A stretch of 64,000 nucleotides of DNA, from NCBI RefSeq assembly GCF_001194135.2, contig NC_068994.1, forward strand, positions 38,416,343 through 38,480,342, given 5' to 3'. Position numbers and translations under genes: made by a program. The stretch is from Octopus bimaculoides (taxonomy: Eukaryota). The notes beneath the pieces were generated by a model, which was not told where the DNA came from, did not search any database, and saw nothing but the letters and a program-made list of their open reading frames with translations. This document shows, piece after piece, positions 1 through 64,000 of the stretch. Every line of letters starts with the position of its first letter. Within the stretch, counting starts at the first letter, position 1.

Positions 1-487
1 CAAAGGGGGAACTAACCAACGTTTGCTTGGAATGTTCTAGAACTTTCAACAAGGGAGATAACTGTAGTTGGCTCCCAATGAATATTTCGCAGGCTAAGAA
101 CCTGTTTCAAATAGCGTTGCCTACAGATGAAAATAGCAAACATGTTTTATTCACATCTATAGTTTACTACACTTGTGTATATATAAGAGCTCTAGTACGG
201 CTAAGAATATTATCAATTATTTAATATCCAGTGAATATAATATTCCTCTGACACTAAAACTAATTTGTGGGAGTCAAAAATTTGTATCTTGTCAATTTAC
301 TTTGTAGTATTCATATGGTGCTTCTCTTCAAAGAACTAACTGTAAAATGTATGAAAATATATAGCAGACACACCTACATTAGAGAGAACAATTTAAATGC
401 GTAATAGTGTGAGTTTTATATAAAGAAAACAATTTCAAAATATTTACTTAAGATGATTGCTCTGAAATATACATAAAACAGTTTTAT

Positions 488-752
488 GTGCAGGTGCAGG
501 TGGTACATAAAATACACCATTTTGAGCGTGGCCGTTGTCAGTACCGCCTAACTGGCCTTCGTGCCGGTGGCACGTAAAAGCACACACTACACTCTCAAAG
601 TGGTTGGCGTTAGGAAGGGCATCCAGCTGTAGAAACTCTGCCAAATAAGATTGGAGCCTGGTGTAGCCATCTGGTTCACCACTCCTCAGTCAAATCGTCC
701 AATCCATGCTAGCATAGAAGACGGACGTTAAACGATGATGATGATGATGATG
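488..752 (+). mobile_element. Retroposon-type interspersed repeat with (GAT)n tail
   Basis: Core GGTTGGCGTTAGGAAGGGCATCCAGCTGTAGAAAC ending CGTTAAAC(GAT)n; degenerate copies at ~11990-12170, ~53550-53680 and ~61340-61490. Confidence 0.65.
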
Positions 753-834
753 AGTTTTATTTCATGCAAGATCACATGAACAGATAAACATGCAACGTTT
801 TCTTTGAATTTCCAAATAAATATAAGCAACTCAC

Positions 835-3185
835 CTGCTGAGGTCTTTTTAAAGTCAGCTCATTCCATCTATCAGCTGACATATTTCTGCAGTAAATACC
901 TTCCCTGTCTACCAATGGTTGCTGAGATGGCTTCAGCTTCCTCTCCATTGTGTACTGAACTCCAGAAGGAACACAAGTAGGATCAAATATATATTTTGAT
1001 TGGTTGTTTAATGCAGGTGTAACCTTGTGGTACATATCAACACTGTTGTTATAGTTGCTATCTGTCTGCTTCAGTCTATGAACTATACAGATTGATATAG
1101 AGATCACTATAACAACTGATACTATCACAGCTGCTATAACAATAACAATCATCACATTCAATTGGAGACCATTACTTGATTCCATTGTTGTCTTTGAAGG
1201 GGTCTTAAATATCTTTGATGTGTTGTTACTAACTGTTAGAGTCAAAGACAAAGTTGTTGTTGATGACAGAACTGGACTACCACTGTCTTTCACACCTAGT
1301 TCCAGTTCATAGNNNNNNNNNNNNNNNNNNNNNNNNNNNNNNNNNNNNNNNNNNNNNNNNNNNNNNNNNNNNNNNNNNNNNNNNNNNNNNNNNNNNNNNN
1401 NNNNNNNNNNNNNNNNNNNNNNNNNNNNNNNNNNNNNNAGTGGGGATGGTAGTGGACATTAAGACTGAAAGGGTTAACATTAGGGAAACTGAAATAGGGA
1501 GCATTATCATTTAAATCCATAACCTCAACAACAACATTTGCTGTGTTCTCCAGTGATGGTGTTCCTTTATCTTTTACTAAAACCTTAAACTCATACATGT
1601 TCTTTTCTTCTCTGTCTAGTGACTCAGTTGTGGAAATAAATCCCACATCAGATATCTGAAATGGTAGAATATGTTTTCCATTAGATAACAAAGAATAGGT
1701 TAATTGTCCTCCATCTCCAATATCTGGATCTGTAGCATTGACATATCCAACAGGGAAGTCTTTGTTTTCATTTTCATAGGTTAGAAACTTAAATATGTCC
1801 TGACTAAACTGAGGTTGTACATCGTTTATGTCAGTAACCAGCATAGAAAACTGTTTCTCTACTGTCAATGGAGGTAAACCATTATCTTGACATTTAATGG
1901 TGAAATTAAAACTCTTTTCAGTCTCTCTATCTATTTCACTCTTGACAACAACTTTGTATTTCTTTTTAGACACTGAGATTAGCTGAAGGTATCTGTTTTG
2001 TAAATGGCACTTCACTTGTCCATTTGCCCCACTGTCATTGTCAGTAACTTTCACATAAGCAACAAAACTGTAAATGTGAGTTCCTTCTGAGATGACAGCT
2101 GTGTTTCCAGTTGACTCTAAGATAAATCTGACATCAATATTTGGTGGATTGTTAAGGTGACTGATACCAATAATGTGAACCATAGCTGTTGAGGACATTG
2201 ATGGTTTACCATTATCTTTGGCCTCAACAAACAATTCATAGACTTTTCCTAAGTGAAAGTCCTCATTTAAAAATATTTCTCCAGTTACTTCATCCAATTT
2301 AAAACACTGTTTCATCTTATTTAGTGTTTTAGAACTAAAAATATAAGACATTTTTCCATTTTCCCCTACATCTAAGTCTGTAGCAGACAGTCTTACAACA
2401 GGTTTATTCGGCTTGTGTGTATCATTTAAAGTAACGTAGTATGTATCTTGGGAGAACAAAGGAATGTTATCATTTTTATCTTTCACCAATATCTTTACAT
2501 CAAGTACACTTTCTTTACGTGGTGTTCCCCCATCTATGGTAATCAACAGAATAGTATAAATCTCTTTTGTCTCACGGTCTAAGTTACCTTCCAAAATTAG
2601 TTCTAATAAATCTGTTCCATCTGATTTTTTAGAAACAAGCAATTTGAAAGGAGTGTCTTCATCCTGTTTGACTTGATAAAAGAGTTTAGAATTCTGGATA
2701 CTAACATCATTATCAATGGCATTTGGTAGTATTTCTTTTGTTCCTTTCAAATCATTTTCATCAAACTGCAGGTGAAATTGCTTGCTTGGAAATATAGGAT
2801 AATTATCATTGACATCTTCTATCATAACTTTGATTTCTAATATCTTGATAAAAGAATGGTCATATTGAACTGCAATTTCCAGTATTCTGAAACATTCTAC
2901 ATTATATTGACAAAGAGTTTCTGCATCCAATATGGCAGCTGTATATAGTTGTCCTCCAGATGTAACATTAAATAACTGAACAGTTCCATCAGTACCACCC
3001 TGGAGTATTTTAAATGTCGGTTTGTTGTTGTCACCCTGAGACTGTATATTATCTACTAAGTGTGTATCAGTAACAATATCTCCAATATAGCTGTGTATAT
3101 CATTGTTCTCTTTCACATGGTAGATATGATCCACACACCAGCAACTATCAGCTATCAACAACATCAACAATATCACTGACAACAT
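835..3185 (-). CDS. Protocadherin P1, large exon (signal peptide, EC1-EC6, TM, juxtamembrane tail); N-gap 1313-1438 inside EC6; exons 3-4 lie left of the window
   Basis: ORFs 1296..3215 and 772..1293 join across the gap. Motifs: EC1 C-x5-C (LCQYNVEC), DxNDNxP linkers, LDRE, TM VIVIAAVIVSVVIVISISICIV. Acceptor ttatcag|ATTGG (exon starts 3216), ATG at 3185, donor CAG|GTGAGT at 835. Replacing the 126 N with the 166 nt seen in P2 gives 2391 nt (797 codons, in frame). Confidence 0.92.
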
Positions 3186-5510
3186 GGCTATTTTCAATAG
3201 TATATAGTTGACCAATCTGATAAAAAAAATTATATATCATTATATGTGGGTGTGCATGTATGTATGTCAATTCACTTTATAACAATATTTCTCATGAAAC
3301 CTATAACTTATATTTTGAAAATTATCAAGAATTGAGGAATTTCTCAACATTATTTATTTCCTTTTTTGAGATTATTAAATTAGTTTCTGGAATGAAATAT
3401 TCCAAACACTTTAAAACAAGTGGTTTTGTATCATGAAAACAGACAATATCAGGTTACTTGGTTATCAAAATGTTTAAGCTTATACAATCTACTGACAATA
3501 TGGATTCAAATTAAAAAGGTCAGCTAACTGTTCAAAATATGAAAACGTTTTATCATGTAGTTTCTTATTTACTTTTGCTTCAGATATATCACCATTTGAT
3601 TATCAAAACTGATCAATAGTTTTGTTAACGTGTCAAGTTTATGTCATAAGCAATGAAAACTGCAAAAACTGTCACATAATACACAGAAAGCAATCTCAAA
3701 AAGTAATATTTATGAGGGATATTTAGCAGATATTAAAGTAAATATAAAATAGCTTTCTACTAAATTTGCTAATGCATATGGGAATAATGTGTTGATCCAG
3801 CATGGCTTTGGCTATGATGAGTAACAAACTAATTCACTACAAAAACACAAGGGATTTTAATGTGATTAGATTATGCTTTCACTTGTAAAATCCCTATCAG
3901 TCGCTGGAGCAGTGCTGGGCATGTAAATCCTCAACAGAAGACTGAGAAATTCTTATATATGCTATCATTAGACTTCATCTCTTCAACTAGAGATATCCAG
4001 TTCTTGAGCCAACACAGTACTATCTGTTTTGCGGTTTTGCTTTTCTCATCATGCTTGTCTTTGTTTGGTGAGGGGGCTATTTAGGCCTCAACGAGAAAAT
4101 GTTGGAACTGAATAGCATGGAGAAAAACTGTGCGACAGAGACATTCAAATTTTTGTAGTAACATGTACAAATAATAATGGTGAAAATAATGTTAAAAATA
4201 ATGTGTGTGTTGATAAGGGAGTTCCTGGCCTATATTATGTTCATTTATTTCAATAATATATTATTAAAACCAGGAGATAACTTCAAATACATCCGATATG
4301 TGATATGAAAATTTCATTAAATTTATTTTATGATTTCTCTCAATGGGCGTAAAATTGTGTGTGTGTATGATATTACAAACACTGTGCCTATGTATGTGTG
4401 TATATATAATGTACTGTGTGTGCATGCCATAATGTTATGGGTCTATGTGTATCTGTATGTATATGTTTGATCTAATACTGAGTGTCAATGTGTATATAGT
4501 CAAGTACTATTTGTCAATGTGTACGTGGTGGTCATATGAGTGAAGGAGCTCACTGAATTAAAGCAACAAAGCAAATACCAGTAATTTATTTAGGTTAATT
4601 CAGTCAGATACTTTACTAATAGAACTCCCACCACACATACAAAAACACAGAACTCGATCAAACACAGCTTTAGACCATGTACACATCAAACTGAAATCAA
4701 ATCATAAAATAGATGACATGTATAATGAGTTATTGACAGAGACACTACCTAGTCTCTTACACCGCTAAAAATGTCTAGATATATCAGACCCTACTGTTTC
4801 ATATAAGTAGATGTATTAGATATCCTGTCTCTTTTGAGACATGTGTGAATATTATCTAACATGGCCTGTCATGTCTTCATGTAAGATAGCAGGTAAATTT
4901 AGTTGCTATTTCTAACAGGCTGAGCGACTGCATCAAAGCAACCTTGTATTTCTTGATGGTGCAAAACCTTAGTTTAGAACCAGTGTTTACTCCAACTTCT
5001 TTTAAATGTCGAAGTTATTCAGTAGCTTAAAGAACAATTTCTTCATTATTTGCCAGGCCTTATTGACAAAACAAGAACAGTTAAGAATTATCTCCCCTTA
5101 TCTCAATACGGAACTCCTATTTGTAATGGAAATTCTAATAATATATTCTAACTTTACTTATATAACTACAAATGAAAAAGTGTAATTTCATGAGTACTCT
5201 GTTAAATTTCCATTCTTATTATAGTCTATACTTACTCAAATTCTAATGAAAATTCTGATTAGTTTTACAATACTAAATAAAACATTATTAATAAAACCAT
5301 TTCAAAAGATTAAATAGTTCAAAAACTACAANNNNNNNNNNATAAAAAAAAAACATTATTAGAGGACAAGTTTAAGTTTTTACTATAAAGAATGATAACA
5401 ATCAAGTCTTTTGCTTTTTTTTTTGTTTTCTTTTGGCAAGATGGTAGAACTTGGTAAGGTTTCTGTCAACTAAATAAGCAATTCACACATGAGGATAACT
5501 TTTAATAAGT

Positions 5511-5767
5511 ACTTACCAACAGTTGTCAGTTGCTTATACAGTTGTTACTGTGCTGTTTCAGTGTTCTTGCAACAAAGTTATAATAGAGGTAGTTCTGAGC
5601 AGTTTGATATGTGATAGTGTTATGTAGTTCTATGAAGTTGGATGTGTAGTATGTAATGTGTGTTGTAGCCAATGACAAGCTGTCTTTTATTCTAATGCAA
5701 GGAAACGGAAGTACAGCATCCAGTTCTTGCAGTTAATGATGGGTTGACTCACAAATTAGTTTACTTT
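5511..5767 (-). promoter_or_regulatory. Putative promoter + non-coding exon 1 of P1
   Basis: One of six ~260-bp homologous blocks, one per gene. TGACTCA (5745-5751), CGGAAGT (5706-5712), TAGCCAATGA (CCAAT at 5669-5673), then donor TTG|GTAAGT at 5517. Confidence 0.72.
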
Positions 5768-5836
5768 CACCTCACACACTTACATATACTTGTGTGTTGG
5801 TAATTTGTACATAAATTGAAGGGATGAAAATAAATA

Positions 5837-6040
5837 TTAGGTTGGTGCAAAATAACTGCGGCTTTTTTTTCAATAACTTTATTCAACAAAAAATTTAAAC
5901 AAAACGCCAAGCAGAAATTGAAGTAAATGGTGAATATGCACTGGTATAATCATTTAAAGATGTTTTTGTTAAATGTTGTTATTGTTTTTCTTGAATAAAA
6001 TTTATTGAAAAAAAGATGCAATAATTATGCCCCAACCTAA
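5837..6040. mobile_element. Mariner-derived MITE (~204 bp)
   Basis: Ends TTAGGTTGGTGCAAAA...TGCCCCAACCTAA with TA on both sides. The TIR resembles the Hsmar1/MADE1 type; subterminal A/T runs are also inverted. Confidence 0.8.
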
Positions 6041-6649
6041 TAATATCTGAAAGGTTTATGTCAAGCAATATATTCATTATTTTAGATAAACTTTTACATT
6101 TGAAAATAATGTTTTAATCCTAAAGGAAAAAAAGTCATTTCTATTATTTCAAGAAAAGTTTACAAAAAGTTTGTATTTCGATAGTTTTTAACTTTTTACT
6201 GATTTTATATATGTCATATATTTAAAAAATTCTTTACAAGATTTTTGAAAATAATTCTTAAACAGTTAATCTGTTTATTTAATTACCTGGAATATGAAAG
6301 TACTGCTTTGAATAATGAATAATTTTTTTTTTAAATGCAATTATGAAAGGAAGAGTCAAATATTCCTTTACAAAAACAGCTGCTAATAAGAGCATTAAAC
6401 TCTTGCAAGTTTGGCTTATTGTATCTAATTTGATCGATTATTAAAAATTTTATATGTTGTTTTAAGAAATATTTAGGTTGATTAAATTTGTGGTTGTAGA
6501 TTAATAATATAAACTGTACGGTAGTGTTGTGCCACCTTTCTGCCTTATAGAGATATAGTTACTAAAATTTTCTTCCACGTTTTATATTTCTAATTTAATT
6601 TGATTAGTGCAAATAATGGTGGTCCATAATTTTTATTCAAGGTATGGAG

Positions 6650-6969
6650 TTAGTTTTGCACTGAAGATGGGGGAGGTACCTGTGATATTGAATGTACCTT
6701 TGGTAGTGTTGTTACTTTAGGTACAGCTGGTAGAGGTGGTTGACAGTTTGAAGTAAACTGACTTGTCATTGGCATTGAAGATGGTTGATCAGTTATGTCA
6801 GACGCGTTACCAGTTATATTCAAAGGTATTTGGTCATGGTAGGAGAAAGTGTTAGTGTCAACGTTTGGTTGATATTGATAGCCATTGTTATCTCCCCTTG
6901 ATCTGTTGAGCGTGTTTGGTGTTTGATTTCTCCTATTCCATGTGTGGTCACTTTGATAATGACGCAGAT
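6650..6969 (-). CDS. P2 terminal cytoplasmic exon 4 (DLRHYQSDHTW...PPLPAVPKVTTLPKV...VQN*); full P2 ~953 aa
   Basis: tatttctag|AT acceptor, phase 1 (G|AT=Asp), open to TAA at 6650. Homologous exons occur in P3-P6. Confidence 0.88.
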
Positions 6970-7827
6970 CTAGAAATAGATTGATTTTTAGGAAGTAAAT
7001 GTGGTAGAAGTTATACTGAATCAATTTTTAACGTTCATGAACACAACTGTATTTTAAGCACTTTTAGACCATACAGTGCTAATAATTTTGTGCATAGTTC
7101 CCAGGTTTGGCAGAATATCATTTTGTAATGCCACTGATAATTAACAAGAACTAAAATTGTTATCTTTTTTGCTTAACTTGTTTGTTGAACCATAACCATA
7201 CACCAAAATATTACTAAAATATATTTAAAATGTTAGTGAGTATATATTCATAAAAAAAAAACACTACTACAATTAATTTCAAAGTAAATGTTCCTTGTTC
7301 GAATCCAGTCCAGTATTACATGTATATTCAGAAATTAAACACTTGATCACTCAAATTAAACTAATCAAAACACCAAAATATAATGTATGTATAGCCAAAG
7401 CAGTCTCACACAGAAATGAGTATCACTTAATAATAACATGTATCATGATTTCACTTGATGCTGTTATGAGCAGGCACAGACAATATCTTGGCCCTCCTAC
7501 CCATTGAGCTAATGGAACATTAGAGATGTGATAGGTAAAGAGAGCAATGGCTACATTAGCACTTGCATGGTACTCATTTCTGCTGAGTAGATGAGTGCAG
7601 CATTAAATTATATACCTTGTTCAAGGACACAAGACACTTTCTAGTACAGAAACTGGACCCATAACTTTATGATTTTGAGCCCAACATTCTGCTACTGGGC
7701 TATTAAAAAACGTTGGCTCTCTAAAGATAAATTTGATAGTCAAGAGTAATTATGACTGTATTAATAATACTCATCATCAGTAGCATACATGTTACTAATG
7801 TAGAAACATTCAGTGTCTCTAACTTAC

Positions 7828-7978
7828 CTGGCAATTCTTCATAATGTCCAGCACTGCCGACACTCCATCTATGACCACTATCAATGTGAGATGACAATGT
7901 TGACCTCTCACTGAATCGGTCAGTACCATTAAGTTCTCTGTAACCTGGAGACATACTTTCTTCTCTTGAAACAAACAT
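7828..7978 (-). CDS. P2 cytoplasmic exon 3 (151 nt, MFVSREESMSPGYREL...GHYEELP)
   Basis: ctatccag|ATG acceptor and CCAG|GTAAGT donor. Homologous 151-nt exons recur in P3-P6, and the phase matches exon 2. Confidence 0.88.
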
Positions 7979-8501
7979 CTGGATAGAATTACATAAATCC
8001 AGTGTATCATCATAAAGTTTTACACTTATAAAATTAAACAAATACACAGCACAAGAGTTTAAACATGATATTAAAATATATGTTGGACTGTTTTTAACAT
8101 TTATAGAATAAATATACTTTTACTTTATGACACAGATATGACCATATCATAGAATATACAACATAGAAATAAATTTCATAATCATCAAAGAAAGCAACTG
8201 CATTGTGAATTTTACAATATTTGTTTTGCTTTATTTTATTTTTTTATTTTTTATATTTTTTGTTTTTGTTTTGGAAACAATCTATTAGATTTATTTAGAT
8301 TCAGTATTATATAACTACAACTAATAATTGTTTAGTTACTTTTCATTGATATTCAGGATCATGAAAAGTATTTTAAAGAATAAGGATTACATGAGAATAC
8401 TTTTACACAATAAGGAATTTAGTTTTGATTTTGGCAAAAGAAACAGAAGATGTATGATATTTTGCATTCAATTGTTTTAAGAAGTCTATCAATTATCTTA
8501 C

Positions 8502-10892
8502 CTGTGCATGAGGTCTTAAAACTGAGTGATCCCATCTATCACTTGCCGTGGTTCTATAGTGAAATTCTTCTGTATCTACTGATGGTTGTTGAGATTTCTT
8601 CAGATTTCTCTCCATTGCGTACTGAACTCCAGGAGGAACACAAGTAGGATCAAATATATATTTTGATTGTACGCTTAATGTAGGTGTCACTGTGTGGTAC
8701 ATATCAACACTACTATCATAGTTGCTATCTGTCTGCTTCAGTCTATGAACTATACAGATTGATATAGAGATTACTATAACAACTGACACAATCACAGCTG
8801 CTATAACAATAGCAATCATCACACTAGACTGGAGACCATTACTTGATTCTGTTGTTGTCTTTGAAGGGGTCTTAAATATCTTTGATGTGTTGTTACTAAC
8901 TGTTAGAGTCAAAGACAATGTTGTTGTCGATGACAGAACTGGACTGCCACTGTCTTTCACACCTAATTCCAGTTCATAGAATCCAGCATCGTTTTGGTAA
9001 GGTGAGCGAGAGAAAGATAAGGCACCAGAGTGATGGTTCATTTCAAATAAGTTTTTCTCATTTCCTCTGAGTATTTCATATGTGAGGAAGGCATTGTGTT
9101 GACTGTCTCTGTCAGAGGCCCTAACAACTGTGATATCATGGTCAGAGCGGGGATGGTAGTGGACATTAAGACTGAAAGGGTTAACATTAGGGAAACTGAA
9201 ATAGGGAGCATTATCATTTAAATCTATAACCTCAACAACAACATTTGCTGTGTTCTCCAGTGATGGTGTTCCTTTATCTTTTACTAAAACCTTAAACTCA
9301 TACATGTTCTTTTCTTCTCTGTCTAGTGACTCAGTTGTGGAAATAAATCCCACATCAGATATCTGAAATGGTAGAGTATCTTTTCCATTCGTCAACAGAG
9401 AATAGGTTAATTGTCCTCCATCTCCAGTATCTGGGTCTGTAGCATCAACATATCCCACAGGGAAGTCTTTGTGTTCATTTTCATAGGTGAGGAACTTATA
9501 TATGTCTTGAATAAACTGAGGTTGTACATCATTTATGTCAGTAACCAGCATAGAAAACTGTTTCTCCACTGTCAATGGAGGTAAACTATTATCTTGACAT
9601 TTAATGGTGAAATTTAATCTCTTCTCACTCTCTCTATCTATTTCACTCTTGACAACAACTTTGTATTTCTTTCCAGACAATGAAATTAGCTTAAGGTATT
9701 TATTTTGTAAATGACACTTCACTTGTCCATTTACTCCACTGTCATTGTCAGTAACTTTCACATAAGCAACAAAGCTGTGAATTTGAGTTCCTTCTGAGAT
9801 GACAGCTGTGTTTCCAGTTGACTCTAAGATAAATTTGACATCAATGTTTGGTGGATTGTTAAGGTGACTCATTCCATTAATAAGAACAGTGACAACAGAG
9901 GTCATTGGTGGTTTACCTTTATCACTGGCTTCAATGAATACTTCATAAAATTTTCGAAACTGAAATTCTTTTTTCAAAAATAGCTCTCCTGATGTTTGAT
10001 TTAAAATAAAGAATTTCATATCTTTTTCTGAAGTAAGAGGACTAAAATTATATACAATCGCTCCATTATCACCTTTGTCTAAATCCATTGCTGATAAAAT
10101 GACAATAGGTTTAGTTCTCTCTTGTGTCTCATTTACTGTCACCTTGTAGATATTCTGGGAAAATACAGGAGCATTGTCATTTTTATCTTCTACTAATATC
10201 CTTAAATCCATTAGCCCTTTCTTAGAATGAGATCCCCCATCTGTAGCAATTATTTGAAGATTATAAGTTTCCTTTCTCTCTCTGTCTAATCGTTTCACTA
10301 AAAGCAATTCAATTTTACTTTTCCTATTAGAAACTTTTGAGACCGACAATTGAAAAGTATTTTCCTGGTTATTCCTCAGTTGATAAGAAATATTTGAGTT
10401 CTGAATAGTGACATCTTTATCAAAGGCATTTGGAATGATCTCTTTTATTCCTTTTGGGGTACTTTCATCAAAGAGGATATGAAATTCCTTATCTGGAAAT
10501 ATGGGATAATTATCATTGACATCTTCTATCATAACTTTGATTTCTAATAACTTGATAAAAGAATGGCCATGCTGAACTGCTATTTCCAATATCCTGAAAC
10601 ATTCCACATTATATTGACACAGAGTTTCTGCATCCAATATGACAGCTGTATATAGTTGTCCTCCAGATGTAACATTGAATAACTGAACATCTCTGTCAGT
10701 ACTATGCTGCAGTATTTTAAATGAAAATTTGTTGCTATCATCCTGAGACTGTATATTATCCAGTAAGTTTGTATCACTGACAATATCTCCAATATAGCTG
10801 TGTCTATCATTGTTCTCTTTCACATGGAAGATATGATCTACACACCAGCATCTGTTAGCCATCAGGAGCACCAACATTATCATTAACAACAT
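8502..10892 (-). CDS. Protocadherin P2, large exon (SP, EC1-EC6, TM, juxtamembrane)
   Basis: Uninterrupted 799-aa ORF with six cadherin repeats and a TM. Acceptor ttttcag| (exon starts 10923), ATG at 10892, donor CAG|GTAAGA at 8502 (phase 0). Confidence 0.95.
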
Positions 10893-12807
10893 GGCTGATA
10901 TCTTATGTGTAAGTGTAAACGAGCTGAAAAGAAATCAAATATATAAAAAAAAAGATGGTATATTATCTCTAGTTTACATATTTATGTTATTTATTTTGAG
11001 TACTATATTCATATGAACTTCCTTTTGGCATATTATATAACTATGCAGATGTAACAATGGAATCATTTATAAAATTAAAAATATCTACAATGACAACTTT
11101 GTTTCTTTTGTTCTTTTTTTTTTCAATTATACATCATTATTGTTGTTGTCAAAATGATCTATTTTTAACTTACTTGGCTAGAAGCAAATGATGTAAGATT
11201 CAGTAGAGACTTCGTCTTAGAAATCATATATTAACTACATAACATGAAAGTAACACAACAAGATCATAAATTCAAAAGTACTCCCTCCTCTTCAAATACA
11301 TTTTAATCCTATATATCAGAGAGAATAAAGTTAACTTCCTTCCATTCCAATGCATATTATCGATGAATTATTTTCAACCTGCCTGTCAGACACTTTAGTA
11401 TGAAGCAGACTTACTTGTCTTTGGCCAGAATAGTTTATCTCTGAATTCTCCCATTTAAACATTAGTCATTTATTTTGCCCAGACAGGTTCCCTCTCATGC
11501 TCAAACCTAATTATGTCCTGTGTAACAGCTATGCCATATTTGATTAGAAACGAAGTATTCTTCAACTTCTGTGGGACACAAAGCACCTCTCTCTTGCCTG
11601 TTTCCCTTTGCCTCATCCTCAACATATCTCTGATCTACCTCCAAGACTCACCACCACATTTCATTTTCCATCAATGACTCTCAGGATTTCTTTTCACCCA
11701 TGTCTTTTCCTGTCCCCTTTTTCTCACAACTTCTGCCCATATTTGCCCTCATATAGTGTTAGATAACCTTAGACATCCTTCCCTTGACACAACCCACACT
11801 ATGTCCTTTCAACTCCGTCCCTCCTTGTGTTACCAATCCCTTTCCGCTTCCTTGTTTCTCCTCTCCCCCTCATTTCCTTTTACATAACCTCCCTCAGCCT
11901 TCCATCTAGGACATCTCTCACTCTCTTTTGTTCTCCTTCAGATATGGGGGCCACTTTCTGCCTTTAGCCTTGCAAGTCACTACATGATCATCACTCTTGT
12001 TGGTATCATGTAAAAAGCATCCAGTACCCTCTGTAAAGTAGTTGGTGTAAGGACATCTGGCCATATAAAGCATACTAAAGTGAACACTAATACATGATAT
12101 AGTCCTCTGACTTGTCAGACCCTGTCTAATCTCTGTCAGTATGGAAGCTTGACATTAAGTTGATGATGTTTTATTTGAAGTGAAACAAAAGTTTGTCACC
12201 ATTCTTCAAATATTACAAACTGTTATAGCTTAGAACTGACACAAACTTGGAATGTATTCTAATGACAACTATTTATTTTATGTACTGGCTAGTTCACAAC
12301 CTAAGAGAAACAACCTCATCTTTATCTGTTGCCCCAACACCTGGTCCATGTATGCCAGTAGTAGAGCTCACTCAGTTGCAAGCATTCAGTAATGTCTCCA
12401 TTTTGAGGATAAGTTACTCCAACAAGTCTAGAAGGTACTGAAAAAAGTGGGCCAAGTGGTGCGGTCCCCTCTTTCTCAGATGAAGCAGTTAAATAAACAA
12501 ATGAATAATCAAGTAAATAATCTTAATAGTCAATTATATCACTATTTTTGCCTGAGTCTACTCCTACATTAGTAATAACATAGGATAAAGATATTCTAAA
12601 TATTATACAAAAAAAAGCTAATTATATTAGTATTCATTTCTCATCTTATAATAAATAAATATCTATATAAAATATATTCTATAAGAGCCAATTCATGACT
12701 TTACCAAACTGTCTGAGCTAGTGAAATCACTTTAGTAAGACTTTTGCAGAAAGATGTTGCTAAATGTCTATATAAGTAATTTACATATAGTAGAAACTTC
12801 TAAAAAT

Positions 12808-13070
12808 ACTTACCAATAGTTGTCTATTGTATATACTGTTGTTATTGTACAGTTTCAATGTTCTGGTAACAAAGTGTTGTAGTAGTAGCAGGAGTTCTGA
12901 GTAGTTTGGTATGTAATAGTGTTATATAGTTCTATGAAGTTGGTTGTGTAGTATGTAATGTGTGTTGTAGCCAATGACAAGTTGTCTATTATTTCAATGC
13001 AAGGAAACGGAAATACAGCCTCCAGTTCTTGCAATTAATGATGGGCTGCCTCACAGACTAGTTTACTAAC
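12808..13070 (-). promoter_or_regulatory. Putative promoter + non-coding exon 1 of P2
   Basis: Same block; donor at 12814; AP-1-like site altered to TGCCTCA, ETS-like CGGAAAT. Confidence 0.72.
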
Positions 13071-15153
13071 ACACACAAACTTATATGAATGTGTATGTAT
13101 GTCCAAATATAAAATGTATGTACAAATGAAAATAGTGTCTAGAATATTCAAGGCAATATTGTATGCAATCTGTTACTTTAAAATATGTATGAGCTATTTT
13201 TTATTTACAAAAGAGAAAAATGCAACTTTATAACTTTAGTAAACTTTATAAAACATTTTGTAAGTTGCTTTTTTCTTGTTTATTTAGTTGTTTAAACTTT
13301 CCTATTAAACATGCAGCAGCATTTGACATTTCTCCTAAAAATTAATTAAATATTTAAAAAATTTCATTACTGCATTGTAGATGTAATTTCAAAATACAAA
13401 ATTATGGCTTTGAATGAAGTTCTATACTAACTCTAATAGTTGTGGCTAAGAAATTCATATTTAGAGAGAGAAGTTAGCTTTAGAAAACAGATACAGTTCT
13501 ATTAAATTTGACCAGTCTTGTAAGGAATTAAAGCAGAGTTGTAAGGAATTATAACAAACAATGTAAATATTTAATTCTATTTAGCTCTAAATGAAATAAA
13601 CACCTTTCTTTTACCAATTCATATTTTTCTTCTAAGGCTGGAGACATTTTTAAGTAATAAAAATTTTAATTTCTAGAAAATAGTTTTTTATTGGAACTGT
13701 TTATACTACTTACATTTTTTTCAAAACTACTTTTTCAGTTATGAGATTATGAACAATATATTTTTTTAATTTTATTGTGGAGGTGGAGTGGAGTAGGGGT
13801 AGGGTTATATGCTTATATTTTAACCATATTGTGAAATAAATTCTTGAAAGATACATTTAACTTGCAAAGATTCGAGGTTTTATTAATTAAATTAAATTAA
13901 TATATTTCTAATTTTAATTGTTTCTATCTGAGATTCAATAGCTGAATAATTATAGTTCCAGTGAGACAATCTGGAAAATGAGTTTTTAAAAAAGTTACTG
14001 CAGTGAGAATATCCTTTAAATGTATATTTAAAATATATACAATAATATTATAAATGGGATGACTGAACAAAGTATAAAATTGATAACAAGCTTTACTTGT
14101 TATTTGGTTATAATGAGACATTATTTCAATCATATTTACACCAGGCAGTAGCAACTATTTCCTTGTGAATTTCATGATTCATGTATATAAGTATATAACT
14201 AACTTAACTGTAGTTAAACCTAGATAAATTCATAATGCTTTTGTTAAAATCTTATTGTAGACTATATTTTGTGCCTTTTACTTGTCTCAATCATTGGTCA
14301 GTAACCATGCTGGAGTGCCACTTTGAAATTTAAGTATGCACTAAAATTATGACACAGAGAACACAAGCATGAATCCTGATACCGTCCACATGCTAAATGA
14401 GTGCTCTACCATCTGAGCTAATTACCCTCACAGAAGAATTATTCTCATGAGCAGACCTTAAACAAATAATTAACACAAGGTTGATATAATGAAATTTCTA
14501 AAAATATTTGGTTTAAGATGAATTATAGTCTGTCTAATTGTCAACTGTGATGGTAGTAGTAAGAACTTTGTTTATATTGATTATGACAAGTTATAAGATA
14601 ACAGCATTTTGAGACTTTATGAGATAAAAACAGTAAATTTTCAGTATTCTTTCAGAATATGGTGTTTAAAATACTAATTAAAAATTAAAGGTGAAATAAC
14701 AACTAGGGGAGATAATTAGGTTCTCATACCTAAATAACAGCATGTACACTCATGAAGTAATTATACATCAGGAGAACTTTGTAGATCCAACAAATGACAT
14801 CCATATGCAAACTGTGGAGAATATGTGGATGCAGGTAAAAAGAAAATTGCGACATCAATTTGGAACATCAGACAATTTGTTCATTTCCTATTAACAAGAG
14901 TTTATATGGAGGAATTCTGTACCAAAGTAAAAGACTTTTGTTCACATTTTGGTCGCTTTAGCCAACGCCTACGTTGTTTAACTGTAAGTTAACTTATTTT
15001 ATCTCCCCTTGTTATTTCCCCTTTAATTTTTATTTACTTTTTAAACACCGTATTGTGAAAGATTACCAAATTTTCTGTTCATATTTTGCATATAATTCAA
15101 AATTTGCCTGAATGTTGAATATGGTGGTTAATTGGTCAAGTATTGGGATGGTG

Positions 15154-15476
15154 TTAGTTGTTTAGTGTAGATAGAATAGGTACCTGAGGTACTGAAGGTA
15201 CCTTTGGTAGTGTTGTTACTTTAGGTACAGCTGGCAGAGGTGGTTTACAGTCTGAAGTAAACTGACTTGTCATTGGTGCTATAGATGGTTGTTCAGTTAT
15301 GTTAGATGTGGTACTAGATATAGTCAAAGGCACATGGTCAGGATAACAGGAAGTGTTTGAGTCAATATAAGATTGATATTTATAGCCATTGTTGTTATCT
15401 CCCCTTGATCTATCAAGTGTGTGTGGAAGTCGATTCCTCCTACTCCATGTGAGATCACTTTGGTAACGGCATAGAT
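15154..15476 (-). CDS. P3 terminal exon 4 (DLCRYQSDLTWSRRN...KPPLPAVPKVTTLPKVP...LNN*); full P3 ~955 aa
   Basis: Not in the ORF track; translated by hand from atttccag|AT to TAA at 15154, in frame. Confidence 0.87.
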
Positions 15477-16023
15477 CTGGAAATATATTGGTTTATAAAC
15501 CATTTAAAATGCATTCTATACAATATGAACTGGAATTTCATTTCTAAGTTATGTCCATATCGAACCTTTGTTTACACATATCCATATATTGTTGAAACGG
15601 TGTATAAGTAGATATAAGTAATCATAAGATTGTTTACGTAAATTGACTGATTTTTCAGGAATGGAAACTTCAGTTTATAAAGGATCATTTTAAAAGATTT
15701 TTAAAGAGAAACCAAGCTGCACTATTCTTATATAACCACTTTTTTTATTTTCATTTTTAACTTCCTTATTGTGTGAAAGTTTTCAGACTATGTTGGCAAT
15801 CCTAAAGAAAATTTTCAAGTATAGAAGCATAAATCTGTCAGAAAACTTATAAGAAATTGCATTGTAATGCATGAAAAAGGAAAATATTCTCGATATATAT
15901 AAACAACAAACAAACAAAATAAAACAAGATGCTGTTTAAAAAATATATAGCCGTGACAATGGAATCTTTTTGTTGGCTAATGTTGTTAAGGCCATTCTAA
16001 GATTCTTCTGAATAGACTAAATA

Positions 16024-17302
16024 TTAGGTCGTCAAGTATGAAATTTGTAGTAAGTTAATGGTAAACTTTGACAGCTGCACATTTTGCGCCATTATTATAT
16101 TTTGACAATCATTATTTTTTCTTAGAAAGTTGGAACATCTATTTCTTTATTCCAACTAATTTTGCACTTTATAAGGTATTTATAAATCGATTTTTTGCTA
16201 TTTTTGTTTAGATATGGATAAGTCGGAAATTCGTACAGTTTTGAAATATGGATTCTTTCTTGGAAATGCAGCATCACAGACAGCTCGGAATATTAATGGA
16301 GTATTTCATTCTAATGTTATTACACAGCAGACAGTATCAAATTGGTTTGCAAAATTTCATTCTGGTAACTTTGACCTCACAAATGAGCAATGTGGTCAAC
16401 CAGAAACAAAGGTGGATAGCGACAAACTGAAAGCCATCGTCGAGATAGATCCATCTCAAAGTGCCCGTAATTTATCATTGTTATTTGGTGTTAGCAAGCA
16501 AACAATATTGACTCACCTAGTTCAAATCAGTAAGGTGAAAAAGCTGGATAAGTGGGTTCCACATGAACTCAATGAAAATCAAAAGCAGCAACGTTTGGAA
16601 GCCTGCATTATGCTATTTTCTCATCACAATAATGAATCATTTTTTAATCGAATTGTAACATGTGATGAGAAATGGATCGAATGCAACAACCATAAATGTT
16701 CAGCACAATAGTTGGACAAAGACAAACCACCAAAATACAGGCCAAAATGCAAAATTCATCAAAAGAAGCTGATGGTGTGTGTTTGGTGGTCTGGCACAGA
16801 TGTGATCTATTATGATTTCATTAAACCGGGCTCGTCAATCATAGCCGAAGTATACTGCAGCCAAATGGACCAAATAATGCAGAAACTTACAAAAAAACAG
16901 CCTAGATTACTCAACAGATCCACTCCTATTTTATTGTAAAAAAAACGCCAGACCACACATCATAAAAGTGACTTTGGTGAAACTACAGAGTTGGAAGTTT
17001 TCCATCATCCACCATATTCACCTTATCTTGCCCCCACTAACTACCGCTTCTTCCAGAATTTGTATAACTTTCTTATAGAAAAAAAATTTTATTCTGACAA
17101 TGCTGTAAAACAAGCCTTCCAAGATTTTATTGACTCTAGATTATCAGGTTTTTACAGTTTCAGGCTGGACAAGATACCACTGAAATGGCAAAAGTGTCTT
17201 GATAATATGGGTGCATACTTTAATGAATAAAATTATTCCTTGTAGTTATAAAACATTAGCAAACTTTTTTCTTTTCTACAAATTTCATACTTGACGACCT
17301 GA
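16024..17302 (+). mobile_element. Full-length (1279 bp) mariner DNA transposon, inactive, in P3 intron 3
   Basis: 27-bp TIRs (ttaggtcgtcaagtatgaaatttgtag, one mismatch at the right end), TA flanking both ends, internal transposase. Confidence 0.93.
16214..17230 (+). pseudogene. Mariner (D,D34D-type) transposase pseudogene
   Basis: Motifs KLDKWVPHEL, VTCDEKWI, MVCVWW, HPPYSP.LAP. In-frame TAG at 16709-16711, stop and A-run at the HDNA motif (~16937), third catalytic D appears as N. Confidence 0.9.
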
Positions 17303-18557
17303 TATAATCTTCAAACACAAGACATAACACAGAAAGTAATTTGCTTGGAGAAAGTACAATTCAGGAAAAAATACACTGAACAAAACAAAAAAGTTCCTCT
17401 TTTACATGGATACAGGTTTCACAAAAACATACAGCAATTTTAGACTGAATATGGAAACTGTTTGTAATATTTGACATCTCCTGAAAGGTTCACTATGATA
17501 TAGAGATTCCATGAGTCCATTACATCTTAGAACTTAATTCAAAAGGCAACCTCTAATTTGTTCTATAGAACAAGTATTGTAAAAAAGATAGCTTTCTAGT
17601 ACTCACATCATTTCTCTTCCTCTTGATGGCAGTTTTCAAAAACAAAATCTCAGTTGTACAGAGATGGTCATATCTACATTCAGACACATCTAAATACTAA
17701 CATCGAAACCTTCTTTACTCAAAGCTACAATCAAAATACCTCATATTCTTCTTCTTTTGACTTGCCTAGAGCATGACAATGGACATACTACATATCTCTT
17801 TAATTATAGAATTTGTAGTATTCTTCATAATTGTGTCTTTTGAAGCTGATAATAGTTGGGATTGCTGCTCTTTACAGAAATACTACAGCCATTGGTGTTC
17901 TTCCCTCATCATCAACCATTAAAGCACATGTTGCTTGATGAAACCAAGTAAATATCAGTATTAATTAATTACATCCCAGGACTTGAGTGTAACTAAGTTC
18001 TATCAACTCCAGAAGAATGAAAGGCTAAATTCTGAGTACAGATCTCATCAAGGTCAACTTGAGATTTGAACTCAGAATTTAATGGTCTATTTGGCATATT
18101 GTCTAACTGTCAAACAATTCTGCCAATGCACTGCTACTAGTGAAATCCCTATTTTACAAACCTAGAGTATTAATTTCTGCTAATCATAGAGATGTCAATG
18201 CACATGATAGAGAATGTTTTCAAAAACTGATAAATGACTTATAGTTAAAAAAGAGCCACTAAAACAGATTCTACTTCAGACTAAACAAGAATTTTTTAAG
18301 CTTCCAAGACTTCACTAGAGTGAATGAAGTTCACATGTCTTGGCAACACACAACTGATGTTAATGCTCAACAGACTTTGGAAATAAGGAGAAAAATGTCA
18401 AAAGTAAGAATAATATTGGGAAAATTTACTCAACGTATTTCCATGTTCTATATTGACTATGAACGTCTAAGCTATACATGCATGCATGTTTAGATACACA
18501 CATACTTACATATGCCATGTTGTAGTGTTGCACAAATATCTAGTGTTCCTAACTTAC

Positions 18558-18708
18558 CAGGCAGTTCCTCATAATGTCCAGTACTACCGACATTCCAGCC
18601 TTGACTGCTATCTGTGTGAGATGACAATGTTAACATCTCACTGAATTGGTCAGTACTGTTTAATTCTCTGTATCCTGGAGACATACTTTCTTCTCTTGGA
18701 GTGAATAT
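18558..18708 (-). CDS. P3 cytoplasmic exon 3 (151 nt, IFTPREESMSPGYREL...GHYEELP)
   Basis: ctatttag| acceptor, CCTG|GTAAGT donor, paralogous to P2 exon 3. Confidence 0.88.
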
Positions 18709-19016
18709 CTAAATAGAAGTACATAAAGCCATTCTATTATCATAATTTTATGGGCATTCCAAACACACGCACACACACACACAGCATTTTAAGGTTGTCA
18801 ATATTTCAAAATAAAAATTATAAAACAAAGTATTGAAAATAAATTATGACCATACTTAGAATATTTTACTTGTAAATAGTTGTTGTCCAACAAGAAATAA
18901 CTTGCAAATAAGGGTCACTAAAAAAAGCACACAAATTTAAACAAAACCAACTTAAGAAATACTAGACTTCAGGTTTGTAATTCAAACAACTAGTAATTAA
19001 CTATTACATATCTTAC

Positions 19017-21410
19017 CTGTTCACATGGTTCAGTGAAAGCTGAATTACCCCATCTATCACATAACGCAGTTCTGCAGTGAATATCTTCCATGTCCACCGT
19101 TGGTTGTTGAGATTTGGTCATGTTTCTCTCTACTGTGTACTGAACTCCAGGAAGAACACAAGTAGGGTCAAATGTATATTTTGATTGGATGTTTAATGTA
19201 GGTGTAACCTTGTGGTACATATCAACACTATTATCATGGTTGCTATCTGTCTGCTTCAGTCTATGAACTATACAGATTGATATAGAGATCACTATAACAA
19301 CTGATACTATCACAGCTGCTATAACAATAACAATCATCACATTCAATTGGAGACCATTACTTGATTCTGTTGTTGTCTTTGAAGGGGTCTTAAACAACTT
19401 TGATGTGTTGTTACTAACTGTTAAAGTCAAAGAGAAAGTTGTTGTTGATGACAGAACTGGACTGCCACTGTCTTTCACACCTAATTCCAGTTCATAGAAT
19501 CCAGCATCATTTTGGTAAAGTGAGCGAGAGAAAGATAAGACACCAGAGTGATGGTTCATTTGAAATAAGTGTTTCTCATTTCCTCTGAGTATTTCATATG
19601 TGAGGAAGGCATTGTGTTGACTGTCTCTGTCAGAGGCCCTAACAACTGTGATATCATGGTCAGAGCGGGGATGGTAGTGGACATTAAGACTGAAAGGGTC
19701 AACATTAGGGAAACTGAAATAGGGAGAATTATCATTTAAATCCATAACCTCAACAACAACATTTGCTGTGTTCTCCAGTGATGGTGTTCCTTTATCTTTT
19801 ACTAAAACCTTAAACTCATACATGTTCTTTTCTTCTCTGTCTAGTGACTCAGTTGTGGAAATAAATCCCACATCAGATATCTGAAATGGTAGAACATCTT
19901 TTCCATTAGATAATAGAGAATAAGTTAATTGTCCTCCATCTCCAATATCTGGGTCTGTAGCATTGACATATCCAACAGGGAAGTCTTTGTGTTCATTTTC
20001 ATAGGTGAGAAACTTAAATGTGTCCTGACTAAACTGAGGTTGTACATCATTTATGTCGGTAACCAACATTGAAAACTGTTTCCGTACTTTCAATGGAGAT
20101 AAACCATTATCTTGACATTTAATCGTGAAATTAAATCTCTTCTCACTCTCTCTATCTATTTCACTCTTGACAACAACTTTGTATTTCTTTTCAGATATTG
20201 AGATAAGCTGAAGGTATCTATTTTGCAAATGGCACTTCACATGTCCATTTACTCCACTGTCATTGTCAATAACTTTGACATAAGCAACAAAGCTGTGAAT
20301 TTGAGTTGCTTCTGAGATGACAGCTGTGTTTCCAGTTGTCTTTAAAACAAATTTAACATCAATGTTTGGTGGATTGTTAAGATGACTGACACCATTTACA
20401 AGAACAGTAGCTCTTGAAATTCTGTGAGGAATGCCATTATCTTTGGCTTCAATAAATAATTTATATAATTTTCCAAACTTATATTCTTTTGTCATAAATA
20501 ATTCTCCAGTTACTTTATCTAATCTGAACAGTGTTTTCATTGTTTCTGGTGTTTTAGAACTAATTATGTATGAAATTCTCCCATTTTCTCCCTCATCCAT
20601 GTCTGTAGCAGAAAAAATGAATATAGGTTTGTTTATTTGGTGCTTATCGTTTACTGTTATATTGTAGATACTCTGAGAGAATACAGGTGAGTTATCATTT
20701 TTATCTTTCACTAAGATATTTATATCCATTACACCTTCCTTTGGTGGTGTTCCCCCATCTGTAGCAACTAGTTGGATGTGATAATTAGATTTTGTTTCTC
20801 GGTCTAGCTTGTTTTCCAAAACTAACTCGAGTAAATCAGTTTCACTTAAATCATGTGATAAGACCAATTTAAAAGGAATATCTTCATCCTCTTTGAATTT
20901 ATAATTGATCATTGTGTTCTGAATACTGACATCTTTATCAATGGCATTTGGAAGTATTTCTTTTGTTCCTATCAATGCATTTTCCTCATATTGCAAGTGA
21001 AATTCCTTATTTGGAAATATGGGAGAATTATCATTGGCATCTTCTATCATAACTTTGACTTCCAATATTTTCAGAAATGAATGGCCATGCTGAACTGCTA
21101 TTTCCAATATCCTGAAGCATTCCACGTTATATTGACACAGGGTTTCTGCATCCAGCATGGCAGCTGTGTATATTTGTCCTCCAGGTGTAACATTAAATAA
21201 CTGAACATCTCCATCAGTATTACCATGGAGTACATTAAATGTCAGTTTGTTGTTGTTATCCCGAGACTGTATATTATCCAGTAAATGTATATCAGTGACA
21301 ATATCTCCAATGTAACTGTTTAAATCATTGTTCTCTTTCACATTATAAATATGATCCACACACCAGCAGCTCTCAGCCATCAACAGCACCAACAATACCA
21401 TTGACAACAT
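19017..21410 (-). CDS. Protocadherin P3, large exon
   Basis: Within the 845-aa ORF. Acceptor catttcag| (exon starts 21444), ATG 21410 (MLSMVLLVLLMAESCWC), donor CAG|GTAAGA at 19017. Confidence 0.95.
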
Positions 21411-21638
21411 GACTACAATCTTCAATTGTCTCTGATGTATTAATCTGAAATGGAAATAGATATATAGAGGATAACATTCAATATGCAGAATATATACCGA
21501 GATATTGCTTCCATACCAATACATCATAATTTATGTCAGAATATCAATCATCATCATTAGGTAGCATAAATTCTCACAAAATTTTCTCTTATTGATCAGT
21601 GACTATGAGAATAGTGAAAATTTGATTATCAGCTGATT

Positions 21639-22197
21639 ACATATATATATAAAAATGAAATTCAATCTTGCTTGCTTGCTTACAATGTTACACAGCCAAA
21701 CTGGTGCATAATGGGAAGATACTCCGAAAATAATTTAACCCAGACAGGGAAGAAACTCTAACCTTTCCCTTAGACACATTATGATGGGCAAAATATTTTA
21801 AAGTGAAACTGACTTTAAAAATACGGTAAGCATTTCGTAAAAAGATTTATTCGCAACTTGGTGTGAAATAGTTTTTTCCATAGGTTTCTTTCGAGTGCAT
21901 TCAACATATCTCACCTCCAAAGATTTGGCTGCTATTCCTAGCATGCTCTACAACCACATAGCAGCTATTTGCGATCAAAAGACACAAAATAACTGTTACA
22001 AGGTGGCTGGGCATGCAAGAAATAGCAGCCAAATCTTTCCTTTTTCTGGGGAAAGGAACTGTTTACGCATGATTTCGATGTCACATTCATTGAAAGCATG
22101 TGAAATATCATGGAAAAGAAAAAAACTCACAAAACAAAACTCCATTGCTAGGAAACTCGGACTTCCCCGGTGACCCAACGAGTCATGGGTAGTCTAG
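21639..22197 (+). mobile_element. Probable non-autonomous Helitron
   Basis: Starts with an ATATATATAAAAATGAAA-type head; ends with hairpin ACCCA-acgagtca-TGGGT followed by CTAG|T. Confidence 0.5.
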
Positions 22198-23062
22198 TAT
22201 ATATATGTATATATTTATATATATAATGTTTATGTGTGTGTTATGATGCAGGCATGGTGTTGTGGTTAAGAAGTTAATTTTCCAGACACACAGATCCCAT
22301 TAAATGGTATCTTGGCCCATTGTCTTTTACAATATCCCTGAGCTCACCAAACCCTTTTGATGGATTTAGGGTAAGGAAACTGAAAGAAACCCATCATATG
22401 TGTGTGAGAGAGAGGGGGAGTGTATGTGTGTGTAATTACATTTAAGTGGAGACAATTTTTTATTTAAACATACATATATCACTAAAACCAATTTTTTTCT
22501 TTTTACTCCGCAATTTTCTTCACTCTGAAAAGGGAGAGACTTCCATAATTCAGCGCTAGACATGCAGACTTCAAGAGAAGAGTGGGCAATCATGTCTAAA
22601 AAGTTATTTCTTTTAAAGTTGAATTATCCTTTGAAAGAAGAAAATCAGGTATTTCAGTTGTGGGTTTGTATCATAGAAGCTGAAAGTGTTTGACTGTCAG
22701 TGTCTCCAAATTTTAAAGAAGGATGGAAAAATATTACATCCAAACCAGAGACCTGAATTAAAAGCCCCAAACAGAGAATATATCACTGAAGACACACAAG
22801 CGTCCGGTGGCTATGTTATAAAGACAGAAAAAATTTTTGTAAGTTTGCTCTGTTACAGCTCATCTATGGCAATAAAACAATGATTATGTATTGCCAGTGA
22901 TCTTCTCTTGACAGGGCAACCAACAATATTACTTTTACAAAAGGGACACTTCAACATTTGCCATGGGATTATGGATTTGCTAGAACTCTCTGTGAGATAC
23001 GTTACTATTACAATTACAGAGATATTGAAAGTTGCTTTTATGAGAATCCTCAATATTTTATA

Positions 23063-23468
23063 GGCGCAGGAGTGGCTGTGTGGTAAGTAGCTTGCTTACC
23101 AACCACATGGTTCCGGGTTCATTCCCACTGCGTGGCACTTTGGGCAAGTGCTTTCTACTATAGCTTCAGGCCGACCAAAGCCTTGTGAGTGGATTTGGTA
23201 GATGGAAACTGAAAGAAGACCGTCGTATATATGTATATGTATATATATGTGTTTGTGTTTGTCCCCCCCCCCACACACACACACATTGCTTGACAACCGA
23301 TGCTGGTGTGTTTATGTCCCTGTAACTTAGCGGGTCAGCAAAAGAGACCGATAGAATAAGTACTAGGCTTACAAAGAATAAGTCCTGGGGTCGATTTGCT
23401 CAACTAAAGGCGGTGCTCCAGCATGGCTGCAGTCAAATGACTGAAACAAGTCAAAGAGTAAAGAGAGA
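23063..23468 (+). mobile_element. tRNA-derived SINE family B
   Basis: Head GGCGCAGGAGTGGCTGTGTGG..GGTTCATTCC, internal TA/TG microsatellite, AG-rich tail. Further copies or fragments at ~37760, 42040, 43480, 53232, 61600. Confidence 0.8.
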
Positions 23469-24547
23469 GTTCTGTGATCCTATAGAGTTGCTTGCAACAG
23501 AACACAGCAATGAGTTCTACAAGTTTTAATCATTACACATATCATGAAAACAGTCTTGTATTATAATCAACCAATACATAATCTACACCCATTTGAAACT
23601 GAACCAATGAAGGATTTTTTTATGTGGCTGTTCAAACTGCTAGAAACAAGGGACAAATCATCCTCAAATCACGTCCTACCCTTTTTGGAAATGGATTCAT
23701 TGAGTAATGTAGTACTGACTTTTCACAGCATAGGAATCAGGCAAAATGACCATAGCTGGAAGGTTTGTTTGATGAGCAGTGACCTGGGTCTAAACAACGG
23801 CAACAAGACTAACATCTGAATTTCTTCCACAAATGAGTGAGTCCCAATTAGTCAATTTATCTGTTATTAATAGTTGACAAATTTTCTACAAATATCAACC
23901 GGCCATTAAAAAAAGGAACACATTATGCAAAGTAGTCTTTGATATTACTAAAAAGATAGACGGCTGTGGCTGCAATGACTTTGATCATTGGGATCTTTTC
24001 AGACAGGTTGATCAAGGGTTAAACTACAAGTTCTATAATTGCAACAGGTAAATAACCTCACAACTACCGATGAGAAATCAGAATAGCCTCCCTTGATTAT
24101 TAAAAATCTACTTTTTCTACCCTGACTTCAATTCCTGTATAGATGGAGTATTTTGAAGATAATATTCTACTGAATTTATACATAAAGGGGGGAAAAAAAT
24201 TAATCAAGATATTCTATTGTATACCATTTCCTTTCAGTGCAATATTATCCAATTATTAACCGGTTTGTTGACTCATGTAACAATATATATAAAAAAGAAT
24301 GATAATAAAAATATTGATGGTTTAAAGATGTTAAATATTTGAAAAAATAAAAAAACCTATTTAAAAAATTTCTTGCAGTGCTGGTATTTATATATACTAT
24401 AGTATGTGACAATTTAATTGTCTATTAAAGTGAGAGAATAGTATTCAAGTCAATACATTGTATGTTATTCAGAAAGTTATTTTATCAACATAAATAACAG
24501 AGATTACCAAATGACTAAAATATAGATAACAAAAACTTTCAATAAAT

Positions 24548-24808
24548 ACTTACCAACAGTTGTCATTTATTTTTAAAGTTGTTACTGTACTTTTAAAAAG
24601 TTCTGGCATCGAAAAGTTGTAGTAGTAGCAGAAGTTTTGAGCAATTTGGTATGTAATAGTGCTATGTAGTTCTATCAAGTTGGTTGTGTAGTATGTAATG
24701 TGTGTTGTAGCCAATGACAAGCTGTCTATTATTCCAATGCAAGGAAACGGAAGTACAGCCTCCAGTTCTTGCAGTTAATAGTGGGCTGACTCACAGACTA
24801 GTTTACTT
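24548..24808 (-). promoter_or_regulatory. Putative promoter + non-coding exon 1 of P3
   Basis: Same block; donor at 24554; all three motifs intact. Confidence 0.72.
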
Positions 24809-26730
24809 AAGCCCACACACTTACATATACATATGTATGTGTTACAGAATAAATAAGGTAGAATATTTAATGTCTAGAATACTGAGGGAAAGCAATAAAC
24901 TTATGAAAATATGATTAGATATTTAGCTTTCCAAGATTTAAAAAAATATCCTTATATAATAAATTTGGTAAAAGTTAGAAAAGTTTCCAACATCAAAAGT
25001 TTAAAATTTTCAATAACCTTTGCATACCCACCATTATTTAGTAAAAATTTTGGCAAAATTTATTAAAAATACCTTTAATTGCTTTTCATTATATTTAGCT
25101 CTTATCACTAATTTCAAAATACGAAATTATGGCTTTAAATTAGAGACTCACCAGTAATCAACATATGAAATGACTTTCTACACATAAAAGAATTTAGATT
25201 TAGAAGCTTAAGATACTAATTTCCAAAACAATAAGACTATACATATTTGTATTATGTATATGTTGTCTGCTACTATATATATCTGTGTGTGTGTGTGTGT
25301 GTGTGTGTTATGTATCACACAAGCTAACTGGTCTAATAAAGAATATTTTCTGATTATTGGAGGGTTTTTATTTTTTTAACAATTATCAAATGATCAACAA
25401 CTGATTTAATTTTTGTTACATTTCGATAATTACTTTTTCCTTACACTACATTATAGACAATAAATTTTGCTTTGATTTATTATAAAACTACTTACTAAAT
25501 ACGAAATAATAGCTTTAAATACGAGATTTGACTAAAATTAATTTGTGAAATATGATACTATGTTTTCAACTGAGTGTTGTAAAATGCTAATTCAAAAACA
25601 ATATAACTATACATAAATAGCAAAGCTATATATTTCTTTTGCATGTTGTCTAGAATATGAATATATGTAATTGAAATATTTTACCCTGAAATCTAACAAA
25701 ACTCAAGTTACTTTCCTAGGCCATTCAAGCAGGTAAACTGAATTTGAACAGAAAAATCAAAATAATCTATATAACCTACAAAATGTTTTATCTGAACTTG
25801 AATGACAATATCAAAATACTTCTCAGATATTATGGTTGATTTAGAAATTGAAGTCAGTTAATGATGTCTAAAGCCATGCATGACATAACTTTATATAACT
25901 TATGTACACAGAATCTGTATTATGACACTAAAAAATATTTGATACTCTATTAAATAGAAAATTAAATTGTATATTTTAATTCTCTATTTCCTTCACATTC
26001 TAAAGATTAGGAAGAATTTCATTTATAACCAAGTAAGAAGAATTCTTTATGCTTCAATGCTTTAATGAAAACTAATCTAATATAAATCCTTAAATATTAC
26101 TATCAAGATAATGTCTATAATCACATTTCTACAAATATACTCATACAAATTTTCTTCTTCAGGCTATTTGATGGGCTAGCATACTTTCTGACTGAAAATC
26201 TCTGTGAATCTTTAATGACTAATTAAAAAATAGTCAGTGTATTCATTAAAGTCCATTTCTTATATTTTTGTGTGAATTTCTGATGTTATAGTGACTGCAT
26301 TTCAGTCATTGCAGCCCCTGGCCTTCTTCAGGAGCCTAGCATATTCAATGTCATCTCCAGAATTTCAGGAATACATCAAATATGAAATATTCATGGAGTG
26401 GACAACAAAATGAAAAGAATCTAAGCCTATACTCCTTACTGAATATGACAGACATGTGAAGAATACTGGATGATACATTGTAACTATAACAACCAAAAGA
26501 ACACGAGATGAAATATATCAGTGTATTTCAAGTGTATGGGAAGGAGATTAACTACATTAACAATATAAGTGAATTATGTAGTTGTATGTAATATACATTG
26601 ATCACTAGCATGTCAATCCAAATAAAAAGAATCCTTGTATTATAAAATATGTTTAGAGGAATATTCTATTGATATTTGTATTATTTTCATTATGTAAGTT
26701 GTGAAGACAACTTACAAGATGCTTATATTA

Positions 26731-27023
26731 TTACAGTGTTTCCATAGAGTTACTGTGTATATTTTTTACTATGGAAAATGAAGGTACCTGAGGTATTGAA
26801 GGTACTTTTGGTAGTGTTGTTGCTTTAGGTACAGCTAGTAGTGCTGGTTTACTGTTCAAAGTAAAGTTACTTGTCATTGGTACAGTAGATGGTTGTTCAA
26901 TTATTTTAGATGTATTATCAAATATAGTCAACGGTATTTGGTTATCAGTGTTAATGTCACCATTAGGTTGATATCCATTATTATCTTCCTTTGAACTGCT
27001 GAGCGTGTGATAACAGTACAGAC
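26731..27023 (-). CDS. P4 terminal exon 4 (GLYCYHTLSSSKEDNNG...AVPKATTLPKVP...METL*); full P4 ~946 aa
   Basis: ctgctttcag|GT acceptor, phase 1, continuous with ORF 26731..26931. Confidence 0.82.
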
Positions 27024-28128
27024 CTGAAAGCAGATCGATTTTTAAAAAGTTATTAAAAACGAATTTGATAAAAATTACACTGAAGCTATTCTTTCTAAAT
27101 TAGTTTTCCATTTATTAAAAAATTTACTTAATTCCTGTTAAAACTATGGGTGCATATCTTATGATACTTAGAACACTGACAGCCTTCAGTATGCACAGGA
27201 ATTAAATATCTAAAGACAAAGGATGGTTTCATAAATAAAATATCATATGGAAAATAAATTACTTGAGTTAATACTATTTACATATTTAGTAGACTAATTA
27301 TGTAAACCTTTCGACTTTTTAGTGTCTAACTATTTCAAAATTTAACAGTCATGGTCAAAATGCTACTCATAAGGTACATGTAAAAATTAACACTTCCTTT
27401 CTCCAAACTTAGATTTGAAACTGAATCTGAGGATTCTCACTTGTCTGAGCCACTACTGACCAAATAGGCACGAAAGAAATTTTCTCGGTCCTGTCAAAAA
27501 AAAAAAAATGATCAATCATCTCCCTTTGACCTTCGACCTCAACCATGTCAGGCGAAGTGTAAATAGACAGGAGCTGACCTATTCAAGCACAATTTCTCCT
27601 GCAGTATGTCTGTCCTTCTAGCTGCCACGATGGGTTATAAATACTGTGGTCAGCAAAGGAAAGGCAGAAGGGATCTTGGACTCAGATAGAATGCACAAGA
27701 TAGCCAACCAGTATTTTTTCAGATGAACAATACACACACTGACAAAGCATTCACTTTTTACCCTAGCATATCCCCAGATGAATACAGTCGAATTCCTCGC
27801 TGACTCGTAGCAGTTTGTAACAAACTGATGTAGTGAACACTTATGCATAACACCAGCAATATGCAAGTCCTGTAAATAAATAATTTAAACTATAAAAATA
27901 TGTTATTCATTTGTTTACTTTGAAGGCATCCACATGCCTACCGCATCTGTTTATCTCAACACATTTTGATACACACCTTAACCACTACATACATGTTGCC
28001 CAAAAAGTAACTATGTGTGACTCAAGAAAGCTTTAAACATTCTACCTGCTGGATTTTAAGAACTACAAAACTGATTTGAAATATCATATTTCTAAATCTC
28101 TCAGAGAGATTTAAGCAGTAGTGATGCG

Positions 28129-28344
28129 GTAAAGTTGTTGTATATTGTCAACTTAATGTGACAATCCCAATAAGGGAATATATGACTAGGCTGGGTGGAG
28201 GAGTTTGTCTCCCCCTCGCAAACATAAGGACACTAATTGTGTCAAGGCCGACAGGAAGCGGTCCAGTTTCCTAGGGCTAAACAGCAGTAGTATATTCCCT
28301 TATTGGGATTGTCACATTAAGTTGACAATATACAACAACTTTAC
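28129..28344. repeat. Perfect 54-bp inverted repeat with 108-bp spacer, P4 intron 3
   Basis: 28129-28182 is the exact reverse complement of 28291-28344. Confidence 0.92.
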
Positions 28345-28604
28345 AAAACTGATGACAAAATAAAAGGATTTAATGAGATGAGATCAATGAGTATTCAGTG
28401 AGTTCAACTGTGACTGTATATATGTATTCTTACTTAATATATCTTTTAAAATGTGCGTATATTGTGGGTCTTGAACTTAAGAAAATATTGTGTGGCTCTT
28501 ATGTAAAACAGCAAAAAAGAACTTAGCCATCACTAATATATACATAACATACAGATTCGAAGTGTATCATATGATTGAAGAGGTACTCAGTATTTTTAAC
28601 TAAC

Positions 28605-28755
28605 CTGGCAGTTCCTCATAGTGACCAGCACTACCAACAACCAAGCCATGCTGACTATCAGTATCAGTGGACATTGCTGATATCTCACTGAATTGGTTAG
28701 TTCTGTTTAGCTCTTTGTAACCTGGAGATGGATCTTCTTCTCTTGGGAGAAACAC
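28605..28755 (-). CDS. P4 cytoplasmic exon 3 (151 nt, VFLPREEDPSPGYKEL...GHYEELP)
   Basis: aactttag| acceptor, CCAG|GTTAGT donor; translated by hand and homologous to the other exon 3s. Confidence 0.85.
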
Positions 28756-29290
28756 CTAAAGTTTAAGACATTATAATGCAGAGAAAATTTGAAGAAAGAA
28801 AAAAAAAACAAATACACAATTCAAGAGTAAAAGCAAAACCTGCAGCTGACATATATTATTAAGTTCCATTAAAGTATTTTTAGCCAACAAACATCAAATT
28901 AAACAAAATAATACATCACTGTATGTGATGTTTATAAAGTACAGATAGAAATAGGAAAAAAAAACCCCAAAAAGTCTGCAGATGATGGTATTTAATAATT
29001 TTAAAATTTTGTAAGAATGTATTGATTTATATAAGATACATACATCAATGGAATAGTGAACAATAAAGTATAAAAAATTCAAAACCAATCATTTTAATCT
29101 ATACACAAAACAATGACTAATGTAATAAAATGATCAGGGCCTGTCAAATATCTTATCTCCAAGGAAGAGTTTATCTACAAAGTAATAATATAGTCATTTT
29201 TATACTGACTCACATTTTAGAAAAATTGTGATATAGGACATGTCTTTTTTAAAAAAGTAATTCTAAAAATATAACTGAAAAAAATCTCAC

Positions 29291-31687
29291 CTGTTGATGT
29301 TTTACTGAAGCTGGTTCAACCTGTCTATCATATGGCATAGTCCAGCAGTGAATATTTTCTCTGTCTACCATTGGTTGTTGATATTTCTTCACATTTCTTT
29401 CCAATGTGTATGAAATGCCAGGTGGAACACAAGCAGGATAAAACATATATCTTGATTGCATATTTAATGTGGGTATAACACCATGGTTCATATCAATACT
29501 ATTATCATAGTTGCTATCGGTATGATTTAGTCTATGAAGTACGCAGAATGTTATAGAGATCACTATAACAACAGATACGATCACAGCTGCTATAACAATA
29601 ATAATCATCACATTCAATTGGAGACCATTACTTGATTCTGTTGTTGTCTTTGAAGGGGTCTTAAATATCTTTGATGTGTTGTTACTAACTGTTAGAGTCA
29701 AAGACAACATTGTTGTTGATGACAGAACTGGATTACCACTATCTTTCACACCTAGTTCCAGTTCATAGAATCCAGCATCATTTTGGTAAGGTGAGCGAGA
29801 GAAAGATAAGACACCAGAGTGATGGTTCATTTGAAATAAGTGTTTCTCATTACCTCTGAGTATTTCATATGTGAGGAAGGCATTGTGTTGACTGTCTCTG
29901 TCAGAGGCCCTAACAACTGTGATATCATGATCAGTGTTGGGATGGTAGTGGACATTAAGACTGAAAGGGTCAACATTAGGGAAACTGAAATAGGGAGCAT
30001 TATCATTTAAATCCATAACCTCAACAACAACATTTGCTGTGTTCTCCAGTGATGGTGTTCCTTTATCTTTTACTAAAACCTTAAACTCATACACTTTCTT
30101 TTCTTCTCTGTCTAGTGACTCAGTTGTGGAAATAAATCCCACATCAGATATCTGAAATGGTAGAGTTTCCTTTCCATTTGTCAATAGAGAATAGGTTAAT
30201 TGTCCTCCATCTCCAATATCTGGGTCTGTAGCATTGACATATCCAACAGGGAAGTCTTTGTGTTCATTTTCATAGGTGAGAAACTTAAATATGTCCTGAC
30301 TAAACTGAGGTTGTACGTCATTTATATCAGTAACCAGCATAGAAAACTCTTTCTCTAGTGTCAATGGAGGTGAGCCATTATCTTGACATTTAATGGTGAA
30401 ATTAAAACTCTTTTCCCTCTCTCTATCTATTTCACTCTTGACAACAACTTTGTATTTCTTTACAGACTCTGAGATTAGCTGCAGGTATTTATTTTGTAAA
30501 TGACACTTCACTTGTCCATTTGCTCCACTGTCATTGTCAGTAACTTTGACAGAAGCAACAAAACTTTGAATTTGAGTTGCTTCTGAGATGACAGTTGTGT
30601 TTCCAGTTGACTTTAAGACAAATATGACATCAATGTTTGGTGGATTGTTAATGTGACTGATTCCATTTATAAAAACTGTGACTGTTGATGACATTGAAGG
30701 AGTACCATTATCTCTGGCATCAATAAATATCTCATAAATTTCACCAAAATTAAATTCTTTCTTCAAAAATAGCTCTCCTGTTGCCTCCTCTAATTTAAAG
30801 CTTTCTTTTATCCTTTCATGTGTTTTAGCAATATTAAAGACATAAGAAATTCTTCCATTTTCCCCTTTATCTAAGTCTGAAGCAGACACCCTAACAAGAG
30901 GCTTGTTTCTCTGGTATGTATCATTTACAGTGACATTATAATTATCCTGGGAGAAAACAGGGAGATTATCATTTTTATCTTTCACTAATATTTTTATATC
31001 CAATACACCTTTGTTTGGTGGAGATCCTTCATCTGTGGCAATTAACTGAATATTGTACATGTCTTTTGTCTCACGATCTAAGGAACCTACTAAAATTAGA
31101 TGCAATAAATCAGTTTCACCTGACTTAGAAACATTCAATTGAAAAGGAACATTTTCATTTTCCTTCAGTTGATAATTGAGTTTAGAATTCCGACAACTTA
31201 TATCTTTATCAGTTGCATATGGAATTCTTTCTTTGATTCCTTTTGTCACACTTTCATCATATGACACTTGAAATTCCTTCTCTTGGAAAGTAGGATAATT
31301 ATCATTGATATCATCTATTATAATTTTGAGTTCTAATATTTTGGTAAAAGAATGACCATGGTGAGCTGTTATTTCCAATATCCTGAAGCATTCCACATTA
31401 TATTGACAAAGAATTTCTGCATCCAATATGGCAGCTGTGTACAGTTTTCCTCCAGGTGTAACATTAAATAACTGAACACTTTCATCAGTGCTACCCTGGA
31501 GTATATTAAATGTCAGTTTGTTGCTATCATCCTGAGTCTGTTTATCATCCAGTAACTGTATATCAGTGACAATATCTCCAATATAGCTGTGTGTGTCATT
31601 GTTCTCTTTCACATGGTAGATATGATCCACACACCAGCAGCTGTCAGCCATTAACAACACCAACAGTATTACTGATAACATCTTCAT
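29291..31687 (-). CDS. Protocadherin P4, large exon
   Basis: Within the 818-aa ORF. Acceptor tatttcag| (exon starts 31706), first ATG 31687, donor CAG|GTGAGA at 29291. Confidence 0.95.
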
Positions 31688-32811
31688 TAGTATAGGATTT
31701 GCCAATCTGAAATAAAATGTTAAATTGTATATAAATCATTCCCTGATAGAAAGTGAAATGTAAATATATATCTAGTGATTAGCAATTCAAGTTGCTTACT
31801 CATAACCATCTCAAAACATAATGTAAGTAATATCAAATAGCAATCAGGGATTTGGATATTAACTAATTTATTTGCCCAATAATGTGCCTCAAATTCTAGC
31901 TCAAACAAATAAAGAACTTGACTACTGTATTATATATTAGATGTCCATAAGTGTATCATTGCAACATTCATTCTCCTCTAGTATCATTTATAATTCAGTA
32001 AAGAAGCTATAACTCAGAATAACCAATACTAATTTCAACGTCAGCAATTTTGAGGGGAGAAGTCAAGTCAGTTATATCATTCATACTCCTTGACTGGTAC
32101 TTATTTTATTGACCCTGAAAGGATTAAAGGCATGGTCGATCTTGACAGAATTTGATCTCAAAACAAAATGAGTTGGAAGAAATACAGTGAAGCATTTTTT
32201 CTGTTTGATATTGCAAAAGAATAAGTTGCAAATTTAAGTGACTTGGGCATTCTTTTTCAACAGCTAAGATTATTAAAATGACTGATAGGCATAGCAGAGA
32301 TTAGTGAAATAATTCCACTGGCACTGCACCAACAGAATCTCTCTCTTGGAAATGCTATTATCATGGGAGAAAATCAGGGAGTGTTAGTGAGATCAGCCGA
32401 GTCTGATTCCATTAGTTGAACTACTTCCTCTGAAGGTGTTAAAAGTGAGGTAATGTCCACTACTCTGAAGCATTGTTGAACAAAGGGAAACATTACATTC
32501 AAGTAGTTTGGCTAAAGGATCACTTTTGTATATGTACAAATGTTTTTAATAAGCACAGGAATGGGAGATATTAATCAAGAATTCAGAGAGATGGTTACTG
32601 GGGTACACAATTTGAAAATATAAATGAATATCATCACTGATGAAAGTAGACACCAACTGTTATGGGAGAATCCTGAACAACACCATGTGACTGAAGGTGA
32701 ACTAACCAATTACACTAAACAAGAACTGAATGAACTGTCAAGGGATAGTTAGTGTTAGTTCAAACATGTTAGTTTGATGTGTTGGTTTAACAATCGGTAG
32801 TTGAACAGTGT

Positions 32812-33197
32812 GGAGGTGCAATGGCCCAGTGGTTAGGGCAGTGGACTCGCAGTCATAGGATCGTGGTTTCGATTCCCAGACTGGGCGTTGTGAGTGTTTA
32901 TTGAGTGAAAACACCTAAAGCTCCATGTGGCTCCGGCAGGGGATGGTGGCGAACCCTGCTGTACTCTTCCACCACAACTTTCTCTCACTCTTACTTCCTG
33001 TTTCTGTTGTGCCTGTAATTCAAAGGGTCAGCCTTGTCACACTGTGTCACGCTGAATATCCCCGAGAACTATGTCAAGGGTACACGTGTCTGTGGAGTGC
33101 TCAGCCACTTGCACGTTAATTTCACGAGCAGGCTGTTCTGTTGATCGAATCAACTGGAACCCTTGACGTCGTAAGCGACGGAGTGCCAACAACAACA
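32812..33197 (+). mobile_element. tRNA-derived SINE family A (copy 1)
   Basis: A-box TGGCCCAGTGG, B-box GGTTTCGATTCC, (CAA)n tail; near-identical copies at 46111 and 56341. Confidence 0.82.
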
Positions 33198-34169
33198 AAA
33201 CCCTTGAGAAAAAGTTCTTGTGAGCTAAGAGTATATCACTTTTAAACAATAGTTAACTGAATCATCTCTCTATCAATTTCTTCTGGTCTTGAAACATCTG
33301 GCTAACGGATATAAATTTAAGACAGTGTCATCAGAACTGTGTGAAGACACAAGACCTTGTTGTGTTGCACTCTCAATTGCATGATCTTGGTTTTGATTCC
33401 TGGTTTGGGTGGTGCATTGTGTACTCAAACAAATCACTTTGCTTCGCTTATCTCTAGTTCACTCAGCTGTAAATGAGGAACCTTCCAATGGATTGGCATC
33501 CAGTTTCATGAGAACGTTGTGATCTTGGTCACTTATCTGCCATGGAAACTGGATAACTGGCCCCTTGAGGAACAGGACTTGAGACAGTACTTACTTATAC
33601 CAGAACTATATTAGAATAGTCCAATAATGGATGTTTATATTTTTGGAATAATGTCAACAAGAATAACATTCAGACTATCTGAGAATAAAGCAGATTTAGA
33701 AGCAGCCGTTGAAAGAATGCCAACTGAGCAAACAGGATGTTTGTTAGCAATATGATTGTCACGAACAGGATATTACTCAAGAACCTCTTCGAAAACAAGG
33801 GAATGTGTAAAATAGGACCACTCCCAAAAGCCTACAAGGAATGGGCAATATAAGAGATCATCAATATCTTCAACACCCATAGTGACCCTAATGACTAAAA
33901 GGATCTTCCTACCCCTATATAGGATCTTTTTTCATTTTCTTCCAACCATTTAAAGGTTTATTTTGCTGCAGTCCACTCAGCTGGTCAAAATGAGTTGCGG
34001 CTGTAATTGAAAGGGATCAGCCTTGTTATATTCTATGTGAGACTGAATCTCCTTGAGAACTACGTTAACGGTATGTATGTCTGAATAGTACTCAGCCAGT
34101 TGCAATTTAATTTTATCATTGATTTAACAATGTGTATATGTATCTATGTATCAACTTTTCTTTTGATCT

Positions 34170-34633
34170 NNNNNNNNNNNNNNNNNNNNNNNNNNNNNNN
34201 NNNNNNNNNNNNNNNNNNNNNNNNNNNNNNNNNNNNNNNNNNNNNNNNNNNNNNNNNNNNNNNNNNNNNNNNNNNNNNNNNNNNNNNNNNNNNNNNNNNN
34301 NNNNNNNNNNNNNNNNNNNNNNNNNNNNNNNNNNNNNNNNNNNNNNNNNNNNNNNNNNNNNNNNNNNNNNNNNNNNNNNNNNNNNNNNNNNNNNNNNNNN
34401 NNNNNNNNNNNNNNNNNNNNNNNNNNNNNNNNNNNNNNNNNNNNNNNNNNNNNNNNNNNNNNNNNNNNNNNNNNNNNNNNNNNNNNNNNNNNNNNNNNNN
34501 NNNNNNNNNNNNNNNNNNNNNNNNNNNNNNNNNNNNNNNNNNNNNNNNNNNNNNNNNNNNNNNNNNNNNNNNNNNNNNNNNNNNNNNNNNNNNNNNNNNN
34601 NNNNNNNNNNNNNNNNNNNNNNNNNNNNNNNNN
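34170..34633. other. Assembly gap (others: 1313-1438, 5332-5341, 38101-38438, 39634-39953, 48985-49484, 58266-58819, 60822-61052, 62070-62161)
   Basis: Runs of N. Confidence 0.98.
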
Positions 34634-34695
<62 letters not shown>

Positions 34696-36979
34696 AAGAG
34701 AGAGGTGGACACACAGAATAACTGTCAGAAAGATAGGTAGACAGGCAACTTTCTCTTTTACTATTATTCTCTATCCACTCTCTTCCTTCACTCTGTCTCC
34801 CTAAATCTCTCTTTCCCCCTCCCTCCTCTTGTGTCCTTGCCTCTAACTGTTTAACCTGCCCCTCCTCTAACATCACACTTCCTATTACAGTTCAAGATGA
34901 TGTTGAAGTAGTAAAAAAAAAAGTGCTCATAGTACATAGCTATTACATTATGTCACATGATGAAAATTTTATATATTCAGTACATACATGCACACATTAT
35001 GTATATGTGTGTGTGTGTAAGTTAAAGAAGAGGAAAACAGTTAATCAAGGCAGGATTATGACATTTAAATTCATTTAGTTTATTTTAGTCTAAGAGAGTT
35101 AATGTTAAAGCAATAAAGGTATAATTAGTAGATATTGTCTCTTACAGCTGTTTCTAGGATATCCCAGACACTGGATCACCATATTGATCTGAAATTTCAT
35201 ATACGGGTATTTTGTCATCAGAATAATATTAGAAACCTGAACAGGAAAACTTGTTGTAGAAAAATGTGTAGCATGGTAGAAAGTTCATGGTTTGTTATAG
35301 TTTATCATGTTCCAGAGAATAGCAGGGTTTATTCACACTCCTAGGTAAGTCTATTGTTCAAAATAAAGGCTGAATAATATATCCATTTGAGAAAAGGGAA
35401 AAAATAGTGCTAGTGGTTTGAAAGTCATTGTTCACATGGACTTTTAGACTGCTAGCACTATTTTTTTGCTTCTCTCAACTGGATACATTACTTAACTTTT
35501 ATTTTGAACAACGGACTTACCTAGGAATGTATTTAAGGAAGATCCCTTTCATATTGATTTGAATAAATGTCGCTGCCCTCCAGAACACAAACTATAAAGA
35601 ACCATGAACTTTCTACCATGCTACACAATTTTCTACAACAAATTTTCTTGCCCATATTTTCCTATTTATATTTCTCTGATGCTGGAATACCCAGTATATA
35701 GAACCTTAGATCAATATTGTGATCCAGTATATGGTATTCCAGGAACAGCTGTAAGAGACTATATTAACCCATTACCTACCAGTGATCTCATATGAGATCA
35801 CTTAAAATTACAAATTTTGTAATTATCTGTCAATATTTACACATATCTAACCTTTTTGCTATATCTACTTGGTATATTTCTCTGATATTCAAATGAGGTT
35901 TGCTAATTTTTCACCCAATATCTCGCTTATTTCTATTGAAAATGTCATTTTGAAATGTTATTTTGATCATTCCAGCGTGTTTCTAAGGCTGTTTTATGCT
36001 AGAAATCAAAGTTTCATATAAAAATTCAATTTAATAGAATTATGGGAGGTAATGGGTTAATTCTACCTACATTGCCTTGGCATTAACTCTCTTAAACTAA
36101 AATAAACTAAATGATCTTAAATGCCATAGTCCTGCCTTGATTAATTGTTTTCCTCTTCTTTAACTTATACCTACTGACTCAAGGGTAAGCTACTCGTTGA
36201 CAGTTCTCTACCAACTGGGCTTTTTTGTGCTACCACATTATAATAGACCTGTGTGTGGTGGGGAAACATGAATAATTTGACCTTGGATACATAATAGGGT
36301 CATCAGTTTATTTTTTTTATTAAAAATAATATTGCTTTATATCTATGATTTACTTTAAAAATACTTTAAAAAGGCTTTTCAGTGTCAGCTTCCAGTATTG
36401 ACATAGTAATGGCAATATTTCCAGTTTTAATTTGCAAAATCTCTCCCTCTCAATTTTAATGTTTCTGTTCCAATTCACTATCTGTAAACAACAATGATAA
36501 ATTACTGAAAGAAATGTTTGCTAAGTTCACAAATTTAAATATTTGGCACAAGATAGTTTTTAATGTGCTTTTAGTTATACGATTTTTTCATTTCATGTTT
36601 ATTTCTTTCATTGTTTGTAATGTTCTCTCCCCACCCCCCCTCTCTCTCTCTCTCACACACACACATACTCCAAGTGTAATTTTGTTATTACTCAAATATC
36701 ACATTAAAATTTTGCAATTCAACATGGGGTATCCGAAAAAATATGGGCATTCTTTCACTTGAACTTCGTTAATTTCTGTAACAATTTTTTATTTATTTAC
36801 TTTTTGTACACCATGTTCAGCTCTATATATTTGTAGTCAGTCACGCATACACACGTATTTTCGTATGTACATTTGTATACATTTATTTATGTGTGTGTGT
36901 GAGAGAGAGAGTGAGTGAAGGGATGTGTTGTCATGTGTACATACATAAATACATATGCTTACATCTTTTTTGTATGAAT

Positions 36980-36981
36980 GC

Positions 36982-37069
<88 letters not shown>

Positions 37070-37187
37070 TCTAAGTAGCACTCACTCACTCTCTCTCACA
37101 CACACACACATGCATGCACATACATACAAAAAAGATGTATGTTTATTTATGTATGTACGTATACATGACAACACACCTCTTCACTCA

Positions 37188-37229
<42 letters not shown>

Positions 37230-37230
37230 T
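36980..37230. repeat. Compound (TG)n/(AG)n/(CT)n/(CA)n microsatellites
   Basis: Directly visible. Similar tracts at 34634-34692, 43123-43210, 51585-51622 and 53394-53455, and (TA)n next to the gaps at 38439, 39601 and 39954. Confidence 0.9.
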
Positions 37231-37260
37231 CCATTTCATCTGATGTTTGATATTGGAAAT

Positions 37261-37700
37261 CAAGTAGTCCATTACCCAACAGAGTTCCTTAATTCTCTTG
37301 AGCCAACTGGAACTCCTCCATATAAACTTTTTCTGTAGGTGGGAGTCCTAATAATGTTTCCAAGAAATTTAGATCCTCCTAAATTATGCAATGGGTCAAG
37401 GTTGATCGTGAAGACATTATCACCTAATATGATAGAAACTACCATCATCACTGGACGTGCCTTGAGGAAGAGGTTTTCATTCCAAGAATTGCAGTGAAAC
37501 CAATAGCCATACCTTTTGAGTTCAAACAAACACAATTCCAAGTGTGACTTTGCTTTGCAATGTCTATTAATAAAGCTCAAAGTCAAACTTTGAAATCTAC
37601 TGGCTTGCACTTAATTTGAGCCTTGCTTTTCTCATGGTCAACTTTATGTTGGTTGCTCCAGGGTTGGTAGATTGCAAGACTTATTTGTCTATGCTCCAAA
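37261..37700 (+). pseudogene. Helitron RepHel / Pif1-like helicase C-terminal fragment
   Basis: Hand translation: YPTEFLNSLEPTGTPPYKL..RNLDPPKLCNGSRL..FIPRI..FAMSINKAQSQT..PCFSHGQLYVGCSRV, with stops and frameshifts. These are typical Pif1-family helicase C-terminal motifs. Confidence 0.85.
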
Positions 37701-37759
37701 CCAGAAAACAAAGAATGTTATTTACCCAGAAGCTCTTACATAATTTCCATCAACATATA

Positions 37760-38100
37760 GGCATAGGGGTGGCTGCGTGGAAAGTAGCTTGCTTACCAAC
37801 CACATGGTTCCGGGTTCAGTCCCACTGCGTGGCATCTTGGGCAAGTGTCTTCTACTATAGCCTCGGGCCGACCAAAGCCTTGTGAGTGGATTTGCTAGAC
37901 GGAAACTGAAAGAAGCTTGTCGTATATGTGTGTGTGTGTGTGTGTGTGTGTATGTTTGTGTGTCTGAGTTTGTTTGTCCCCCCAACATCGCTTGACAACC
38001 AATGCTGGGGTGTTTACGTCCCCGTAACTTAGCGGTTCGGCAAAAGAGACCGATAGAATAAATACTAAGCTTCCAAAGAATAAGTCCTGGGGTCGATTTG
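37760..38100 (+). mobile_element. SINE family B copy (runs into gap)
   Basis: Colinear with 23063-23400. Confidence 0.78.
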
Positions 38101-39397
38101 NNNNNNNNNNNNNNNNNNNNNNNNNNNNNNNNNNNNNNNNNNNNNNNNNNNNNNNNNNNNNNNNNNNNNNNNNNNNNNNNNNNNNNNNNNNNNNNNNNNN
38201 NNNNNNNNNNNNNNNNNNNNNNNNNNNNNNNNNNNNNNNNNNNNNNNNNNNNNNNNNNNNNNNNNNNNNNNNNNNNNNNNNNNNNNNNNNNNNNNNNNNN
38301 NNNNNNNNNNNNNNNNNNNNNNNNNNNNNNNNNNNNNNNNNNNNNNNNNNNNNNNNNNNNNNNNNNNNNNNNNNNNNNNNNNNNNNNNNNNNNNNNNNNN
38401 NNNNNNNNNNNNNNNNNNNNNNNNNNNNNNNNNNNNNNTATATATATATATATATATATATTGCACTTAAGTATAGCTATACTAAAACTAGCTGCTAGAC
38501 CTCAATTTACATACACTTTAAAATAAAATGTCAGTCAAATACTAGATTGGAATATGAATTAAGGAATTGGACTCTCTTAGTCATTTTCACTAGATTGCAG
38601 CTGCTTCTGTAACAGGAAGCAATACACTCAGAGCTGAGTGTCGGAGGAAAATCCTATTATTCATTGGAAGCACTAAAAACTGAAAAGTGTCGCTCGCATC
38701 TCAACTATAAATTGATGGCCCAACAACAGGATATTTTCTCTTGTTTAAGTGAACCTCTAGAATTCATCTCCTTCGTTTCGAACTCATACCTTACAGAGTA
38801 TGCATTCTTCTCACAAGGAAATACACGGTCTTCTTTCAAGTAATCTCCTTTGAAGCCATATCCTCTCATCATGTCAACTGTCAACGTTTTGCCAGTAAAT
38901 TCACATTGGAGCATTTCCAACATGGCGTCTGTCTTCATCTTCCTCACTGGTTCTTCCCGTGCAATCACCACTGAGCATGCGCAGTATAATAAGCACCCTA
39001 AATCTCGACAGTTTTCTATTGCATTCACCTGTCTCGAATTTTCCATGTGACTGGACTTTGACAGCCATGCAGAACAGCGTTATCATCAACACCACCAATA
39101 CCGCTGCCACAGCCTTTGTACCTGACTACAGTGCTAACACCACCACCACTTCACCACTAATCTCAACTCATTCCTGCTCCATCTTCTGTACAGCAACTGG
39201 TTTTGTGGCTTTATACATCAAATTCCAGTCACTCTGAGAATGGCACAGTTGGATGGCACTTTAAGTGCTGGAAGGCAATGCTGGTAACGATTACGCTCTA
39301 ATGGTGCTATTTACGGGACACTAGCACGGAAGCCAGACAGCTGCTCTGGCAATGTACCCGCTCGACAGTGCTGTTAATGCTCCACTGGCACGCTGAC

Positions 39398-39587
39398 CAG
39401 TCATCGGGTATGGTTCAATTTTGATTTCACTTGCCCCAACAGGTCTTCCCAAGCAGAGTTTAGTGTCCAATGAAGGAGAGGTTGGCGTGGGTGCCAGTCA
39501 TCAGATTCGGTTCGATTTCGATTTCAGATTTCAAATTCACCTGCCTCAACAGGTCTTCGCAAGCAGGGTTTTTAGTGTCCAATGAAG
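39398..39587. repeat. Imperfect ~90-bp tandem duplication
   Basis: Two units ccagtcatc...caacaggtctt.(c/g)caagcag...tttagtgtccaatgaag. Confidence 0.7.
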
Positions 39588-39597
39588 TAGATATGGA

Positions 39598-39633
<36 letters not shown>

Positions 39634-39957
39634 NNNNNNNNNNNNNNNNNNNNNNNNNNNNNNNNNNNNNNNNNNNNNNNNNNNNNNNNNNNNNNNNNNN
39701 NNNNNNNNNNNNNNNNNNNNNNNNNNNNNNNNNNNNNNNNNNNNNNNNNNNNNNNNNNNNNNNNNNNNNNNNNNNNNNNNNNNNNNNNNNNNNNNNNNNN
39801 NNNNNNNNNNNNNNNNNNNNNNNNNNNNNNNNNNNNNNNNNNNNNNNNNNNNNNNNNNNNNNNNNNNNNNNNNNNNNNNNNNNNNNNNNNNNNNNNNNNN
39901 NNNNNNNNNNNNNNNNNNNNNNNNNNNNNNNNNNNNNNNNNNNNNNNNNNNNNTATA

Positions 39958-39995
<38 letters not shown>

Positions 39996-40672
39996 TGTAT
40001 GTGTATTACAAGTAGATGTTGCTGCATTTTCACATGTATTCTAAATCACATCTAAAAGAATTTCATTTTGTTTAGGAAATTATCTCGTACATGCTTTACT
40101 GTGTTTTCTTGTGGTATTGATGTTGAGCTCCAAGTCATCCCTACTTGGATGCAACATACCAATCACCAGAAGCACCCCCTGCAGTGACAATCCTGTGTCA
40201 TGCCATATGCAAAACACAGAATGTCATTTGAGGGAGATTTGGTTGTTATTTCTCACAAGTCAAGTAGCCACCAATTCTTTCATTAGCTTGTATCTAGCTT
40301 ATAGACAAGCTTATGGAATTTGTACGTGAATAAGAATTTCCTAGTTTCTCTAGTTGTGGTAGACTTCAAAGAACAGAGCTGTTACCTTTCCTCTCACAAT
40401 TTAAAATAGCTAACAAAACATACATAATGACAAAAAAAAAAAAAAAAATCAGAGTAGCTACCCTTGATTAAGTTTCTTGTTACTGAATCGTAATCAAAGT
40501 ACTTAGACATTTAACAATTTTTTGACTTGATAAGAATATAACTAAGATATATTTAGTTAATTTGAAATTATAATATTGAAATGTTACCATATTGCTAATA
40601 TTCTTTTTCTCCAAATGATAACTGAGAAATATTAGTAAATGTTTAAATGACAAATATGCACAACTAATGAAT

Positions 40673-40900
40673 ACTTACCAACAATTGTCTGTTGTTTATA
40701 CAGCTGTTACTATTTCATGTACTGGTAGCAAAGTTGCAGCTGGAGTTCCGAGTAGTTTGATGTATGGGTGTATTAAGTAGTTCTATCAAGTTTTTTGTGT
40801 AGTATGTAATGTGTGTTGTAGCCAATGACAAGCTATTATTCCAATGCAAGGAAACAAAAGTACAGCCTCCAGTTCTTGCAGTAAATGATGGGCTGACCAC
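40673..40900 (-). promoter_or_regulatory. Putative promoter + non-coding exon 1 of P4 (degenerate)
   Basis: Same block with small deletions; donor at 40679; CGGAAG changed to CAAAAG, TGACTCA changed to TGACCAC. Confidence 0.62.
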
Positions 40901-42223
40901 ATACACTTACATATCCATGTTATAGTTGTATGTGAGATGTACATAAATGAATAGTTAAGAATGATGGTTATCTAGAATTTCAACGATAGGTAATAAATTC
41001 TATTTGGGTAATAGTATTGAATATATATACCTGTTTTAAGAATAAAATGTTTTATGACTAAATTAAATGTTTGCAAGTTTTCAGGATCAAATATTTTTAA
41101 TTTCTCATTAACAATACTTAGTATATGTAACAAAATGGTGCTAAAATTAATAGGAAGTATTATGAATGTAATTTATATACACTATTCTGAATTATCAAAC
41201 TAATTTTAACATACAAAATCAAGTCTTTAAATAAGAAATTAATTACAATCAAATATAAAAGAATTTTAGGTGGTTTTATAACAATTCCAATTTAGCATTG
41301 TGTAAAATATTAACTCAATCCAATATAATGATATTTACATTATTTGTATATTGTTTGTAATATTATATGTGTGTATATATATCATCATATTCTCCAAATT
41401 AAAACAATATTCTAGTTCATTCTTATATTTTTTCCAATTAAGTGAGCAAATGAAGAATAACAATACCGAAGTGTATTGTTTTTGTAATATTCTCAGTAAA
41501 GGAATCCTCATAATGTTTGAAGCTTAATATATTTCTACATGAGGGAAGAATGATTCCTCGTGTTTAAAGACTGATCTAGAAAATGTAATCAGCTAATGAA
41601 GACTATATGACATATATGACAATATTCTCCATAACAAAATATTTAAAAAATCCTACAATTATATATTTACTCAAACATTTAAGTAAATATAAAGTCTCAC
41701 ATCTGATCACTTATAATAATCATATTAAACTACACACATTAATAAGGAGGGAAATTAATCAGTCATTTTGCATACATTTCAAAAATTAAACTATATACTA
41801 TTTATAACTAAATAAAGGAAGTTTTAATGAAAACCTTACACTTGATCATATGATAAAATCCTAATAAAAACTATCAAGCTTGTGATATTTATGATATTAC
41901 TTCTACAAATGTACTATAACAATATATATTGCAAGCATTTACTATTGAAGTAATACTGTTTTTTGGAACAAGGAATCTCAAAGCAGTTGATAAAGCTATA
42001 ACTAATAGTGTTCTTTTATTATTTTACTTGTTTTAGAGATTTGACAGTGGCCATGCTGGAGCACCACCTTAAAGGGTTTTAATCGATGAAATCAACCCCA
42101 GTACTTATTCTACTGGTGTCTTTTGCCAAACTGCTAAGTTACAGGGACATAAACACACCAGCATCAGCTGTCAAGCCATAGTGGGTTGGGGTGGAGACAA
42201 ACACACATACACACATAAATATA

Positions 42224-42890
42224 TACAGGATATGGTGAATAAATTGTTGTCTAAGTTACTCAAAAATGGAAATAACATTGACATTTCATTGTAACAGATA
42301 TATTTACCAAACTTACATTAAAATATCTTGAAATACTAAAGAGTAAATTTATTCAATAAAATCGCCATTGAGTTCAACCTCGGCCTCCAAACGACTTTGG
42401 AATCTCCTACAACTCTTCTGGACAGTTTCCTTGTTTAAGTTGGTTAATGCTGCCATAATCCTTGCCTTTAGTTCATTTTGGTTTTACAAGGAGTTTTGTT
42501 AGTCTCTTGCTCAACTGTGCCCCACACATAATCAAGGGGGTTGCAGTCTGGGAGTTAGGTGGCCAGATGTTAGGGGTGGTATGGTTACAGAAATTGCCTG
42601 ACAGCCATGACTGGGTTCTCCTGGTTGTGTGGCATATTGCAGTGTCCTGTTGCACAGACATAGGGTCTTCCCTAACCCTAGCCACCCACTTGACTCAGGA
42701 CAGCACTACCTCCTGCAGGCACTTGATGTAGGCTTCTGTGTTGAGTGTGAGGCGATGTGGTAAGATGGAGGCATAACTTTGCCATCACTAGTGATCACTC
42801 CAAACACCATGATGTTGATTGGATGTTTGATTTTTATCGTTCTCAGTACACATCTTTTGATTGCATGGTCCACATATTGACACTCAAACA
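42224..42890 (-). mobile_element. Tc1/maT-like transposase 3' fragment
   Basis: Minus-strand remnants VMVFGVITSDGKVMPP, VWQQDTAICHT, WPPNSPDCNPLDYVWG; ends at tacagg in a TA context. Confidence 0.72.
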
Positions 42891-43136
42891 CTCTGAAATA
42901 TTTATACTGGAGCTTCTAGTGTGAATGCCAAACAGTACAGCATGTCATTTCCAAATTACTGGCAGAGTGAACTGCGGCATGGTGCTGTCTTTCTCACAGA
43001 CAGTGCCCAATTAATCCTACTATACTGTGTAGATGACAAAATCAAAAACAATGTGCATGTGTGATATTAAAAATATAAAATGGCAACAATTTACCCATCA
43101 CACCCTGTACATACATTATATATATATGTGTGTGTG

Positions 43137-43213
<77 letters not shown>

Positions 43214-43443
43214 TAGCAGACATACCTAGTGTTGCTCAGGATTTAAACTGCATAGTGCACACATATGGTACACTTAAGTTGAAACATGATACAGGGAAGT
43301 GCAGCATTGATGACAAAACATTTGAGGAGTAAATGATAGGCTAATTTGACTAAGTGACATTTCATGCATCTCTTTGGAAGATTCCAGGCCCTAACCATTT
43401 CATGGGAAAGTGGGTGGGAGGTATGTGATTTATATATGTGATT

Positions 43444-43482
<39 letters not shown>

Positions 43483-44213
43483 GACAGATTTCTTTCAGTT
43501 TCTGTCCACCAAATCCACTCACAAGGCTTTGGTGGGCCCCTAGATTATAGTAGAAGACAACTTGCCTAAGGCGTAAAACAGTGGGACTGAACCAGGAACC
43601 TCATGGCTGGGAAGCAAACTTCTTACCACACAGCCATGTCTGAAAAAGGTTTTGAAAAGAAAAAGTGTTTTAACCTAATATTCACACTCTATCATTTATA
43701 GCTTTGTCATCGGCTTCAAGATCCACTGTTCCAAAAATAAACAAAGAAGAATTATTTCACTTTCTCTTATGACATCAACAATTTACTATTGAATACTTTT
43801 GACAAACATTTTAAGAGGATTATCTTTTCTGAAGAAGTATTTCTCTTTAAACCTCTAAATTCAAGTAGTCTTTGTAGTGAGGTTGAATATTTAATGCCAA
43901 TAATTAATATCGAATGAAATATTATTCATGCTATTTAATGTCTTATGTCTTTTATACTTTAGTTTATTTTGGAAAAGTAATTGAAACTGATAATATTTCT
44001 AAATTATAATTCCATGCAATAAATATTGATTATTCAATCTACACAAGATAAAATATGCTAGAGGATACTGGTATGGAAGGGGTACAGGAGATGAATGGGG
44101 AAAACGTGTGGAAACAGTTTGGGGGCATCCTATGGAACGACCTAGATGAGATGATTGACATATATATTATTTCATTGTTCTCTTAAAGCTGACATCTAAG
44201 TTTTTTGTAATAG

Positions 44214-44521
44214 CTATAAATTGGTGATACCTAAGGTATTGAAGGTACTGTTTGGTAGTGTTGTTACTTTAGGTACATCTGGTGAAGGTGGTTTACTGTG
44301 TGAAGTAAACTGACTTGTCATTGGTACTGAAACTGGTTGTTCAGTTAAATTCAATGTAGTATTAGCTGTAGTCAAAGGCATTTGGTCAGGATAATAGGAC
44401 GTGTTTATATCAACGTTATGGGGATAATATCTGTTATTGTTATCTCCCTTTGATCTGTTCAGTGTAGGTGGGAGTTCATTTCTCCTGTTCCATGTAAGTT
44501 CACTTTGGTAACGGCACAGGT
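44214..44521 (-). CDS. P5 terminal exon 4 (DLCRYQSELTWNRRN...VTTLPNSTFNTLGITNL*)
   Basis: attcccag|AC acceptor, translated by hand to TAG at 44214. A 1-nt insertion shifts the last ~12 codons relative to paralogs. Confidence 0.83.
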
Positions 44522-44896
44522 CTGGGAATAAATAGATAATTTATCTATCAAAGAGTTCACTATCTAGAATGCATTTCAGACAAACCAAAATGATGCTGTT
44601 TTACTAAATTGGTTCTTAGTAGCTAAAATTTTAATATTTTTATACTTTAGCAGAAAAATGTCTGTGTATTTATATACATTGCTCATAATATTGTTGAATA
44701 TATTGAAATATAGAAAATGAACTCACTTTTAAACTAAAAAGATGGACAATCAGTTGATCGAATTAATATTTACATCTTTGATATCATAATTATATCAATC
44801 CCTTATTTAATATTCATTTCTACTTTTGACCTCCTAGTATTCATTTCTACTTTGGACCGCTTAGCAATATAGAAATATTCAGCATTTCTAACTTAC

Positions 44897-45047
44897 CTGG
44901 CAATTCCTCATAGTGTCCAGCATTACAGACACTCCAGTCACGACCACTATCAGTGTGAGATGACAATGTTGACATCTCACTGAATTGGTCAATACTGTTT
45001 AGTTCTCTGTAACCTGGAGACATGCTTTCTTCCCTTGGAACAAACAT
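44897..45047 (-). CDS. P5 cytoplasmic exon 3 (151 nt, MFVPREESMSPGYREL...GHYEELP)
   Basis: aattttag| acceptor, CCAG|GTAAGT donor; matches ORF 44847..45047. Confidence 0.88.
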
Positions 45048-46110
45048 CTAAAATTATAAATCCAGTGGATCATCATAATGTTCTGGACATTTAAAAATGA
45101 AAATATAAAATATAAACCAGAAATTAAAATATCAACAAACCATCAATTGGAATATTCATTTCTAAACTATGGTACAAGTCATAGGCTAAAAACTTGAACT
45201 CTAACATAGACACAAAACATTAATCAGAATATTTGAACCAATCATAGCATATTTTATGTTCTTTGTCTCCAATGCATCCACAAAATCACTATCTCTTGAC
45301 ACAGATTACTATAACTTGAATTGCAAATAATTAAATAAACTTAGATAAAGAAGAAAATAAGACTCGTATTAAATAATTTAGCTAGTCAAGTTCAATGAGG
45401 GTATGAATAACACTGTGCAACAAAATTTTTAATTTTTTCTGTCTTTGGTCAGTAAGTAATATTACCTATTTGCTTCTATCTAGAAATCAAACGAAATGAC
45501 TACTATTCCCTTCAAACTTTACTTTTGACATCAATGTTTTCAAACTCACCTATTTTCCATTACATTTCAGACACATTCATCACTGAGTGGCTGAAGCATA
45601 AATATCTTTATAGCAAATGTTCAGCTCAATACCACAGGTTTGCTTCTCACTTGTTTGGCATTGACCACTTGAGCATGTCTCTTAATGGCTGACAATATAT
45701 GCATCTCTGATCATAAGCAGGAGTAGTGTGGGAGTATCATAGCCATATGTTGAGATTCTTTGGGGTTTGAACAAATGAACAAAAGGGAGGTTTGAAGGAA
45801 GTATTAGCCATTTTTCATACTTTCTAGGGATAAGCAAATAGGAAATGACAGTTGCTACCTGAGGATAAAAATCGTGTTACACAGTGTAATAATGAATAAG
45901 TTAAGACCATGTTCAAATTCCCAGATATCTGTTAATGCTATCACAGCATGTTCCTTTAACAGTAGGAATAACCTAGATGGAATCTCTACCTGATTCCCAT
46001 TAAAGCAGTAGTGAACAAAACATGTAGAAACAGAAAAAAATATTGAAAATAGATTGCTGAACATGTTGCAGCTTTGTAGTCAAGTATGTTTATGATTCAT
46101 TGTTAATGGT

Positions 46111-46493
46111 GGAGGTGCAATGGCCCAGTGGTTAGGGCAGCGGACTCGCGGTCATAGGATCGCAGTTTTGATTCCCAGACCGGGCGTTGTGAGTGTTTAT
46201 TGAGCGAAAACGCCTAAAGCTCCACGAGACTCTGGCAGGGGATGGTGGCGAACCCTGCTGTACTCTTCCACCACAACTTTCTCTCACTCTTACTTCCTGT
46301 TTCTGTTGTGCCTGTAATTCAAAGGGTCAGCCTTGTCACACTGTGTCATGCTAAATATCCCCCGAGAACTACGTTAAGGGTACACGTGTCTGTGGAGTGC
46401 TCAGCCACTTGCACGTTAATTCCACAAGCAGGCTGTTCCGTTGATTGGATCAACTGGAACCCTCGACGTCGTAAGCAATGGAGTGCCAACAAC
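46111..46493 (+). mobile_element. tRNA-derived SINE family A (copy 2), P5 intron 2
   Basis: Colinear with 32812-33197. Confidence 0.82.
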
Positions 46494-48580
46494 ATTGTTA
46501 ATGGTATCCCTCATAGCTGTTACTTTACTTTGGTTTTAATGGAAAAAGAAAAAAAAATCAGATTGTTTTGAGATGAAACAAGTGTGATAAACCCATCACA
46601 TCATCTGGTAAATGAGCAAGGCCTAGGTTCTTTATAGTTGTGGAAATTATTGATGATATTCATTCTTAGGATGAAAAGTGAACAAGAATTTTAGTAAGTT
46701 TACCCTTATGCAGACAATGAGAGTCATTTGGACAAGTAAACTGGTGAAAATGGTGAGGAAAGAAGTGATTTGGATGAACAAATATGGTAATTGAGAGATA
46801 AGTGTACTATTGTTCTTCTCCTGAACCTTTTTTTGTGATTCTATCCATTTGTTTGCCTGTAATAATTACTCTTGAGCTGTGTATGCAACTCATTGTTTTT
46901 TAGCTCAAGTGTGCAGGTAGAGGGTAAAATTAGATGGGGGAGGAGCAAGTCTGAGAGGGTTAAACTTGTGTACCATGATTCCCTAGGTGGCATACTGAAA
47001 CCTTTCTAGCAATGGAAATGACAAGCACATTTCATTCACATCTATTGACTACAGCATATGTGCAGATAATAATTGTGGTAAAGAAATTAATGGTTTCAAA
47101 TTTTGGCACAAGGCCGGCAAGTTTTGGGGGAGTAGAGTAGGTCGATTACATCCACCCTAGTGTTCAAATGGTACTAATTTTAACCCTAAATGGATGAAAG
47201 CTGAAGTCGACCTTGACAGTATTTGAACTCAGAATGTAAAAACATGAAATACTGCTAAACATTTTGTCCAGTGTGCTAATGATTCTGCCAGCTTGCCACC
47301 CTGTGGTATGGTAAGTAATGTAAATATTTATTTAGATAACTATGGCTATAAAACCCTCCAATTCCAAAAGGTAACTCATGGTGGTGGCTGGTGTATAGGC
47401 ATTGCAGAACTGCAGCACCCCCTATTTCCACTTGACATTATCGATAACATTCTATATAAGGAGTCCTTTTTTCTTAATTCTTTCTTGATACTTGTACATT
47501 ATATAATCCTTAAGTTTAATGTCAATAGCCTTCCCCTAGTTTATGAAAAAAATACAAAAATCCTTGTATAGAACTGTGCACTTCAAAGTTCCAGCAATGC
47601 AGTGTTTGGCTGTTGTGCGCATGCTCACATGTCCGAGATAGGAAGCTTCACACTAGAGAGTGAGAGCACCGTCGTTCATGCAGTGCCAGTGAAAGGTAGT
47701 GTTTCTTTTTGACTCTGCATGAGTTGTGCTTAAAGATGTGTTTATATTCTTGAATACGATAAAGTGTAGAATTAGATTATTATCCTGCTTCCAGTTTTGG
47801 TGTTGCTGCCAGGATTTGAAAAATAGGGCTCATTTCCCCACTTTATTTTGTGAATTAGGGGGTGATTTTTGAAAAACAAGGAGGAATTCATGCGGTATTC
47901 AGTGAACAAATTAATCACACTCTACTTGGCTGTGGCTAAAATGTGAACCAATCAAGTTTATGTATAAATATTCTTTTTAGATGTTTGTTTCCTTTTACAC
48001 AGTATTAAAACAATGCCTAAAAATTTTCTGAAGCAGCACCTTTACTAATTTTATCTACAAGCCACCACTGGTAACTCGTGGTATTCAATATATATTTGTA
48101 GGTTCCGAATTTTCATTGCAGCTCTTACATGGTGTGGTTTAATTGTAAAACAAGTGAATATCGGTAAATATTGTAGTCAGAGTAATGGTGGATGATGTCT
48201 TACAAGATATACAAATATGAGAGATCACTTGTTTGAGTGGAGAGTTACTGAAACTGGATAAGTTGATCTATTGATAACATCATTTACACCAGCTTCAAAA
48301 TTTATAGCAATCTTTAAACTCTACATAGAGATTACTGTCTTTGGTTGGAACAAAACTAAGACCAGCAAAAGAAACTGTGTTTAAGGAAGATTATTTAGAA
48401 ACCATTTCTGCAATTGAATCTCAGATTTTGAGGTTCACACTTCACCAAAGTAAAAGTATATGTTACTTTGAATATATCTTTATATTTTAAAGGAAAAATT
48501 CTGTTTTTAATCTGTACAGAAGAAGCTGCATCTGACATGATTAAAAATTAATATGCAAAATTGCAAAAATTTCATCTTAC

Positions 48581-51153
48581 CTGATTGTTTTCTCTTGAAG
48601 CCTGATCATCCCATCTATAAGACATAGTTCTGCAGTGAATATTGTCTCTGTCTACTATTGGTTGTTGAGATTTCTTCACATTTCTCTCCACTGTGTACTG
48701 AACTCCAGGAGGAACACAGGTAGGGTCAAATGTATAATTTGATTGGATGTTTAATGTAGGTGTAACTTTGTGATACATATCAACACTGTTGTTATAGTTG
48801 CTATGTGTCTGCTTCAGTCTATGAACTATACAGATTGATATAGAGATCACTATAACAATTGATACTATCACAGCTGCTATAACAATAACAATCATCACAT
48901 TAAATTGGAGGCCATTACTTGATTCCAGTGTTGTCTTTGAAGGTGTCTTAAACATCTTTGTGTTGTTACTAACTGTTAGAGTCANNNNNNNNNNNNNNNN
49001 NNNNNNNNNNNNNNNNNNNNNNNNNNNNNNNNNNNNNNNNNNNNNNNNNNNNNNNNNNNNNNNNNNNNNNNNNNNNNNNNNNNNNNNNNNNNNNNNNNNN
49101 NNNNNNNNNNNNNNNNNNNNNNNNNNNNNNNNNNNNNNNNNNNNNNNNNNNNNNNNNNNNNNNNNNNNNNNNNNNNNNNNNNNNNNNNNNNNNNNNNNNN
49201 NNNNNNNNNNNNNNNNNNNNNNNNNNNNNNNNNNNNNNNNNNNNNNNNNNNNNNNNNNNNNNNNNNNNNNNNNNNNNNNNNNNNNNNNNNNNNNNNNNNN
49301 NNNNNNNNNNNNNNNNNNNNNNNNNNNNNNNNNNNNNNNNNNNNNNNNNNNNNNNNNNNNNNNNNNNNNNNNNNNNNNNNNNNNNNNNNNNNNNNNNNNN
49401 NNNNNNNNNNNNNNNNNNNNNNNNNNNNNNNNNNNNNNNNNNNNNNNNNNNNNNNNNNNNNNNNNNNNNNNNNNNNNNNNNNNNCCATAACCTCAACAAC
49501 AACATTTGCTGTGTTCTCCAGTGATGGTGTTCCTTTATCTTTTACTAAAACCTTAAACTCATACATGTTCCTTTCTTCTCTGTCTAGCGACTCAATTGTA
49601 GAAATAAATCCCACATCAGATATCTGAAATGGTAGAATATCTTTACCATTCGTCAATAAAGAATAGGTTAATTGTCCTCCATCTCCAATATCTGGATCTG
49701 TAGCATCAACATATCCCACAGGGAAGTCTTTGTGTTCATTTTCATAGGTGAGAAACTTAAATATGTCCTGACTAAATTGAGGTTGGACATCATTCGTGTC
49801 AGTGACCAGCATTGAAAATTCTTTCTCTATTGTCAATGGAGGTAAACCATTATCTTGACATTTAATGGTGAAACTAAAGCTCTTTTCACTCTCTCTATCT
49901 ATTTCACTCTTGACAACAACTTTGTATTTCTTTTCAGACATTGAGATTAGCTGCAGGTATTTATTTTGTAAATGACACTTCACTTGTCCATTTACGCCAT
50001 TGTCATTGTCAATAACTTTGACATAAGCAACAAAGCTGTGAATTTGAATTGCTTCTGAGATGGCCGTTTTGTTTCCTGCTGACTTTAAAACAAATTTTAC
50101 ATGAATTTTTGGTGGACTATTAAGGTAACTGACCCCATTAATAAGGATGGTGGCTGTTGAAGACATAGGTATTTTTCCATTATCCGTGGCTTCAACAGAC
50201 AATTTATAGATTTTTCCAAATTCAAATTCTTTCTTTACAAATAATTCTCCAGATGTTTGATTTAAAATAAAGAATTTCTTATCTTTATCTAAGGTATCAG
50301 GACTGAATGTATATAGAATTTGTCCATTAGTACCCTGGTCTACATCTGTGGCAGTTAAATTTAAAATAGGTTTGTACAAATCCTGTGTATCTTTTACTGT
50401 GACATTATAAATACTTTGGGAGAACACAGGTGCATTGTCATTTTTATCTCTTACTAAAATATGTATCTCCATACCTGCTTGTTTTGGAGGGGATCCTCCA
50501 TCTGTAGCCATTAGATGAAGATAATAATTTTTCTTCATTTCTCTGTCTAGTTTTCCATTCAGAATTAATTCGATCTTACTTTTCCGGTCAGAAACTTCTA
50601 TTACCATTAACTGGAAAGTATTATTATTATTATTCCTCAGTTCATAAGAAAGCTTTGAGTTCTGAATACTGACATCTTTGTCAATGGCATTTAAAACTAT
50701 TTCTTTTGTTCCAATCAATACGTTTTCATCATATTGCAGGTGAAATTCTTTCTCTGGAAATATGGGATAATTGTCATTGACATCTTCTATCATAACTTTG
50801 ATTTCTAATATTTTGGTAAAAGAATGACCATGGTGAACTGCTATTTCCAATATCCTGAAACAATCCACATTATATTGACAAAGAATTTCTGCATCCAATA
50901 TGGCAGCTGTGTACAGTTGTCCTCCAGGTGTAACATTAAATAACTGAATAGTTCCATCAGTGCTACCCTGGAGTATATTAAATGTCAGTTTGTTGCTGTT
51001 GTCTTGAGACTGTATATTATCCAGTAAGTGTGTATCAGTGACAATATCTCCAATATAGCTGTGTGTGTCATTGTTCTCTTTCACATGGTAGATATGATCC
51101 ACACACCAGCAACTTTCTTCCATTAACAACATCAACAATATTAAGGTAAACAT
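48581..51153 (-). CDS. Protocadherin P5, large exon; N-gap 48985-49484 covers EC6
   Basis: ORFs 48982..51204 and 48572..48955. Acceptor catttcag| (exon starts 51185), ATG 51153, donor CAG|GTAAGA at 48581. Substituting the P2-equivalent 312 nt for the gap gives 2385 nt (795 codons, in frame). Confidence 0.92.
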
Positions 51154-51580
51154 ATCTTCAATTTTCTTCAATATATTCCACTGGTCTGAAATGGATATGT
51201 ACACAGGAAATAAATATGATAGATGTGGTTAGACTTTTCTAATGTAATTATATAAAAATAAATTATGCATACTGTAGTAAGGTTAAAGTAATCTGAACCA
51301 AAAAAAAAAAATTACAGAATATATTAATACTTTTGTCTTGATAAATATAATCATGATAATATAGAAGCTACAGTATATAATGCTGTTAATTACGGAGAAT
51401 TAAGAAATTTTACAACGATGAAGAATAACATTTAGCTAATTATTTGGATATCTTTCAATTGTAAAAGACTTTTCTGGATGTCAGAATCATGCTTTTCTCT
51501 TTGATATTCTAATAGCTTTCTGACACTCTTACAACACTTATGTGAATGATATATGTATACTGTCGCACATATATCAGCAG

Positions 51581-51624
<44 letters not shown>

Positions 51625-53389
51625 TTGTTCATAATGTTGCATCTTTGTAAATACATATTTTGTTGTTTTTTTTATTTTAGTTCAATTTGAAGAATGAATA
51701 TCTTTACTATTTTTTTTCATTCCCTGCTGAACATTTATGTGAATTTGTTGTGGCCCATCTATTGCGTTTAGCAGTGTTGAAATATGTCTAAAATAAAGAA
51801 TTGCCTATTATTCCTTTAAAAACACTTTCTTTTTTCACACTACAATAAAAATTAAACATGTAACATATTTAGTATAGTAATTTGCAGATTAAGTCTAACT
51901 TAATAAGAAAATGTACATGTAACACTAATAGTAACATTCATATTATCACAATATTTACCTAACTCAAGGTGGTGAGCTGCCAAAATTATTAGCATGCCAG
52001 ACAAAATGCTGCAAAGCATTTTGTCCATCCTTATCTTCTGGGTTCAAATTCCACTGGGGTCAGCTTTGCCTTTTATCATTTCGAAGTCAATAAAATAAGT
52101 ACCAGTTGAGCACTGGGATTGATGTAATCAACTTAGTCCCTCCCACAAAATTGCTGACCTTGTGTTAAAATTTGAAACCAATATTTACCTAATTGTATCA
52201 CATTTGCTAGATTGTTTAATGGCTTAGAAAGAGAAAATTATAGACAGATTTTCTCTAGATTAATGTTATCCTTGTTGCTCACCCTTTTCTGTTTTTCAAG
52301 TAAAGCATTTTTTTTTTTTTCCTGAGGTATTTGAAAGAGCAGAGAAATTGGATGCCTTGTTGACAGGTTACATCAACAAATATCATCTGTTACAGCCAAG
52401 CAACAAATGGCGACATCATTATTTGTAACCACAGCTACACTCGTATTGTAAACAACCAGACACTGATCCAGGTACACATAGGCATATACACAAATATACA
52501 CAAAAGATTTCCTTCAATTTTCATCAACCAAATTGCCTCACAAGGTTTTGGTTGGACCAGAGCTCGAGTAGAAGACATATGGTTAAGGTGTTATGCAGTG
52601 GTCAAGAAGTGAACTTGTTAACTATACAGTCATGCCTGCACCTACATTAAGCTTGGATGCTCATTGCACAATCTATAAATATTCTGTATTTTCCAGTATT
52701 CATTAGTTAGTGTAGGGATATCTAAAAGCATGCATGCATACACAGTTTAAAATATAAGCATATAATCTTGCTTTGAAATGGAACTTAAGGAATCCAACAG
52801 AATTTCTCAGCAGCATAGTATAATCATATATAAAGATTATCTGTCACATGCATACAACAGCAAGACAGTATGACTGGGTAGGTTATACCATTTGTGTCAC
52901 TCACAAGCAAGAATGGCTTGGTGGCATGTTCAATGCTTTCACTGACTGTTTTAGGTGTCTATATAATCATAAGCAAAAACAAACAACTTTTGGCTCTCTC
53001 ATCCTTCACCCAGTGAAACATCAAAGATGTGGCAGTTAGCAGAAGAAAGAACTGCACCAGTACTGAGCTGGTAATCCTCTGCAGCTGAGCAGACTGGGGC
53101 AACATGAAGTGACATGCTTTACTCAAGGACAAAACATACTGCTCAGTCCAGGAACTGAAACCCAAGATCATGTGATAGTTTGCTCAATAGCCTAACCACT
53201 AGACCATGCATTTTACTGTGTGTGTATGTGTGCAGGTATGGGTGAGTAGTTAAGAAGTTTGCTTCCCACCCACATGGTTTCAGGTTTAGTCTTATAATAT
53301 GACATGTAGCAAAAGTATCTTTTAATAAAGTCTTAGGCCATCCAAAACCTTGTGAATGAATTTAGTAGACAATAAGAAAGAAACCTGTC

Positions 53390-53428
<39 letters not shown>

Positions 53429-54378
53429 TGAGTGAGTGTGTGAGTGTGTGTGAGTGTCTCCTGGTGTTGCCATCATTTGATTGTTGTAGATGAAAGTTAT
53501 TTAATTACCATATTCTGCAAAAACATGTCTGGCCTTGGGAAAATATCGCGTTGCCTGGAAACGGATAATGGTTGGCAACAGGAAGGGTGTCCAGTCGTAA
53601 GAAAATCTGCTTAAAGGCAATCTATCTGAGCCGTGCAAGCATGATATAAAAGGACTGAATGATGGTAATAATGATGATTGTGGGTGGGGAAGGGTTAGGG
53701 TTAGGGTTAGAAAAAAATTAAAATTAAGAAATTTACAGTCTCGTCCTAAACTATAATCTCGACCCTTGAACAAATTTTCTTGGTGGTCCAAGATTGTAAG
53801 ACTTGTACCAAAACGTTTACGAAATAATTCACTTTGCATCGTGAAATTTTTCTATTTATTGTTTTCCAAAGCAGTGCATCACTAATTTGTACCGAATTTA
53901 CTATTTTACTAAGAATTGTCTCCCTTGTTCCTGGCTTATTTACTCTATGTTCTAATAATAGAATATGATGAAAATAAGACATATCAAATTTACAATGCAG
54001 CATGGAAATTCGATTATCAAGTATATATATATATATATCTTATGATATCCTATTATTTTACGTCAACATCCTGACTAAATATGGTGCACAATATTATAAA
54101 GATATTTTGATAATTATAATTGTTAAATACATCTATAAGTGATAAGGTTCTATATCAGAATATTTCTTAACACCAACACTATATATTTGTAAAAGGTAAA
54201 GCAGGTGACAATGAAAATTAAGTCTTTACTTAAATAACATGATGATGTGGAAGTCACTAAACTTACTTTTATTGTTGTTTCTTGGAGACAGAGAGAGACA
54301 GAGACACAGAGAGAGAGAAAGAGAGAGTTGTGAATGTCTAAATAAATGATTTACACATAACAGAAACTTTTAAGAAAT

Positions 54379-54640
54379 ACTTACCAAGTTGTTTATTAAT
54401 GCTGCCAGTCGTTTCTACAGTTGCTACTGTACTGTTCCAGTGTTCTGGTAACAAAGTTGTAATAATAACAGGAGCTTGGTATGTGACACTGTTATATAGT
54501 TCTATGAAGTTGCTTGTGTAGAATGTAATGTGTGTTGTGGCCAATGACAAGCTGTCTTTTATTCCAATGCAAGGAAACGGAAGTACAGCCTCCAGCTCTT
54601 GAAGTAAATGATGGGCTGACTCACAGACAAGTTTACTTCC
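54379..54640 (-). promoter_or_regulatory. Putative promoter + exon 1 of P5
   Basis: Same block; donor TTG|GTAAGT at 54385; motifs intact. Confidence 0.72.
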
Positions 54641-55874
54641 ACCCCACACATACATAAGTGTGTTTGTGTGAACATATGGAGTATATAATTTATGAGTATG
54701 ATTTATGAAAACGTTAGTGTGCAGAACATTGTGGTCAAACACTAAATAAATGCTGAAAAATGTTATTATGAAATACTTGAATGTATTTTAATTATCAATG
54801 AAAATAATTGCTATTTCATGATTTAAGTAAAAGTTATAAAGCTTTTTGTAAGTCAAGTTTTTAATTTTCTATTGACTCAACATAACTTTTTACTCACCAA
54901 ATCTATAATATCAGTTTTAAAGTATTTTTAGAGTGGTTTATCTCATTATTAAATTACTGAAATACTTACAAAATTGTAGATTATATTAAAAGTGACATGC
55001 TTATAGTGAGAATATGAATAAATGGAATATCTCACTAACAGATTTCGAAAAAGAATTATATCAGAATTTTGCATCTTTTGTACAATGAAATTTTTTGGTC
55101 CAAATTCTATGTCTATGAAGTTTTTAACATATTTTGCTGTTTTAAATTAGTTGAACAAATGCATGTAAAAAAAATATATATTTAGCTCTGTCTATTAATT
55201 GATTTATCACGTATTGATTTATCATGTAAGATTAATGAAGAAAGATAAAAATTTACTTTTTTCTAATGAAATATTACATCACTTCTTAAAATATTTGTAA
55301 TGGAGACTAATAAAGATGTACTATTTCATTCTAAAACTTGAGTTTGAGAAACATATCTATCTTGTCTCTGAAAGGCTTCCATAAATTGTTGCTTAAATTG
55401 CTCTAATATCAATTATTTAAATTACAATTATAACAATTAAAAACTAGACAGTTGGAGATTCATTCTCTTTAGTAACTATCCAACTCAAAATAGTAACTTA
55501 GAAAAAATTCTATTAGTGTAAAAATTATGTCTTGCAAGAAATTTCATTTAACTGTTCTAGACAAAAATTGTACTTCTAAGCCATTAAAGAATAAATAGTT
55601 CGCTATCATGACACAGAAGATAAATATGGATATATACCATGTGTTTGCTTCAGTAGTTACTGTTATTTAACTATTGTGATAAATTTAGTGCATTAAAGAT
55701 GCATGAAATTAATCTCAAACTTGCTTGTACCACATCAGCTAAAACTATAAAAAAAAAAATGTAATTCTTAATAACATTGTTATATTTAAACAAAGTGCCC
55801 ATTAATATTTTTCAGGCACTTTAGGTATTGTTTTGTTTGTATTCATTGTTGTTATTTTTTTTTAAAGTATGGAG

Positions 55875-56182
55875 TTAGTTTAGTGTTGGTACAGGGGGTA
55901 CTGGAGGTACCTTTGGCAGTGTTTTTACTTTTGGTACAGCTGGTAGAGGTACTTTACTACTTGAAGTAAAGTCGTTTGTCATTGCTACTGTAGATGGATG
56001 TTTAGTTATGTTCGATGTGGTCCCAATTATTGTCAAGGGTATTTGACCATGATGATAGGAAATGTCACTGTCAACGTCTGGTTGAAAGGGATAGCCATTG
56101 TTATCTCCCTTTAATCTGTTCAGTGTGTATGGAAGCCGATTTCTCCTAATCCATGTAAGGTCACTTTGGTAACGGCACAGAT
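55875..56182 (-). CDS. P6 terminal exon 4 (DLCRYQSDLTWIRRN...VPLPAVPKVKTLPKVPPVPPVPTLN*)
   Basis: gttttcag|AT acceptor, translated by hand to TAA at 55875. Confidence 0.87.
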
Positions 56183-56340
56183 CTGAAAACAGTTACATTT
56201 AAAGATTATAATGCAATTTGAGTATTGTACCAAAAAATGAAGGATAAATTCTAAGAGTACATAAATGTTAAAACATTATCTTGACATAAGAACTAAAGGG
56301 CGTTTGTGCGTGTGTGCGCACAATATGCATTGAGATATGT

Positions 56341-56727
56341 TGTTGCTGGCACTCCGTCGCTTACGACGTCGAGGGTTCCAGTTGATCCAATCAACGGAAC
56401 AGCCTGCTCGTGAAATTAACGTGCAAGTGGCTGAGCACTCCACAGACACGTGTACCCTTAACGTAGTTCTCGGGGATATTCAACGTGACACAGTGTGACA
56501 AGGCTGACCCTTTGAATTACAGTACAGGCACAACAGAAACAGGAAGTAAGAGTGAGAGAAAGTTGTGGTGAAAGCGTACAGCAGGGTTCGCCACCATCCC
56601 CTGCCGGAGCCTCGTGGAGCTTTAGATGTTTCGCTCAAAAAAGACACACAACGCCCGGTCTGGGAATCGAAACCGCGATCCTATGACAGCAAGTCCGCTG
56701 CCCTAACCACTGGGCCATTGCACCTCC
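56341..56727 (-). mobile_element. tRNA-derived SINE family A (copy 3), P6 intron 3
   Basis: Reverse complement of 32812-33197. Confidence 0.82.
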
Positions 56728-56893
56728 ACGCATTGAGATATACATAACAAAATATTTTTCTACCTTACGATAGATATCACAGAATGGAAAATGTGCTTTA
56801 GACAAAAAGCTTTGGTTTAAAAAGAACTTTAAAAATTTGATCATTAAAATAAAGCAACAATCACAGGAATGGAAACAAGACTTTATCACTTAC

Positions 56894-57044
56894 CTGGTAG
56901 TTCTTCATAGTGACCAGCACTACCAACACTCCAGCCATGGCCACTATCAGTATGAGATGACAATGTTGACATCTCACTGAATTGGTCAGGATTGTTTAGT
57001 TCTCTGTAACCTGGAGACATGCTTTCTTCTCTTGGAACAAATAC
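56894..57044 (-). CDS. P6 cytoplasmic exon 3 (151 nt, VFVPREESMSPGYREL...GHYEELP)
   Basis: aaatttag| acceptor, CCAG|GTAAGT donor; paralogous exon of identical length. Confidence 0.88.
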
Positions 57045-57627
57045 CTAAATTTTGAGATGCCATAACGAAAAAGAAATTTGGAAGAAGACAAAAAAATTTA
57101 TTAAATACACAAGTCATGGAAATTCCATTAAAGCAACTTTAATCAAATTGCACTTAATGAATCATTAATCAACCTGTCATTATATGCTTTCTTTTAAGGC
57201 AGTGAGCTGGCAGAATTATTGGAATATCGGACAAAATGCTTAGTGTCATTTTATCTGTCTTTATATTCTGAGTTCAGATTCTGCCAAAGTCAACTTTATG
57301 CTCCATTCTTTTGGAGTAGATAAAATAATAGTTGAACACTGAGATCGATGTAGTCATCTTATCCTCTGAGCCAAAATTGCTAACTTTCAGCCAAAATTTG
57401 TAATCATTATTGAAGGATATATTTTTTTGATTTGATTCTGCATAAAACAGAAATCATAACAATGACATAAAATGTTCTGTTTATAAAGAATGAGTATAAA
57501 TTACCAAAGAAATCATTCAACAATAAATATCCTGTGGTACAAAAGTGACATTTGTTGTTATATGATTACCATTATCTTCCATTCAAATTGTAGTTATTTG
57601 AAATATTGAGAACATTTAATAAAATAT

Positions 57628-57661
<34 letters not shown>

Positions 57662-57809
57662 TGGGATGTCTTTCATGCAGTTTCTATTGGCCAAATTCAC
57701 TCACGATGCATTGGTCAAACTGGGCTTTAGTAATTAATACACATATTTCAACATTATAAGATGTTAAACACATATTTCAACATTATTAAATAACTGACAA
57801 ATATTTTAC

Positions 57810-60418
57810 CTCTGGATGTGTTTCAATGAAAGCTGGTTTACCCCATCTATCACTGCAGTGAACACCTTCTATATCCATCATTGGTTGTTGAGATTTGTTC
57901 ATGTTTCTCTCCAATGTGTACTGAATACCAGGAGGAACAAATGTATACTTTGGTTGGATGTTTAATGTAGGTGTAACCTTGTGGTACATATCAACACTAC
58001 TATTATAGTTGCTATCTGTCTGCTTCAGTCTATGAACTATACAGATTGATATAGAGATCACTATAACAATTGATATGATCACAGCTGCAACAACAATAAC
58101 AATCATCACATTCAATTGGAGACCATTACTTGATTCTGTTGTTGTCTTTGAAGGGGTCTTAAATATCTTTGATGTGTTGTTACTAACTGTTAGAGTCAAA
58201 GACAAAGTTGTTGTTGATGACAGAACTGGACTGCCACTGTCTTTCACACCTAATTCCAGTTCATANNNNNNNNNNNNNNNNNNNNNNNNNNNNNNNNNNN
58301 NNNNNNNNNNNNNNNNNNNNNNNNNNNNNNNNNNNNNNNNNNNNNNNNNNNNNNNNNNNNNNNNNNNNNNNNNNNNNNNNNNNNNNNNNNNNNNNNNNNN
58401 NNNNNNNNNNNNNNNNNNNNNNNNNNNNNNNNNNNNNNNNNNNNNNNNNNNNNNNNNNNNNNNNNNNNNNNNNNNNNNNNNNNNNNNNNNNNNNNNNNNN
58501 NNNNNNNNNNNNNNNNNNNNNNNNNNNNNNNNNNNNNNNNNNNNNNNNNNNNNNNNNNNNNNNNNNNNNNNNNNNNNNNNNNNNNNNNNNNNNNNNNNNN
58601 NNNNNNNNNNNNNNNNNNNNNNNNNNNNNNNNNNNNNNNNNNNNNNNNNNNNNNNNNNNNNNNNNNNNNNNNNNNNNNNNNNNNNNNNNNNNNNNNNNNN
58701 NNNNNNNNNNNNNNNNNNNNNNNNNNNNNNNNNNNNNNNNNNNNNNNNNNNNNNNNNNNNNNNNNNNNNNNNNNNNNNNNNNNNNNNNNNNNNNNNNNNN
58801 NNNNNNNNNNNNNNNNNNNCTCATACATGTTCTTTTCTTCTCTGTCTAGTGATTCAGTTGTGGAAATAAATCCCACATCAGATATCTGAAATGGTAGAAT
58901 ATCTTTTCTATTTGTCAATAGAGAATAGGTTAATTGTCCTCCATCTCCAATATCTGGGTCTGTAGCATTGACATATCCAACAGGGAAGTCTTTGTGTTCA
59001 TTTTCATATGTGAGAAACTTAAATATGTCCTGACTAAACTGAGGTTGTACGTCATTTATATCAGTGACCAGCATAGAAAATTCTTTCTCCACTGTCAATG
59101 GAGGTAAACCATTATCTTGACATTTAATGGTGAAATTAAATCTCTTCTCACTCTCTCTATCTATTTCACTCTTGACAACAACTTTGTATTTCTTTTCAGA
59201 CATTGAGATTATCTGCAGGTATCTATTTTGTAAATGACACTTCACTTGTCCATTTACTCCACTGTCATTGTCAGTAACTTTGACATAAGCAACAAAGCTG
59301 TGAATTTGAGTTGCTTCTGAGATGACAGCTGTGTTTCCAGTTGACTTAATTACAAATTTGACATCAATGTCAGGTCGATTGTTAATGTGACTGATTCCAT
59401 TTATTAGAATAAGGACTGTTGAAGACATTGAAGGAATACCATTATCTCTAGCATCAACAAATAATTTATAAATTCTTCCAAACTGAAAATTTTGCTTTAG
59501 AAACAATTCTCCTGTTGCTTCATCCAACTTAAACCAACGTTTTACAGTACCCAGTGTCTTGGCATTATTAAAGACATAAGAAATTCTTCCATTTTCTCCT
59601 TCATCTAAATCTGTAGCAGACAGCCTCAGAATAGGTTTGTTTATCTGGTGTGTATCATTTATAGTTACATTATAGATATTCTGAGAGAATATAGGAGAAT
59701 TATCATTTTCATCTTGCACTGATATTTCTATATTCAGTATGCCTTCTTTTGGTGGAGATCCTCCATCTTTGGCAATTAATTGAATATCATAAAGATCTTG
59801 TGTTTCACGATCTAAGTTTCCTTCCAGAATTAATTGTAGTACATCACTTCCATCTGATTTTTTAGTTACTAGAAGTTGAAATGGAATATCCACATTATTT
59901 TTTAATTTATAAGAAATCTTTGAATTCTCAATACTGACATCTTTATCAAAGGCATTTAGAATTCTTCCTTTTGAGTCTTTTGAATCACTTTCATCAAATG
60001 TTAAATGAAATTCTGTGTTGGGAAAAATAGGATAATTATCATTGACATCTTCTATTATAACTTTGATTTCTAATATCCTAATAACAGAATAGCCATGTTG
60101 AATGGCTATTTCCAATATCTTGTAACATTCCACATTATATAGACACAGGGTTTCTGCATCCAATATGGCAGCTGTGTACAGTTGTCCTCCAGGTGTAACA
60201 TTGAATAACTGAACAGTTCCCTCAGTACTACCCTGGAGTACATTAAATGTCAATTTGTTGCTATCATCCTTAGACTGTATATTATCCAATAAGTGTGTAT
60301 CAGTGGCGATATCTCCAATATAACTGTTTGTATCATTATTCTCTTTCACATAGTATGTATGATCTACACACCAACAGCTACCAGGCAGAAACAACATCAA
60401 CAATAACGCTGGGAACAT
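57810..60418 (-). CDS. Protocadherin P6, large exon; N-gap 58266-58819 covers end of EC5 and most of EC6
   Basis: ORFs 58250..60490 and 57786..58247. Acceptor ttttgcag| (exon starts 60425), ATG 60418, donor GAG|GTAAAA at 57810. Substituting the P2-equivalent 318 nt gives 2373 nt (791 codons, in frame). Confidence 0.92.
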
Positions 60419-61859
60419 TTTCTGTCTGCAAAAGAATTTTATAGGGAGATAAGCAAATGAAAACTTAATAAATGCACATAAATATAGCATAATATATAGT
60501 CCAATAACTTAACCACATTTGAGATATTGTTTACATGCTACAAGTAGTTAAATATCAACATCAAATATACAACTGGCAACAGTACTATGATACTATGTTG
60601 TAATTTGGTTAATTCACTGGAAATGAAAGTCACTAGACACATACGTTTTTCAGCCTTTACCTATTTAATATGACATCATTGATTACTGACTGATTGAATA
60701 ACATAGAATGATATACATAACTATTATATCACACAGTTTAACACTGGAACTATTATTTTTCCATATTCACATAAACTTTACTACCCCTTCACCATGTCTA
60801 ATCCTCTGAACCACTTCTCTTNNNNNNNNNNNNNNNNNNNNNNNNNNNNNNNNNNNNNNNNNNNNNNNNNNNNNNNNNNNNNNNNNNNNNNNNNNNNNNN
60901 NNNNNNNNNNNNNNNNNNNNNNNNNNNNNNNNNNNNNNNNNNNNNNNNNNNNNNNNNNNNNNNNNNNNNNNNNNNNNNNNNNNNNNNNNNNNNNNNNNNN
61001 NNNNNNNNNNNNNNNNNNNNNNNNNNNNNNNNNNNNNNNNNNNNNNNNNNNNACATAAACTTTACTACCCCTTCACCATGTCTAATCCTCTGAACCACTT
61101 CTCTTATTTTCACCTTTCTTTAACTTGGTGGTATGTATTCACAGCTCTTCACCATCTTTTATCTTCCAACCGAGGTAGCCATGTATCTCTTCTACTGCAA
61201 GTTGCCCTTTTCTGTTTCTTTATCATATTTTAACTGCTTGTCACCTGGCATAAAGCCACCTTTCTTAATACTCCACCTTGCCCATCAGCTGAAGGGTTTC
61301 GTCTTGCAAGTTACTTAATGAGCTCACTTGTGCAATGCTATATAAAATTTACTCAGTACACACTGTGAAGTGTCTGGCTTTAAGAAGAGCATCCAGCTGT
61401 AAAACTGTACCAAAGCAGAAACTGCCTTGTTGGCTCTTGCCAACCTGACCAACCAATGCACACATTGAAAACAGACATTAAATAACATCTACTAAAGAAA
61501 GCATTCTTTTTTTTTCCACAGATTTGGAATTATTAGTAATTCTAATGTAATTATGCATGTCAAATGTTGGATGACTCATTCTATTTTGAATGACGATTTC
61601 TTTTCTTTCTATCTTTTTACTTGTTTTGGTTATTAGACTGTAGCAATGCTGGGGCACTACCTTTAAGAATTGTTTGTCAAATGAATCGATCGCAGGACTT
61701 ATGTTTTTTTTAAGCCTGGCACTTATTTTATCAGTCTCTTTTGCTGAATCACTAAGTTATGGGGACATAAACACACTAACACCAGTTGTCAAGCAGTGGT
61801 GGGTGAGAAATACAGACATAATATATACATATATATATGTGTGTGTGTATGTGTATACA

Positions 61860-62069
61860 TACACAGGTTTGGCCAAAAGTCACCTGACAGTAAATCAAAT
61901 CCATTTAATTCCAAGATTTATTTATGCTTTACAACTGAATGAATTTAATAAAAGCATCTAAATATGAAACATGATGAAAACTGTCCAAACTGAAGTCCTT
62001 CTTGAGCGACACAGTTTTCCATTTCAGTCAATACAGAATTGCAGATAGTATTTATTGAATTTTGATTTA
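61860..62069 (-). mobile_element. Tc1-like element terminus (truncated by gap)
   Basis: TIR-like acaggtttggccaaaagtcacc; minus-strand peptide ...MENCVAQEGLQFGQF resembles a Tc1 transposase C-terminus. Confidence 0.5.
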
Positions 62070-62206
62070 NNNNNNNNNNNNNNNNNNNNNNNNNNNNNNN
62101 NNNNNNNNNNNNNNNNNNNNNNNNNNNNNNNNNNNNNNNNNNNNNNNNNNNNNNNNNNNNNTCCATCTACCGGATCCACTCACAAGACTTTGGTTGGCCA
62201 GAGGCT

Positions 62207-62520
62207 ATTGGGTTTGGTGACTAAGTTACCACCGTTTTCTTAAATTTTCGAATTTATTGCGATTTTAAATTTTGGCATCTATTTTGAGAATTCTATTTTT
62301 GAATCATTTTGGAATCTATTTTGTTTTTTTTTTTTCTAGTTAATTTTAGTTAATTTTTGTTTATTTTCAGATCATTAAAATGGAATGTCAAATTAAGAAA
62401 AACAGGCATTTTCGACACCTCCTTTTTGCTTTTAATCAAGGCCACAAAAGCTGCTCGCGACATTTGTGCTGTGTATGCCAAGTTCAAAAATGGAAATTTT
62501 GACCTCAAAGATGCACCAGC
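62207..62520 (+). mobile_element. Mariner 5' fragment
   Basis: TIR-like ta|ttgggtttggtgactaagttacc; frameshifted N-terminal remnant MECQIKKNRHFRHLL..KAARDICAVY..AKFKNGNFDLKDAP. Confidence 0.65.
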
Positions 62521-63632
62521 AAAGTCACCAAGTAACTTGCAAGACAAGGAATTTTGGGAGTGGAGAGGGCGTTAGGGGAGGTGATCTTGTGTCAAATGAT
62601 GGAAGATAAGAGTATGACAGGGAAACAGAAAGGCAGAAACAGGTGTCTTGCTATAGAGGAGGTAAATGTTTACCTGGCCAAGAGAGAGAGAGAGCGTTGA
62701 GAAGGCTGCCTTAGCCTTGACAAGGACATGGCAAGATTTCCAGTGCAGGCACCACAATAAAATGCAACCAGTACATTCAGTAATGTAGTGGGGAGCTGGA
62801 TGTGAACCAAAAAGATTTTGTTTTCTGGAATAATGTATTCTTGGTAATGATAACCCATATTTTTAACGACACTTTTACATCTGTCAGTTATCAAGACGCC
62901 ACACCACTGTATAAAATTTCCTGGTCTTACATATTAACTTCCTCTAAGTCTATGGCAAAAGAATAAAAAATTCATGTTGTTTAGTCTCAGCTTAGTTTCG
63001 ACCAAGCAGACGGTGATCAAAGACATTCAAATTAAGAACATAAAGACTTTTTCCGGGGTAATTAAATATACGCAGGGCAATGTGTTTCTAAAGACGCTAG
63101 GGTGTTATTCTAGGCATATTTGGCTGCTATTTCTAGTAGGTCAAAAGTCGTAAAGAGTAACCTCCCCTGCTTGTTATGCTTACATCACGCTCAACTTCTA
63201 ATTGTGAAATATTTCTGGATTTATAGTACGGTATTGTTTATTATGTAACATAAAAGTACTTGAAATACAAACAACTAACACTCTAGCGAGTTATTTTTAT
63301 TATTATCCTAACTTATCCATAGAAACTAACATTGTAACGAAATATATGGAAAATAAAATTCAATATATTTTTCTAAGGCTTTAAAAGTTCAACAGTTTTT
63401 AAGATCTACATAATGAATGTTTCAACAGAAGTTTTAGTTAAAAAAAACTGTATTGTTAATAATTGACTAACGTATTTTTCTTTATTAAAACAATATTGTT
63501 ATAATGGAGGTGTGACAAGGCCATTTATATATTGATATAGTTTCACCAGGAAGGTTAGAGAGAGAGAGAGAGAGAAAGAGCTAACCAAACACCAACAAAA
63601 CAATTTACACATCAAAATAACATTGAATAAAT

Positions 63633-63895
63633 ACTTACCAACAGTTGTCAGTTGTTTATACAGTTGATACGGTACTTTTTCAGTCTTCTGGCAACAAAGT
63701 TGAAGTAGTAGAAGCAGTTCTGAGTAGTTTGATGTGTAATAGTGTTATGTAGTTCTATCAAGTTGGTTGTATAGTAAGTAATGTGTGTTGTAGCCAATGA
63801 CAAGATGTCTATTATTCCAATGCAAGGAAACGGAAATACAGCCTCCAGTTCTTGCAGTAAATGATGGGCTGACTCACAGACTATTTCACTTAGAC
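63633..63895 (-). promoter_or_regulatory. Putative promoter + non-coding exon 1 of P6
   Basis: Same block; donor at 63639; TGACTCA, CGGAAAT and CCAAT present. Confidence 0.72.
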
Positions 63896-64000
63896 ACACT
63901 CATATATTGAAACATACACATACATGTGTGAGGTACAATAATTGAATGGGTGGAAGTGTTTAGAAAGTTTAAGACAATGATATACATATATATATATATA

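What the first reader, a model, noticed from the sequence alone, without database searches (positions are those of the whole stretch)
5511..63895. Each protocadherin has its own copy of a conserved promoter/first-exon module: a candidate invertebrate analogue of the clustered-Pcdh promoter element
Seen: a ~260-bp block occurs exactly once per gene, 1.9-9 kb upstream of the coding exon (5511, 12808, 24548, 40673, 54379, 63633), while flanking DNA is poorly alignable. A 27-mer gtaatgtgtgttgt(a/g)gccaatgacaag is invariant except one base. In transcription order it carries TGACTCA, CGGAAG/AT and YRRCCAATSR, then ~150 nt, then a fixed TTG|GTAAGT donor. The reading frame is not conserved (TAA early in P1-P3). 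Established: these motifs match AP-1, ETS and NF-Y consensus sites, and vertebrate clustered Pcdhs use a per-isoform conserved promoter element bound by CTCF for promoter choice. Inference: this is an independently built array of equivalent promoters competing for shared factors or enhancers, a possible basis for per-neuron Pcdh choice. I see no convincing CTCF motif in it.
Basis: partly seen in the sequence, partly recalled or inferred. Interest (0 to 1): 0.85.

Follow-up and report, generated by a model that had tools for sequence, protein, structure and literature searches.

The report
Octopus protocadherin promoter and leader exon
Each of six tandem octopus protocadherin genes has its own copy of a ~260-bp block, most likely a promoter plus a non-coding first exon, whose ~100-bp core is almost unchanged between Octopus and Argonauta; it gives a way to study how these genes are switched on, but it is the expected result of whole-gene duplication, not a new kind of system.

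Summary
The window is an Octopus bimaculoides protocadherin (Pcdh) array with six genes, all on the minus strand. Each gene has exactly one ~260-bp block 1.9-9 kb upstream of its ATG.

Among the paralogues only the coding exons and this block still align. The block has three parts:
- a ~100-bp core: 90% identical among paralogues and 84% between Octopus and Argonauta, against 75% and 70% at third codon positions
- a G-poor, stop-riddled leader of 121-189 nt
- an invariant TTG|GTAAGTA splice donor

Every coding exon begins with a polypyrimidine-AG acceptor 7-34 nt before the ATG.

The same block sits one per gene in O. vulgaris and Argonauta hians. It is absent from ~199 kb around three other O. 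bimaculoides Pcdh genes and from another cephalopod Pcdh array. It is therefore neither a dispersed repeat nor a Pcdh-wide element.

Best reading: a proximal promoter (bZIP, ETS and NF-Y-type sites) plus a non-coding exon 1, inherited by whole-gene tandem duplication and kept by purifying selection.

I could obtain no transcript, so the transcription start and the exon 1-exon 2 junction are inferred. No CTCF-like or CGCT-box motif is present. Promoter competition or stochastic choice remains untested speculation.

The parts
5507..5764 (-). Block P1, upstream of g1. Core 5654-5755 (TGAGTCA at 5745-5751, CGGAAGT at 5706-5712, CCAAT box at 5668-5676, + strand coordinates). Leader 5517-5653. Donor TTG|GTAAGT, with the last exon base at 5517.
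12804..13066 (-). Block P2, upstream of g2. Core 12956-13057, with the bZIP site degenerate (TGAGGCA) and the ETS variant ATTTCCG. Leader 12814-12955. Last exon base at 12814.
24544..24806 (-). Block P3, upstream of g3. Core 24696-24797. Leader 24554-24695. Last exon base at 24554. Its orthologue in O. vulgaris is L002:6632-6894, 92% identical.
40669..40911 (-). Block P4, upstream of g4, with an intron of about 9 kb that contains three assembly gaps. This is the most divergent copy: TGAGTCA is lost and the ETS core is mutated (ACTTTTG), but the CCAAT box and the donor are intact. Core 40807-40900. Leader 40679-40806.
   Evidence: The O. vulgaris orthologue L013:2228-2447 shares the same lesions.
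54375..54636 (-). Block P5, upstream of g5. Core 54526-54627, with the single variant base of the 27-mer (GGCCAAT). Leader 54385-54525.
63629..63889 (-). Block P6, upstream of g6. Core 63779-63880. Leader 63639-63778.
830..3216 (-). g1 exon 2, the large cadherin-repeat exon. Acceptor TTTTATCAG| gives an exon start at 3216. ATG at 3185. Interrupted by the gap 1313-1438. Exons 3 and 4 lie beyond the window start.
8493..10923 (-). g2 exon 2. Acceptor TTCTTTTCAG| gives an exon start at 10923. ATG at 10892. The 3' limit is approximate.
19014..21444 (-). g3 exon 2. Acceptor CCATTTCAG| gives an exon start at 21444. ATG at 21410. Encodes residues 1-799 of P0001, NCBI 'protocadherin beta-3-like' of Octopus bimaculoides.
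29284..31706 (-). g4 exon 2. Acceptor TTTATTTCAG| gives an exon start at 31706. ATG at 31687.
48557..51185 (-). g5 exon 2. Acceptor CCATTTCAG| gives an exon start at 51185. ATG at 51153. Interrupted by the gap 48985-49484.
57792..60425 (-). g6 exon 2. Acceptor TTCTTTTGCAG| gives an exon start at 60425. ATG at 60418. Interrupted by the gap 58266-58819.
15154..18708 (-). g3 exons 3 (18532-18708) and 4 (15157-15483 plus stop), each gene's own cytoplasmic exons. Paralogous exon 3 / exon 4 pairs, with approximate limits: g2 7804-8022 / 6641-6990; g4 28589-28757 / 26782-27008; g5 44873-45091 / 44228-44537; g6 56888-57050 / 55888-56189.

Best explanation
The block is the proximal promoter plus the non-coding first exon (the 5' leader) of each gene in one octopod-specific protocadherin subfamily.

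**Origin.** It was copied along with the whole gene unit (promoter-exon 1, intron 1, exon 2, exon 3, exon 4) by tandem duplication. It has since been kept by purifying selection while introns and intergenic DNA decayed.

**Inferred mechanism.**
- A TATA-less core of about 100 bp recruits a bZIP factor at TGAGTCAGC (AP-1 or CNC/small-Maf type). It also recruits an ETS-family factor at ACTTCCG plus an adjacent invariant GTTTCC, and NF-Y at a perfect inverted CCAAT box (TCATTGGCTA).
- Transcription would then start some tens of nucleotides downstream of the CCAAT box.
- The A/C-rich, G-poor leader, which should have little structure, is spliced from TTG|GTAAGT to the acceptor 7-34 nt upstream of each ATG.

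**Consequence.** The genes share nearly the same core, so they are wired to the same trans-factors and are expected to be a co-regulated set. Lineage-fixed differences such as P4's loss of the bZIP and ETS sites would tune individual members.

**Shown:** the anatomy, the one-per-gene arrangement, the conservation pattern, the splice-site consensus and the subfamily restriction.

**Inferred:** that the block is transcribed and spliced, where transcription starts, and which factors bind.
For: - **One block per gene.** All blocks are in the gene's orientation: 6 of 6 in the window. Every block found also lies upstream of a gene in O. vulgaris L002 (3 blocks) and L013 (2) and in Argonauta hians L003 (4).
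- **Gene model.** Protein P0001 maps to exon 2, exon 3 and exon 4 of one unit. Only these exons and the block align among paralogues.
- **Graded conservation, as expected for a promoter followed by a leader and a donor.** The core is 0.90 identical among O. bimaculoides paralogues and 0.835 between Octopus and Argonauta. The leader is 0.73 and 0.52. The donor window is 0.83 and 0.90. The flanks are 0.33-0.49. For comparison, third codon positions are 0.754 and 0.705, and whole-CDS nucleotide identity is 0.824 and 0.784.
- **Invariant sites.** GTCATTGGC is invariant in 14 of 14 copies, as are GTTTCCTT and TTGGTAAGTA.
- **Orthologues, not neighbours, are each other's closest relatives.** P3 and Ovu_a are 0.92 identical, and P4 and its orthologue share lesions. 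The copies have therefore evolved separately since before the O. bimaculoides / O. vulgaris split.
- **The leader looks non-coding.** It is 121-189 nt with 6-13% G. No reading frame is free of stops in every copy, and it holds 6 ATGs against about 19 expected from its composition.
- **Acceptors.** A conserved polypyrimidine-AG acceptor lies just upstream of every ATG, and paralogue homology starts there in five of the six genes. Other octopus Pcdh genes also begin their coding exon with such an acceptor.
- **Not a repeat.** There are no hits in about 199 kb of other O. bimaculoides sequence.
Against: - No transcript, CAGE or splice-junction evidence could be obtained. The protein collection holds no RNA-derived contigs for this subfamily.
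- The O. vulgaris gene ranges returned start at the ATG, so a 5' exon is not visibly annotated there.
- One annotated O. vulgaris isoform (P0121) reads through the next gene's block to a small terminal exon. The block can therefore also lie inside an upstream gene's primary transcript.
- Factor assignments rest on consensus sequences recalled from general knowledge, not on matrix scans or binding data.
- P4 keeps the block without the bZIP and ETS sites, so those two sites are not indispensable.
- The copies are related by descent, so counts of 'invariant in 14 of 14' overstate independence. In Argonauta three copies are 99-100% identical because the duplication is recent.
Confidence: 0.75

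Rival explanations
1. The ~100-bp core is not the promoter. It is part of the transcribed 5' UTR, acting as an RNA-level element for translation, stability or localisation. Transcription would start in the unconserved DNA further upstream.
For: - No transcription start is known.
- The ATG-poor, stop-rich character extends over the whole block.
- The sharp 5' boundary of conservation would also fit an exon start.
Against: - The most conserved stretches coincide with full consensus sites for DNA-binding factors (TGAGTCAGC, ACTTCCG, TCATTGGCTA).
- RNAalifold finds no compensatory pair and gives a positive covariation term.
- There is no Rfam match.
- A promoter with no conservation next to an ultra-conserved UTR would be unusual.
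Confidence: 0.1
2. The similarity of the blocks reflects concerted evolution, that is gene conversion or recent duplication, rather than selection on a function.
For: - In Argonauta, blocks b, c and d are 99-100% identical while their coding exons are 89-92% identical.
- In O. vulgaris and Argonauta, the 3' part of the unit plus the next block is more similar than exon 2: 89% against 84%, and 96% against 92%.
- Gene conversion has been proposed for cephalopod Pcdh arrays (PMC9068888).
Against: - In the window no two blocks are more than 89% identical.
- Introns and intergenic DNA right next to the blocks are unalignable.
- Orthologous blocks across species are closer than paralogous ones and share private lesions.
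- The core is conserved between Octopus and Argonauta above the level of the coding sequence. Conversion within a genome cannot produce that.
Confidence: 0.05
3. The block is a fragment of a dispersed repeat or transposable element that happens to lie near these genes.
For: The window does contain real dispersed repeats and a mariner-type transposase remnant.
Against: - It is strictly one per gene, always in the gene's orientation and always upstream.
- There are no hits in about 199 kb of other O. bimaculoides DNA, nor in L006.
- The positions are orthologous in three species.
- There are no terminal repeats.
Confidence: 0.02
4. The conserved core is an intergenic boundary element serving the upstream gene, for example a terminator, pause site or insulator 0.9-3.3 kb after its stop codon. 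On this reading the donor is incidental.
For: - The block lies close to the 3' end of the preceding gene.
- An annotated O. vulgaris isoform reads through it.
- Read-through Pcdh transcripts are reported in O. vulgaris (PMC9712504).
Against: - The donor and 11 nt around it are invariant in all copies, while the adjacent leader drifts.
- A matching acceptor precedes each ATG.
- The distance from the preceding stop codon to the block is variable (about 0.9-3.3 kb).
- P6 was not checked for an upstream gene, because the window ends just beyond it.
Confidence: 0.05

Closest known systems
Vertebrate clustered-Pcdh promoter conserved sequence element (CSE, the CGCT box that binds CTCF) upstream of each alpha, beta and gamma variable exon (as reviewed in PMC7811963)
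   Same: One copy of a conserved promoter motif per Pcdh unit in a head-to-tail array. The motif is more conserved than its surroundings.
   Different: - There is no CGCT box and no CTCF-like site in the block.
- The octopus core carries bZIP, ETS and CCAAT-type sites.
- It is separated from the coding exon by a 1.9-9 kb intron, whereas the CSE lies just upstream of the ATG of the same exon.
- It is limited to one subfamily rather than shared across clusters.
- There are no shared constant exons (PMC9068888).
- The two are not homologous.
Vertebrate Pcdh-beta cluster (from general knowledge: complete genes without constant exons, each with its own promoter)
   Same: A tandem array of complete, same-orientation Pcdh genes, each with its own promoter copy.
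   Different: The octopus genes have four exons including a non-coding leader exon. The promoter motif content differs. No distal enhancer or looping evidence exists for octopus.
Generic NF-Y/ETS-type TATA-less promoters duplicated within tandem gene families
   Same: A consensus CCAAT box with the preferred flanks, an ETS core and an upstream bZIP site within about 100 bp. Paralogues inherit the promoter by whole-gene duplication.
   Different: The degree of conservation is high for an invertebrate promoter: the core is 84% identical between Octopus and Argonauta, against 70% at third codon positions. Binding and start-site position were not tested.
Chelicerate shortened-Dscam arrays that use alternative promoters (cited in PMC6339937)
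   Same: An invertebrate cell-recognition gene array in which diversity is tied to many promoters.
   Different: In that system the variable 5' cassettes share downstream exons. Here each gene is complete.

Membership tests
Vertebrate Pcdh CSE / CTCF-binding promoter element | A conserved CGCT box within the element | tested here: not met
   No CGCT occurs in any of the 13 aligned copies. The core has a single CpG, inside the ETS site.
Vertebrate Pcdh CSE / CTCF-binding promoter element | A CTCF recognition motif (CCASYAGRKGGCRSY) | tested here: not met
   The window has 4 matches at up to 2 mismatches, against 1.46 expected. None is in a block and none recurs per gene. The consensus was recalled from memory, and no matrix scan was done.
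Vertebrate Pcdh CSE / CTCF-binding promoter element | One element per variable exon, at a similar short distance upstream of the ATG, across all clusters | tested here: not met
   It is one per gene, but 1.25-9 kb from the ATG, separated by an intron. It is absent upstream of three other O. bimaculoides Pcdh genes.
Vertebrate Pcdh CSE / CTCF-binding promoter element | CTCF/cohesin-dependent looping to a shared enhancer, with stochastic choice | not testable with these tools
   This needs ChIP or CUT&RUN, Hi-C and single-cell isoform data.
Promoter plus non-coding first exon | A consensus 5' splice site at the 3' edge of the block | tested here: met
   TTG|GTAAGTA is invariant in 14 of 14 copies from three species.
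Promoter plus non-coding first exon | A matching 3' splice site in front of the coding exon | tested here: met
   A polypyrimidine-AG lies 7-34 nt upstream of every ATG. Paralogue homology starts there in five of the six genes.
Promoter plus non-coding first exon | No conserved reading frame in the exon | tested here: met
   No reading frame is free of stops in every copy. Length varies and the sequence is low-complexity.
Promoter plus non-coding first exon | Capped transcripts that start in the block and are spliced to exon 2 | not testable with these tools
   No transcript-derived contigs for this subfamily could be retrieved.
NF-Y-dependent CCAAT promoter | A CCAAT pentamer with the preferred flanks (YRRCCAATSR) | tested here: met
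   TAGCCAATGA matches at all 10 positions in 13 of 14 copies. P5 has TGGCCAATGA, which also fits.
NF-Y-dependent CCAAT promoter | A position about 60-100 bp upstream of the transcription start, and NF-Y binding | not testable with these tools
   The transcription start is unknown.
Dispersed repeat / transposable element | Many copies in both orientations, unrelated to gene position | tested here: not met
   Fifteen copies were found in the subfamily loci, each upstream of a gene and in its orientation. None was found in about 199 kb of other O. bimaculoides DNA. The whole genome was not searched.
Structured RNA element | A conserved secondary structure with covariation, or an Rfam match | tested here: inconclusive
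   There is no Rfam match. Of 29 predicted pairs, none shows compensatory change. The core hardly varies, so covariation could not be seen.

The most novel reading that the evidence does not exclude
The near-identical cores make the members of this octopod-specific Pcdh subfamily compete for one limiting activator complex or shared enhancer. Alternatively, they interfere with each other through read-through transcription from the gene upstream. Either way, each neuron would end up expressing only a subset. That would be a promoter-choice system convergent with the vertebrate CSE/CTCF system but built from NF-Y, ETS and bZIP sites.
Probability: 0.1. Interest if true: 0.8.

Novelty: new member of a known kind. 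Interest (0 to 1): 0.4.

Why it matters
**The open question.** How cephalopod protocadherin arrays are regulated is described as still enigmatic (PMC10658181). Published work covers the expansion by full gene duplication (PMC9068888) and cell-type and per-cell expression (PMC9712504). I found no paper in the searchable library that describes a promoter element for these genes.

**What the element offers.**
- A sharply bounded ~100-bp core, kept from Octopus to Argonauta, gives candidate regulators to test (NF-Y, an ETS factor, an AP-1 or CNC-type bZIP).
- It gives a defined sequence for reporter and accessibility assays.
- It marks a set of roughly ten genes per species expected to be co-regulated.

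**Limits.** A promoter copied with each gene is what whole-gene duplication predicts. The element is not shared by the other Pcdh genes I could examine. It is therefore not evidence for a vertebrate-like choice mechanism.

Tried and rejected
- **Transcript evidence.** I looked for RNA-derived (Logan) contigs of this subfamily in three ways: cluster membership, a 250-aa N-terminal query and a 10-sequence N-terminal profile. None exists in the collection. The Logan contigs of a more distant Pcdh (P0117, L007-L012) turned out to be unspliced or genomic, with the acceptor still present upstream of the ATG.
- **Other Pcdh loci.** Two look-ups gave no DNA because the gene range exceeds 100 kb (P0021, P0036). 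One protein was not on record (P0023).
- **Metagenome scan.** A scan with the 21-mer around the CCAAT box gave one hit, a GC-rich bacterial contig, which is a chance match.
- **CTCF consensus scan.** Nothing in the blocks.
- **RNA structure.** Rfam found nothing in the whole window and RNAalifold found no covariation.
- **A block hidden in the gap 34170-34633.** This gap sits at the usual 2-3 kb from the g4 ATG. I rejected the idea because the gap-free O. vulgaris orthologue has no block there and has its block 7.55 kb upstream, with P4's private lesions.
- **A seventh Pcdh gene between 31.7 and 40.6 kb.** None was found.
- **The O. vulgaris terminal mini-exon downstream of the block.** It is not conserved in O. 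bimaculoides.
- **Literature.** Six searches found no paper describing a conserved cephalopod Pcdh promoter motif. Albertin et al. 2015 is not held in the library.

Full report
**What the window is.**
The 845-aa ORF at 18990-21527 (minus strand) is 100% identical to NCBI 'protocadherin beta-3-like' of Octopus bimaculoides (P0001, 955 aa). The encoding contig is CM046614.1 of GCA_001194135.2. The fetched locus L001 is exactly colinear with the window, so the window corresponds to about 38,416,343-38,480,342 of that record.

Six large cadherin-repeat exons lie on the minus strand. There is no seventh between 31.7 and 40.6 kb.

Mapping P0001 gives the gene model: exon 2 at 21410-19014 (residues 1-799), exon 3 at 18708-18532, and exon 4 at 15483-15157. 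A self-comparison of the window shows the same exon 3 and exon 4 pair behind each large exon. So each gene is complete and owns its cytoplasmic exons. This agrees with the published statement that cephalopod Pcdh diversity arose by full gene duplication without shared final exons (PMC9068888).

**Checking the observation.**
- The 27-mer occurs six times, against none expected.
- A profile of the block finds six copies and no others.
- The donor 9-mer occurs only at the six reported coordinates.
- In the self-comparison the only segments that align among the six repeat units are exons 2, 3 and 4 and the block. Everything else that repeats is microsatellite or dispersed repeat.

The reported distances (1.9-9 kb), the motif order and the absence of a reading frame are all correct.

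**Assembly gaps.**
None of the six blocks touches a run of N.
- Three gaps lie in the 9-kb interval between P4 and g4. One of them (34170-34633) sits where a block would be expected at the usual 2-3 kb spacing. It is flanked by CA/CT microsatellite.
- In the gap-free O. vulgaris assembly, the g4 orthologue (P0005, 85% identical) has no block in that interval. Its block is 7.55 kb upstream. That block shares P4's private changes. So P4 really belongs to g4 and the long intron is real.
- The gaps inside exon 2 of g1, g5 and g6 have colinear flanks. Their N-lengths do not match the missing codons, so nothing can be said about frame.

**Anatomy of the block.**
I aligned 13 copies: six from O. bimaculoides, three from O. 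vulgaris and four from Argonauta hians. A fourteenth, the O. vulgaris P4 orthologue, was aligned separately. The block has three parts.

1. *Core, about 100 bp.* In transcription order it reads GTCTGTGAGTCAGCCCATCATTAACTGCAAGAACTGGAGGCTGTACTTCCGTTTCCTTGCATTGGAATAA.AGACAGCTTGTCATTGGCTACAACAC. It is 0.90 identical among the six paralogues and 0.835 between Octopus and Argonauta.
2. *Leader, 121-189 nt.* It is 0.73 and 0.52 identical. In Argonauta it decays into ACT repeats. It is A/C-rich with only 6-13% G, no frame is free of stops in every copy, and it holds 6 ATGs against about 19 expected from its composition.
3. *Donor.* TTG|GTAAGTA is invariant.

Flanks on both sides are at noise level, 0.33-0.49.

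For comparison, the coding exon is 0.824 (nucleotides) and 0.754 (third positions) identical among paralogues. Between Octopus and Argonauta it is 0.784 and 0.705. The core is therefore more constrained than the protein-coding sequence, while the neighbouring introns have diverged beyond alignment.

**The acceptor side.**
Every coding exon is preceded by a polypyrimidine tract and AG 7-34 nt before the ATG. In five genes this reads TTTCAG|, and similarity among the paralogues begins exactly there. In g6 and in Argonauta the acceptor is TTTGCAG| or TTTACAG|. Three unrelated O. bimaculoides Pcdh genes and a Logan contig of another Pcdh show the same arrangement. A 5' non-coding exon therefore looks like a general feature of octopus Pcdh genes.

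**Distribution.**
- The block is present upstream of every subfamily gene that I could see:
  - O. vulgaris L002: 6632, 16066 and 24882
  - O. vulgaris L013: 2228 and 20365 (L013 overlaps L002 in the record, and its block at 20365 is the same one as L002:6632)
  - Argonauta L003: 837, 6914, 14835 and 23110
- With the most permissive filters it is absent from L004 (116 kb), L005 (52 kb) and L015 (31 kb). These surround three other O. bimaculoides Pcdh genes (44-53% identical) and include 10 kb upstream of each ATG.
- It is also absent from L006, a Pcdh tandem array of another cephalopod.
- The protein hits fall from at least 70% identity to about 54% with nothing between. The block therefore belongs to one discrete octopod subfamily.
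- In L006 two neighbouring units share other short conserved segments about 2 kb upstream of the ATG. Other arrays may thus have their own modules, but with two copies this is only a hint.

**Selection or conversion?**
- In the window no two blocks exceed 0.89 identity.
- Orthologues are closest to each other: P3 and Ovu_a are 0.92 identical, and P4 and its orthologue share the loss of TGAGTCA and of the ETS CpG.
- The copies have therefore evolved independently since before the two Octopus species split.
- Conservation between Octopus and Argonauta cannot come from within-genome conversion.
- Recent duplication or conversion does occur. Argonauta blocks b, c and d are 99-100% identical within units that are 96% identical in non-coding DNA but only 92% in exon 2. 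In O. vulgaris the corresponding figures are 89% against 84%.

**What it most likely does.**
The invariant stretches coincide with full consensus sites. These assignments come from my own knowledge of the consensus sequences, not from a matrix scan.
- TGAGTCAGC fits AP-1, or NF-E2/CNC with a small Maf.
- ACTTCCG is the reverse of CGGAAGT and fits ETS. It is followed by an invariant GTTTCC.
- TCATTGGCTA is the reverse of TAGCCAATGA and is a perfect YRRCCAATSR, fitting NF-Y.

With the donor at the 3' edge and the acceptor before each ATG, the most economical reading is a TATA-less proximal promoter followed by a short, unstructured non-coding leader exon.

The transcription start is not known. 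By analogy with NF-Y promoters it should lie some tens of nucleotides downstream of the CCAAT box, inside the part of the leader that still aligns with Argonauta.

There is no CTCF-like site and no CGCT box, no Rfam family and no covariation.

**Comparison with the vertebrate system.**
The resemblance is one of layout: one conserved promoter element per Pcdh unit in a head-to-tail array. The defining features of the vertebrate CSE were tested and not met. These are the CGCT box, the CTCF motif, a position just upstream of the ATG, and presence across clusters. The elements are not homologous, and the octopus genes share no constant exons.

Whether the octopus promoters compete or are chosen stochastically cannot be addressed here. 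Published single-cell data report about 19 Pcdh genes per cell, some ubiquitous and some cell-type-specific. They also report read-through transcripts between neighbouring Pcdh genes (PMC9712504).

One annotated O. vulgaris isoform (P0121) indeed splices from inside exon 4 to a mini-exon about 270 nt beyond the next gene's exon 1 donor, so its primary transcript crosses that promoter. That mini-exon is not conserved in O. bimaculoides.

**Verdict.**
The 'promoter plus first exon' reading is well supported by sequence anatomy and comparative evidence, but it lacks transcript proof.

'Independently built' is wrong, because the copies are homologous products of whole-gene duplication. 'Analogue of the CSE for promoter choice' is an untested extrapolation, and the element is confined to one subfamily.

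No description of it was found in the searchable literature. I classify it as an undescribed instance of a known kind of feature: a selectively maintained promoter in a tandem gene family. It is of moderate interest as an experimental handle.

Noticed in passing
Other O. bimaculoides Pcdh genes on CM046614.1; L004 10001-105821; L005 10001-41868: Several Pcdh genes outside this subfamily have coding ranges of 32-135 kb, with 25-74 kb introns between the large ectodomain exon and one of the small 3' exons. One annotated gene range (10001-145645) overlaps the next Pcdh gene on the same strand (93101 to beyond 155645). This is very unlike the compact 6-kb genes of the window. It may be worth checking whether these models are real or are annotation chimeras.
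   Followed up: partly
L003 12490-15657 vs 20628-23929; L002 13467-16858 vs 22261-25676: Between recently duplicated units in Argonauta and O. vulgaris, the non-coding 3' part of the unit (exons 3 and 4, the intergenic DNA and the next block) is more similar than the ectodomain exon 2: 96% and 89% against 92% and 84%. This suggests either diversifying selection on the ectodomain or conversion limited to the 3' part.
   Followed up: partly
L002 14952 and 16594-16620 (O. vulgaris); P0121: An annotated isoform of one Pcdh gene splices from an internal donor in exon 4 to an 8-codon terminal mini-exon (RITKLLNV*). That mini-exon lies in intron 1 of the next gene, about 270 nt past that gene's exon 1 donor. 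The primary transcript therefore reads through the neighbour's promoter. The mini-exon is not conserved in O. bimaculoides.
   Followed up: yes
L013 13217-19485 (O. vulgaris): The 1091-aa model P0005 joins exons 3 and 4 of the g4 orthologue to a second exon 3 and exon 4 pair. That second pair lies behind a decayed exon 2 fragment (17093-17428). This is a relic gene with no block of its own that has been absorbed into its neighbour's gene model.
   Followed up: partly
window 16214-16711 (+): A 165-aa ORF with the HTH_48 domain of Mos1/mariner transposases (E 2e-13). It lies in the intron between exons 3 and 4 of g3 and is a transposon remnant.
   Followed up: partly
window 32810-33197, 46105-46494, 56338-56734 (-): A repeat of about 390 bp, 93% identical in three copies and in both orientations, lying in introns and intergenic DNA. 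It is a young dispersed repeat unrelated to the block.
   Followed up: no
window 23059-23462, 37756-38100, 42015-42227 (-), 43459-43637 (-), 53232-53441, 61615-61838 (-): A second, older dispersed repeat family (67-82% identical, both orientations). It recurs in intron 1 or the intergenic DNA of most units and accounts for some of the GC-richer stretches.
   Followed up: no
window 35132-35764; 28129-28344; 21919-22038; 36901-37198: Long imperfect palindromes (self-inverted matches of 68-73%) in introns. They may be foldback or MITE-like elements.
   Followed up: no
L006 7868-8177 vs 15507-15806: In an unrelated cephalopod Pcdh tandem array (ENA contig), two neighbouring units share short conserved non-coding segments about 2 kb upstream of the ATG. 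This hints that other arrays carry their own per-gene upstream modules with different sequence.
   Followed up: partly

Follow-up and report, generated by a model that had tools for sequence, protein, structure and literature searches.

Tandem protocadherin genes with interchangeable exon phases are spliced as separate units in sampled RNA of Octopus bimaculoides

In the vertebrate alpha and gamma protocadherin clusters, variable exons are spliced to three shared constant exons, and the variable exons have no private downstream acceptor of their own. The textbook contrast sets this use of shared constant exons against the whole-gene duplication of cephalopods, octopus and vertebrates having expanded their protocadherins independently. 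The locus described here raises the question of whether that contrast is complete. Each of its genes carries a private set of cytoplasmic exons, and those sets are so alike in phase that an ectodomain encoded by one unit could, on paper, be spliced in frame to the tail of another. Cross-unit splicing of this kind, if true, would blur the distinction between the vertebrate and cephalopod solutions and multiply receptor diversity; the current data give it no support.

The window, by which we mean the whole stretch of 64,000 nucleotides that was analyzed, is identical to GCA_001194135.2, chromosome CM046614.1, at approximately 38.42-38.48 Mb of the Octopus bimaculoides genome. It holds six protocadherin units (P1 to P6) arranged head to tail, all on the minus strand, with a spacing of 9-19 kb. 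Searches of the window with tblastn and blastn located six large exons, five copies of exon 3, and five copies of exon 4. P2 through P6 each have exons 1 to 4, the exon 3/exon 4 pair occurring once in every unit, and neither program found in the window an orphan set or one common to several units. The initial annotation, which held that constant-like exons had been copied with each gene, is borne out in this respect. Exon 2 of every unit carries the coding sequence for a signal peptide, cadherin repeats, a transmembrane segment, and the first part of the tail. The Pfam Cadherin family is matched with E = 4e-71 over five stretches, a CELSR2-like ninth-cadherin domain is matched as well, and a hydrophobic (transmembrane) segment, VMIVIVIAAVIVSVVIVISISICIV, precedes a tail of approximately 240 aa, in which Pfam returned no match and no homology to vertebrate tail motifs was detected.

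The array is already known: its proteins are present in RefSeq and UniProt, and the locus is the published octopus protocadherin cluster. The closest matches are protocadherins of O. bimaculoides, O. vulgaris, O. sinensis, and Argonauta. Our full model of P3 (955 aa) is 100% identical to RefSeq "protocadherin beta-3-like" (P0002), that of P2 (953 aa) is UniProt A0A0L8H7U2 (P0009), and that of P4 (946 aa) matches in length the NCBI product at the same place; UniProt A0A0L8H788 comprises the part of P5 exon 2 lying 3′ of an assembly gap, together with exons 3 and 4. Albertin et al. 2022 (PMC9068888) describe cephalopods as lacking the splicing of variable exons to shared exons, with shared final exons absent and protocadherin diversity arising from full gene duplication. 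A passage of PMC6339937 that cites Albertin et al. 2015 gives 168 multi-exonic PCDH genes, and the same paper reports that O. vulgaris lacks the CM1-CM3 motifs. In the published descriptions of the array that we consulted we found no explicit account of the phase of each exon, of the 151-nt length of exon 3, or of the conserved exon 1 core.

The agreement in phase among the units is exact. The large exons of P2 to P6 have their last bases at 8502, 19017, 29291, 48581, and 57810, each after a full codon and each at a (C/G)AG^GT(A/G)A junction (the caret marks the splice site). All five copies of exon 3 are 151 nt long, are flanked by AG and GT, and have frame 0 as their sole open frame. Exon 4 starts in phase 1 at 6969, 15476, 27023, 44521, and 56182 and stops at 6650, 15154, 26731, 44214, and 55875; with coding lengths of 320, 323, 293, 308, and 308 nt, the copies differ only by multiples of 3. 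The pattern described initially, with phase 0 at the end of the large exon, 151 nt for exon 3, and phase 1 at the start of exon 4, thereby holds in five of five units, and the outer coordinates given with it are correct to the base: P6 exon 2 begins at 60425, and the P2 stop codon ends at 6650. When exon 2, exon 3, and exon 4 were combined across units in silico, every ordered combination (35/35) stayed open to the native stop, in agreement with the earlier proposal that these exons can be cross-combined in frame. This agreement does not extend to exon 1, which had been said to be able to join any exon 2 in frame. In P2 to P6, where its donors lie at 12814, 24554, 40679, 54385, and 63639, exon 1 stands apart from exon 2 and is non-coding, so phase is meaningless for the joint between the two.

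Splice joints were sought in contigs from three RNA runs (X1, X2, and X6) and in raw reads from two others (X20 and X21), five runs in all. In P6, exon 2 (57810-60425, on the minus strand like every feature given here) begins at the acceptor ttttgcag^ACAG at 60425 with a 7-nt leader and an ATG at 60418, runs through the ectodomain and transmembrane segment into the first part of the tail, and reaches its donor, GAG^GTAAAA, at 57810, where a codon is complete. Exon 3 (56894-57044; 151 nt, phase 0 to phase 1) and the coding part of exon 4 (55875-56182; 308 nt including the stop, starting in phase 1) are connected by an RNA joint from 56182 to 56894 in X2. The non-coding exon 1 of P5 (54385-54656, 5′ limit approximate) contains the conserved core and has its donor, TTG^GTAAGT, at 54385, exactly where an X2 contig leaves the window sequence. 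It is followed by exon 2 (48581-51185, ATG at 51153), placed by tblastn and by the UniProt match 3′ of its gap, and by exon 3 (44897-45047, 151 nt) and the 308-nt coding part of exon 4 (44214-44521), joined from 44521 to 44897 in X2 and X1. In P4, exon 1 (40679-40904, non-coding, with the core) was placed by sequence comparison and exon 2 (29291-31706, ATG at 31687) by the full model; exon 3 (28605-28755, 151 nt) has RNA joints to 29291 and, at the 293-nt coding part of exon 4 (26731-27023), to 27023, seen in X1, X2, and X6 and missing from the DNA run X18. P3 consists of a non-coding exon 1 (24554-24840, 5′ limit approximate; core at 24669-24798), joined in X1, X2, and X6 to exon 2 (19017-21444, ATG at 21410; joint 21444 to 24554), of exon 3 (18558-18708, 151 nt; joint 18708 to 19017), and of a 323-nt exon 4 coding part (15154-15476; joint 15476 to 18558), its exon 2 resting on both RNA joints and RefSeq identity. 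In P2, exon 1 (12814-13098, non-coding, with the core) was again placed by sequence comparison and exon 2 (8502-10923, ATG at 10892) by UniProt identity; exon 3 (7828-7978, 151 nt) is joined to exon 2 (7978 to 8502) and to the 320-nt coding part of exon 4 (6650-6969; 6969 to 7828), and both joints occur in contigs of X1 and X2 as well as in raw reads of X20 and X21.

Two assembly gaps, 48985-49484 in P5 and 58266-58819 in P6, interrupt the large exons and are unbridged. By tblastn their flanks are colinear with P3, with 105 (P5) and 106 (P6) residues unaccounted for. The frames across the runs of N are unequal (-2/-1 and -1/-3), and we therefore assert neither exon continuity nor frame across either gap. 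On the 3′ side of both, the frame is maintained between the transmembrane segment and the donor; since the statements about phase use this side alone, the gaps leave them unaffected. Both gaps fall in the homogenized part of the large exon.

The nine joints recovered are all within units: two in P2, three in P3 (including that between exons 1 and 2), two in P4, and one each in P5 and P6. The raw junction reads are likewise confined to single units (13/13, in a short-read sample). No cross-unit joint and no foreign loose end appeared at the exon 2, 3, or 4 boundaries in the five RNA runs, among the best-supported loose ends of the wide lay-outs and nearly all those of two narrow lay-outs covering P2 and P3; in the narrow lay-outs the loose ends led only to own-unit partners or to paralogue contigs. 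The X2 contigs that span junctions of P2 and P3 have a depth of 131-212. The exon 2 donors seen in joints (P2-P4) and every exon 3 donor pair with an acceptor that lies 0.3-3.1 kb away in the same unit. Every copy of exon 4 contains a stop codon, past which RNA contigs, followed in P2-P4, continue into the 3′UTR, and the RefSeq and UniProt proteins end at these private stops. Together these data show that each unit is spliced as its own gene in the sampled RNA, the exon 2-exon 3 joint being seen for P2-P4. The shuffling of ectodomains and tails by read-through that had been suggested for this locus is thus unsupported, although rare events lie beyond the depth of sampling: Logan contigs drop rare variants, and approximately 6% of each raw run was read, which is shallow for such events.

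Read-through between units is plausible. X2 cover is unbroken from P4 exon 4 (27023) to P3 exon 1 (24554) at a depth of 10-26, with the introns at depth zero, and P4 RNA extends through a 3′UTR of at least some 2 kb in the direction of P3 exon 1; transcription may therefore run past the P4 3′ end. Between P6 and P5, X2 cover stays approximately 13 deep for some 600 nt beyond the P5 exon 1 donor on its upstream side (54385-54996), falls to 1-3 as far as approximately 55360, and is zero at 55364-55645. It is possible, if somewhat doubtful, that neighboring units give rise to low-level conjoined transcripts that are non-productive; retaining the upstream exon 4 stop, such transcripts would yield no chimeric protein. 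The even cover between P4 and P3, the cover that reaches beyond P5 exon 1, and the read-through PCDH fusions reported in O. vulgaris (PMC9712504) are consistent with this idea. However, the RNA libraries are unstranded and short-read and do not give the strand of intergenic cover, so a long P4 3′UTR combined with upstream starts of P3 could produce equal cover, and the drop to zero between P6 and P5 argues against continuity there. A more ambitious proposal, that read-through lets exon 2 splice to exon 3 or exon 4 of a downstream unit and so adds functional diversity through proteins with swapped ectodomains and tails, strikes us as very unlikely. It can draw on the in-frame combinations, the tight packing of the units, the unbroken P4-P3 cover, and O. 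vulgaris, in which the orthologue models include a two-gene fusion and also a model that joins an internal phase 0 donor of the P4-orthologue exon 4, CAG^GTACCT, to exon 3 of a truncated neighbor unit. Yet the fusions in the literature carry extra domains and not exchanged tails, orthologues in O. bimaculoides and O. vulgaris keep the same ectodomain-tail pairing, equal phases are family-wide by descent, and cross-unit joints are lacking among the joints and loose ends listed for the five runs, even at the depth reached by X2. Distance points the same way: 308-3533 nt separate each exon 2 donor from the private acceptor of exon 3 downstream, whereas a foreign acceptor is at least 10 kb away.

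There is a slim chance that a small, regulated fraction of read-through in some neurons uses the phase-matched sites and attaches the cytoplasmic exons of a neighbor; if so, octopus would diversify its protocadherins at a second level, by combination, in convergence with the variable/constant logic of vertebrates. Candidate sites for such an attachment are the donors of exon 2 and exon 3 and the CAG^GTACCT donor inside exon 4, close to its end. We give almost no credence to a vertebrate-like constant region shared by all units and located downstream of the window, to which the private exons would be alternative ends. The P1 tail and everything downstream of it fall outside the window, and this is the sole ground for considering such a region; the stop in each exon 4, the RNA that continues into the 3′UTR in P2-P4, the ends of the database proteins at private exon 4, and the statement in PMC9068888 that final exons are not shared all speak against it.

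In our judgment the array very probably consists of complete, separately spliced protocadherin genes placed head to tail, and the interchangeability of their exons comes with their ancestry and is not a mechanism in use. The agreement in phase is far beyond chance, yet common descent explains it. A paralogue 1.1 Mb away (P0025), 46% identical, has the same phases: its exon 3, which measures 145 nt, likewise lies between a phase 0 and a phase 1 intron; since the phases are inherited family-wide, their equality is no evidence of selection for interchangeability. Whole-gene duplication very probably built the array, and each duplication copied the positions of the introns together with their phases (0 behind exon 2, 1 behind exon 3). 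Among the units, exon 3 is 82% and exon 4 77% identical, against approximately 46-53% for introns and 3′UTRs, a value that is alignment background, and dN/dS of the tail is 0.33-0.49. Purifying selection on the tail very probably kept exon 3 free of indels and limited exon 4 to in-frame ones. We suspect that competition from the private acceptor, together with 3′ end formation by each unit, blocks long-range splicing of the vertebrate type. Given own-unit pairing and such competition, in-frame interchangeability would follow as a by-product of descent.

Large ectodomain exons, each preceded by its own promoter with a conserved sequence element, diversified EC2-EC3, and a homogenized membrane-proximal ectodomain are features of the vertebrate alpha and gamma clusters. 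The octopus array is similar in its large ectodomain exons, each with its own first exon and possibly its own promoter, and in that the EC2-EC3 region is diversified while the membrane-proximal part is homogenized among units. It differs in having no shared constant region; there are five private exon 3/exon 4 sets with their own stops and private joints, and each exon 2 has a private acceptor close downstream. The vertebrate beta cluster consists of tandem complete genes that lack constant exons and are essentially single-exon. The octopus units are also complete genes whose diversity comes from gene number, but each also contains a non-coding exon at its 5′ end and two cytoplasmic exons at its 3′ end. 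Wu and Maniatis, in 2000, reportedly described a gene plan, seen for example in the non-clustered delta-protocadherins, in which small cytoplasmic exons come after one unusually large exon for the ectodomain. The octopus genes share that architecture, the large exon encoding the ectodomain and transmembrane segment and the small exons the rest of the tail, although the tail itself has no detected homology to vertebrate tail motifs and no Pfam match. Conjoined tandem genes ("tandem chimerism") resemble the present units in being close and on the same strand, and P4-P3 RNA cover may be continuous and O. vulgaris models are fused; the defining cross-gene splice joint, however, was not found in the window among the joints and loose ends listed. 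With the cephalopod tandem PCDH arrays there is no difference in kind, this being the same locus: multi-exonic genes in one orientation, closely related sub-arrays, and signs of homogenization. The window is, in other words, an RNA-verified example of the cephalopod solution, and the nearby private acceptor of each large exon shows why.

For annotators, the analysis supplies base-exact maps of the exons and phases of five genes, the location of the gaps within the large exon, and a conserved exon 1 core. This core, 120-130 nt long and 90-95% identical among six copies, sits in or beside the separate 5′ exon and not directly ahead of the large exon. In P4, intron 1 is approximately 9 kb long and holds three assembly gaps; intron 1 of the O. 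vulgaris orthologue is also long (7.6 kb).

In the RNA examined, splicing in this protocadherin array stays within the unit. Contigs of three RNA runs (X1, X2 and X6) and raw reads of two others (X20 and X21) were aligned to the units, and the joints they display, written here as window positions joined by a caret, are 6969^7828 and 7978^8502 in P2; 15476^18558, 18708^19017 and the exon 1-exon 2 joint 21444^24554 in P3; 27023^28605 and 28755^29291 in P4; 44521^44897 in P5, where an exon 1 contig also departs at the predicted donor, 54385; and 56182^56894 in P6. Neither these joints nor any of the 13 raw junction reads crosses from one unit to another, so that the shuffling of ectodomains and tails through read-through transcripts, proposed in the initial annotation, is unsupported by this RNA. 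Contigs of exon 4 extend beyond the stop codon into the 3′UTR. In the DNA run X18, depth is even across introns, as expected of DNA, and the P4 joints are missing.

No cross-unit joint occurs among the joints displayed, a set in which the wide alignments contribute their best-supported loose ends and which does not include the exon 2-exon 3 joints of P5 and P6. Two narrow alignments hold nearly all loose ends, and there the sequence past the exon boundaries is that of the partner exon in the same unit, of a contig from P2 that partly overlies P3, or of a paralogue. Some loose ends looked foreign at first sight and were traced: one on P3 is P2's own exon 4, another on P3 exon 3 is P2's own exon 2-exon 3 junction contig, and a contig of run X10 belongs to a paralogue located beyond the window. 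Further foreign-looking ends have no match anywhere in the window. Contigs lose rare variants, and of each raw run, a deep set of ~30 Gb, only about 6% was read; by our estimate, which is not a measured bound, cross-unit splicing of up to a few percent is compatible with the data. P2 intron 3 (6942-7632) is covered in X2 at about 5% of exon depth (9.8 vs ~200), as unspliced precursor or a low level of intron retention would produce.

The exon structure itself is as first described. Self-comparison yields four conserved blocks per unit: the large exon, blocks of ~150 nt and ~320 nt, and one of ~290 nt upstream of the large exon. Exon 2, the large exon, has in P2-P6 a donor of the form (C/G)AG^GT(A/G)A directly after a full codon; the ~150-nt block, exon 3, is exactly 151 nt in five of five units, with AG/GT flanks and frame 0 as its sole open frame; and the exon 4 acceptor is a polypyrimidine tract plus AG, from which a phase-1 reading gives a conserved peptide to the stop codon. 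The reported phases (exon 2 ending in 0, exon 3 of 151 nt, exon 4 starting in 1) are correct to the base, as are the limits of the region, the P2 stop codon ending at 6650 and P6 exon 2 beginning at 60425. The constant-like exons have indeed been duplicated with each gene: a tblastn search of the window at a lax threshold found exon 3 and exon 4 exactly five times each, and none of these copies is orphan or shared. The further proposal, that exons of different units could be spliced together in frame, stands for exons 2, 3 and 4: when an exon 2 tail is joined in silico to an exon 3 and an exon 4, 35 of 35 ordered combinations are open to the native stop, and exon 4 lengths differ among units by multiples of three only. 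It does not extend to exons 1 and 2: the upstream block, exon 1, which ends TTG^GTAAGT, is non-coding, with the ATG lying 7-34 nt inside the start of exon 2, and there is therefore no frame to preserve at that joint.

Phase compatibility is necessary for shuffling, yet it is not evidence for shuffling, and the shared phases are inherited. A paralogue 1.1 Mb distant (P0025, at CM046614.1 ~39.58-39.65 Mb) is 46% identical and has introns of 34 and 29 kb; it nevertheless contains the same three coding exons, with exon 2 ending in phase 0, an exon 3 of 145 nt (3n+1) and exon 4 starting in phase 1. Since so diverged a paralogue has the same plan, the phase pattern is ancestral to the octopus family and was copied at each duplication; the uniform 151 nt simply means that no indel has so far occurred in a young sub-array. 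Between units, introns and 3′UTRs are 46-53% alike, which is the alignment background, and identity is 82% for exon 3, 77% for exon 4 and ~80% for exon 1; pairwise, the 151 nt of exon 3 diverge by 11-27% between units. In the tail, dN/dS is 0.33-0.49.

The locus is known, and its private constant-like exons with their formal in-frame compatibility are inherited and already published. The six large minus-strand ORFs of the window share ~70-77% protein identity among all of them and contain cadherin repeats. Exons 2, 3 and 4 of P3 together give RefSeq "protocadherin beta-3-like [Octopus bimaculoides]" (100% over 955 aa), and the DNA surrounding that protein in GCA_001194135.2 (CM046614.1, ~38,416,343-38,480,342) equals the window letter for letter. 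P2 is identical to UniProt A0A0L8H7U2, an intact 953-aa frame; the P4 model is as long as the NCBI product (946 aa); the P5 tail is that of UniProt A0A0L8H788; and P1 resembles A0A0L8H8R3, matched by eye only. A protein search with the tail alone, in which 114 candidates were scored, yielded seven short models from O. bimaculoides and O. sinensis, informative for P5 but not on chimeric fragments. By these matches the genes are known and annotated. The literature agrees with separate units: PMC9068888 states that in cephalopods variable exons are not spliced to shared ones and that diversity came from duplication of full genes, and PMC6339937 cites 168 multi-exonic genes in head-to-tail arrangement. 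P2 is absent from the genes called here in the NCBI record consulted, despite the highest RNA depth among five units and clean splicing, which may be an annotation or index omission.

Contigs of X2 cover 24554-27023, throughout P4 exon 4, across ~2.2 kb and into P3 exon 1, at a depth of 10-26, with neighbouring introns at depth 0; this cover could be a long P4 3′UTR, upstream start sites of P3, or read-through. A (TG)12 run lies at 25284-25308. The O. vulgaris gene model for the P4 orthologue (P0004, 1091 aa) uses a donor inside exon 4, close to its end (CAG^GTACCT, phase 0), and is annotated as joining that exon to the third and fourth exons of a truncated neighbour, so that an orphan tail is appended to the P4 tail. 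The truncated unit lies between the P4 and P3 orthologues (15239-15523, 17093-17538, 17995-18144 and 19183-19485 of locus L002, OX597827.1 ~7.01-7.04 Mb); it consists of a 3′ remnant of the large exon, with a stop and a frameshift, and of intact-looking exons 3 and 4. No such truncated unit was found in the O. bimaculoides window by tblastn at a lax threshold. In another O. vulgaris model, P0001 (1619 aa), two whole genes are fused, and the last exon of P0012 lies directly behind exon 1 of its neighbour. Read-through PCDH fusions in O. vulgaris are also reported in PMC9712504. As annotated, the O. vulgaris models are fusions or double tails and not swaps of ectodomain and tail. Together with the continuous X2 cover, the fused models weakly sustain the idea of shuffling by read-through.

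The layout of the array probably accounts for within-unit splicing. Every unit from P2 to P6 comprises a single predicted exon 1 (verified by RNA in P3 and partly in P5), its own exons 2-4 and its own stop codon. An exon 2 donor would thus find its private acceptor 0.3-3.5 kb downstream, and a foreign acceptor would lie at least 10 kb off, past the terminal exon of the unit and its 3′ end; with the one so near and the other so remote, co-transcriptional pairing and 3′ end formation would keep the units separate. In the vertebrate alpha and gamma clusters, variable exons have no private acceptor, whereas octopus exon 2 has one, and this would be the structural difference between the two systems.

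The exon 1 region of each unit contains a conserved core of 120-130 nt (minus strand: 5627-5753, 12929-13058, 24669-24798, 40780-40904, 54499-54628 and 63752-63881), 90-95% identical among the six copies; of 130 columns, 95 are invariant. In O. vulgaris the core is 88-94% identical. Non-coding DNA on its flanks is at background similarity. The core includes an ATTGG (CCAAT) motif and is transcribed at least in part. It is a candidate for a shared promoter or 5′UTR control element. Vertebrate Pcdh variable exons have a conserved promoter element, to which the octopus core may be comparable in role.

Intron 1 of P4 (31707-40678) is ~9 kb, vs 1.9-3.2 kb elsewhere, and contains three assembly gaps (34170, 38101 and 39634). 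We considered whether the exon 1 at 40679 is the relic of a unit lost in these gaps and rejected this, because the exon 1 core of the O. vulgaris P4 orthologue also lies 7.6 kb upstream, behind a likewise long intron 1; the long intron looks real. Some intronic repeats reach RNA contig depths of 10^4-10^5. Among them is a ~390-nt family of three copies with ~93% identity (32810-33194 and 46105-46494, plus strand; 56341-56734, minus strand), and others lie at 23060-23479, 47066-47389, 27920-28319 and 22080-22359. A tRNA scan detected no tRNA-like part in them, and they are probably interspersed repeats that are abundant in the octopus genome and transcribed.

Gaps at 48985-49484 in P5 and 58266-58819 in P6 (N-runs of 500 and 554) interrupt the large exons. 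Their flanks are colinear with P3 on both sides, 105 and 106 residues are missing, and the reading frames differ across the gaps; the phase assignments use sequence 3′ of the gaps only and are therefore unaffected. All three intra-exon gaps, including that of P1 (1313-1438), fall in a large-exon stretch with 95-97% identity across units, and this identity is a likely reason for the assembly breaks. RNA contigs over the stretch are common to paralogues, with depths of up to 1,000 vs ~130 in unique parts, and for this reason short-read contigs are unable to bridge the P5 and P6 gaps. The large exons of P1-P6 (e.g., P3 19017-21410) are mosaic: identity is 66-75% and dS about 1.0 over codons 151-350 (roughly EC2-EC3), against 90-97% and about 0.22 over codons 351-700. 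The pattern of divergence is consistent with gene conversion having homogenised the membrane-proximal ectodomain. In two O. bimaculoides genes of the same sub-family outside the window, P0121 and P0122, the exon 4 peptides are nearly identical and the exon 2 tails and exon 3 differ, which suggests recent conversion or duplication confined to exon 4.

Follow-up and report, generated by a model that had tools for sequence, protein, structure and literature searches.

Cephalopod protocadherins (Pcdhs) are a standard case of convergent expansion of neuronal recognition molecules, although their adhesive behaviour has not been tested experimentally (PMC6339937). A first-pass annotation of an Octopus bimaculoides locus proposed that the EC3-EC4 junction of its protocadherins is without canonical calcium ligands and acts as a hinge. 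We asked whether this is so, how widely the feature is shared and how many ions such a junction would hold.

Six tandem protocadherin genes in one window

The window, the whole 64-kb stretch of DNA analysed, holds six tandem protocadherin genes (P1–P6), all on the minus strand. They have the protocadherin layout, with the whole ectodomain and transmembrane (TM) segment in one large exon and the genes in a tandem array. P2 matches the EC1-6 structures 6vg1 and 6e6b end-to-end, and its translation reads as six EC repeats in tandem, then a single TM helix, visible as a hydrophobic stretch, and a non-catenin-type tail, as is characteristic of protocadherins. Pfam returned five PF00028 stretches in P2; in addition, PF23592 covers aa 557-648 (EC6), and PF08266 matches aa 22-106 (EC1) marginally. 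No seventh copy, additional or pseudogenised, was found within the window, and the plus strand of 9700-10300 contains no ORF of at least 40 aa. A vertebrate-type clustered locus, with variable exons spliced to shared constant exons, was considered and rejected, as P2 (7829-7981 and 6653-6970) and P3 (15157-15483) carry their own downstream exons.

Table 1. Coordinates of the protocadherin features within the window.
Feature	Position	Strand	Remarks
P2 large first exon/ORF: signal peptide, EC1-EC6, TM, start of cytoplasmic tail	8493..10892	-	UniRef A0A0L8H7U2 (Octopus bimaculoides), 100% identity
EC3 of P2 (aa 243-341)	9870..10166	-	Alignment to EC3 of 6vg1, 6e6b, 5co1; Foldseek
P2 XEX-equivalent N254-E255-T256, base of EC3	10125..10133	-	N-D-T, N-D-K or K-D-T in other paralogs
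P2 DXE-equivalent E309-F310-Q311 (canonical D-x-E)	9960..9968	-	Under DFE of 6vg1
P2 EC3-EC4 linker S342-H-L-N-N-P-P348, in place of DxNDNxP	9849..9869	-	N345 invariant, 236/236 relatives
P2 linker GMSHLNNPP	9849..9869 (SHLNNPP part)	-	Six-paralog alignment
P2 EC4 DXD D382-N383-D384, retained	9741..9749	-	Site-3 and site-2 ligands; alignment
P2 EC4 C393 ('VKCHL')	9714..9716	-	Invariant 236/236; possible partner of C432
P2 EC4 C432	9597..9599	-	Invariant; replaces Ala of AxDxG, directly before XDX ligand
P2 EC4 XDX Q433-D434-N435, retained	9588..9596	-	D434 is site-3 ligand; alignment
P1 EC3-4 linker GISHLNNPP	2142..2168	-	
P3 EC3-4 linker GVSHLNNPP	20367..20393	-	
P4 EC3-4 linker GISHINNPP	30638..30664	-	
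P5 EC3-4 linker GVSYLNSPP	50110..50136	-	
P6 EC3-4 linker GISHINNRP	59372..59398	-	

The EC3-EC4 junction departs from the canonical motifs

Translation of 9849-10160 (minus strand) yields P2 residues 245-348, that is EC3 and the EC3-4 linker, ending in INGMSHLNNPP, in agreement with the annotated position. In the phmmer alignment to Xenopus Pcdh8.1 EC1-6 (6vg1), S-H-L-N-N lies under D-V-N-D-N and E-F-Q under D-F-E, which indicates that the domain numbering and motif registers are right; the motif register is common to three independent alignments. As annotated, all six paralogs carry G(M/I/V)S(H/Y)(L/I)N(N/S)xP instead of DxNDNxP, in a linker of normal length without insertions, and the XEX Glu, present in P2, is replaced by Asp in the other five. 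The annotation also stated that EC3 has no DRE motif. This holds in part: the aligned triplet is degenerate, reading (D/E/N)(F/Y)(H/Q/K/N/E), but its first acidic residue survives as Asp or Glu in five of the six paralogs and the second (Glu) only in P5. The remaining four junctions, along with the EC4 motifs DND and QDN, are canonical, again as annotated. The XEX-equivalent site doubles as an N-x-T sequon in four of the six.

The best sequence and fold matches of the octopus genes are vertebrate clustered and delta2 Pcdh structures (such as 6e6b, 6vg1, 6vg4, 5szq and 6pgw), with which they have in common six ECs, an ectodomain encoded by one large exon, tandem arrays and greatest diversity in EC2-EC3. 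Comparison with vertebrate clustered and delta Pcdhs, which the annotation had proposed, brings out a difference: XEX, DXE and DXNDN at EC3-4 are canonical in all the vertebrate structures whose alignments were inspected, unlike in octopus. A conserved, Ca2+-poor joint in the presumed EC1-4 recognition unit is a concrete structural difference from every vertebrate Pcdh structure inspected, and a reason not to assume, untested, that the rigid-rod model of vertebrates holds in cephalopods.

The trait is shared across the sampled coleoid protocadherins

We took a census of 236 coleoid sequences, made up of sets of 126 and 110 homologues. At EC3-4, the XEX Glu was found in 5 of the 236, the DXE Asp in 11 and the DXE Glu in 9, while linker Asp1 and Asn3 were present in 5 and 4, respectively. 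Linker Asp4 was absent throughout, the fourth position being Asn in all 236 sequences. Position by position, the canonical side-chain ligand of EC3 or the linker is present in 0-8% of the 126 set and 0-5.5% of the 110 set; all five acidic ligands of this region are missing from 80 of the 126 sequences, and Lys occupies the first DXE position in 102/236. Matching positions at the other four junctions are ~90-100% canonical, except the fifth linker position, which is variable at EC1-2 and EC4-5. Judged from these counts, ligand loss at EC3-4 is far beyond chance. On the EC4 side, the two DXD aspartates are present in 236/236 and 231/236 sequences and XDX in 236/236, and the fifth linker Asn, which binds via its backbone, is kept in 84% of relatives. 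A canonical three-Ca2+ junction combines XEX and DXE on one repeat, a DXNDN linker, and DXD and XDX on the following repeat. For EC3-4 it was rejected: XEX, DXE and DXNDN deviate in each of the six paralogs and in ~92-100% of the sequences of either homologue set.

The annotation had presented the trait as a property of the six paralogs in the window, which proved too narrow: it is family-wide, present in every coleoid protocadherin sampled, and the motif recurs in orthologues of four other named species. The P1–P6 subfamily retains more acidic residues than the other relatives sampled. Matches to cephalopod-derived queries were cephalopod sequences only, among the best 120 listed. A search of protein representatives with the P2 ectodomain returned mostly giant Fat/Dachsous/CDH23-like cadherins, because their summed multi-domain scores outrank those of protocadherins.

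The amino acids of the linker are conserved beside an EC3 whose synonymous sites are saturated. The motif that has taken the place of DxNDNxP, (N/S)-x-(Q/H/L)-N-N-x-P, is itself under purifying selection. Asn345 and Pro348 are invariant among relatives. Strict conservation of N-N-x-P is equally compatible with a fixed, protein-stabilised geometry.

Comparison with known atypical linkers

The closest parallel is PCDH15 EC5-6, a partial Ca2+-free linker with a modified XEX, no DRE and PPNNQ for DXNDN, which retains DXD/XDX, binds one Ca2+ at site 3 and has been seen in three different orientations (Choudhary et al. 2020, PMC7547225). Octopus EC3-4 shows the same loss pattern, with Asn at the fourth linker position and DXD/XDX kept. 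By sequence it falls within the partial Ca2+-free class, in which ligands of one repeat and of the linker are lost and DXD/XDX of the next repeat are kept. The two differ in that PCDH15 belongs to another cadherin subfamily, as an 11-EC tip-link protein under mechanical load with a different replacement sequence, whereas the octopus joint, characterized here through sequence and models, sits in what is presumed to be the recognition region of a protocadherin with six ECs. PCDH15 EC3-4, with D-x-N-N-Q, is flexible and binds two ions at sites 2 and 3 (Powers et al. 2017, as cited in PMC7547225). It shares the Asp4-to-Asn change and, by coincidence, the EC3-4 position; the change described in that citation is confined to the linker motif, while in octopus linker Asp1 and Asn3 are gone as well, and so, for the most part, are XEX and DXE.

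Fully Ca2+-free linkers (DN-cadherin EC2-3, PCDH15 EC9-10, CELSR EC5-6, LI-cadherin EC2-3 and those of Fat/Dachsous) have lost the acidic linker ligands, as in octopus, and form a hinge or bend. These precedents agree with the annotation's statement that Ca2+-free linkers in Drosophila N-cadherin and PCDH15 allow bending. In PCDH15 EC9-10, DXD and XDX are lost too (PMC5120219), and special elements, a 3-10 helix and an FG-alpha loop, contribute to the interface. In octopus, DXD/XDX remain and the joint is free of insertions. Assignment to the fully Ca2+-free type, in which all five motifs are lost, was rejected, EC4 DXD/XDX being 98-100% conserved. In CELSR, a Ca2+-free hinge lies inside an antiparallel adhesive dimer and straightens upon binding (PMC10160967).

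The full-text literature searched, including PMC6339937, PMC9795677 and PMC10084454 (Albertin et al. 2015 and Wang & Ragsdale 2017 fell outside its scope), says nothing about the calcium motifs or linkers of cephalopod Pcdhs. The octopus EC3-4 linker is apparently an undescribed example of a known cadherin linker class.

Structure models

Structure prediction, one of the checks that the annotation had named, speaks for it in one respect. AlphaFold2 gives the EC3-4 linker a pLDDT of 63, the lowest of five, vs 72-90 at the other four. The two-domain EC3-4 model (pLDDT 90.5, pTM 0.56) superimposes on canonical Pcdh EC3-4 pairs in Foldseek with TMq 0.55-0.74 and rmsd 3.9-6.7 Å, values that point to an extended but reoriented pair; the AlphaFold2 models are ion-free, and their geometry was read from Foldseek TM and rmsd values. 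The predicted pair is extended and not L- or V-shaped, and its fit to straight pairs does not suggest a sharp bend of ~80-90 degrees. In the full-length model, EC3-6 lies near vertebrate EC3-6 crystal structures (TMt 0.72-0.79) and the kink is at the canonical EC2-3 junction, so the model does not point to EC3-4 as the place of bending. The modelled EC2-3 kink may be a ghost of inter-chain coevolution.

Predicted calcium occupancy and alternative explanations

With moderate confidence, we favour the reading that EC3-4 of the six genes and of the sampled coleoid expansion is a partial Ca2+-free linker. It would be less stiff than the four remaining junctions, each with three ions, and probably more flexible than its counterpart in vertebrate protocadherins. 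The ligands of sites 1 and 2 (XEX Glu, DXE Asp/Glu, linker Asp1 and Asp4) have given way to uncharged or basic residues, whereas those of site 3 atop EC4 (DXD, XDX and, at the fifth linker position, the backbone) are strictly kept, from which a single ion at site 3 is predicted. The window subfamily, with its Asp/Glu at XEX and the first DXE position, might weakly hold a second ion at site 2. The annotation was right about the missing EC3-side and linker ligands, but by its EC4 motifs the junction is not predicted to be Ca2+-free. A hinge at EC3-4 is plausible by analogy with known linkers and fits the lowest AlphaFold2 confidence, although the full-length model bends elsewhere. We infer flexibility at this joint in the unbound monomer and an ability to straighten in a trans dimer, so that the antiparallel EC1-4 binding mode need not change. 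If the single ion and the antiparallel dimer both hold, the case would be a small extension of the list of atypical cadherin linkers.

One point against the one-ion prediction is that Asn and Gln, too, can coordinate Ca2+ through their side chains. Cephalopod extracellular Ca2+ is ~10 mM and could fill weak sites. An ordinary junction of normal stiffness might then persist, its Asn/Gln/Asp/Glu substitutes making two or three sites in the high-Ca2+ body fluid and the changes reflecting neutral or affinity-tuning drift. The largely isosteric substitutions (D to N, N to Q), which preserve oxygen ligands, the acidic residues left in the window subfamily and the two ions reported for PCDH15 EC3-4 in the citation above all fit this view. 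We nevertheless judge it unlikely, given the many sequences devoid of all five acidic ligands, the frequent Lys in place of Asp, the replacement of the Asn3 ligand by Leu/Ile in the window subfamily and the single ion bound by PCDH15 EC5-6 with the same pattern. Equally improbable is a fully Ca2+-free but rigid joint, in which N-N-x-P, the frequent Lys and the EC4 acidic residues build a protein-only interface fixing one angle, as in PCDH15 EC9-10 or DN-cadherin EC2-3. Stable bent Ca2+-free linkers have precedent, Asn345 and Pro348 do not vary, and the Lys could pair with EC4 aspartates; yet known linkers of this kind, PCDH15 EC9-10 at least, are without the DXD/XDX that octopus retains, neither an insertion in the linker nor a 3-10 helix or additional loop is present in octopus, and the models are extended, with low pTM.

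The annotation went on to suggest that the hinge implies a trans geometry unlike the vertebrate EC1-EC4 antiparallel dimer, for instance an EC1-3-only or bent interface. The joint does lie within the EC1-4 span, and EC4 sits in a homogenised block while EC2-3 is diversified. However, the extended EC3-4 model, the CELSR hinge within an antiparallel dimer and a diversity pattern resembling that of vertebrate clustered Pcdhs all argue against this proposal, which we did not adopt and regard as unlikely. Degeneration or artefact, through decaying paralogs or misaligned motifs, has a negligible chance of being the explanation and is ruled out by the conservation data: three of the six ORFs (~2.4 kb each, head-to-tail) are interrupted, but by assembly gaps only, the ORFs being otherwise intact with a dN/dS of 0.2-0.34, and both the orthologues in other species and the shared alignment register count against it.

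Domain diversity and EC4 cysteines

Across the octopus ECs, diversity is highest in EC2-EC3, intermediate in EC1 and EC4 and lowest in EC5-6. Vertebrate clustered Pcdhs have a similar pattern, with EC2-3 highest. The 3' boundary of the diversified EC2-EC3 cassette coincides exactly with the EC3-4 joint. A more far-reaching and rather improbable reading joins these features: coleoids would have fixed a Ca2+-depleted EC3-EC4 hinge at the origin of the expansion, between a freely diversifying EC2-EC3 recognition cassette and a gene-converted EC4-EC6 stalk, as a conformational switch with a trans geometry or avidity unlike the rigid vertebrate EC1-4 dimer. If true, it would represent an independent structural solution to neuronal self-recognition. 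The switch might be stapled by a cephalopod-specific EC4 disulfide, for which C393 and C432 are a possible pair. MI with APC over 233 sequences (Neff 144) gave a signal made up mostly of subfamily-defining EC5-6 substitutions. A small excess for EC1-EC4 (0.93%) and EC2-EC3 (0.81%), against 0.2-0.6% for other partners, is only suggestive.

Calcium ligands at the EC3-4 junction

In a canonical cadherin junction, three Ca2+ ions (sites 1-3) are bound by the XEX and DXE motifs of one repeat, a DXNDN linker and the DXD and XDX motifs of the next. The first-pass annotation reported that the junction between the third and fourth extracellular cadherin repeats (EC3-4) lacks canonical ligands in six tandem protocadherin genes (P1-P6; P2 is the reference copy), and this observation is confirmed. 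The interval assigned to it (9849-10160, minus strand) is correct, translating to P2 residues 245-348 with EC3 ending ...VLINGMSHLNNPP, and a six-way alignment recovered the linker G-(M/I/V)-S-(H/Y)-(L/I)-N-(N/S)-x-P in all six copies. The motif register was set by phmmer alignments to solved structures, in which N-E-T of P2 lies under the XEX glutamate; in the alignment with 6vg1, S-H-L-N-N lies under D-V-N-D-N and E-F-Q under D-F-E. Relative to DXNDN, Asp1 is replaced by Ser, Asn3 by Leu or Ile and Asp4 by Asn, while Asn5 is unchanged. As annotated, the XEX glutamate is Glu in P2 only and Asp in the other five paralogs. EC3 also lacks a DRE motif, the triplet reading (D/E/N)(F/Y)(H/Q/K/N/E), but an acidic residue still occupies its first position in five of six paralogs and its third in P5 only. 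Canonical ligands are present at the remaining four junctions, and the EC4 motifs, DND and QDN, are canonical too, again as described. In four of six paralogs the degenerate XEX doubles as an N-x-T sequon for glycosylation (NET or NDT), which would place a possible glycan at the EC3 base, beside the calcium-poor joint.

Sequence comparison indicates that ligand loss at EC3-4 is conserved in the coleoid protocadherin family and not peculiar to the six paralogs. We aligned P1-P6 with the best 120 homologues of P2 (n = 126; sources include O. bimaculoides, O. sinensis, O. vulgaris, Argonauta hians and the cuttlefish Acanthosepion pharaonis) and, for every one of the five junctions, scored ten ligand positions. 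At EC1-2, EC2-3, EC4-5 and EC5-6, every side-chain ligand was 90-100% canonical. At EC3-4, the canonical residue was present in 4% (XEX Glu), 8% (DXE Asp), 2% (DXE Glu), 2% (linker Asp1), 0% (Asn3) and 0% (Asp4, Asn in 126/126) of sequences, while EC4 DXD was canonical in 100% and 98% and XDX in 100%. A second set of 110 new sequences, retrieved with a cuttlefish protein as seed and 54-67% identical to it, agrees with the first, linker position 4 being Asn in 110/110. In the pooled 236 sequences, which include the six window genes (three of them also among the database entries), Asp4 is Asn in 236/236, whereas the XDX Asp is retained in 236/236 and the DXD residues in 236/236 and 231/236. Linker length is unaltered. 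Vertebrate protocadherins are canonical at EC3-4 in all alignments inspected.

The most frequent replacement linker is N-Q-(Q/H)-N-N-(A/P)-P. The window subfamily (P0001-P0017, at least 67% identical to P2, Argonauta orthologues included) instead carries S-H-(L/I)-N-N-P-P and has lost fewer EC3-side acidic residues than other family members: most of its sequences keep two of five acidic ligands (1-3 in the window copies), while 80 of the 126 sequences keep none. Members with S-H-L-N-N occur in O. sinensis, O. vulgaris and Argonauta hians, all other matches being about 50% identical, and the subfamily is therefore older than the Octopus/Argonauta split. The replacement motif is also under constraint: the linker residues hardly vary among P1-P6, beside an EC3 saturated at synonymous sites.

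The fifth linker position normally binds via its backbone carbonyl. At EC4-5, 113/126 sequences have Val there (DxNDV; P2 aa 452-456), and at EC1-2 roughly half have His (DxNDH; P2 aa 124-128), changes that are probably harmless, yet a conserved family signature.

Linker class and predicted ion occupancy

The EC3-4 pattern matches that of a partial Ca2+-free linker, with ligands of repeat n and the linker lost and those of repeat n+1 retained. Atypical and Ca2+-free cadherin linkers are already well known as a class, and the closest documented case is PCDH15 EC5-6, which likewise keeps DXD and XDX of the next repeat. There, XEX is YTD, DRE is IVG, DXNDN is PPNNQ, and EC6 DXD and XDX remain; crystals contain one Ca2+, at site 3, with EC5 and EC6 in three different orientations (PMC7547225). 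In the fully Ca2+-free PCDH15 EC9-10, DXD and XDX are gone too, and a bend of about 90 degrees is held by a dedicated 3-10 helix and FG-alpha loop (PMC5120219). Octopus EC3-4 differs from the latter in retaining both motifs.

Across the 236 sequences the EC4 aspartates are almost absolutely conserved, which argues for a continuing role, the simplest being Ca2+ binding at site 3. Such a role would predict a single Ca2+ held at the EC3-4 joint, with a weak second ion possible in the window subfamily, which has Asp or Glu at XEX and the first DXE position. The joint is predicted to be less stiff than the four three-ion joints.

The searchable literature on cephalopod protocadherins yielded no reference to their calcium motifs or linkers; in Styfhals et al. 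2019 and Jiang et al. 2022, the words calcium, Ca2+ and linker are absent and EC3 is unmentioned. As the joint lies within the presumed recognition unit of proteins from a widely discussed convergent expansion, and can be tested directly, the finding is of moderate interest.

Structure prediction and binding geometry

Structure prediction is compatible with an ill-defined joint at EC3-4, but does not prove the suggested hinge. In an AlphaFold2 model of the P2 ectodomain (aa 18-668; 115-sequence alignment; mean pLDDT 81.8, pTM 0.45), the ten-residue block with the EC3-4 linker has a pLDDT of 63, the lowest among the five linkers (others 88, 72-77, 83 and 86-90). Using Foldseek against the PDB, EC3-6 of the model fell on vertebrate EC3-6 (TMt 0.72-0.79, rmsd 5-7 Å), while EC1-4 and EC1-6 templates matched half of the model only (TMt about 0.42-0.54, rmsd about 50 Å). 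These values indicate a model that is more or less extended at EC3-4, with its kink at the canonical EC2-3 junction. The kink would put EC2 on EC3 and EC1 on EC4; we conjecture that it may stem from coevolution across an antiparallel dimer, taken by the model for contacts within one chain. A two-domain EC3-4 model (pLDDT 90.5, pTM only 0.56) gave TMq 0.55-0.74 and rmsd 3.9-6.7 Å against canonical Pcdh EC3-4 pairs; as modelled, the joint is extended and moderately reoriented, neither L- nor V-shaped.

A different trans-binding geometry, which the annotation had drawn from the hinge, found no support in paralog domain diversity or the CELSR precedent. Identity among the six paralogs is 0.79 in EC1, 0.56 in EC2, 0.57 in EC3, 0.85 in EC4, 0.93 in EC5 and 0.94 in EC6, presumably the order seen in vertebrate clustered protocadherins, whose specificity resides in EC2-3 within an EC1-4 antiparallel dimer. 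In a crude covariation analysis, the EC1-EC4 and EC2-EC3 excess was weak. The single Ca2+-free linker of CELSR cadherins (EC5-6) lies inside an antiparallel dimer, and is a flexible hinge in the monomer but shows no extensive kink in the dimer (PMC10160967). For octopus EC3-4, the simplest interpretation would be a joint that is floppy in the free protein and straightens upon trans binding, which, if true, could tune affinity.

Paralog divergence and EC4 cysteines

Synonymous divergence among P1-P6 is about 1.1 in EC2 and EC3, 0.30 in EC1, 0.22 in EC4, 0.15 in EC5 and 0.09 in EC6. It steps at P2 aa ~140-160 and at aa ~340-350 (nt ~9843-9875), at the atypical linker, and third-position identity rises from about 0.7 to about 0.9 exactly there. 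Low values in EC1 and EC4-6 beside high values in EC2-3 suggest that gene conversion homogenises the former and spares a diverging EC2-3 cassette.

Two EC4 cysteines, C393 and C432, are invariant in 236/236 cephalopod sequences. C432 stands for the Ala of AxDxG, directly ahead of the XDX ligand; inspected vertebrate Pcdh structures share the first Cys and have Ala at the second position. The pair is a candidate disulfide, possibly adjoining Ca2+ site 3.

Organization of the gene array

The 64-kb window holds six ORFs of 639-845 codons, head-to-tail on the minus strand. P2 has five PF00028 cadherin stretches, a CELSR2-9th-type match (aa 557-648) and a marginal Cadherin_2 match (aa 22-106) in Pfam, and aligns end to end with EC1-6 structures of Xenopus Pcdh8.1 (6vg1), human PCDH10 (6vg4) and mouse gammaB4 (6e6b). 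On the basis of ORF layout, Pfam and these alignments, P1-P6 are six-EC protocadherins in a tandem array; the nearest relatives of P2, from O. sinensis, O. vulgaris and Argonauta hians, carry protocadherin annotations. P1, P5 and P6 are broken by assembly gaps only. The TTG and GTG starts listed for the ORFs, and their long N-terminal extensions, are artefacts that arise from a bacterial start-codon rule; in-frame ATGs lie close upstream of the signal peptide.

The large exon ends in a conserved ...QVR, which would fit a splice donor, and small 3' exons, separate for each gene, encode the remainder of the cytoplasmic tail. Constant exons common to several genes, as in vertebrate clustered loci, are thus absent within the window. 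Between P4 and P5 (31706-48981, 17 kb), tblastn found neither protocadherin-like coding sequence nor pseudogene. Three assembly gaps fall inside this interval, and its 2-kb blocks alternate between GC-richer (about 0.37-0.39) and AT-rich (about 0.26-0.28).

Coordinates of features in the window
Feature	Position (nt)	Strand	Remark
P2 ORF	8493-10892	minus	100% identity to UniRef A0A0L8H7U2, Octopus bimaculoides
P2 ectodomain, modelled	8889-10841	minus	
P1 downstream exon	832-1299		
P2 downstream exons	6653-6970, 7829-7981		
P3 downstream exon	15157-15483		
P1 N-x-T sequon at XEX	2418-2429		
P2 N-x-T sequon at XEX	10125-10133		N254-E255-T256
P4 N-x-T sequon at XEX	30917-30928		
P6 N-x-T sequon at XEX	59651-59662		
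P2 EC4-5 linker	9525-9539		
P2 C393	9714-9716	minus	matching position in all paralogs
P2 C432	9597-9599	minus	matching position in all paralogs
N runs (assembly gaps) in EC5/EC6 of P1, P5, P6	1313-1438, 48985-49484, 58266-58819		
Further N runs	34170-34633, 38101-38438, 39634-39953, 60822-61052, 62070-62161
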